Source: a virus | Taxonomy: Duplodnaviria; Caudoviricetes | Reading direction: 5' to 3' (one strand) | DNA: 28,057 bases | IMG/VR virus record: IMGVR_UViG_3300012667_000118 | Location: 1-28,057 of that record | Shown: positions 1 through 28,057 of the stretch, one piece after another | How the letters are laid out: each line of letters opens with the position of its first letter | Numbering within the stretch: position 1 is the stretch's first letter | Program-made: the position numbers and the translations under genes | Notes under the pieces: generated by a model | Database searches by the model: none | What the model was told of the DNA's origin: nothing | Seen by the model: only the letters and a program-made list of their open reading frames with translations

Positions 1-55
1 ACTCGGATACTAAATCTTCTACTTTGAAAGGGGTTCCGGAGTCGGTATAACGAAT
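1..55. repeat. Terminal 55-bp direct repeat, copy 1 (circular assembly overlap)
   Basis: actcggatac...gtataacgaat at 1-55 is identical to 28003-28057; the scaffold ORF reads through the join. Confidence 0.97.
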
Positions 56-502
56 TTTACCTTCCCGATCCACAATCTCTACAGCACCTTCCTGACTGAG
101 CCTTACATTAGGTTTCAACAGTGCTTTCACTTGTTCTGCGTTAACAGCACGAAGTTGGGCAGCAGTTTGGACTAACGGCAGATCCACAGTATATTCTTTT
201 ATAAGTTGGTCACGCTTTGCAATTTCTGCGTCTTTTTTTGCTGCTAAGTCTTTTAGGATTGAATCAAACTCTCCACGCTTCTTCTGGTCTTCTAGTGCCT
301 TGCGTTCTGCGTCTGCTTTCAATGCTCGGAGTTCATCGATATCACCAAGTTCTGCAAATGTCTTCTCGTATTTTTTAGTAATACTAGATTTCATTCGAGC
401 CATATGGTTATCAAATTCTTCCTGCGTATAAGTCTTAGTTGCTGCCTGGATGTTTTCAGAAGTTCCAGTATCTTCATTTTGGCCTATGTCTTGATTGCTC
501 AT
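1..502 (-). CDS. Capsid scaffolding protein, 5' part (219 aa total; join 502..1 with 28002..27845)
   Basis: Hand-translated, absent from the ORF track: MSNQDIGQNEDTGTSENIQAATKTYTQEEFDNHMARMK...; acidic N-terminus, KTYTQEE motif, coiled-coil; GGAGG RBS upstream; immediately precedes MCP on the circle. Confidence 0.85.
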   Translation of the reverse strand, partial: MSNQDIGQNEDTGTSENIQAATKTYTQEEFDNHMARMKSSITKKYEKTFAELGDIDELRALKADAERKALEDQKKRGEFDSILKDLAAKKDAEIAKRDQLIKEYTVDLPLVQTAAQLRAVNAEQVKALLKPNVRLSQEGAVEIVDREGKIRYTDSGTPFKVEDLVSE

Positions 503-564
503 AGTAAGCATACCTCCCTTTCAAAGAGTAAAATTGTTGAGCATATTGGATATGCTCGTATGGT

Positions 565-570
565 TATTTA
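565..570 (-). promoter_or_regulatory. TAAATA T4-late-type promoter core for the scaffold/capsid operon
   Basis: GTTAAATAACC on minus strand, followed by perfect hairpin GAGCATAT-CCA-ATATGCTC (539-557) and RBS. Confidence 0.7.
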
Positions 571-595
571 ACTCAATTGAGTAAATCAGTCTAAA

Positions 596-781
596 TTATC
601 GCCTATTACGGCGTAATTTGCTTGTGGGTGCTGGTGCGGCTTGCTTTTGTGCAATACGCATACCTTTGTTAAAACTGGGACTGGTATTGGATGGTTTAGA
701 GCCCCCGCTATTTGCATAACGATATCCGGCTCTATGACCTCCACAGTCCTTAGTGCATCTGCTGCCAAAGAACTTTGCCAT
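596..781 (-). CDS. Small basic hypothetical protein (61 aa, CxxxCxxH motif)
   Basis: ORF track; tightly coupled to the upstream small ORF; K/R-rich C-terminus. Confidence 0.7.
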   Translation of the reverse strand: MAKFFGSRCTKDCGGHRAGYRYANSGGSKPSNTSPSFNKGMRIAQKQAAPAPTSKLRRNRR

Positions 782-782
782 A

Positions 783-932
783 TTACTTCTTCCTTTTCTT
801 AGCAGCGGCTTGACTGGCTTTGATTGCCTGTGCTTGTGCTACTGCCTGTTTACGAGTAGGATATACTTTCCCAGTTGTGCCATACTGCCAGCCTGCTCCT
901 CCACGGGGGCCTTTTGCTTTGTGTATTGGCAT
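783..932 (-). CDS. Small basic protein (49 aa)
   Basis: Hand-translated MPIHKAKGPRGGAGWQYGTTGKVYPTRKQAVAQAQAIKASQAAAKKRKK; 1-nt gaps to both neighbours. Confidence 0.75.
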   Translation of the reverse strand: MPIHKAKGPRGGAGWQYGTTGKVYPTRKQAVAQAQAIKASQAAAKKRKK

Positions 933-933
933 A

Positions 934-999
934 TTACTTTCTCGGTGGCTTCTTACGATTCTTAGCAGTTCTGCTGCCTCTTAGTGGTAGTGCTCTCAT
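934..999 (-). CDS. Very small basic peptide (21 aa)
   Basis: MRALPLRGSRTAKNRKKPPRK; GGAGG RBS inside the portal 3' end; fills the gap between portal and the 49-aa ORF. Confidence 0.55.
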   Translation of the reverse strand: MRALPLRGSRTAKNRKKPPRK

Positions 1000-1000
1000 T

Positions 1001-2482
1001 TTAGTCCTCCTTATGTTGCCAGCCTTGTGCGGCTAAGTCTAAATGTTCTTGTTCGGTGCGTGCAATAAGTTCTTCGCCAGTATCTGGATTATACATAGTG
1101 TGTGCTTCAAACAATGGTGCTGCTGGTAGTGTGGCTGCTTCTGTTGCCACATATTCTGGCATAATGAGATCGGCATCTTCGCCCAACAGTTCAATGATCT
1201 CGTGATCAATAACTTGTAATACACGTGGATCAGTTGCCGCGGATTTAGCAGTGGCTAATTGTTGGAACTCACGTTGAACATCACGCACGTTGAATGAGCC
1301 TGGGTAATCAATCTCACCTTCCCACTCACGTCCTTGATACATACCGAATATCTTCCATAACTGTTCTTCAGCCAATTCCATATTGTCTGCTTTTGAAGCC
1401 AATCGTGCATTAAGCAAACTGAATTCAACTTCCATTGCTACGCCGGATAGAGTGCGTGTTTCGGTGCCACGCACTCCACCAGTGTTGCTTAAGCGATCAA
1501 TTGCTTCAACCAACTGTTGAATACTGGCGTGGATAGTGGCCACATTGCCCCCACCGTGTTCCAATACATATGGCTTTAGTCCTGGATCCATATTGTCCGG
1601 CATCATAATAACTGCACCGGCACCCGATCCATATTGTGTGTCCGGTGTGACTACTAAACTCGGATGTCCGTCTAAACGAATGCTCTGTTCAATTTCACTG
1701 TTATAGTTGTAGATAAGACGTTGGATATCAGCAATATCATTGATATCGCTAACGCCAATACCCTTTACAATGCTACGCTTGTTGTATGCGATAACAGCGG
1801 GTATCATACCGAGACCGTTTTGTTCGGTTAATATTAAATCCGCTTCTTTATTTTGATCATCCATAACCCAAGTATTGATCAACTCCTTAGTCCACTCACG
1901 AACTGTAGTCGACTTATCTACAACTTCTTCAATGTATTTGAAATAGGTTAGTTCGTAAGCACCATTTGGCATACGAGTCCATTTCCAATCCATTACTGCA
2001 AGTGGGGTTAGTAAGTTCATATATGGTCTTACACCCATTGCTTGTTCTTCACCCAATGTAGTCAATGCTAGATTAGGTTTGGTCATTAACATCCAGCAGT
2101 GTCCAAACACACTTGACCAAATGGATACATCTTTCATAAATGCATCTAATGAACGTCCATCGAAGTCACAATCCATTAGGAATGATTCCACATCCGGCTG
2201 TCCTTGCCACATACCGAACTCACGATCGGGTTCTTCACGGAATAGGTAACTGATATAAACTCCAATAACACTTTGGCAGTGATTATCTAATGGAGTTGTG
2301 CGAAGTCTTTGATAGTATTCGTTATCTGTTTCAAGTTGATAGCGAGTGAGATAACCTTCTTTGCGATAGTCTTCGCCACCCACATAACTGTCCAATAGGA
2401 ATGCCCAACGATCTCTATTGCGTTGATATTCTCTATTGGTTACTGCGATATATTTGTAGTCGTCCGTTAATGTTTGATTCAT
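1001..2482 (-). CDS. Portal protein (SPP1-like)
   Basis: 493 aa directly after terL; LGMIPAV..YN...G.SDI.DIADIQ and SGVA...F..LN motifs typical of SPP1-type portals. Confidence 0.88.
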   Translation of the reverse strand: MNQTLTDDYKYIAVTNREYQRNRDRWAFLLDSYVGGEDYRKEGYLTRYQLETDNEYYQRLRTTPLDNHCQSVIGVYISYLFREEPDREFGMWQGQPDVESFLMDCDFDGRSLDAFMKDVSIWSSVFGHCWMLMTKPNLALTTLGEEQAMGVRPYMNLLTPLAVMDWKWTRMPNGAYELTYFKYIEEVVDKSTTVREWTKELINTWVMDDQNKEADLILTEQNGLGMIPAVIAYNKRSIVKGIGVSDINDIADIQRLIYNYNSEIEQSIRLDGHPSLVVTPDTQYGSGAGAVIMMPDNMDPGLKPYVLEHGGGNVATIHASIQQLVEAIDRLSNTGGVRGTETRTLSGVAMEVEFSLLNARLASKADNMELAEEQLWKIFGMYQGREWEGEIDYPGSFNVRDVQREFQQLATAKSAATDPRVLQVIDHEIIELLGEDADLIMPEYVATEAATLPAAPLFEAHTMYNPDTGEELIARTEQEHLDLAAQGWQHKED

Positions 2483-2491
2483 AGTTTGTCC

Positions 2492-3727
2492 TTAAGTGGT
2501 AGCCAATTGATGGCCCCATCGTTGTGGTATATATGGTGCCGTTTCTTTACGCACCGGATATAGATAATCAACCATATAACGCAATGCATCGTTCATATGA
2601 TCAAATCCGCTTTCTTTGTCCGGGATGCTAGTCCCTTCTTTGTATGTTTGTTTCTCCAAACATTCTATTACATATTTACAGTTTGGTGCTATATGTAATG
2701 TGGTTATACCCGTAGAACTACGCAGTTTGGCATTGACAGCATTGATACCATCTCTAACTGCATTGTGTGCGTGGGGTGCTTTTACAGTAAATCCAGCGTT
2801 ACGGAGTATAGTGTGATCAGTTTTGCCCCCACTCTTACTGCTTCGTGCAGCACCTGCTGGATCGGGATAGACTACAATACGCTGAGTAGGATATCTTGCT
2901 TTGATCTCATCTACCATTTCATCAGTGTTGCTGCCGAAGATCTTTATCTCATCAATAAGGTGTAAGTGTTCGCCATTCTTTACTGCAACTACTGCTGACA
3001 TTGGGTTAATGTTAAAGTCCATTCCAATGTGTATTTCGTGCGGGACACCGAAGTCATACTGTTTAACATTATAGAAGCGTTCAAATGCGTAGAATATTCT
3101 GCCACTGAATGTTTCAAATGTAGCACGAAACTCTTGATTAAATGTGCGTTCATCCAATGATCTACGTGCTGCTTCGATTTCTTCTATGCTGACATTGCCA
3201 CCTTGCTCTGTAGTATATTGGAATGCTGCCCATTCTTCTGGGTATTCAGCAGCCATATCATATAGGTCTTTAGCCCAGTTCATACCCTTGGGTGTGCCAA
3301 TAAACAGTGCCTTGCCCATAGTATCAGCAAGTGTTGGACGCAGTGTTTCAAACCAGGCTTCTGGATCAATGTCCGCAAACTCATCCATTACTAGGAAGTC
3401 AAGTCCAACACCACGAAGACTGTCATAGTTATCAGCACCTTTGAGTGAGATTGTTGATCCGTTCTTTAGTTCAAATGATAGGCTTGTTTCGTTTATCTTT
3501 GACACCCAGCGTAATGATTGCAACTTCTTACGCAGTTTCTTAAACACAATCATCTTGGCTTGCTTATACGTGGGGGCCACATACCAAACTTCCTTTTCGG
3601 GTATGCTGGCTGCTTTACACAACTCCCTAACGGATAAGTGTGTTTTGCCAAAGCGACGCCCAGCAATAACTACACGGAATCGTTGCTGGGCTTGTGTTAT
3701 GGCTAACTGTGGGCTACTTAAAGGCAT
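2492..3727 (-). CDS. terL: Terminase large subunit
   Basis: Walker A AGRRFGKT, Walker B FLVMDE, GTPKG coupling motif, nuclease GMDFN and DHMNDALRY; likely start is ATG 3727 overlapping the upstream stop (TAATG). Confidence 0.95.
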   Translation of the reverse strand: MPLSSPQLAITQAQQRFRVVIAGRRFGKTHLSVRELCKAASIPEKEVWYVAPTYKQAKMIVFKKLRKKLQSLRWVSKINETSLSFELKNGSTISLKGADNYDSLRGVGLDFLVMDEFADIDPEAWFETLRPTLADTMGKALFIGTPKGMNWAKDLYDMAAEYPEEWAAFQYTTEQGGNVSIEEIEAARRSLDERTFNQEFRATFETFSGRIFYAFERFYNVKQYDFGVPHEIHIGMDFNINPMSAVVAVKNGEHLHLIDEIKIFGSNTDEMVDEIKARYPTQRIVVYPDPAGAARSSKSGGKTDHTILRNAGFTVKAPHAHNAVRDGINAVNAKLRSSTGITTLHIAPNCKYVIECLEKQTYKEGTSIPDKESGFDHMNDALRYMVDYLYPVRKETAPYIPQRWGHQLATT

Positions 3728-4554
3728 TAGATCCAAAGATTCCTATGTTGTTCTCTCAAAGTTTTAATATCACTTCCTAACTTTGATTTTATGTATTCCA
3801 TATTTTTTTTATATTTGTTATTTCTATCCAACTGTGCATTCCATTCTAATAGCCCATTAGGGTTAGCATTGGGTCCGGGGTTTTTATATTCTTTATGATG
3901 GGGATTAATTTCAAATATTGTGCTTTTGCTATGCACCATTTCTTTTAGACTTACTTGATCACATTGTGCAAACTTATACCCCTGCTGTATTAAACTACAA
4001 GCAAACTCTATATCTTCCAAAGCATCCATAGTTTCATCAAATCGCCATTCTCCAACTTGAAGAAACATCATTGTTCCTTTTTGTTCTAATTTAGGCCTAA
4101 ATGTCCAAGCGGGTTTAGTGTTCTTGGGATAGGGTGCCTGTTGAGCGTTAAATGGAATAAAAGACACAATACCCTGTTCTTGTGCTTGGCAGCATACTTG
4201 TTCTAATTCTACTACGAATCTCTGACTTTCTAGTTTGTCAAAATACAATGTAGCATCGTTATCCCAAATGCCAATCCATTCTTCTTTAGGATAAAAGTTT
4301 AATACTTGATTGCGGGCTTGTGCGGCATTGCTACGAGGGATTTTAACAACATCATCATATTCACTATAATCGTCAAATAACGAATTACGGTTATCGTGTT
4401 GAGTAAAGCAACGAAACTTATGACCTGCTTTTTTCCAATGATAAAAGTCTTCTTGTTGTCTAAGAAAATATTTGGTTCTATAATTGAATAGCGTATCTCC
4501 ACGACTATTAACCGTTGTATTATCACCGCGATAATCAATAATGTTAATCCACAT
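3727..4554 (-). CDS. Putative GT-A fold glycosyltransferase (GREB1/TAGT-like)
   Basis: ARNQVL..Y...WIGIWDND (DxD-like) and EDIEF motifs; visibly AT-richer than flanks. Confidence 0.55.
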   Translation of the reverse strand: MWINIIDYRGDNTTVNSRGDTLFNYRTKYFLRQQEDFYHWKKAGHKFRCFTQHDNRNSLFDDYSEYDDVVKIPRSNAAQARNQVLNFYPKEEWIGIWDNDATLYFDKLESQRFVVELEQVCCQAQEQGIVSFIPFNAQQAPYPKNTKPAWTFRPKLEQKGTMMFLQVGEWRFDETMDALEDIEFACSLIQQGYKFAQCDQVSLKEMVHSKSTIFEINPHHKEYKNPGPNANPNGLLEWNAQLDRNNKYKKNMEYIKSKLGSDIKTLREQHRNLWI

Positions 4555-5663
4555 TATTCAAACAATGTTTCAAATACTGTATTATCAACAGTGGGCTCAT
4601 CGATGACATCAACAGTTTCTTCAGTGTTCCACGCAATGATACGCTGCTCACTGATCTTGATATATTTGGCGTCTAAGTCGATACCAACATATTCGTGCCC
4701 TAATTTGGTTGCTGCCATACCGGTTGATCCACTACCGTTAAATGGGTCTAATACCTTACCATTAGGCGGGGTGATCAATGTAATCAAATACTTCATTAGT
4801 TCAACTGGTTTGACTGTGGGGTGATTGTTGCCAATAAGTTCTTTTTTATCGGTCTTAAACCCAACGTGTCTTTCTTTACGGCTGACTTTGGGGCAGTAGA
4901 AATACTTTTGATAGTCTGCGATTTCACCTAAGACATTGCTGGGATAACGGCCTGCTTCGTTTGGATTAAACTTTGTAGGTAAGTTCGACTGTTTATTGCC
5001 TTCACCAGCATTGCCAAAACTATAATTAGAATATTCAACTTGTGTGTCGGGATTAATATCACCGACTTCTAAAGGAATACGACTGGCATCAATGTTCAAT
5101 GCACCGGTACCCCACTGCTGCACATTCTTAACAATGCTGCCTTTAATTGGCTTGCGTGCTAATGCAATGGGTTCGTGTGCTGGCTTTAGGGCTGACTTCC
5201 AACCTTCCCATTGTTGTGCTAAGGGGTCGGTGACTATTACTTCTCTTGATTCACTGTCACTGCCAAACTCTCCATCGCCCCCAACACGAGGAACACCGAA
5301 CTTATATTTCTTACTTTCCTTAACACCTAACTGTTTTTGTATTTGTTTCCCAATATCTTGTGCCTTGGGGAATCCACTTGAATAGATCCACATTATCTGA
5401 TCACGGATTTCAAAGCCCGCCTTCTCAAGTGTAATAGCCAAGTGATGATATGTTCGTGCTGCTGAAAATGCAAGTATGTGACCACCTGGCTTTAATACTC
5501 TTAGACACTCTTGATAAGTCTCAAGTGCTCCAGTATTAGCATCCCAATCTTTACCTAAAAAGTCAATGCCATAAGGCGGGTCCGTGACTATACTGTCAAA
5601 GTGGTTATCGGGGTATGTTTTCAGCACATCTATATTGTTGCCGGTGTGTAATTGATATTTCAT
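4554..5663 (-). CDS. DNA methyltransferase, N4-C/N6-A beta class
   Basis: Catalytic DPPY near the N-terminus; HPTVKP and SAM-binding LDPFNGSGSTG near the C-terminus. Confidence 0.93.
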   Translation of the reverse strand: MKYQLHTGNNIDVLKTYPDNHFDSIVTDPPYGIDFLGKDWDANTGALETYQECLRVLKPGGHILAFSAARTYHHLAITLEKAGFEIRDQIMWIYSSGFPKAQDIGKQIQKQLGVKESKKYKFGVPRVGGDGEFGSDSESREVIVTDPLAQQWEGWKSALKPAHEPIALARKPIKGSIVKNVQQWGTGALNIDASRIPLEVGDINPDTQVEYSNYSFGNAGEGNKQSNLPTKFNPNEAGRYPSNVLGEIADYQKYFYCPKVSRKERHVGFKTDKKELIGNNHPTVKPVELMKYLITLITPPNGKVLDPFNGSGSTGMAATKLGHEYVGIDLDAKYIKISEQRIIAWNTEETVDVIDEPTVDNTVFETLFE

Positions 5664-5696
5664 TTTGTTTCCTTTGTAGCAAATATCTTTGGGAGT

Positions 5697-6095
5697 TTAT
5701 TCATCGTCACTCCACGGTAACGGTGTATTGGCTTCACTATCAGTCGGGTTGTCACTCATACCCAATATATTTTTGGCTAAAAATATCTGTATAGTAGCAT
5801 TGTTATTGTTAATGGCATTATGAATCATAGCACGCCTTAGGCTTTGCTTTAAGTTCATTTTGCCTTTTGTGAGTTCTTGCTTAAAGTTGTAACCTAAAGT
5901 AGAATCATCAATACCTAAATATTCGGATATTTCACTATTCTTAAAGCCCATTGAGGCTAACTTTTCAACTTCTTTTGGGTCAATAACTTTCTTATCACGA
6001 CCCACTTCTATGCCCTTGTAAACGGCTTCTACAAGTTGCTTAGGTTTATTGCCAGTCTTTTTTCGAGGCGTGGGATTATCGGTATGTTCTTCCAT
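5697..6095 (-). CDS. terS: Terminase small subunit (HTH), probably leaderless
   Basis: HTH VEKLASMGFKNSEISEYLGIDDSTL and IFLAKNILG motif; upstream of terL; likely start ATG 6095, 4 nt after TAAATA. Confidence 0.75.
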   Translation of the reverse strand: MEEHTDNPTPRKKTGNKPKQLVEAVYKGIEVGRDKKVIDPKEVEKLASMGFKNSEISEYLGIDDSTLGYNFKQELTKGKMNLKQSLRRAMIHNAINNNNATIQIFLAKNILGMSDNPTDSEANTPLPWSDDE

Positions 6096-6099
6096 ACCG

Positions 6100-6105
6100 T
6101 ATTTA
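6100..6105 (-). promoter_or_regulatory. TAAATA promoter core for the packaging operon
   Basis: GTTAAATACGGTATG, directly after tandem terminators. Confidence 0.72.
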
Positions 6106-6110
6106 ACGGC

Positions 6111-6140
6111 CAAAAGAAAAGCCCCGTATTAAAGAGGCTT
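6111..6140 (-). terminator. Intrinsic terminator
   Basis: AAGCCTC-TTTAATAC-GGGGCTT then TTCTTTTG. Confidence 0.75.
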
Positions 6141-6149
6141 ATTATGACT

Positions 6150-6188
6150 CAAAAGAAAAGCCCGACTGTGCAGAGTGTGGGCTTTTCT
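6150..6188 (-). terminator. Intrinsic terminator
   Basis: AGAAAAGCCC...GGGCTTTTCTTTTG. Confidence 0.75.
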
Positions 6189-6210
6189 AAACTCAGTGGG
6201 ACGTCCAAAT

Positions 6211-6348
6211 CTAACTGAGTTTTAACACTAAAAATGTGTATATGGGACTACCTTCACGAACGAACACTACATCAAAGTGTGCATCATAACTCCAATCACT
6301 TTCATTAAACTGATCTAACTTGATGTTATTATCAATCACTTCGCTCAT
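6211..6348 (-). CDS. Small hypothetical protein (45 aa)
   Basis: Hand-translated MSEVIDNNIKLDQFNESDWSYDAHFDVVFVREGSPIYTFLVLKLS; overlaps the upstream stop and ends before the terminators. Confidence 0.6.
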   Translation of the reverse strand: MSEVIDNNIKLDQFNESDWSYDAHFDVVFVREGSPIYTFLVLKLS

Positions 6349-6595
6349 TGAGTATCCGGTCATTTAATTGTTCCAATAATTGTTTTGCTGATTCAAGTTG
6401 TTCAATTGTTTGCAGTCTTTCTCGTTCTCTATCAATATCTTGTCTAATACGTGCAATTGCTGCTGTAATTTCTGCTCCATCATAGTTTGTATATACTTCG
6501 ATCATTGCTTGATACACTGCTTCAAGTCGAGCCCTTGAATGATCTTTAGTTAGAACGGGGCTTGCTGCAAGTTGTCGATCAAATAGTTTTTTCAT
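6332..6595 (-). CDS. Hypothetical coiled-coil protein (87 aa)
   Basis: ORF track; coupled to neighbours. Confidence 0.7.
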   Translation of the reverse strand: MKKLFDRQLAASPVLTKDHSRARLEAVYQAMIEVYTNYDGAEITAAIARIRQDIDRERERLQTIEQLESAKQLLEQLNDRILNERSD

Positions 6596-6743
6596 TAAAA
6601 ATTAAATTAGGATTAGTTTTGCGTCCAACTATTGCAAGTCTTTGTAAGCGTTCTGTGGCTGTGCTACCTTTCAGTATCCATTGCTTCAAAACAATCATAT
6701 CCTTTGTTTTTGGTAAGTCTGCTCGTAGTTGTTGTAATGTCAT
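6579..6743 (-). CDS. Small hypothetical protein (54 aa)
   Basis: Hand-translated MTLQQLRADLPKTKDMIVLKQWILKGSTATERLQRLAIVGRKTNPNLIFNEKTI; AGGAG RBS. Confidence 0.7.
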   Translation of the reverse strand: MTLQQLRADLPKTKDMIVLKQWILKGSTATERLQRLAIVGRKTNPNLIFNEKTI

Positions 6744-6788
6744 TAATATCTCCTAATATGTTAGTTTAACACGTTATGAGCGAATGCA

Positions 6789-6815
6789 CAAAAGAAAAGG
6801 GCGAATTAACACCCT
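6789..6815 (-). terminator. Intrinsic terminator
   Basis: AGGGTG-TTAATT-CGCCCT then TTTCTTTTG. Confidence 0.7.
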
Positions 6816-6830
6816 CGTCCCATCCCACGA

Positions 6831-7016
6831 TTATTCTAAAGTGATTTCTCTAATTGCAGTATTGCCAAACACGCCCAATGTGCGGAGTATATCGAACATT
6901 TGCTTAGCCTGATCTGGGTCACTGAATGTAATCTCTGCTGTCTTGCGACCCAGCATTAACATTTTAATAGTATTCTTTTCAGTTGAGGGTGTTGTTGTTT
7001 TTGTCGATGTTTTCAT
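6831..7016 (-). CDS. Hypothetical protein (61 aa)
   Basis: ORF track; GAGGT RBS upstream. Confidence 0.65.
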   Translation of the reverse strand: MKTSTKTTTPSTEKNTIKMLMLGRKTAEITFSDPDQAKQMFDILRTLGVFGNTAIREITLE

Positions 7017-7248
7017 ATTGTCTTGCTACCTCTAGTAATCTTAATCTGTCGTGTAATTGATTGATGACGGTTTCTTGTTTATTGACCATTTCAACCAATT
7101 GATTGAATTCAGTTGTTAATTGAACTATAAACTGTGTTCGCTTGTCCAAGTGTTCAGTTATTTGCAGTATATTGCGATGTGCTGACATTATCAGCGTTTC
7201 GTGTTGTTGTAATAGATCGTATGGATCGAATTCTTCTCCATCAAACAT
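6979..7248 (-). CDS. Hypothetical coiled-coil protein
   Basis: Heptad-rich; likely start ATG 7248 (MFDGEEFDPY) overlapping the upstream stop. Confidence 0.7.
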   Translation of the reverse strand: MFDGEEFDPYDLLQQHETLIMSAHRNILQITEHLDKRTQFIVQLTTEFNQLVEMVNKQETVINQLHDRLRLLEVARQYENIDKNNNTLN

Positions 7249-7633
7249 ATTCAAATCCGATCATAAACTTTAGAGTGTGACAGTCATCAAATACATTACC
7301 CAATATGTGTGAGATATTTTGCAATCCGTCCATTTGCTTGTCTGTGAGATCTCTTTGTTCCCCGAACATTGTATTGGCCAATACACCTGCTACAAATGAT
7401 GCCGGGGTGTTTTGTCCGCTGCGTCCTTTGGGTAGTGTTTCAGTGCGTTTGTTCCACCATTGATTGAATACCCATTTACTATCTGGATTACGGTCAATGG
7501 ATATCTCACCCATCTTCACTGTCCAACGCACTAACTCTGTTTGTAGGAATGTCATATCTTCTTCACTAATTGTTCTATAGTTAGTGTTGGCAGCAGTATG
7601 CTTGGGGATAAACTTAATTGTCTTGTTTGGCAT
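7241..7633 (-). CDS. Hypothetical protein (~130 aa)
   Basis: Likely start ATG 7633 (MPNKTIKF) with AAGGA RBS. Confidence 0.7.
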   Translation of the reverse strand: MPNKTIKFIPKHTAANTNYRTISEEDMTFLQTELVRWTVKMGEISIDRNPDSKWVFNQWWNKRTETLPKGRSGQNTPASFVAGVLANTMFGEQRDLTDKQMDGLQNISHILGNVFDDCHTLKFMIGFEYV

Positions 7634-8018
7634 TTTTAGGAGTTCCTTTACGATTTGGTTTATTATAGATTGCTCCTCTGCGAAGGAATCCACTTCTTTC
7701 TAATTGTTCACCACGGGTGATTATTTCTACATTGGTCATTGACCACGGACCTTTGATATCGATACGAGTTAATACTAAATCAGCACGATCACGGCCACGG
7801 CCCAACCACTTTTCTTCAGTGTCCCATAATGTGCAAAAGTCTTCAAATGTCAATTCAAATGCTTCGCCACGATACTTGCACTGTGCTTTTTGGCGTAAGT
7901 ATGGCACGTGACGAATGCGATCAAACATATCTTCATACTTCCACTGTGATGGGCGAGGTGCATTACGCCCTTGTCCCAATCCGTGCTTGCCTGCGTTGCG
8001 GGGTTTCATTTCGCTCAT
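7614..8018 (-). CDS. HNH/His-Me-finger endonuclease-like protein
   Basis: KAQCKYRG..FELTFEDF..LW and L.RID.KGPWS..NV.IIT pattern. Confidence 0.6.
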   Translation of the reverse strand: MSEMKPRNAGKHGLGQGRNAPRPSQWKYEDMFDRIRHVPYLRQKAQCKYRGEAFELTFEDFCTLWDTEEKWLGRGRDRADLVLTRIDIKGPWSMTNVEIITRGEQLERSGFLRRGAIYNKPNRKGTPKNAKQDN

Positions 8019-8443
8019 ATTTTAAATCCTAATGCTTGTTCTAATGGGTATCCTAAATCGTAAATGCGACTCCATATAGTGCGTGATTTGATACCTGTAA
8101 TGCGTGCCCATTGGGCTAATGTGTGTTGTTCGTCATTGAATACAATGATCAAGTTTGTCTGTCGATTGTTGTGATTTTCTTGCACAGTCGACCAACACAT
8201 ATTACCGGGCCAATAGCCACGGTCATTGTCAATGCGATCGAGATGTGCTTCAGGGAATGGAAGTGGTCCTATCTCTCGTTCTATTTCATCTGCAAATGTC
8301 CAAAAATCATTCCAACGAGGATCAATGTCTATTCCTCGTGCTCCATAATATTTGTATTGACGATTGTTTGGATTATAAATTTGATTTCTAAAACAAGTCC
8401 ATCTCTTCCATATTGGATGTGCTGTTGCTTTTCTTGCTGTCAT
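8015..8443 (-). CDS. HNH endonuclease-like protein with C-terminal HTH
   Basis: YGARGI, W..F..F, HLDRIDNDRGY.PGN.CW.T..EN.NN, then TLAQWARITGI..RTI..R; AGGAG RBS. Confidence 0.8.
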   Translation of the reverse strand: MTARKATAHPIWKRWTCFRNQIYNPNNRQYKYYGARGIDIDPRWNDFWTFADEIEREIGPLPFPEAHLDRIDNDRGYWPGNMCWSTVQENHNNRQTNLIIVFNDEQHTLAQWARITGIKSRTIWSRIYDLGYPLEQALGFKI

Positions 8444-8465
8444 CTAAGTTCTCCTTCTACAATAT

Positions 8466-8471
8466 TATTTA
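8466..8471 (-). promoter_or_regulatory. TAAATA promoter core for the HNH operon
   Basis: GCATAAATAATATTGTAGAAGGAGAACTTAGATG. Confidence 0.7.
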
Positions 8472-8502
8472 TGCAATGTAGTAAAGAAGTGCTGATAATA
8501 GG

Positions 8503-8664
8503 CTAATTTTGAATGGCTAATTGAAATAGATAACGAATGTTCCAAGCGTGTATCTGATCAATCCAATCAGGATGTTTAAGCAGCGTCAGTGTATCTTCGG
8601 GAGTAAGTGAGTTAGTTCTAGTTCGATAACATAACTCAACAAATAGATCATATTCGGGTATCAT
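8503..8664 (-). CDS. Small hypothetical protein (53 aa)
   Basis: Hand-translated MIPEYDLFVELCYRTRTNSLTPEDTLTLLKHPDWIDQIHAWNIRYLFQLAIQN; ATGA overlap with the upstream gene. Confidence 0.6.
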   Translation of the reverse strand: MIPEYDLFVELCYRTRTNSLTPEDTLTLLKHPDWIDQIHAWNIRYLFQLAIQN

Positions 8665-8849
8665 TTATATTTCCTTATAGGGACGTTGAGTTCATTAATG
8701 GCATAATAAGCATCTTTGGGTTTAAGCCATTTAATCCACTTATCGTGACAACTGCAAAACAATCCCGGAGTTGATGTTGTGCTTCCCGAAAATACTTTAA
8801 ATCTTACTTCAACGGGACAATCTTTGTGTCTTTCTTCATCTGGGCTCAT
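8661..8849 (-). CDS. Small putative Zn-binding protein (62 aa)
   Basis: HxxC...CxxH..WIKWL pattern; directly downstream of the polymerase gene. Confidence 0.65.
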   Translation of the reverse strand: MSPDEERHKDCPVEVRFKVFSGSTTSTPGLFCSCHDKWIKWLKPKDAYYAINELNVPIRKYK

Positions 8850-8867
8850 ATTATTATTTTTATTTTA

Positions 8868-8904
8868 GAGATCATATACAATAGGGTATATTAGTATATT
8901 GTTA
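8868..8904. repeat. 37-bp perfect direct repeat, downstream copy (begins with the polymerase stop codon)
   Basis: gagatcatatacaatagggtatattagtatattgtta, identical to 9634-9670. Confidence 0.97.
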
Positions 8905-9945
8905 TTTTTTTTCGTATTCAAATCTTACATCAAACTCTGTTTGATTTCTCACATAATCAATCAGTTGATCTTTATCTATCTCTCTGTCACACATCCATCC
9001 ATCGTGTATTAAAAAGTATTTTGATTCAATTTCATCTAGATAATTCCTAACTGAATTCAATACTTTTCTTTCAAGTTCAAAGTAGACGTGCCATCTTTGT
9101 TTACAAGTGATTGCAAGTAATCTCTCTTTGCCATTGGCTTGTGTTCGAGTTCTACGAGAGATAGTTGGAGAGATGTAATCCCAACAAGTTTTAATATCAC
9201 AACGAAGTTCAGCAATATATTGATCTTCTTTAAGTAAATCAATGCGGGCTCGATCTCCATTTAGAATATGATAGATATCTGAATCTTCGTGATTAGCAAT
9301 TCGTGCTCCCGCAAATAATGCATTGATGATTTCTTTGGCAGCAGCGGGTTCGAGTTCAAGTTTATTTGCAAGTTCATTGCGAACTTCAACTCTATTAGTG
9401 AGATATCTTCTTAGTGCAAATAGATATTCATCCATTCCTAAGTGCTGTGCATATTGATGTATTAATGTGGGTGCAGCACATTCAATATCATAATCGTGTA
9501 GATATCCCGAATCATTAAGAATTTGTGATCTGTATTCTTTGCGATATCGTTGTAATGGATGCCAAAGTCGATTGCTTTTGTCTTTGTATTGAAAGTCGCC
9601 ACTTGTCAATTCTTTAGAATGATCCTTTTGAGCGAGATCATATACAATAGGGTATATTAGTATATTGTTAATTTTCAATGCCTCTCTGAGATAATCTACA
9701 CCTCTTGCATTCAAAATATATTCTTTGCATTCCCCTGTATCTTTATTCCAATGACTATTAGTTTCGATTAATAAAATCTTTCGTAGATATTTAGAGATGT
9801 CAGTTGTTTGTTGTCCGAAGTATTTGTCTATATGTCTTGTAGACCACGGATGTGATTTAGTTTCGCTCATTACTCCACAAGCAAAGCCTAAGGCTGTTTT
9901 AATTCGTTTTGCAACACGAGGGTCGCTAAAATTTGGTGTATACAT
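8902..9945 (-). CDS. Stand-alone family-A-superfamily polymerase/primase (TV-Pol-like) with ~90-aa N-terminal domain
   Basis: RLWHPLQ pre-motif, motif A DYDIECAAP, motif B AKEIINALFAG, E.E..L helix, motif C LIHDGW; no exonuclease or helicase domain; AGGAG RBS. Confidence 0.7.
   Translation of the reverse strand: MYTPNFSDPRVAKRIKTALGFACGVMSETKSHPWSTRHIDKYFGQQTTDISKYLRKILLIETNSHWNKDTGECKEYILNARGVDYLREALKINNILIYPIVYDLAQKDHSKELTSGDFQYKDKSNRLWHPLQRYRKEYRSQILNDSGYLHDYDIECAAPTLIHQYAQHLGMDEYLFALRRYLTNRVEVRNELANKLELEPAAAKEIINALFAGARIANHEDSDIYHILNGDRARIDLLKEDQYIAELRCDIKTCWDYISPTISRRTRTQANGKERLLAITCKQRWHVYFELERKVLNSVRNYLDEIESKYFLIHDGWMCDREIDKDQLIDYVRNQTEFDVRFEYEKK
9634..9670. repeat. 37-bp perfect direct repeat, intragenic copy (codons 93-104, NNILIYPIVYDL)
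   Basis: Identical to 8868-8904. Confidence 0.97.
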
Positions 9946-10007
9946 ACACTCTCCTTGTTAATGAGACTTTTTATAGAAGTCACAAACTATTACTATGCTG
10001 TCAAGTA

Positions 10008-10015
10008 TATTTATA
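10008..10015 (-). promoter_or_regulatory. Perfect T4 late promoter consensus TATAAATA upstream of the polymerase gene
   Basis: TATTATATAAATATAC on minus strand; leader hairpin GACTT...AAGTC at 9965-9981. Confidence 0.72.
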
Positions 10016-10055
10016 TAATAACACAAAGAGAGTAAAATAAATGGGGATTTTTAGT

Positions 10056-10091
10056 CAAAAGAAAGCCCGGATGTCTAACTTTCCGGGCTTT
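10056..10091 (-). terminator. Intrinsic terminator closing the candidate ncRNA
   Basis: AAAGCCCGGA-AAGTTAGACA-TCCGGGCTTT then CTTTTG. Confidence 0.8.
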
Positions 10092-10248
10092 AAAGAACTC
10101 ATTGCAAGTTCGATTGACTCATTTTAGTTTTGTTATAATATAGTGACAGCCATAGCAACAGTTTTAAAGGAGCGAGTCAATATAACAGCAACAAACGGCG
10201 AAATCTCAGTAGTAAGTAATCCATTGAGGAGTGTTTGTTGCTATTACT
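10056..10248 (-). ncRNA. Candidate structured non-coding RNA (~190 nt)
   Basis: TAAATA at 10253-10258, four consecutive hairpins with the last a terminator; no RBS-led ORF on this strand. Confidence 0.55.
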
Positions 10249-10252
10249 ATTA

Positions 10253-10258
10253 TATTTA
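10253..10258 (-). promoter_or_regulatory. TAAATA promoter core for the candidate ncRNA
   Basis: ACTAAATATAATAG immediately after the stop of ORF 10261-10587. Confidence 0.65.
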
Positions 10259-10260
10259 GT

Positions 10261-10587
10261 TCAGTCTTCTTTTGCAACTGTAAAACGACCAAAATCGATC
10301 ATTTCTTTCGTTGTGAATCTTTCACTTTTGCCACAGTCTCCGCATTTGCCCCGCCATTGTCCGGCAGCAGCAGCCTTGATATAGATTTTTTCTTTGACAC
10401 AGATGGCTTGGCACCACTCGCAAGTTGATGCTGTGGGATTAAAAGACGTGACGACTGGGTAGGGATTTTCCGGCGCTGCATCTGGATCCTTTGCGGGACG
10501 ACCAGTTGCACCAGCGGAACCTGGGAATGTAGCCAATCGCCATTTGGTCAACTGATCTAATATTTGGTAAAATTGTTCTGCAAGCAT
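10261..10587 (-). CDS. Zn-finger protein (CxxC...CxxC), probably leaderless
   Basis: CEWC and CGDC pairs; TAATTA variant 5 nt before ATG; no RBS. Confidence 0.7.
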   Translation of the reverse strand: MLAEQFYQILDQLTKWRLATFPGSAGATGRPAKDPDAAPENPYPVVTSFNPTASTCEWCQAICVKEKIYIKAAAAGQWRGKCGDCGKSERFTTKEMIDFGRFTVAKED

Positions 10588-10616
10588 ACGTTTAATTAGT
10601 ATGCTTACAAAGGTTG

Positions 10617-10859
10617 TTAACCCAATTTGACTATTATTGTTCCAATTAAGCCAATAATGCTAACAACTATTGTTCCCAATACTGGCATAAGTGCTTTGAC
10701 TAAGTCGCCTTTAAGTCCATCGACTTTTGCAGCCAATACATCAAGTTTTGTTTCAACTTTGTTTAGTCGTTGATCTAACTCTTGATATCGTTTAGCACAA
10801 AGATCAACGTGTAGATCTAAGTTAGTTCGTTCTTGTTCCATTGTATCTATTGTGCTCAT
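10617..10859 (-). CDS. Coiled-coil plus C-terminal TM protein (XhlA-like/holin-like)
   Basis: HVDLCAKRYQEL..RL..VE coiled-coil then hydrophobic LMPVLGTIVVSIIGLIGTIIV; follows the tail genes. Confidence 0.6.
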   Translation of the reverse strand: MSTIDTMEQERTNLDLHVDLCAKRYQELDQRLNKVETKLDVLAAKVDGLKGDLVKALMPVLGTIVVSIIGLIGTIIVKLG

Positions 10860-10901
10860 AATTTTATTCTTGTTAGTTAAACCGTTAGCGGCTTTGAATA
10901 A

Positions 10902-10907
10902 TATTTA
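10902..10907 (-). promoter_or_regulatory. TAAATA promoter core for the holin-like gene
   Basis: ATTAAATATTATTC followed by hairpin AAGCCG-CTAA-CGGTTT (10879-10894). Confidence 0.65.
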
Positions 10908-10948
10908 ATTCAATTGACTATTTTTAACGGTTTAACCAATACTTTAGT

Positions 10949-11275
10949 TTATAATATGGTTTCAAACTCAAACCAGTTTTGTGTAATTTCATCCCAAACA
11001 TATTGTTTACCATCTTGTGGATATGCCTTAGGTGGATCCCATCTGCAAGTTTCTTCATTGAATATCCAACTTGCAAAAGGTTTCTTTGGAATAAATGCAT
11101 CACGTAAGCGATCATAACGACCACCGATTGATGCATAGTTCTTTCTAATATTACTGTTGTAACTGGTCTGCACCCAATTTGATGGATGACCGAATCGACC
11201 ACTATCGATCATTTCTTGTTCTGCTACAATGATCTGAGTAACAATACCGTTTTGTATTTTTGCGTAATGTGCCAT
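10949..11275 (-). CDS. Tail-fibre-associated protein (108 aa)
   Basis: MAHYAKI...WVQTSYN...RKNYASIG..YD...DAFIP.KP..SW...E.TC.W.PP family, usually found after Gly-rich fibre genes of aquatic phages. Confidence 0.7.
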   Translation of the reverse strand: MAHYAKIQNGIVTQIIVAEQEMIDSGRFGHPSNWVQTSYNSNIRKNYASIGGRYDRLRDAFIPKKPFASWIFNEETCRWDPPKAYPQDGKQYVWDEITQNWFEFETIL

Positions 11276-11287
11276 ATCTGTTAATCC

Positions 11288-13531
11288 TTAGAATGTGATA
11301 GAACCGCTTGTGGTCCATTTGTAAATGCGATAATCACCAACTGTGGTAATTTCCGGGCTACCTGTTGTGGCTACTGCATCTGAATATGCTGTCAAGTGAC
11401 GAATGATAACAACACCCGATCCACCATTACCGCCTGGGCCGCCGGTTCCAGTATTTCCACCTCCACCACCTCCGCCGCCGGTATTAGCAGTTCCGTTATT
11501 GCCTGGTGATCCGCCGTCTCCACCGCCACCTGTTCCGCCTAGTGTATAAGAGCCATTACCACCTGCGCCGCCTCCGCCTGCATAATATGTAGCAGTGCCT
11601 GTAATACTAGATTGTAATCCAATACCTCCTGCACCACCATTGCCTCCGCTATTGCCATTACCGACGGCACCTGCGCCACCACCGCCTGATCCGGCATATG
11701 GTGCTCCGCCTTGCGAAGATGATCCGCCTGCATTACCTTGCCCTGCTGTTCCAGAACTACCTGCTTGATTAACCCAACCTGCACCTCCGCCTGATCCGCC
11801 ACTTGTTGGACTTGCATCGAAATAAGCACCACCACCACCACCACCGATAGCCTGTATGGTATCTAGATAAGAGTCGCTACCATTTGATCCTGTGGCACCT
11901 GCTGGAGAGGTGCCACCACTACCGCCAGCACCACCTGCACCTACAGTGACAGTATATTCTATTTCATAATCTAATACTGTAGATCCAGTTAGCATACCAC
12001 CTGCGCCGCCGCCACCTGAGTTCCATTCTCCCCCACCGCCACCACCTGCGACTACGAGATAGTCAATAGGAGTAGCAGTTAATGGTAGTTGAACTTCTAG
12101 ATTATTAAAAACATATTTCCAAAGTTCGTCAACTGGATCCCAATAGGCTATTGTAGAATCAAATGTTGCACTGTTTGGGTCAGAAGCACTATCGCTAATG
12201 GTAATGATTGTGCCGGTCGAACCTGTAGGTAACGAATCTCTTGTGTAGGAATTAGTTGCACCTGGAGTTCCACCACCTGATGCAGTTGACCACGAAAGTG
12301 TGCCGCCGCCGTCGGTTGTTAATACCTGACCGCTGGTACCATCTGCACTTGGGTAAATTAAGTTTTGAATTTCAACCGAGCCAGCAACTAATGTAATCTT
12401 ATCACCGAGATCCGAACTTGAACTACCCACAACTAATTGGCCGCCACCGCCTGATCCTTCTCCTGTGAAGTTAGCACTCAACACAATCTTTTGAGTATCG
12501 TCATCTGCTAGAATATCATTCATTCTAGCGGTGCCATTTACTCTCAATCCACTAAACACAACTGAATCAGTTGTATTCAAACTTTGATCATAACTTGTGC
12601 CACTTGGAGCAGTGGTCATTACAGTGTCATCTGCAAATGTAATGCCCACAAATGTTTTTACAGTGCTGCTGGTAACTTGTAAAACATTAGTAGTAGTTGT
12701 GCTGGTGGTGCCGCCATCGAGAGTGTATTCATTTGCCAATGGTGGAGTAAATGTTCCATCGAAGCGTTTATCTCCCACTGTCAAGCGGAAGTTATCAATG
12801 TATCCATTAAATGGCTGTTGAGGTCCGTCTCCATTGACACCCAATAAAATATCGCCTGTGCTGTCATTTGCACTGCCCGTAATTGTAGTGTTGCTTTCTT
12901 GCAATACACCATCTACATAGGCATTTAATGTATCACCGAATCGTGTAATTGCAATATGATTCCAAGCATTGTCTGCCACTGTAAAATATACAAACTGCTG
13001 ACCATTGGCCTGCACTAATGCATAATATTGATTTGCAGTTCCTGATCCTTGAATAATCCATTGAGAGCCCACCCAGCGTGATGCTATTGTTGGAGCACCG
13101 GTGGTAACATCAGTTAATGGATAAAGCCAAAAATCAATAGCAAAGTCACTACTACCTAAATTAAAGGATGAAGAGTTAGCAATGCTGACATAGTCTGATG
13201 TGGTGCCTGGTAAGTAGAAACTATTGCTTCCATATTTTACCTGTGCACTGCTGACTGCTGCACTGCCATTTAATGTAACAGTATTGCCCACTTCATCAGT
13301 TGCATCTTCTGCTAGCAGTAATGATTTTACATTACTGGGGCTTGTAGTTATTGTTGTGTTAGCAATGGTCAATCCGCTAAACACAACTGTGGCTGTTGTG
13401 TTGAGATCTTGATCATAACTTGTTCCACCACCCGTTGGGGCAGTGGTCATTGTTGTGTTGTCCGCAAACTTGATACCGTCTGCTCCCACCTCGAGTCCGT
13501 TTTTTACACGGAAGTTTTTATTTGTAGTCAT
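11288..13531 (-). CDS. Tail fibre/adhesin with LamG (concanavalin-like) domain and Gly-rich C-terminal domain
   Basis: NKNFRVKNGL N-terminus; DFAIDFW...WNHIAITR...NGYIDNFR (LamG); YLVVAGGGGG...GGSGVVIIR...YRIYKWTTSGSITF. Confidence 0.8.
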   Translation of the reverse strand: MTTNKNFRVKNGLEVGADGIKFADNTTMTTAPTGGGTSYDQDLNTTATVVFSGLTIANTTITTSPSNVKSLLLAEDATDEVGNTVTLNGSAAVSSAQVKYGSNSFYLPGTTSDYVSIANSSSFNLGSSDFAIDFWLYPLTDVTTGAPTIASRWVGSQWIIQGSGTANQYYALVQANGQQFVYFTVADNAWNHIAITRFGDTLNAYVDGVLQESNTTITGSANDSTGDILLGVNGDGPQQPFNGYIDNFRLTVGDKRFDGTFTPPLANEYTLDGGTTSTTTTNVLQVTSSTVKTFVGITFADDTVMTTAPSGTSYDQSLNTTDSVVFSGLRVNGTARMNDILADDDTQKIVLSANFTGEGSGGGGQLVVGSSSSDLGDKITLVAGSVEIQNLIYPSADGTSGQVLTTDGGGTLSWSTASGGGTPGATNSYTRDSLPTGSTGTIITISDSASDPNSATFDSTIAYWDPVDELWKYVFNNLEVQLPLTATPIDYLVVAGGGGGGEWNSGGGGAGGMLTGSTVLDYEIEYTVTVGAGGAGGSGGTSPAGATGSNGSDSYLDTIQAIGGGGGGAYFDASPTSGGSGGGAGWVNQAGSSGTAGQGNAGGSSSQGGAPYAGSGGGGAGAVGNGNSGGNGGAGGIGLQSSITGTATYYAGGGGAGGNGSYTLGGTGGGGDGGSPGNNGTANTGGGGGGGGNTGTGGPGGNGGSGVVIIRHLTAYSDAVATTGSPEITTVGDYRIYKWTTSGSITF

Positions 13532-13549
13532 TTAAGTTTCCCTTTCCAC

Positions 13550-16219
13550 TTAGACTGGTATTGTAACTGAGTTACTATTGGCCACATATAGCCATTCACT
13601 TGCATCGTTATCCCAATAGGCCAATGCATAGTTGCCTGCTGGGCTGTTTTCATCTGCACCACTGTCGCTAATGGTAATGGTCAATCCAATTGCTCCTGTT
13701 GGCAGTGTGCTTCTTGTATAGACAGCAGTTTGTCCCGGAACGGCAGCAGTTGTTTGAACTGTTGTATCTGGGAATGTTATACCAGTGCTGCTGAATTGAT
13801 AAGCAGTTGCTGTGCTGGCATCATAACTGTTGATAGTGATAGTTCCATCAGCAGCCAATTTAACATATTGTTCATCATTACCTAACATCAAGTCAGCATA
13901 AGGATTAGCACCCTTTTCAATGTGGATGTGACTACCATCAAATGCTGCTGTTGGGCGAATAACGATGTATTGTCCGTTACCAACTAAACTGCTGTTAGGA
14001 ACAAGTTCAATCGAGCCTGCTACGCTGTATGTGCCAGTGCCAACAATTTGAATATTGTTAAAAGTAATATCACCGGTTGAACCAGCGGAGCCTGTATAAC
14101 CAATATCTCCTTGAATGCCTTTTGCAGCAATATTAGTCCAGAATGTTCCTTCACTAGGAGTATCTCCTACATTTCCGCCATTGCTATTAATTCTATACCA
14201 AGTGCTTCCGTCATAGGTTGCTAAATCACCTACAGCGTAAGAGGCTCCGGCATTATATGCAGCGGTAAAGTTCCATAGGGCATCGGCACCAGTTGAACCA
14301 GTATATCCAATATCGCCCTGTGCTCCTGTGCTACCAGTATATCCAATATCGCCCTGTGCTCCAGTTGATCCAGTATAACCGATGTCACCCTGAATGCCTT
14401 GAGATCCAGTATAACCGATATCGCCCTGAATGCCTTGACTACCAGTGTATCCGATAAAGCCTTGTTCGCCCTGTGCTCCTGTGCTACCAGTATAACCAAT
14501 GATACCTTGTTCGCCCTGTGCTCCAGTTGATCCAGTATAACCGATGTCACCCTGAATGCCTTGACTTCCGGTATAACCGATATCGCCCTGAATGCCTTGA
14601 CTACCAGTATAACCAATGTCACCTTGAATACCCTGACTTCCAGTATAACCCTGTGCACCAATGGATCCAGTGTAACCTAAATTGCCCTGTATGCCTTGGC
14701 TACCGGTATATCCAATATCTCCTTTAGCACCTGTGTTACCAGGATCACCTTGTGGTCCAGTAATACCCTGTGCACCACTTAGATCACTGACATAGGAATA
14801 AGAAACACCGCTCCAAAGGTATAAGCGACTGTTTTCTGCATTTTCAACGCTAGCAGTTTCGATCAATGCAAATTGTCCAGCCACAATACCTGTTGGAGCA
14901 GTATCGGCTTCTAATGCAGCAACACTTGAATATGTCTTTGCAATAGTAAATCCCATTCCGGTATCGCCTTTGCTACCAGTATAACCAATATCTCCCTTAG
15001 CACCTGTATTACCTTGCGATCCTGTATAACCAATATCGCCCTTACTACCAGTGTAGCCGATATCACCTTGAATGCCTTGTGAGCCGGTGTATCCGATAAC
15101 TCCTTGGTCGCCTTGAATGCCTTGGCTACCTGTGTATCCAATTACACCCTGAATGCCTTGACTACCAGTAAATCCAATGCTACCTGTAAATCCAGTGCTA
15201 CCTGTAAATCCAGTAGATCCGACTGCACCAATATCTCCCATAACGGAAAGTGATGCATTAGTAATACCACCATTAAGTTCATTTATTCTAACGGCAAAAT
15301 ATAATGCAGCACCTTCTGCTCTAGCAGTAGTTCTTACCAATGTGCCATTTTTATAATATCTAACATTTACGCCATCGTAAGTGATAGAAAATAAGTCAGT
15401 TGCCGCATAAGTTCCTAAATTAACTTGGGTAGAATTTTCTTGAATATACAATGCATTATTCACTGCCCAAAATGCATAGTTAAGACTTGAAGTAAGAGAT
15501 GTTGTGCTATGTAATCCTACCACAGTGATAGTATAGATACTGATAGCAGTAAAATTAAAAGATAAACTTATATTTTTAACATAGGATTCATTCGAACGGA
15601 ATCTAGCATCAGTTTGACTTAAATTACTTGCAGCACCCGAAGTTTTTAAGAATGTTCCATTTGCTGATTGAGTAACGTGCTGAATAATAACTGGTGTCCA
15701 AACATTTAATCCATCAGTTCCTCTACTACCAGTAAAACCAGTGCTACCAGTAAATCCAATAGATCCAGTGTAGCCTAACGAGCCTGTATAACCAGTGTCG
15801 CCCTTGCTACCAGTGTAGCCAATAACACCTTGAATACCTTGAATTCCTTGAGATCCAGTATAACCAATATCGCCTTGTGCACCAGTTGAACCAGTATAAC
15901 CTAAATCACCAGGTGGTCCCTCTTCTGCTTCCATATATAGGAACCAGTTGGCAGTGTCTTGATCTGGAGGCGTAGTGCTGGTTACTGTGTGACGTGCAAC
16001 ATAGATATCGTTATTGTGTCGAACATTGTTGCCCAATCTGTATTCTACACCACTTGTCCAAATGCCTGCAAATACATCCGCTGTATTTGGCATTTGAAAG
16101 ATAGTTGCGTTGCTGTTGATAACAATAGGAGTTTCAACAGTTGCTACGGTAACTGTAGTCAATGCATCACTGACTACAACTTCCGAAATATAGTTTGTTA
16201 CGGTAAATGATACAGACAT
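13550..16219 (-). CDS. Collagen-like tail fibre with interleaved carbohydrate-binding-like domains
   Basis: Gly-X-Y tracts (GYTGSQGIQGDI); two CBM5/12-like modules (W.SG.EY..G..V; YNAGASYAVGD..TYDGSTW); lectin-like insert FSITYDGVNVRYYKNG. Confidence 0.8.
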   Translation of the reverse strand: MSVSFTVTNYISEVVVSDALTTVTVATVETPIVINSNATIFQMPNTADVFAGIWTSGVEYRLGNNVRHNNDIYVARHTVTSTTPPDQDTANWFLYMEAEEGPPGDLGYTGSTGAQGDIGYTGSQGIQGIQGVIGYTGSKGDTGYTGSLGYTGSIGFTGSTGFTGSRGTDGLNVWTPVIIQHVTQSANGTFLKTSGAASNLSQTDARFRSNESYVKNISLSFNFTAISIYTITVVGLHSTTSLTSSLNYAFWAVNNALYIQENSTQVNLGTYAATDLFSITYDGVNVRYYKNGTLVRTTARAEGAALYFAVRINELNGGITNASLSVMGDIGAVGSTGFTGSTGFTGSIGFTGSQGIQGVIGYTGSQGIQGDQGVIGYTGSQGIQGDIGYTGSKGDIGYTGSQGNTGAKGDIGYTGSKGDTGMGFTIAKTYSSVAALEADTAPTGIVAGQFALIETASVENAENSRLYLWSGVSYSYVSDLSGAQGITGPQGDPGNTGAKGDIGYTGSQGIQGNLGYTGSIGAQGYTGSQGIQGDIGYTGSQGIQGDIGYTGSQGIQGDIGYTGSTGAQGEQGIIGYTGSTGAQGEQGFIGYTGSQGIQGDIGYTGSQGIQGDIGYTGSTGAQGDIGYTGSTGAQGDIGYTGSTGADALWNFTAAYNAGASYAVGDLATYDGSTWYRINSNGGNVGDTPSEGTFWTNIAAKGIQGDIGYTGSAGSTGDITFNNIQIVGTGTYSVAGSIELVPNSSLVGNGQYIVIRPTAAFDGSHIHIEKGANPYADLMLGNDEQYVKLAADGTITINSYDASTATAYQFSSTGITFPDTTVQTTAAVPGQTAVYTRSTLPTGAIGLTITISDSGADENSPAGNYALAYWDNDASEWLYVANSNSVTIPV
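14280..14790. repeat. Degenerate 36-bp tandem repeats encoding collagen-like GYTGS(Q/T)G(I/A)QGDI
   Basis: Recurrent ccagtataaccgat.tc.ccctgaatgccttga; further tracts at about 14960-15235 and 15720-15920. Confidence 0.9.
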
Positions 16220-16220
16220 A

Positions 16221-16727
16221 TTACTCTCCTAAAACAATAGGATTGTAATCGCCATCTAATACTGGATCTGCTGGTTCCACTCCCGGTTCCCACGACTGAA
16301 TAAATGCCCAACGATGTGTAGTGATCTGTGGAGGAGTTGAAGGAACTGTCCAAGTAACACCTACAATGGTAATTGGAGTATGTGCTCGTGCATCTGGAAT
16401 AACTGGACCTGTATAAAGGCCTGCTGGCACTGTGATAGCCACAACACCTGTTGATTCTTCAATTACTTGAACATAAGTTGCAGTGCTAATAACGCCTGTG
16501 GGAAATGCACCGATAATGTTGCTTGCTGCAAAGTTTGGCTCGCCTGTGTTGCGGTCAAATGCCAATGCATCTACTACAACTGTTTGATAATCAACTAGGA
16601 ATTCCCAATTGGCTACACTTTGTCCAAAGTTGTATGTATAAGTTTTTTGATTGCTGGGGAATACTTGTTCGACTTGAATTTGATCAGCACCGCCGATGTA
16701 ATTACTGAATGATAATGTTGCTGCCAT
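16221..16727 (-). CDS. Tail-fibre attachment/baseplate-upper-like protein
   Basis: Beta-rich 168 aa preceding the fibres; likely start ATG 16727 (MAATLSF) with AGGAG RBS; function inferred from position. Confidence 0.55.
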   Translation of the reverse strand: MAATLSFSNYIGGADQIQVEQVFPSNQKTYTYNFGQSVANWEFLVDYQTVVVDALAFDRNTGEPNFAASNIIGAFPTGVISTATYVQVIEESTGVVAITVPAGLYTGPVIPDARAHTPITIVGVTWTVPSTPPQITTHRWAFIQSWEPGVEPADPVLDGDYNPIVLGE

Positions 16728-16781
16728 ATGGGCTCCTAAGGGTTGAAATAGCAAGACTAAGGACTTGCTAAGTTTGTTACA

Positions 16782-16787
16782 TATTTA
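16782..16787 (-). promoter_or_regulatory. TAAATA promoter core for the fibre operon
   Basis: CTTAAATATG followed by hairpin TAGCAAG...CTTGCTA (16749-16770) and RBS. Confidence 0.7.
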
Positions 16788-16814
16788 AGTTATGTAAAGA
16801 TAAACAGTGAGTTA

Positions 16815-16997
16815 TCACCATTTTCCGAGTGGGCAAGATGCAATCGGAATTAAAGTTTTAAGTTGTAGATTGCATCCGCATTGATTACAAATATCTTTTT
16901 TCTCATTAAATTTAGGACATTCGACACAGATCCGCATACGCTCCATAGCCTGCGGACTGTCGATTACTTTTTTTAAAAAGATTTCAAATAAATTCAT
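16815..16997 (-). CDS. Small Cys-rich protein (DUF6171-like)
   Basis: R..IC..C...C..CGC....K......CPLGKW. Confidence 0.7.
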   Translation of the reverse strand: MNLFEIFLKKVIDSPQAMERMRICVECPKFNEKKDICNQCGCNLQLKTLIPIASCPLGKW

Positions 16998-16998
16998 A

Positions 16999-19900
16999 TT
17001 ATGTAATTATAGGAGAAGTTGTAAATCGAATAATATTAATATCAGTTATTGCTGGCACAGTGCCAGTAACTGCACGACTATCCATAACAAAATCTTCACT
17101 GGTTAAAACATAATAAGTAGTCGAAGGATCAAAATTATAAGTTGGATTTATAATTAATGAATTTCCACTAATGACTAATAGATTTAATGTTTTATCTCTT
17201 GTATAATTTGTATCACCTTTAATTTCTTGAATTAACGTTCCTGAGGCATTATAGATACTAATAGTGCTACCTTCTACTCCTAATAATGGAGGAAAGTTAA
17301 AGTTTAATGTTATAGAACTATTAACATTAGTAGAAGTCGTATCTGGAGTCACAGTAAAAGATTGATATGCAAATGGAGTAGATACATCTGGAGTTACCGT
17401 TTCCATTGTAAACAAATTATTTGAAGAATATGGCAATTGAGCACTAGATCCTGATAACTGAAATGTAAAACAATCTTGTTCTATTTTATAACTAAAAATT
17501 CCAGCATCTGCTGTAATATAATATTGTTTTCCATCATTTGTTATTCCATAATCTCCAAGTTTTCCAAAAGTTAATAATCCAGATCCGGCCCTGCCTAATA
17601 CATATCCTCCTTGACCACCAGGATTACCTGTTTCTGTAGGTCGTCCAACAATCCCAGTGAATGTTCCAGAAGATGCTGGAATAGTAGCAACTACATTATT
17701 ACTTGGATATTCATTAATTCTAATATTTCCAGAACCTGTTGCATTAAATCCTTTAGTAGAAAGATCTGCTGCTCGAATAGATAATGTTATATTTGTATTT
17801 GTAGTTTGAGTTCCGAATGATGGAGTTGCTGCCATATACGTTACTCCCATTGTAGCAGTCGTAGAATATGTTGCAGTAGATGTCACTGAATAAGTTGATG
17901 TAGTTGCAATTGATTCAGTTTTAAAATTCCACGGAGTTGTAAATGGAGTAAGTGTTTTAGATAAATCTGCTCTATATTTGTTACAATATGTTACAAATCC
18001 TCGATCTGCAATAATATAATAGTCAGTGCCAGGTTCTCTAGGAAAAAATGGAATTTCGATATAATCATTATTAATAATTAATTCGGAAACATTTAATGTT
18101 TGAACTAATGTTCCATTAGATCTGTATAAAGAAATAGTTCCTTCTCCAGATTGAAATGGTCCGTATAATTTAATAGGAACAAAACCGCTTCCGGTATATA
18201 TATTTTGTGTATTAAATTTTATAAAATACGATCCGATAGTATATGCACCTATTGAATTATCAGTAGGTAAAAATGAATCTATTGATAGATATTGATCATA
18301 ATATGTAAAAATCTGATCAATACTATCATAAGTTCTTTCATTGGGGAATGTTAAAAATAACGATACGGCTCCGGTATCTGTTGGGACTTGTGGAGTTTTA
18401 ACAGTAATATAATCTTGAGTCACTGTAATAATTGTTGCAGTATAACCTCCCATTTTTACTGATACTATATCTTGTAAAAAATTACCAAAAATTGTTGCAG
18501 TAGTTCCTCCTCCTGTTGGTCCAGTGTTTGGGTAGATACTGCTAATAACTTTAGTTCTTGGAGCATTGCCACCTGCAACTTGCGAATTAATAATAACATC
18601 AATTAACGGTCCATTATTTTCAACACGAACTGAATCGCCAATAAAGTTTAATGTAGAAGTAACTGTTGTTAATTCAATTCCTTCATCTTGAATTGCAATT
18701 TGTGCATTTCCTGAAACAACTAATGTTCCTTCCTTAGCCTGGCCTGCTAGATCGATCCCTGTAAGATCTTTAAATGTTTCATTCCAACTTTCAAAAAAAC
18801 TGCCAGTGCTAAAGACCTTTTGATAAATTCCATCAACGCCTTTAAGCAAATCAACAACTGCTAATGCAGTAACAATATTGCCTAATGCATCAACTGATTG
18901 TGTATTGGGACCAATAGCCTGTGTGACCTGTGTTGGGTTAAAATTAGTGAATCCACTTACTGCACTGTATGGTCCAGTTGTGGCACTGTTCTTACCGCGT
19001 GTTTTAATAACAAAGTCACTTGCACTTAGGTTGTCGTATTCTAAACGAACTGGATCGCTTGATGCAAAGATACCACCGTTGATCGGCTTAACTTCGCCCA
19101 ATATACGATATGTTCTGTTGTCTTCGGTCAGTTGCACATCATTGCTGATCCAAAACTCCATAACTTCAACAACACCAGTTGGTGCTAATGATTCTACTAA
19201 GATACCTGGACGTGCATCAATTTCAAATTTAGTGACTTGTGGAGTGCCCGGAATGCCAATGCTGCCAATAGTGATAATGCCAGTTTCATCTGTGCGAGTA
19301 TAACGATACAAATCAGTTGTGGAGTAAATGCTGGCATTATATTCTAACGCTGAAATCTCCATTAACAATGCTCCGTCATCTTCTTGCACTTCGGTAATAG
19401 TTATGATACGGAATACTTTGTTGTTAAAGTTAAAGCGGCTGTTGGTCACTGTGACTAAGTCACCTGCTTTCAAGTTGATATAACTGTAGTCTGTTCTAAA
19501 GTTGATAACGAGATCAATACGGCTTTGCTTTAACTCCATAAAGCCCAGTAACTGTGCCTGCACTGGTTCGTTCAGCACATCGTAACTGAGATCTAAACTG
19601 TTGTCAAATTCATTTGAATTGCGATCACCGCTGGGTATTTCAATAGTAACAAAGTCCGGATTATCACGCAAATCTCTGTGTGGGAATTGCACATTGGTGC
19701 TGTTGTATAAGTCATACAGTCCGGTACCATTAATGCCAATAGATCCGATAATGTTGCTGTCATTAAAACTTGCAATGCTTGTGCCAGTTTGGTTGATTAC
19801 AACACCCCATTTGCCTTCGTGTGTGTCATAACTAAGCCACGAACCTGCGGCACTGCAAAGACGGTCAATATTGCTTAAAACTGTGTTTTTTGTGTCAATT

Positions 19901-20010
19901 AATCCGTTAATTTGATATCTATTTGCTAAAATTTGACCGATTCCTGCCGTCTCATCAGTAAAGGTAACTGTGCCAGTTGAATAGGAGTTAAGTTGTGCTA
20001 ATGTCTTCAT
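16999..20010 (-). CDS. Central tail-tip protein (gpJ-like C-terminal part) with IPT/TIG and Ig-like domains
   Basis: RYQINGLIDT, GDLVTVT...VFRI..I.E and EYNASIY motifs; ISSIYPNTGPTGGGT IPT/TIG; LIINP.......TTYYVL Ig-like. Confidence 0.75.
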   Translation of the reverse strand: MKTLAQLNSYSTGTVTFTDETAGIGQILANRYQINGLIDTKNTVLSNIDRLCSAAGSWLSYDTHEGKWGVVINQTGTSIASFNDSNIIGSIGINGTGLYDLYNSTNVQFPHRDLRDNPDFVTIEIPSGDRNSNEFDNSLDLSYDVLNEPVQAQLLGFMELKQSRIDLVINFRTDYSYINLKAGDLVTVTNSRFNFNNKVFRIITITEVQEDDGALLMEISALEYNASIYSTTDLYRYTRTDETGIITIGSIGIPGTPQVTKFEIDARPGILVESLAPTGVVEVMEFWISNDVQLTEDNRTYRILGEVKPINGGIFASSDPVRLEYDNLSASDFVIKTRGKNSATTGPYSAVSGFTNFNPTQVTQAIGPNTQSVDALGNIVTALAVVDLLKGVDGIYQKVFSTGSFFESWNETFKDLTGIDLAGQAKEGTLVVSGNAQIAIQDEGIELTTVTSTLNFIGDSVRVENNGPLIDVIINSQVAGGNAPRTKVISSIYPNTGPTGGGTTATIFGNFLQDIVSVKMGGYTATIITVTQDYITVKTPQVPTDTGAVSLFLTFPNERTYDSIDQIFTYYDQYLSIDSFLPTDNSIGAYTIGSYFIKFNTQNIYTGSGFVPIKLYGPFQSGEGTISLYRSNGTLVQTLNVSELIINNDYIEIPFFPREPGTDYYIIADRGFVTYCNKYRADLSKTLTPFTTPWNFKTESIATTSTYSVTSTATYSTTATMGVTYMAATPSFGTQTTNTNITLSIRAADLSTKGFNATGSGNIRINEYPSNNVVATIPASSGTFTGIVGRPTETGNPGGQGGYVLGRAGSGLLTFGKLGDYGITNDGKQYYITADAGIFSYKIEQDCFTFQLSGSSAQLPYSSNNLFTMETVTPDVSTPFAYQSFTVTPDTTSTNVNSSITLNFNFPPLLGVEGSTISIYNASGTLIQEIKGDTNYTRDKTLNLLVISGNSLIINPTYNFDPSTTYYVLTSEDFVMDSRAVTGTVPAITDINIIRFTTSPIIT

Positions 20011-20762
20011 TGTGATAAAATCTCCGCTGCTGGAATACCCGCTCCATATCGTTCGTTGGTCATATAATCATACAAGCAATCACCGGGTAGTTTCATTGTA
20101 TTGTCTATGTGGAACAACATATTGGCTAACCCAGTGACGTTCTTGTCTTTGTTGTAATTAACTTCTACAACTGCAAACACTAGGTCATCCATTGTGTGAG
20201 TTGTTGATGTCCAACCTGGAATAATGCTGTAGGCTGCTGTGGTGTTGGGTGTTGTGTAGTTTTCAACAGTTGCTGGTGTTGCACTGGAGCCTTTGTAGCA
20301 CCATACTTTGACCAAGTCCTTGATGCTGCGATCAATTGTGCCATTGCGATCCAATGTATATTGTGCAGTAATGCCATCATCCGCAAATACAATGCGTTGA
20401 TCATTCCAGTAGATGTCTTTAAATGTAAAATCACTGGCTTGATTGTCACTGAGTTTAGTGCCTGTCTTTTCGCAAAGTGTCAAGCAATAGTGCATTCGTT
20501 TGTTGCTGTTGCTCATAACAGCATCGGTAATGTTGCCCCCAAAGTAAGCAGCACCATACAGCACTGGAATCTTAGTATCAGTGTTTGGAGCAATTTGTAG
20601 TCGCACACCATAATCAGTTTGCTGTGCGTCCTTGTCCTTTTCAATACTTTTGGAGATGCGTGTGACCACATATCCAATAGCCACAGTTTTAAGCAGTGCG
20701 GCACCAGTGCTGCTGCCACTTATCCACGAGCCGAATGTCTTTAAATTGTCTAAAAAACTCAT
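20007..20762 (-). CDS. Tail-tip protein (gpJ-like N-terminal part)
   Basis: IPVLYG and PGDCLYDYMTNERYGAG motifs. Confidence 0.7.
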   Translation of the reverse strand: MSFLDNLKTFGSWISGSSTGAALLKTVAIGYVVTRISKSIEKDKDAQQTDYGVRLQIAPNTDTKIPVLYGAAYFGGNITDAVMSNSNKRMHYCLTLCEKTGTKLSDNQASDFTFKDIYWNDQRIVFADDGITAQYTLDRNGTIDRSIKDLVKVWCYKGSSATPATVENYTTPNTTAAYSIIPGWTSTTHTMDDLVFAVVEVNYNKDKNVTGLANMLFHIDNTMKLPGDCLYDYMTNERYGAGIPAAEILSQ

Positions 20763-21337
20763 ACTGGATATCCAAAGTTAAAGTTACTCTTTGCGAGACT
20801 TGGAACTCTGTCCATTGATTGATCGTTGGGATAAAATGTCTTTTGATCAATTGGGTTTGTTCTACGGCCCGAAACTTTCTTGGTTAACATATCAACTACG
20901 CTTGTGGCAGTCATTGTTAATGTAATTGTTCCAGTATCTGAACCCATCTCTAAATCGTCTGATATGTCAAAATTATTGACTACCCCTTGAAACTTGCCCG
21001 CGGGGTTACCTACGATATTTAATAGTTCCCCCGTAATAGGGTTGAAAAAGGCACGATAAACCTTCAAACTGGATCCTTTGATCTTGTTGTTGAGTATGTC
21101 GTTGATGTTTAATGGTGAGATGCCCGATATGCTCATAGTGAGTTCTTCGGAAGTGGCACGCAAGTTATTGGTAGTGTTGCTCATTGACAACAACTGTCCC
21201 AATCCACTGTATGTTGTTCCCCCAAAAGTCAATGACTTGTGATAGTCACTGAATGTCAACACTTGATAACTGGGTATGTCTAAACGCACAAACAAGTTGG
21301 TCTGTATTTGATCATATGCGGATAAGTCCAACGCCAT
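20759..21337 (-). CDS. Tail-tip/hub protein (minor tail L-like)
   Basis: Y.GLGQLL...L.ISGI...GRRTN..DQ...YPND pattern; likely start ATG 21337 (TAATG overlap). Confidence 0.7.
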   Translation of the reverse strand: MALDLSAYDQIQTNLFVRLDIPSYQVLTFSDYHKSLTFGGTTYSGLGQLLSMSNTTNNLRATSEELTMSISGISPLNINDILNNKIKGSSLKVYRAFFNPITGELLNIVGNPAGKFQGVVNNFDISDDLEMGSDTGTITLTMTATSVVDMLTKKVSGRRTNPIDQKTFYPNDQSMDRVPSLAKSNFNFGYPV

Positions 21338-21948
21338 TATAGTGCCTCCTGAAACACAAATGCTCCATCCCACTGCACTTGATCACGGGCGAAAATTGTC
21401 CAGTTGGGGAACTCAACACAAATGACATTCCAAATAACTGATTGCCCCACTCGCAATACATAACTGCCAGCAGCCTCTCTAACGGGTCTATGCAGTGTGA
21501 TCAAGTTCTCATTAAAAGGAACATCATTGACCACAGTATAAACACCAGCAGTGCCCAACTGAATAAAGTCACCTGAACGAAAGCGGAATCCTGATGACAG
21601 TGTAGCACCACTAGAGATAGTGACTGTGTTGCCACTTGTAAAATTTACACCGATGGCCGATACATTGGTCAAGTTGCCTTGATAGCCACTTAGCCAAGTT
21701 AAGTTTGGATGATTGATTTGAACTTGGCCCACAGTGACTTTATCCAATGCTTCCATACGCTCAATTAATGGGCGATATACTGACCATTTGGGCCCACTCG
21801 GTGGCACCACAGTAAATTGCCAAGCCTGTCCGCCTAGGCTGGTGCTTTTAACAGTGCCATCACGGGCGATAGTCTGTGCCACATTCTTACGCTTACTAAT
21901 TGAAATACTTTCGGCGTTGTCAAATACAGTTTGAAATGCTGTAGTCAT
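21337..21948 (-). CDS. Distal tail (Dit-like) protein
   Basis: Directly after tape measure; GDFIQ and F.EAL C-terminus. Confidence 0.65.
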   Translation of the reverse strand: MTTAFQTVFDNAESISISKRKNVAQTIARDGTVKSTSLGGQAWQFTVVPPSGPKWSVYRPLIERMEALDKVTVGQVQINHPNLTWLSGYQGNLTNVSAIGVNFTSGNTVTISSGATLSSGFRFRSGDFIQLGTAGVYTVVNDVPFNENLITLHRPVREAAGSYVLRVGQSVIWNVICVEFPNWTIFARDQVQWDGAFVFQEAL

Positions 21949-21951
21949 TGC

Positions 21952-24438
21952 TTATCTCCTTGTTCCCGGGATTGACTTCCCACCTTGTGTTGCGACTGCG
22001 TGGATAAAACCTGGATCCTTTGCAATCATCTGTTTGAAACTCAATGCATCAACTGCATTGATATTGTATGTTACATTTCCGCCACCTAATGCTGAGTTTG
22101 GAATTACTGTGCCACTGCTGCTTGGGATAACCAATTCTGGACCGCGCTCTCCAACAACGTAGGGATTGCCTGCAGAGATAGGACCACCATTTGCACGGAA
22201 GCCAAGTATGCCACCTAGACTGCTTAATGCACCTAAGATAACACTGCCACCGGAACTCTTACCGCCCATCATACTGGCAAACAATTGACGGATTTGACTG
22301 CGTAATAGATCTTCAGCCATAGTGGCCAACATATCTTTCCAAGCAAACTTACCTGTCTTAGCAAGTCCAACAAGTGCATCTTCCATACTTTGTGTTGCCA
22401 CTTTGAAGATATTCTGTGCTGCCATTGCTGCATTGGTTGCATTGTCCACATACTCGTTGAATGCATCTTTCCAGCCTTGATTCCAAGTTCTGGTCTTCAT
22501 CATATTAGCAACTTGTGTATCCGAAACAAGTTTATAACGGGCTGCAATATCTTCCAAGCCTTTGGTTAATTCAGCAGCCTGGGTGGTTGTTAAATCCATT
22601 CCGTCAAATTGTGCTGCAAATGCACGACCTGCTTCTAATGCACCTTTACGGTTGTCTTCACGGATCTGTGCAATCTTCTTCTGTAATGGATCTAATCCCA
22701 TTAGGCTATCTTCAAACTTAGCATCAACTAATTTGTCACTAATACCACGAAGTGTATCCGACAGACTTACTTGACGATCAAATTGTTTAGTAATTAATTC
22801 AAGATTAGTTAAACGATCTTTTTCTTTGGCCTTTGCAACTTCTTCTAAATTAATGATTTGTGTAACACGATCAAGTTGTTGTTGATATTGTTTATCAATA
22901 CCTTTCATTGTAGAACCAAAGACTGCTGCAAATGCTGCAAATGCTGCCTTTTCTTCAGCGGTACCAACTGCTGCTGCTTTTTGCAAATCAGTATATTTGG
23001 TTTGAAGATCATTCTTCTTATTCATCCAAGCAGTTTCAACATCGGCTAATTTGCTTTGACGATTGGCTTGATCTTCTGTGAGTCCAATACTCATCATTTG
23101 TAGTGCAAGCGTTCTTGCACCCATAATGTTTTCTTGTTCGTAACCTCTTAAGATTTTATCTTGTTCAAGTCGTTGACCACGCTGTGCATCGATAATTGCT
23201 TGTTTAGCAGCAGCATTTTTTTTATCTTGTTCAGCAGCCTTGGCACGATTTGCTATTCTTGCTAAATCATTCGAATTTTCTTCATCTGATAAGAATAAGG
23301 GTTTATCTTTTGCCTTTAATCCTAAATATGCTCTTGCTTTGTCATAAAGTTCTCCAACTTTACCAATAACCCAATCTAATGTATCAAATCCGGTTAGAAT
23401 TTTAATAACATAGTTAAATGCTTCGGCTACGGTATAGATTAATCCTACTATTCCTGCAAATTTAGCAATAAATCCAATTACACCACTTAAAGCAATTGCT
23501 AACCCACCTGTTGCAGATGCAACTCCTTTAACTCCAATAGCAGCCAATACTGCACCTGTTGCAAATTCGCCGATACCAATGCCAATTAATCTTAAAAATC
23601 CCCATAGATCTTTGAATATATTAATAACTGGTGCAAACAATCTTAATAATAATCCGCCAGTTGTTGCTGCTGCAACTCCCATATCACCAATAGCAAGTGC
23701 TACCGCAGTAATAGGAGCAATGATATATTTGAAGAATACAAATGCTCCTGCAATTAATGCACCTAATTTAATTAGATTTTCAAATTGAGTAACAGTGACA
23801 TTTAAACTTTTTGCAATATCATTTAACGGCTTGATAACATTAAGCAATGCTTCTCTAAGATTTCCAAATTGAGTGTTTAAGTTTCGTTGTGCTGCGGCAG
23901 CACTTTCAATAGCGGCAGTATTCACTGTTACACCGCCCATAGTTCTGGCTACATCACGAATATCGATATCTTTGAAACTACGGCCAAGCATTTGAACAGC
24001 CAAACTGTTACGCTCACTTGAATCACCGATAGCAGCAATACCTTGAACTGTTTTCTTGAATAGATCTTCATTGCTTAATTTGCCGAGATCGCTTAATGTA
24101 ATACCAACTTTGGCCAAATCAATTTGAGCGCTTGCTGAACCTTTTTTAGCAGCATCTAAGCCTGCTACAAAGTCAATAACATCTCCGGAGGCTTTGCCTG
24201 CATCTCCGCCCAGTTTACCTACAGCCTTACTGAAACTGCTAACAGTGCCGATGCTAACTTCACTGGCTTTAGCAGCGTTTGATAATTCCAATGCAAATGC
24301 GTTAACCTGCTGAATGGCTGCACCTAATCCCAGTCCCAACAGTTGACTTTTAAGTCCGTCAAATGCTGAACTAAGTTTGGCTAAACTTCTTTCTGCTTGT
24401 GTAGTGTCGGCGGTTATTCTTAATGATGTATCTGCCAT
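21952..24438 (-). CDS. Tape measure protein
   Basis: 828 aa, Ala/Leu-rich helical, hydrophobic central segment, C-terminal RANGGP.....Y.VGERGPEL..P. Confidence 0.92.
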   Translation of the reverse strand: MADTSLRITADTTQAERSLAKLSSAFDGLKSQLLGLGLGAAIQQVNAFALELSNAAKASEVSIGTVSSFSKAVGKLGGDAGKASGDVIDFVAGLDAAKKGSASAQIDLAKVGITLSDLGKLSNEDLFKKTVQGIAAIGDSSERNSLAVQMLGRSFKDIDIRDVARTMGGVTVNTAAIESAAAAQRNLNTQFGNLREALLNVIKPLNDIAKSLNVTVTQFENLIKLGALIAGAFVFFKYIIAPITAVALAIGDMGVAAATTGGLLLRLFAPVINIFKDLWGFLRLIGIGIGEFATGAVLAAIGVKGVASATGGLAIALSGVIGFIAKFAGIVGLIYTVAEAFNYVIKILTGFDTLDWVIGKVGELYDKARAYLGLKAKDKPLFLSDEENSNDLARIANRAKAAEQDKKNAAAKQAIIDAQRGQRLEQDKILRGYEQENIMGARTLALQMMSIGLTEDQANRQSKLADVETAWMNKKNDLQTKYTDLQKAAAVGTAEEKAAFAAFAAVFGSTMKGIDKQYQQQLDRVTQIINLEEVAKAKEKDRLTNLELITKQFDRQVSLSDTLRGISDKLVDAKFEDSLMGLDPLQKKIAQIREDNRKGALEAGRAFAAQFDGMDLTTTQAAELTKGLEDIAARYKLVSDTQVANMMKTRTWNQGWKDAFNEYVDNATNAAMAAQNIFKVATQSMEDALVGLAKTGKFAWKDMLATMAEDLLRSQIRQLFASMMGGKSSGGSVILGALSSLGGILGFRANGGPISAGNPYVVGERGPELVIPSSSGTVIPNSALGGGNVTYNINAVDALSFKQMIAKDPGFIHAVATQGGKSIPGTRR

Positions 24439-24439
24439 A

Positions 24440-24778
24440 TTATTTCCTCGATATTTTCTGTATTTGTTTTGCTAACCACTGCTTAAATGGTTCAATCATA
24501 CCCTTAGGTGCTTGTCGACTCCAACCTTCATCTAATCTAACTGCATATGGATAGTTGGCTTCGATAGTGTCATTGTTAACCAGTTTGGTGCTACGGCGTG
24601 CGTTACCTGGAACATAATTCTTAGGTGGTGGACTTTTCCAAGTTTCGGGCTTACCTATCGGAGTAAGTGTCTTGAATTCAATAAGTGCATTAGTGGGTAG
24701 CATTTGCAATTGACGACGTTGCCTTTTAAGCAATTCTTCCACTTTAACATTATTGACTTTTACATCGAGTTTGATCAT
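24440..24778 (-). CDS. HK97 gp10-like tail completion protein
   Basis: TP...GNARRS...YA.RL..GWS.QAP.GM motif. Confidence 0.75.
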   Translation of the reverse strand: MIKLDVKVNNVKVEELLKRQRRQLQMLPTNALIEFKTLTPIGKPETWKSPPPKNYVPGNARRSTKLVNNDTIEANYPYAVRLDEGWSRQAPKGMIEPFKQWLAKQIQKISRK

Positions 24779-25041
24779 TTCTGTTGTTCCTTTACACGTT
24801 GAACCATTGCCAACATTTCTGCTTGTGTAAGATCTTTCTTAGCGGGAGTCTTACCATTTGCTTTTTCGTGTTGATAGTTTGACCATCGTGCTCCAACATC
24901 CAATACATAAAGATCAAATGTTGAGGAACGAGCGAGTGCTTCACTGGGTAAGCAATGATATCTTGCTGCGAGGTTGTCTAAAGTTAGAATCATTTTGATT
25001 TCACTACTTTCCCAGTCCGGAGTCTCGCCTATTACTTTCCC
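24775..25041 (-). CDS. Tail assembly chaperone, frameshifted (GT-like) extension
   Basis: The -1 frame from GGGAAAG is open (VIGETPDWESSEIK) into MILTLDNLAARYHCLPSE. Confidence 0.8.
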   Translation of the reverse strand, partial: GKVIGETPDWESSEIKMILTLDNLAARYHCLPSEALARSSTFDLYVLDVGARWSNYQHEKANGKTPAKKDLTQAEMLAMVQRVKEQQK

Positions 25042-25328
25042 AATGTTTCAGTAATCTTGGCGATTGCTGCAAGCAATAGGTTAGTAGGTAGCATTTCTTC
25101 ACCGATGATGATTTGTTTGCCCTTTTCGTCTAGAATCAATGTGCGAACACTGTCAATAATGTTGCCCACATCGCCGTCCTTGACATTGGCCAATTTCATA
25201 AAGACTTCAAGTGGTTGGCGATCCCAAGTCCAAAATTCTACAGCCTCACCGTATTCTTTTACGATTTCTGCGTCGTCTAGTGTTAGTTTGATTAGTTGCG
25301 GCTTTGCAGCCAATTGTGATAGTTTCAT
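25032..25328 (-). CDS. Tail assembly chaperone (G-like)
   Basis: Between major tail protein and tape measure; ends LGK* on a slippery heptamer. Confidence 0.82.
   Translation of the reverse strand: MKLSQLAAKPQLIKLTLDDAEIVKEYGEAVEFWTWDRQPLEVFMKLANVKDGDVGNIIDSVRTLILDEKGKQIIIGEEMLPTNLLLAAIAKITETLGK
25035..25041 (-). other. Programmed -1 ribosomal frameshift site G GGA AAG
   Basis: Same heptamer as lambda G/GT, correct phase, directly before the stop. Confidence 0.85.
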
Positions 25329-25329
25329 A

Positions 25330-25506
25330 TTATTCTCCTTTAGATCTTTTTAGAATGGTATTGGTTAACATTACCACGAAACTGAGTCTGTTCTTTGCTT
25401 TTTCTAAGTCAGCCTGGGCGCATCTTACTTCATTAGTTGCCTTGGCTGTTTCTGCCAATATACTGCGAAGCAATTCGCTGTCTGATCTTTCGTTAAAAAA
25501 CTCCAT
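25330..25506 (-). CDS. Small helical protein (58 aa)
   Basis: Hand-translated MEFFNERSDSELLRSILAETAKATNEVRCAQADLEKAKNRLSFVVMLTNTILKRSKGE. Confidence 0.7.
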   Translation of the reverse strand: MEFFNERSDSELLRSILAETAKATNEVRCAQADLEKAKNRLSFVVMLTNTILKRSKGE

Positions 25507-25522
25507 AAATCTTCTTCCTGTG

Positions 25523-25528
25523 TATTTA
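25523..25528 (-). promoter_or_regulatory. TAAATA promoter core for the tail operon
   Basis: CTTAAATACAC directly after a terminator. Confidence 0.72.
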
Positions 25529-25533
25529 AGTTT

Positions 25534-25564
25534 AAAAGAAATCAGGGCCCATAAAGCCCTGATT
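25534..25564 (-). terminator. Intrinsic terminator after the major tail gene
   Basis: AATCAGGGC-TTTATGG-GCCCTGATT then TCTTTT. Confidence 0.8.
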
Positions 25565-25581
25565 ATTACGCCATTTGCCTA

Positions 25582-26031
25582 TTAAGCAATTGTGTATTCA
25601 CCCGATACAGTGATAGTGATTGGTGTTACCCAAACTGGACTATCTGCTGAAATCGCTGGTGCCAATCCTGTAACATAGCCAACACCACTGATGGTCTTGC
25701 TACCGAGATTGATACTGAAGCCAACTTGTGTCTTGTCCACAGATAGACCGATAAGGCCTTTCTTTGCGGCACTACCTGTTGCTGCGGCTGCATCACCGAA
25801 GAATGTTGTCAATTCAACCACAATGTTGGAACTGATGCTGTTTGTAGCATTGGTTGCAACTTGCAATTGAGCGCTTTCATTCAACTGGCTCCAAGTAAAG
25901 ACGTTGTTAGCGTTGTTGATTGTTACATCTTGTAGGGTAGGAATGGCTAAAGTGCCAGTGCTTCCTGCAACTGTAAGGCTTAGCGTTGGGTTGTTTACCC
26001 CTGCTGCTGACTGAATAAAGTTTGTTGTCAT
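25582..26031 (-). CDS. Major tail (tube) protein
   Basis: 149 aa, beta/Thr-rich, G.GYVTGLAP.ISAD.PVW...ITITVSG; position. Confidence 0.8.
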   Translation of the reverse strand: MTTNFIQSAAGVNNPTLSLTVAGSTGTLAIPTLQDVTINNANNVFTWSQLNESAQLQVATNATNSISSNIVVELTTFFGDAAAATGSAAKKGLIGLSVDKTQVGFSINLGSKTISGVGYVTGLAPAISADSPVWVTPITITVSGEYTIA

Positions 26032-26043
26032 TTCTTTTTCCTT

Positions 26044-26439
26044 TTAGGTTAATTTTGTAAATCTGAAATCTAATTGTGTTACCATTAGGTCACCTTCGAA
26101 ACTGGTACCAATGTCAACTTCCCGCTTAAAATAATTGGTTGTAGTTGATACCACATCGGTTCCGCTGCTTAGGCTTGTAACTACGGCATCATAATTAGAT
26201 GGTAGATTCTTTGCATCTGTTGTGAGGTAAACACTGACGCTGTGAACTTCTTGTGATACTCCGTGATTTCCCAATACCGGTATAAGCATTTCACGGGCCT
26301 TTTGGTCCATATCTACATATACTTTCTTTGGATTCTTTAGATACATCGCTGTATTACTGCTGGTAAATGGCAGTTCCATACTAACCGCAAAGTTAGTAAG
26401 GGTCAAAGTTTTGAAATACGCTAGAAGTTCTGTTCTCAT
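26044..26439 (-). CDS. Tail terminator-like protein
   Basis: Size and position before the major tail gene. Confidence 0.6.
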   Translation of the reverse strand: MRTELLAYFKTLTLTNFAVSMELPFTSSNTAMYLKNPKKVYVDMDQKAREMLIPVLGNHGVSQEVHSVSVYLTTDAKNLPSNYDAVVTSLSSGTDVVSTTTNYFKREVDIGTSFEGDLMVTQLDFRFTKLT

Positions 26440-26948
26440 CTTGATCTCTTTAGGTTATACACCCACGGCTGCTTTTCGTTACTTGCAATGGCTCCCGAAT
26501 CGTCAAAATCATACCAGTCACCTGCTGTGATTAATTCGCCAAACAGTTTCTCACCGCGTGCTGCATAATAGGCCATCTTGCGTTGTTCGGCATTATCTGT
26601 AGCCCCAAAATCAGCGATTCTAGGTAAGATATAGTCGGACATTCCAACGGCTATGCATAGGTCAGTAAAGTCTTGTTTGCGACTTTCAATTCGATTTGGA
26701 TCCAATGCTGGAACATCGGCAGAAGTGCTGATAACAGCGTTTGGACTACGGCTTATATAGTAACGCTGCCACCAGTCACTGGAACGCAATCTGGATAAGA
26801 TACGCCCAGTGGCTTTGATTAAAGCATCTTCAATGATAGTTTCAGTGAGGCCCTCGTTAGTTTCGAATAAGCGTTGGTCAGCGGCTTGAACATCTTCATA
26901 TTCAGCAAATGCCACAACGTTATTGGAGATTAATAGAAAGGCCATCAT
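26436..26948 (-). CDS. Head-tail adaptor
   Basis: Directly after MCP; helical, EDALIKAT..I...L pattern. Confidence 0.65.
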   Translation of the reverse strand: MMAFLLISNNVVAFAEYEDVQAADQRLFETNEGLTETIIEDALIKATGRILSRLRSSDWWQRYYISRSPNAVISTSADVPALDPNRIESRKQDFTDLCIAVGMSDYILPRIADFGATDNAEQRKMAYYAARGEKLFGELITAGDWYDFDDSGAIASNEKQPWVYNLKRSR

Positions 26949-26959
26949 TATCCCCTAGA

Positions 26960-27832
26960 TTACAAAGTGCCTTCGGAAGTGATACGAACACCGTGTGTTG
27001 CACGGATTACAGCAGCACCAGCAACAGCCTTCAACACAACATCAGTTGCACGAGCGGCTGGAAGGTAAAGACTGTTCATCTCAACACCACCACGCTCTGC
27101 TAAGCCGATTGCTGTAGGAGCAAACACAGCACCTTTGTATGCAGTTGCACCACCAGTAGTGTCAGCAGCAACCAATGGGCTTTCGATGATAGTAACACCA
27201 CCGATAGAACCAATGATACCAGCAGCCAATACTTGGTTACCAACATCGCTCAATGCACCAACGCCTGGGGCATTAGAATAAGGAGCAGTAACAGCCAACG
27301 ACTTTTTCAATGCATAAGCAGCGGCTGGGTGAACAACAGCGTAGTATGGTCCTTGAACTTTAGCAGCACGTAGGGTAGCAGCAGCCTTCATAACCAATTC
27401 AGCAGTCAATTCTGTAGAAGTGGATCCAACATCGCTGGATAAGTTAGCAAAAGTAGCGAACACAGTAGTGTCTAAACTCTCACCGATTGCAGCACCGCTT
27501 TGAACAGCCAAGTCGCTCATTACATCGCCGTAAGCGCTGTCACGTAACGAATCAGTGATCTGATTGTAAACAACGTGTTCAGCCAATGTGATTGTAGGAG
27601 CAGTTGTGCCAGTTTCCTTAGCAGTTGCAACTTCTTCATCTGTCAACACTTGAGCAGTGATCGAGCCCCATACTGGAACTTGAACAACTTTACCACTGTT
27701 CATTGGAACTGGGAAAGTCTTAACTAAGTTACGAGCAATACTTTGCTCATACATTGCAAACTCGGAGTCTGCAACGAAGTTAGCGAATAATTCGCTGTTT
27801 TGGCTTGTGTTGTTGTTTGATGGAAATGTCAT
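26960..27832 (-). CDS. Major capsid protein (HK97 fold)
   Basis: 290 aa after scaffold; GKVVQVP, YYAVVHP..AY.LKK, G.IG.IGGV.IIES motifs; strong codon bias. Confidence 0.9.
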   Translation of the reverse strand: MTFPSNNNTSQNSELFANFVADSEFAMYEQSIARNLVKTFPVPMNSGKVVQVPVWGSITAQVLTDEEVATAKETGTTAPTITLAEHVVYNQITDSLRDSAYGDVMSDLAVQSGAAIGESLDTTVFATFANLSSDVGSTSTELTAELVMKAAATLRAAKVQGPYYAVVHPAAAYALKKSLAVTAPYSNAPGVGALSDVGNQVLAAGIIGSIGGVTIIESPLVAADTTGGATAYKGAVFAPTAIGLAERGGVEMNSLYLPAARATDVVLKAVAGAAVIRATHGVRITSEGTL

Positions 27833-27844
27833 AATAATATCCTT

Positions 27845-28057
27845 TTATTTTGTTTTTCTCGATTCCTGATACATTTTCCGATGTTCGGGGTTCTTCATAT
27901 CTAGTTTCGAAATATCTAGTTTTGTTTGACCTTGCCCCACATTAGATTTACTCTGGGTTGTTGCCGGTGTAGGTTGGACAAAGTGAGGATTAGTTTGGAG
28001 AAACTCGGATACTAAATCTTCTACTTTGAAAGGGGTTCCGGAGTCGGTATAACGAAT
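27845..28057 (-). CDS. Capsid scaffolding protein, 3' part (wraps the origin)
   Basis: Same frame continues ...EFLQTNPHFVQPTPATTQSKSNVGQGQTKLDISKLDMKNPEHRKMYQESRKTK*; stop 12 nt before the MCP ATG. Confidence 0.85.
   Translation of the reverse strand: MRYTDSGTPFKVEDLVSEFLQTNPHFVQPTPATTQSKSNVGQGQTKLDISKLDMKNPEHRKMYQESRKTK
28003..28057. repeat. Terminal 55-bp direct repeat, copy 2 (circular assembly overlap)
   Basis: Identical to 1-55. Confidence 0.97.

Follow-up and report, generated by a model that had tools for sequence, protein, structure and literature searches.

A small tailed phage with gp55-type late promoter boxes as a candidate satellite of large T4-like or jumbo phages

Introduction

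What reads the promoters of a small tailed phage whose operons stand behind the core of a T4-type late promoter, but which encodes no late sigma factor? The window (the whole 28,057-nucleotide stretch of viral DNA analysed here) raises this question. The late promoters of the T4 family, TATAAATA in T4 and NATAAATA in S-PM2, are served by gp55, gp33 and gp45; they have the same core letters as the boxes of the window and consist of a single -10-like box with no conserved -35. The window differs from this family in being a 28-kb siphovirus-type genome with no gp55, gp33, gp45 or T4 replisome, and in the variable base before its TAAATA. We hypothesize, with a probability of roughly 0.6 and from sequence comparisons, that the window is a virophage-like satellite virus, which would make virions only when a co-infecting T4-like or jumbo phage supplies the gp55 late sigma factor and probably lysis too.

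Results

Genome organization

As the first-pass annotation had it, the genome is complete: the record is circular (55-nt end repeat) and classed as such. Every gene lies on one strand, and the window has its own virion genes (capsid, scaffold, portal, terminases, tape measure, fibres).

1001..6095, minus strand: packaging operon with terS (terminase small subunit), DNA methyltransferase, an unknown 275-aa protein, terL and portal
6119..6140, minus strand: intrinsic terminator between the early region and the packaging operon
6211..8849, minus strand: small early genes, including HNH (8015-8443) and HNH-like (7614-8018)
10617..10859, minus strand: holin-like protein
10949..16727, minus strand: tail fibre module with collagen-like repeats, LamG domain and glycine-rich tip
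16999..26948, minus strand: siphovirus tail and connector genes (hub, distal tail, tape measure at 21952-24438, chaperones, tube, adaptors), several of them named by position and homology to annotated genes of phage DSL-LC06
26960..27832, minus strand: major capsid protein

By eye, another hairpin, with a long loop and a T run, can be made out just upstream of the terminator at 6119..6140, in the same gap. The HNH and small tail-associated genes gave broad, uninformative matches. The annotation of the window contains no integrase, recognised repressor or antiterminator, no recognised helicase, primase or SSB and no tRNA genes; neither a T4 core replisome nor a contractile tail was found, which sets the window apart from T4-like phages. 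The lack of an integrase or recognised repressor, and so of an evident way to wait for a helper, speaks against the satellite reading. Four DNA runs from fresh water or lakes yielded contigs that cover, in short related pieces, 27-28 of 30 bins of window positions 1-20000.

Distribution of the TAAATA box

On the coding (minus) strand TAAATA is found upstream of genes at 565, 6100, 8466, 10008, 10253, 10902, 16782 and 25523. The first-pass annotation had counted eight intergenic gaps; the eight sites stand, but they occupy seven gaps, as 10008 and 10253 both lie in the gap 9946-10260. The full TATAAATA occurs once in the window, at 10008, the TAAATA core at all eight upstream sites.

565..570, minus strand: TAAATA box, followed after about 62 nt by the scaffold gene, in the same slot in relatives G415-G419; transcription from it would run through the circular junction and serve scaffold, capsid, connectors and tail tube
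6100..6105, minus strand: TAAATA box 4 nt before the terS ATG, directly after a terminator (5-nt spacing in G415, G416 and G417); it would drive terS, which is predicted to be leaderless, methylase, terL and portal
8466..8471, minus strand: TAAATA box, with the HNH gene following after 22 nt (18-19 nt in G415, G416 and G418)
10008..10015, minus strand: TATAAATA box in front of the polymerase gene; an extended -10 (TG-n-TATTAT) overlaps it, and the site is predicted to serve both sigma70 and gp55
10249..10277, minus strand: TAAATA (10253-10258) overlapped by the sigma70-like TTGCAA-17-TATAAT
10593..10598, minus strand: TAATTA variant 5 nt before ORF 10261-10587
10902..10907, minus strand: TAAATA box, with the holin-like gene following after 42 nt
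16782..16787, minus strand: TAAATA box in front of the genes for tail adaptor and tail fibres, in the same slot in G415-G418
25523..25528, minus strand: TAAATA box directly after the terminator 25564-25540; it would drive tail chaperones, tape measure and baseplate

Several earlier observations were borne out: two boxes come right after terminators (6100 after 6140-6119, 25523 after 25564-25540), the polymerase and HNH genes sit behind the motif (boxes at 10008 and 8466), and a TAATTA variant is present at 10593. The variant has leaderless spacing, 5 nt before an ATG. In G416, the gene at the position of ORF 10261-10587 has TAAATA at 5 nt, and homology between the two proteins was not detected.

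The suspected enrichment of the box between genes and on the coding strand held against composition nulls. TAAATA is the top-ranked intergenic hexamer on the coding strand (Fisher p 1e-9), with 8 intergenic and 3 coding sites on this strand and 0 and 2, respectively, on the opposite one, and shuffling of the letters inside the gaps gave a mean of 1.6 sites against the real 8 (P=0.00035). The window as a whole has 13 TAAATA compared to 31.2 expected from dinucleotide shuffles. For coding DNA, synonymous-codon shuffles predict 11.2 sense sites where there are 3 (P=0.007), and 13.9 antisense sites where there are 2 (0/300 shuffles). Overall depletion is not by itself a specific sign, since MW202484, a control genome whose upstream regions are not enriched, likewise has only 0.47 of the expected TAAATA.

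Spacing of the box and its likely reader

We compared 16 genomes that have no gp55, namely the window and 15 relatives of 27-40 kb, which among them have several different virion modules. Fifteen of the 16 show upstream enrichment of TAAATA at p<0.001, the exception being G009 (1 against 8, p=0.2); none of five control genomes, four of them cultured phages, does so. The distance between box and start codon in the 16 genomes is 4-5 nt at 24 sites and 7-13 nt at 2, while 14 permutations of the TAAATA letters gave at most 8 at 4-5 nt in the same genomes. This peak with a near-empty 7-13 nt range fits the geometry expected of gp55 and not that of sigma70. An archaeal TATA box was rejected on the same grounds, as boxes come as close as 4-5 nt to start codons. 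Base frequencies upstream of the box are flat in 149 sites, with no conserved -35, and T4 late promoters are likewise described as having no upstream information (PMC7892883).

Two relatives, G008 and L196, encode a gp55-family sigma of their own (phrog_234, E 1.7e-29 and 3.1e-19). In 79 other loci with the nearest gp55s, which belong to large phages (gp46/gp47 nearby in 74 of them), TAAATA ranks first among upstream hexamers (250 against 458), 18 of the sites being at 4-5 nt; the genomes and loci are related, so that pooled p-values overstate their independence. Given the two relatives and the shared box of the 79 loci, the TAAATA box is likely read by a gp55-family sigma, with a predicted transcript start about 5 nt downstream. 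The first-pass annotation had invoked the complete late machinery of gp55, gp33 and gp45. Its gp55 part agrees with the behaviour of the box (spacing, no upstream conservation), but gp33 and gp45 need not be essential; gp55 alone is reported to give basal transcription (PMC7892883).

Sigma70-like promoters and lysis

The earlier impression that no well-spaced sigma70 pair exists at the boxes was not borne out. TTGCAA-17-TATAAT (10/12) overlaps the box at 10253, TTAAAA-18-TATTAT (9/12) overlaps that at 10902, and an extended -10, TG-n-TATTAT, lies over 10008. A further match precedes ORF 8661-8849:

8893..8921, minus strand: sigma70-like promoter TTGAAT-17-TATACT, before small early genes

Sigma70-like matches in the whole region are no commoner than in shuffles (55 vs 55.2), so single matches are weak. 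The median sigma70 score, obtained with an approximate matrix and slots labelled by hand, is 9.6 for boxes of the replication slot (n=10) vs 1.8 for virion and lysis boxes (n=22; p=7e-5). The earlier proposal that a helper switches on the whole genome is therefore too broad, since the replication slot and the small early genes have sigma70-like promoters; the virion operons have TAAATA only, some of them behind terminators.

No endolysin was detected in the window. Among the 16 gp55-less genomes one was recognised in a single genome, and another in G008, compared to annotated endolysins in four of the five controls; seven endolysin baits gave no match beyond their own source genomes. Endolysins may be missed by recognition searches, and we weakly infer that lysis may also be borrowed from the helper.

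Could the window complete its cycle alone, by sigma70 transcription and read-through or antitermination, with TAAATA keeping or boosting late expression under takeover by a T4-like phage? Since no gene lies on the opposite strand and there are sigma70-like promoters (10277-10249, 10008 and 8921-8893), read-through could give some autonomy, and the lack of an integrase or other waiting mechanism and the large size of the family also favor such facultative use. However, terminators stand directly before terS and the tail chaperones, no antiterminator was recognised, and endolysin is as rare as stated above. Moreover, terS is predicted to be leaderless and has no ribosome-binding site, so that a read-through message would translate it poorly. 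We consider a facultative role of the box unlikely.

Search for a reader in the genome and the host

The reported absence of gp55, gp33 and gp45 from the window was corroborated, for gp55 by HMM and profile comparison and for gp33 and gp45 by library scans only; no gp55 was found in the 15 relatives either. In the profile comparison, the best hhalign probability against gp55 was 5% among 25 window ORF families, compared to 99.9% for the control. Some points favor a sigma or activator too diverged to be detected among the small early ORFs, which would make the window autonomous like G008. Judging from G008 and L196, a small phage can manage transcription of the gp55 type on its own, some dozen ORFs of the window could not be assigned to a family, and an ESM Atlas look-up of ORFs 7241-7633 and 10261-10587 returned low-confidence models and no family. 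On the other hand, gp55 is easily detected where it is present, no window ORF is common to all gp55-less genomes, and the most widespread early one (7614-8018, in 9 of the 16) itself stands behind a TAAATA box. The box is exactly TAAATA across unrelated virion modules of the gp55-less genomes, whereas L196, with its own gp55, lacks TAAATA in 16.6 kb of sequence and has TAAGTA upstream of genes in two places. An undetected reader of the window's own thus seems quite unlikely.

It is improbable that TAAATA is read by a factor from the host, be it an unusual sigma or a gp55 encoded by a resident element. The early promoters look like ordinary sigma70 promoters, and TAAATA, when positioned by the leaderless spacing, appears to lack the A-11/T-7 pattern of sigma70. 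In 62.7 kb of G357 host DNA the box is not enriched (5 vs 4.5 expected), and gp55 gave no match in 401 Burkholderiaceae genomes in a search run without a positive control. L028, a 5.8-kb contig in a Legionella bin, was not accepted as host evidence.

The minimal polymerase and its repeat

8902..9945, minus strand: 347-aa minimal family-A polymerase fold with no exonuclease domain and a small N-terminal domain; invariant D153 and H314-D315
8868..8909, unstranded: 42-nt direct repeat, copy 1, at the end of the polymerase gene; origin-like TACCCYAKTGT (read on the minus strand)
9634..9675, unstranded: 42-nt direct repeat, copy 2, inside the polymerase gene

The polymerase travels with the two-copy origin-like motif and is probably a replication initiator. 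By fold, it has its catalytic aspartates in a family-A palm and no 3'-5' exonuclease, as in TV-Pol and divPolA2, which are described as family-A palm and fingers with no exonuclease and an extra N-terminal domain (PMC11348598, PMC10061031). The likeness is one of fold and domain make-up; TV-Pol goes with a D5 or SF3 helicase, and none was recognised in the window.

The polymerase has 429 homologs, and a family of this size is demanding for an obligate co-infector; viral contigs gave matches to the alignment of the family and none to the single protein. In a class-wide sample the polymerase occurs only in G011 (1 of 400 scored). The family has no match in cultured phages, plasmids or E. coli, nor did tblastn with three of its members find any in cultured phages; there is no useful PDB sequence match, and it is present in 0 of 5 jumbo genomes. 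G008 and L070 join on long branches in a quick tree, from which no direction of transfer is claimed. That the 347-aa protein is a minimal single-subunit RNA polymerase reading TAAATA is very improbable and was rejected: its structural match to T7 RNA polymerase (Z 10.2) comes near that to the best DNA polymerase (Z 11.8), it is the sole gene common to the first 11 genomes, and divPolA2 has been suggested as possibly an RNA polymerase (PMC11348598), but six genomes without it (DSL-LC06 and G415-G419, the latter five at orthologous places) keep TAAATA boxes, G008 and L196 carry it together with gp55, and it is accompanied by the origin-like motif.

Links to large phages and chromosomal islands

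An 87-aa gene of G419 matches only phages of 284-490 kb (14 of 14 records), and L070, a T4-like fragment, has a polymerase homolog near gp55. We count this apparent gene flow with jumbo phages in favor of a helper. Of five jumbo genomes, the window itself shares DNA with one, and there only collagen repeats. Two Burkholderiaceae chromosomal islands, in which no virion genes were seen, keep three orthologous boxes, two of them before the polymerase gene; the DNA around these boxes is, however, conserved in any case, and the G357 island shows no enrichment (6 vs 11.7 expected). An integrase is present in G007 and in both islands.

Discussion

The virion, packaging and holin operons begin at TAAATA, with no good sigma70 match and with two of the boxes directly behind terminators. 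In the satellite model that we favor, a gp55-family sigma would read the box via the host RNA polymerase. The absence of gp55 from 16 genomes suggests that it would be supplied in trans, by a large T4-like phage or, less often, by a small sister phage with gp55. The predicted overlap of sigma70 and gp55 promoters at the replication slot would allow the DNA to be copied or held before the helper arrives; replication genes of RB49 and S-PM2 are described with overlapping early and late promoters, like those predicted for the window (PMC2984593, PMC7892883).

The virophages Sputnik, Mavirus and Guarani have their own capsid, some replication genes and a late promoter of the helper upstream of their genes (PMC6723459), and Sputnik encodes TV-Pol (PMC2579912). 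They infect eukaryotic hosts and belong to another virus lineage, and their dependence was shown by culture, that of the window being inferred. MiniFlayer and MulchRoom, satellite phages of Streptomyces, have encapsidation genes of their own and are described as having no primase or replicase genes; MiniFlayer lacks a lysogeny module and depends on co-entry, and the tail of MulchRoom matches that of its helper (PMC10690885). The word "promoter" is absent from the main text of that report (PMC10690885). In comparison, the virion set of the window looks complete, its minimal PolA-fold gene and origin-like repeat would provide for replication, and the dependence that we propose is transcriptional. 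The first-pass annotation had set such a virion-encoding phage of a phage apart from P4, PICI and PLE. The full set of virion genes stands, but the idea has precedents in MiniFlayer, a bacterial satellite virus that encodes a capsid and a tail fibre, and in virophages, which carry late promoters of their helpers.

PLE, PICI, cf-PICI, PICMI and P4 are integrated elements with borrowed capsids or tails. The window encodes capsid and tail itself and lacks an integrase; the two Burkholderiaceae islands resemble elements of the PLE/PICI type. Expression of PLE in Vibrio cholerae follows the transcriptional progress of ICP1, so that its activation is tied to the programme of the helper (PMC13060381). 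DSL-LC06, of the proposed "Nanhuiviridae" (PMC10611076), has a related head and tail module (MCP 35%, terL 52%), TAAATA boxes and no gp55 and, unlike the window, no polymerase; the main text of its description mentions neither promoters nor satellites (PMC10611076). Our literature search, which covered few subscription papers and no supplements, found no description of small phages that depend on gp55.

More tentatively, at somewhat less than even odds, the window would belong to a widespread, polyphyletic freshwater guild of small tailed phages and chromosomal islands. Host sigma70 would keep their DNA replicating, the gp55 of a T4-like or jumbo helper would act as infection sensor and as switch for the virion genes, and lysis would be left to the helper; some lineages would have become independent again by taking gp55 and endonuclease VII from their helpers. 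Members of such a guild would be to bacteria what virophages are to eukaryotes, and their promoter sequence would suffice to recognise them. If this is true, many ordinary-looking, complete small freshwater phages would be hyperparasites that live on large phages and escape satellite finders keyed to missing capsid or tail genes, and the absence of cultured-phage matches to the polymerase family would be explained in part. Transcription would then be a third type of dependence for bacterial satellites, beside structure and replication, and the box would provide a sequence signature by which such satellites could be counted.

Genome content

The window genome is circular (28,002 bp, with a 55-nt end repeat) and classed as complete, and all of its genes lie on the minus strand. 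According to Pfam (30 ORFs), PHROGs (39 ORFs) and NCBIfam (30 ORFs), it encodes terminases, portal, scaffold, capsid and connectors, a tape measure, baseplate, and collagen and LamG fibres, as well as a holin-like protein, a methyltransferase and HNH nucleases; in these ORFs no sigma factor, gp33, gp45, integrase, repressor, helicase or endolysin was recognised. The methyltransferase and terL genes are separated by a 275-aa orphan (3727-4554), for which neither family nor homolog was found; it contains a DxD motif that we take to be possibly that of a glycosyltransferase. The segment 17000-19000 in the baseplate hub gene has a low GC content (32-34%), is almost uncovered in four freshwater/lake DNA runs and is likely a swapped receptor-binding module.

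The TAAATA box in the window and its relatives

TAAATA occurs 13 times in the window, against 31.2 expected. Eight copies are intergenic and three coding on the coding strand, none and two on the opposite strand, so that the enrichment in coding-strand gaps proposed in the first-pass annotation was found. The box ranks first among all hexamers (p 1e-9), within-gap shuffles give P=0.00035 for its intergenic copies, and on either strand coding DNA contains fewer copies than synonymous-codon shuffles do (3 vs 11.2 and 2 vs 13.9). All eight sites claimed earlier are present, in seven gaps rather than eight, and terminators do precede two of them (6100 and 25523). The accompanying statement that the sites have no sigma70 pair does not hold at 10253, and at 10902 and 10008 it is doubtful. 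The palindrome TCAATTGA precedes two of the eight boxes (565-588 and 10902-10925) and may possibly act as an operator. A second hairpin before terS (6096-6210) and another before the polymerase promoter (10046-10095) have long loops and T runs; both were missed by the terminator scan.

For comparison, 25 IMG/VR loci carrying the polymerase were found and ten records of 30-40 kb among them fetched; five virion-module sisters, found through terL, and the related phage DSL-LC06 were added. In the 25 loci TAAATA tops the intergenic hexamers (90 vs 92 elsewhere). Between them, the first ten genomes represent four or more different head and tail modules, and the polymerase is the only gene common to all. 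With one test for all, upstream enrichment reached p<0.001 in 15 of the 16 gp55-less genomes (exception G009) and was seen in none of five controls, four of them cultured phages whose terL or capsid is related; the genomes are related, and pooled p-values therefore overstate independence. Among 80 terL loci, an upstream box is present in 21 of the 22 at ≥60% identity, and pooled box counts are 55 vs 80 at ≥60%, 36 vs 180 at 53-59%, 11 vs 246 at 49-52% and 2 vs 24 below. As judged from these genomes, the box is a family trait. Podovirus-type relatives carry a ferritin-like gene (L034:3964-4395), G006 an Hfq-like gene (L041:13229-13483), and G007 an antirestriction gene and an integrase (L043:652-1074).

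Candidate readers of the box

The claim that the window has no recognisable gp55, gp33 or gp45 is upheld by family scans and, for gp55, by three further searches. The gp55 profile phrog_234 had no match in the window, nine of the ten fetched genomes, the five sisters or DSL-LC06 (its positive control was silent in one run); a six-frame search of window and relatives with a profile of 115 gp55 homologs matched G008 only; and when 25 ORF families of the window were compared with gp55, profile to profile, no probability exceeded 5% (control 99.9%). No window ORF is common to all 16 other genomes compared. The polymerase is ruled out as reader because DSL-LC06 and the five sisters lack it and retain the boxes. 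A search of 401 Burkholderiaceae genomes, run without a positive control, found no gp55.

In the 16 gp55-less genomes, the distance from box to start codon peaks at 4-5 nt (24 cases, vs 2 at 7-13 nt); permuted hexamers give at most 8 cases at 4-5 nt. The T4 late box lies at -13 to -6, which places +1 five bases after the box, in agreement with the peak. Upstream of the box nothing is conserved. Two small 35-kb phages encode their own gp55, near endonuclease VII and with no gp46/gp47 nearby:

L044:11178-11594, gp55 of the relative G008
L196:4257-4913, gp55 of the second small relative

The nearest cultured match of the G008 protein is from the Ralstonia jumbo phage RsoM2USA (52.5%). At two upstream sites, L196 has TAAGTA in place of the TAAATA box. 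A further 79 gp55 loci were compared: gp46/gp47 lie close by in 74, and the other five look T4-like by eye. In this set no upstream hexamer ranks above TAAATA, whose spacing is that of the small phages. T4 late promoters are described as consisting of a single -10-like element recognised by gp55; for basal transcription gp55 needs neither gp33 nor gp45 (PMC7892883). Because of the spacing, the lone -10-like box, the gp55 genes of two relatives and the same box in gp55 loci, gp55 is the likely reader, and the boxes are very probably gp55-type promoters. The record names of a gp55-bearing small phage (L024) and a 135-kb gp55-bearing large phage (L089) contain an identical dataset number.

Replication gene and promoter tiers

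The polymerase ORF (8902-9945, minus strand) has the predicted fold of a family-A polymerase without exonuclease (pLDDT 93). Foldseek returned only DNA polymerases among the matches listed, and in VIA-align the best DNA polymerase scored Z 11.8 and T7 RNA polymerase 10.2. A 42-nt repeat with core TACCCYAKTGT occurs twice:

8868-8909, end of the polymerase gene
9634-9675, inside the polymerase gene

Of 109 polymerase loci, 62 contain the core, compared with a single occurrence in 1.25 Mb of gp55 loci, which suggests a candidate origin or priming site.

Across relatives, the replication gene and the small early genes are where strong sigma70-like promoters concentrate. In the window and four sisters (G415-G418), sigma70-like elements overlap the boxes of the replication slot (median score 9.6, n=10) but not the virion/lysis boxes (median 1.8, n=22; p=7e-5), as scored with a sigma70 matrix and hand-labelled slots whose genes are unannotated in the sisters. 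Early and late promoters that overlap have been reported from RB49 and S-PM2 (PMC2984593). Given these two tiers, the earlier view that a helper switches on the whole genome was too strong. The replication slot, which follows the genes for holin and Zn-ribbon proteins, is exchangeable and always behind the predicted dual promoter in these five genomes: the window has the polymerase there, G416-G418 have unrelated ORFs of 132 or 250 aa, and G415 has no clear ORF.

Polymerase-bearing low-GC islands were found in two of 401 Burkholderiaceae chromosomes (G357 and L029):

G357:C33:95919-113543, 17.6-kb island flanked by direct repeats

Both are integrated. They encode an integrase, the minimal polymerase, a second recombinase and DUF6641, plus defence-type cargo that varies (TIR, an ABC ATPase and a large ORF that is restriction-modification-like); no virion genes were seen in either. 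Three orthologous TAAATA boxes are retained in both, which is weak evidence because the flanking DNA is also conserved. The islands hint at a betaproteobacterial host.

Probable dependence on a helper

The scarcity of endolysins is one sign of a helper. Scans of 263 out of 317 cluster representatives and of 60 out of the sisters' 73 new ORFs recognised one in G008 and in a single gp55-less genome of the 16 (G006); four of five controls have one annotated. Two loci, also taken as signs of a helper, bear on gene flow:

L309:12881-13141, 87-aa gene of the sister G419; cultured matches only PA5oct/Paride-group jumbo phages, Atu_ph07 and Phosso
L070:12734-14179, polymerase homolog in a T4-like fragment, close to gp55 and downstream of gp55, gp47, gp46 and endonuclease VII

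All 14 records matched by the 87-aa gene are jumbo phages of 284-490 kb; the gene has a homolog in G007 and is absent from the window. Counting against dependence, five jumbo genomes tested had no polymerase and shared only collagen repeats with the window.

Virion genes could possibly be reached by read-through from sigma70 promoters, all genes being on one strand, but terminators precede two virion operons. PLE follows ICP1 transcription, is integrated and borrows virions (PMC13060381), whereas the window phage has its own virion genes and no recognised integrase; the latter argues against helper dependence, as an integrase would explain waiting for a helper. MiniFlayer, a bacterial satellite virus, is described with its own capsid and tail fibre and no replicase (PMC10690885), whereas the window phage adds a minimal polymerase to its virion genes. 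In the literature searched, we found no report of small phages depending on a helper's gp55. In virophages the helper's late promoter precedes their genes (PMC6723459), and the window phage likewise has gp55-type boxes upstream of its own. From the sequence analysis as a whole, we put at roughly 0.6 the probability that a co-infecting helper obligatorily supplies gp55 to the window phage.

Follow-up and report, generated by a model that had tools for sequence, protein, structure and literature searches.

The window, that is, the whole stretch of 28,057 nt analysed here, raised the question of how a small tailed phage with no recognisable replication apparatus starts to copy its DNA. The original prediction had answered with a minimal stand-alone PolA-superfamily enzyme of the TV-Pol type, acting as an origin-specific initiator-primase or, alternatively, as a tiny RNA polymerase. 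We analysed the gene of this protein, P0001 (8902..9945, minus strand; 347 aa), by AlphaFold modelling, structure searches, and comparison of homologues, together with a repeated DNA element at the gene. Together, gene and element likely constitute a previously undescribed system in which the copying of phage DNA is started by one protein at its own origin.

Genome setting of the P0001 gene

The window represented a complete circular tailed-phage genome of approximately 28.0 kb with a 55-nt terminal overlap, and the minus strand held all of its main genes. It encoded portal, terminase, capsid, tape-measure, and tail-fibre genes, and additionally a DNA methylase and HNH-like genes, one clear and one weak. 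Because the phage has its own virion genes, packaging does not depend on a helper phage. The best public match for the region was a freshwater metagenome (share 0.42). The tail fibre (13550–16219, minus strand) was collagen-like, consisting of G-Y-T-G-S repeats with a CBM5/12-like module. The GC skew of the window had no usable switch.

Searches of the 36 window ORFs against Pfam and PHROGs gave no match to helicase, primase, SSB, or polymerase families, in agreement with the earlier statement that no other replication gene was recognisable. Ten further genomes bearing the gene were 30–40 kb in length, nine of them at least 93% complete, and of siphovirus and podovirus types; the gene was single-copy in all ten. 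No replication family was matched by 240 representative ORFs (85–900 aa) and 14 longer ORFs of these genomes, a scan that covered ORFs of at least 85 aa falling outside the clusters of the window ORFs. DSL-LC06 (OR003941, L166), a similar 30-kb siphovirus, had neither the gene nor the element nor any annotated replication gene. The existence of such a phage weakens the argument from absence, and being the only recognisable replication gene is no proof of essentiality.

Predicted fold and relatives of P0001

A phmmer search found 429 relatives of P0001, and a profile search found 1,266 representatives of 50%-identity clusters at E ≤ 0.001, the best 150 of which were mostly 330–450 aa in length. 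No protein family for P0001 was found in Pfam, PHROGs, NCBIfam, or PDB sequence searches, and tblastn against annotated phages (50,697 records) and plasmids gave no matches. Fused forms of 726–2070 aa were also searched for and none was found, which counts as weak evidence. Among the homologues, P0163 (539 aa) had two hairpin-like motifs, and that of L144 consisted of two ORFs, the break lying near profile position 200; both element copies there were intact.

The AlphaFold model of P0001 (pLDDT 93) contained a right-hand palm predicted with high confidence and had no exonuclease or nuclease domain, as had been proposed. When residues 97–347 (8905..9657, minus strand) were compared with PolA-superfamily structures by VIA, the Z scores were 12.0 with pol nu, 11.8 with the Klenow fragment, 10.3 with T7 DNA polymerase, and 10.1 with T7 RNA polymerase, with an rmsd of approximately 4 Å over 222–232 residues. 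The fold scores thus favoured DNA polymerases slightly over T7 RNA polymerase. These scores, the conservation pattern, and the positions of the T7 motifs identified the region as a minimal PolA-superfamily catalytic domain, as originally predicted. The best viral models were uncharacterised phage proteins, followed by the helicase/primase proteins of Qinghai Lake virophage (E = 3e-7) and Zamilon (1e-6); matches in an Atlas structure search included D5-fused Preplasmiviricota clusters with TM scores of 0.54–0.59.

Residues 1–92 (9670..9945, minus strand), modelled alone with a pLDDT of 96, had the topology helix-strand-helix-helix-hairpin-helix. The best matches were mostly winged-helix proteins of PadR/MarR-like type, at weak scores (Z ≤ 4.8; Foldseek E ≥ 0.07). 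The N-terminal domain is therefore predicted to be a winged helix, an assignment that is weak by score: the topology suspected at the outset fitted, and the structural matches remained weak.

Active site

Conservation was assessed in 133 of the best 150 listed cluster representatives, of 320–480 aa and including P0001. Eight residues were invariant in 133/133 sequences: R126, D153, R189, K204, W255, E292, H314, and D315. The three motifs named in the original prediction were present, as DYDIECAAP (151–159), AKEIINALFAG (203–213), and HDG (314–316), and the catalytic aspartates of motifs A and C (D153 and D315) were invariant; the first Asp of DYD, D151, was not conserved among the 133 relatives, and motif B did not have the Arg of RxxxK, position 200 varying among E, V, P, and I. 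A palm/fingers fold and the Asp residues of motifs A and C, both belonging to the PolA superfamily, were thus found in P0001, and the enzyme, as modelled, looks active. There was no conserved fingers Asp at 186–188, and the invariant R189 sat one helix earlier; R189 on this preceding helix may substitute for the missing Arg of RxxxK. R126 was located on the β-hairpin E121–128, which was preceded by a single helix (94–115) in the AlphaFold model.

At position D+5 of motif A, P0001 had Ala158, and Ala occupied this position in 93% of the 133 relatives; the T7 record gives Gly542 for the RNA polymerase and Glu480 for the DNA polymerase. Position 208 was N or T, and position 212 was C, A, N, or S where the T7 enzymes have Tyr (Tyr639 in T7 RNA polymerase). 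Judging from these residues, ribonucleotides are probably tolerated. A primer made by the enzyme would likely be RNA or mixed, because Ala replaces the ribose-excluding Glu, and RNA rather than DNA priming is plausible.

A repeated DNA element at the P0001 gene

An exact repeat of 37 nt, absent from the original prediction, connected 9634–9670, in the inter-domain linker, with 8868–8904, which spans the stop codon; in 300 codon-shuffled regions, the longest repeat arising by chance was 16 nt. The in-gene copy (9634..9675, codons ~91–104) consisted of a box (9634–9649), GGG on the plus strand (9650–9652), and an AT-rich tract (9653–9675), and the stop-codon copy (8868..8909) repeated this layout with a box at 8868–8883, GGG at 8884–8886, and an AT-rich tract at 8887–8909. 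A matrix built from 105 homologous loci and the window (81 distinct) gave the consensus of a G-poor, A/C-rich tract of approximately 20 nt, ACCC, and the box TA(G/T)TGT-N3-(AC/GG)A(AG/TC)T(C/T). The G content of the tract was 0.04–0.06 against 0.23–0.24.

In 64 full-length loci with enough flank, a few of them near-duplicates, the box was present in 51; it was found in the linker and at the end of the gene in 35, at the end without a linker copy in 14, and otherwise placed in 2. Of the 13 loci in which the standard box was absent, most had variants, and three (L024, L077, and L091) had none. The matrix gave 124 matches in 279 k positions near the gene vs 5 in 949 k positions far away, having been trained on the very loci that it scored. 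As an independent test, IMG/VR was scanned with two DNA patterns that used no information on the gene, which yielded 36 loci, distributed over 24 contigs, with 12 of them new. The gene lay within 2 kb on 22/24 of these contigs, and the remaining two contigs ended at the match. The element was found in 8/10 whole genomes, with strong matches at this gene only, and was carried by the held-out genome-collection loci L162 and L163, which were outside the training set. Such a dedicated cis element, restricted to this gene across the family, supported the original guess of an origin-specific initiator. The L162 homologue, 65% identical and with a box identical to that of the window, came from a MAG carrying the label uncultured Legionella; its 5.8-kb contig is probably a mis-binned phage piece.

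In L163 (37% protein identity), the element was non-coding, inverted, and 370 nt upstream of the gene. Because of this non-coding position, we regard the element as a DNA signal rather than a consequence of the codons for YP(I/S)V; YP(I/S)V was itself not conserved in distant proteins. The orientation relative to the gene varied (L023, L081, L094, L156/L158, and L163), and in the window the element pointed against every gene. CCC/GGG was replaced by CATA in L021/L059/L078/L083 and by CTCT in L096. Box-only copies also existed, those in L037, L092, and L099/L100 being inverted and located 35–60 nt before the start codon, which suggests that the box is separable as a candidate binding site. Box variants accompanied changes in helix 2 of the N-terminal domain in three lineages (L018/L079/L085, L036, and L096); this covariation appears anecdotal at the sequence level, since other helix variants keep the usual box. 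It is likely that the N-terminal domain reads the cis element. A hairpin promoter similar to that of N4 was considered and rejected, as the window copy folded weakly and 101 elements had a median z of −0.09. A scan for sigma-70 promoters and terminators was at chance level.

Homogenisation, duplication, and mobility of the element

Copies within a genome were compared in 32 non-redundant genomes holding both. At three free positions, copies from one genome agreed at 0.91, as compared with 0.48 for copies from different genomes and 0.50 when the nearest relative was used; when 20 variable columns were scored, the identity was 0.77 within a genome vs 0.45 (0/5000 permutations). Rare variants occurred in both copies in L004, L036, L065, and L096. 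The genome's own downstream copy was better than the best foreign copy in only 19/32 loci (2 ties), which indicates that sharing between phages is also common. In the near-identical phages L001 and L027, an AGC/AGT variant was found shuffled over three copies of the element, which suggests that conversion is fast. Similar behaviour is described for duplicated mitochondrial control regions (PMC4523187). A lopsided identity profile was considered as a sign of directional copying and set aside, as the duplications extended on both sides and coding constraints can explain the profile.

Extra tandem copies of the element were found in 8 loci, 57–116 nt apart. L066 (1–972) carried a diverged second 3′ end of the Pol domain, joined in frame at the element; the amplification may be genuine or the contig chimeric. 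On a fast tree of 67 proteins, with labels assigned partly by eye, no fewer than 10 changes were required to account for the in-gene copy. An independently mobile Pol cassette was rejected, as there was no excess incongruence between the domains: the Spearman correlation of N-terminal and Pol-domain distances was 0.63, that of the two Pol halves 0.67, and the nearest-neighbour values were 0.44 vs 0.41. If the 766 nt separating the repeats were lost, a 104-aa ORF with the DNA-binding domain only would remain, ending there because a stop follows the downstream copy in the frame of the in-gene copy. The joint of such a deletion was not seen in the contigs of four sequencing runs, which proves nothing. 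L163 was an integrase-flanked chromosomal island in a Duganella MAG; its 1943–10919 stretch included a tyrosine integrase, a second integrase-like ORF, and an AAA-ATPase-like ORF, with no virion genes in the stretch listed.

Comparison with known systems

TV-Pols are minimal PolA proteins predicted to be primase-polymerases (Iyer, Abhiman and Aravind 2008, PMC2579912). As far as they are described there, P0001 shares with them a minimal PolA core, an invariant hairpin Arg (R126), two Asp residues, and the lack of a nuclease domain, and some TV-Pol members have an N-terminal domain and adjoin integrases, as in L163. The P0001 family differs in having neither RxxxK nor a conserved fingers Asp, in having no D5 helicase fused or nearby (11 genomes), and in being the one gene for replication that can be recognised in these tailed phages. 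According to the same description, TV-Pol has a two-helix thumb coiled coil, where the P0001 model has one helix before the hairpin, and the parts of PMC2579912 used here describe no cognate cis element. Searches for matches to a TV-Pol model gave none in Pfam (P0001 only), NCBIfam, or PHROGs (107 members). The resemblance to TV-Pol claimed originally thus stood at the level of predicted structure and not in RxxxK and the fingers Asp; on the model, P0001 is TV-Pol-like and should not be filed as a TV-Pol.

The divPolA2 proteins, as described by Yutin et al. (2024, PMC11348598), similarly combine a phage PolA fold with an unrelated N-terminal domain and no exonuclease, and their function is left open there between DNA and RNA synthesis. 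They are reported beside a regular polymerase in barbaviruses of 80–85 kb, whereas no other polymerase was found in the 11 genomes examined here, and the AUR84708 group keeps both the Glu at D+5 and RxxxK. An hhalign comparison with the AUR84708 group gave a weak match (probability 36%) over 60 columns, covering the hairpin and motif A only.

CCPol-MP is reported to start primers de novo, with G as the most frequent first nucleotide (Bebel et al. 2020, PMC7581432). In the account given there, the CCPol-MP-Cch2 system of SCCmec resembles the present one in using a PolA-type primase whose favoured start site falls at an origin next to the operon. However, CCPol is described as keeping the equivalents of E710 and F762 and using dNTPs, whereas P0001 relatives have Ala at 158 in 93% and N or T at 208; it needs a separate MP subunit; primases of this kind have an OB-fold SSB partner and a helicase in the operon, whereas no SSB or helicase was matched here; and its origin is bound by the helicase Cch2, which the P0001 family does not have. 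ColE2 Rep is described as a single origin-specific primase that requires host Pol I (PMC4538821). One protein that binds the origin and primes for host Pol I is also our working model, but Rep, on that description, has an AEP fold and is plasmid-borne, and P0001 has a PolA fold.

The T7 gene 1/phi1.1A/B region primes replication as the primary origin. With this origin, the P0001 system shares a PolA-superfamily enzyme, twin sites adjoining the enzyme's own gene, and a purine-run start; in T7, however, the RNA polymerase additionally serves many promoters to transcribe the genome, and the phage owns a replisome. The small D+5 residue is shared with T7 RNA polymerase, but Tyr639 of motif B and promoters before operons are not. 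Lambda O-type initiators have their binding sites within their own gene, past the part that encodes the N-terminal DNA-binding domain, a layout shared with P0001; the C-terminal domain of O, in contrast, recruits a helicase loader and contains no polymerase. Neither the P0001 family nor the element was described in the literature searched, and the supplements of PMC2579912 and PMC11348598 could list members.

Proposed role and alternative explanations

We consider it fairly probable that the gene and the element together constitute a replication start, P0001 being a one-protein origin-specific initiator-primase and the element its candidate origin. The winged helix would bind the 16-bp box, the AT-rich tract would open, and the catalytic domain would begin a primer de novo beside the box. 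The start would probably be GGG, on the strand opposite to the gene, because the bound protein should sit behind the start; the start site and direction are the weakest step of the mechanism, because CCC is replaced in some clades and the orientation varies. The primer, likely RNA or mixed, would be extended by host Pol I, and by analogy with ColE2 the host helicase and Pol III would then take over. The copies within a genome are kept alike, possibly through frequent recombination at an active origin, and the Zn-ribbon protein encoded next to P0001 may act as an optional helper. A more ambitious formulation is offered tentatively, as a possibility that we stop short of calling probable: a single winged-helix/PolA protein of 350 aa would recognise a 40-bp double-stranded origin, open it without a helicase, synthesise an RNA primer in the manner of a T7 RNA polymerase reduced in size, and hand over to the host replisome. 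It would represent a new minimal-replicon class: hundreds of small tailed phages unrelated to one another, as well as some integrative elements, would have no replication gene besides this one, and the origin would have been copied repeatedly into the linker of the gene itself.

Several observations could instead point to a selfish or hitch-hiking module, in which enzyme and element copy themselves between phages and integrative elements while the phage replicates otherwise. The same gene was found in sipho- and podo-type genomes that are unrelated, as well as in an integrase-flanked chromosomal island, the repeats flanked the catalytic cassette or the whole gene (L017), the cassette was tandemly duplicated in L066, HNH-type genes often adjoined, and DSL-LC06 lived without the gene. 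We nevertheless consider this explanation unlikely, as each of ten genomes out of ten had one copy and no other replication family was found, the agreement of the domain distances (0.63 vs 0.67) argues that the cassette does not travel alone, and phages swap replication modules anyway. A tiny T7-like RNA polymerase, for which the element would be a promoter and the product a regulatory or antisense RNA rather than an extended primer, would account for the small steric-gate residue, as in T7 RNA polymerase, and for a 16-bp box directly before GGG, which resembles the T7 promoter layout; in T7, phi1.1A/B sit 26 and 101 nt past the gene 1 stop. An RNA polymerase was also among the options raised for divPolA2 in the account of Yutin et al. 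(2024, PMC11348598). But the element occurred at this gene only, never before operons, and in the window it opposed every gene, and P0001 had no equivalent of Tyr639, a length of 347 aa against approximately 880, and scores slightly favouring DNA polymerases; we rate this explanation as rather unlikely. For the same reason of placement, the tiny RNA polymerase offered originally is unlikely as a maker of messengers.

That P0001 is a self-sufficient, primer-independent replicase, priming and copying the genome by strand displacement, is in our judgement quite improbable. It is the sole polymerase-fold protein in these genomes, TV-Pols are predicted primase-polymerases (as described in PMC2579912), and CCPol is reported to do both (PMC7581432), but P0001 has no proofreading domain and only a short helical region before the palm, and the lack of a helicase, SSB, or Glu gate is a poor fit for 28–40 kb. 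Least probable, and very unlikely in our view, is an accessory or repair polymerase whose box is an autoregulatory operator only; the inverted box-only copies before the start codon would suit an operator, but most copies were mid-gene or at the 3′ end and had the conserved CCC and G-poor tract, which an operator does not need.

The enzyme is real, widespread, and uncharacterised, and its candidate origin is defined to the base. The priming prediction of Iyer et al. (2008) for minimal PolA proteins is directly testable with one protein and a 40-bp duplex. The sole tested case that we found in the literature is CCPol, described as needing a partner subunit and sitting with a helicase; the P0001 family offers a compact single-chain enzyme and an exact candidate DNA site. 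If true, the proposed role would explain how DNA copying starts in many small freshwater phages for which no replication genes are annotated. Origin-specific priming on duplex DNA would then gain a PolA-fold route, an enzyme possibly intermediate between Pol I and T7 RNA polymerase would be at hand, and a very small orthogonal replicon would be on offer.

Genes neighbouring P0001

A predicted Zn-ribbon ORF of 62 aa (8661..8849, minus strand), with H8, C11, C32, H35, and W41, adjoined the P0001 gene and is a candidate accessory subunit, not an obligatory one. ORFs of this type (50–90 aa, H-x2-(C/H)...C-x2-(C/H) with a Trp) were the commonest recurrent neighbour, in 23/48 loci, and the Zn type adjoined the gene, downstream or upstream, in 30/64 loci. 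A small domain of the PF12843 type replaced it in 5 loci, and it was missing from 5/11 whole genomes. The Zn-ribbon ORF matched no library family, and its likeness to a primase zinc ribbon was judged by eye only. In DSL-LC06, 600–1330 contained an unannotated homologue of the Zn-ribbon ORF interrupted by stops, followed by approximately 500 nt without an annotated gene.

An integrase was present in G007 and L163. Upstream of the P0001 gene, a 108-aa ORF with two CxxC pairs (10261–10587, minus strand) matched no family, and its relatives sat upstream in some homologous loci. A 150-aa ORF at 7241–7693 (minus strand), likewise without a family, was found near the gene in 9/48 loci. Two adjacent endonuclease-like ORFs, one a clear HNH and one weak, were located at 7614–8443 (minus strand), and relatives of these were found near the gene in 9 and 13 of the 48 loci.
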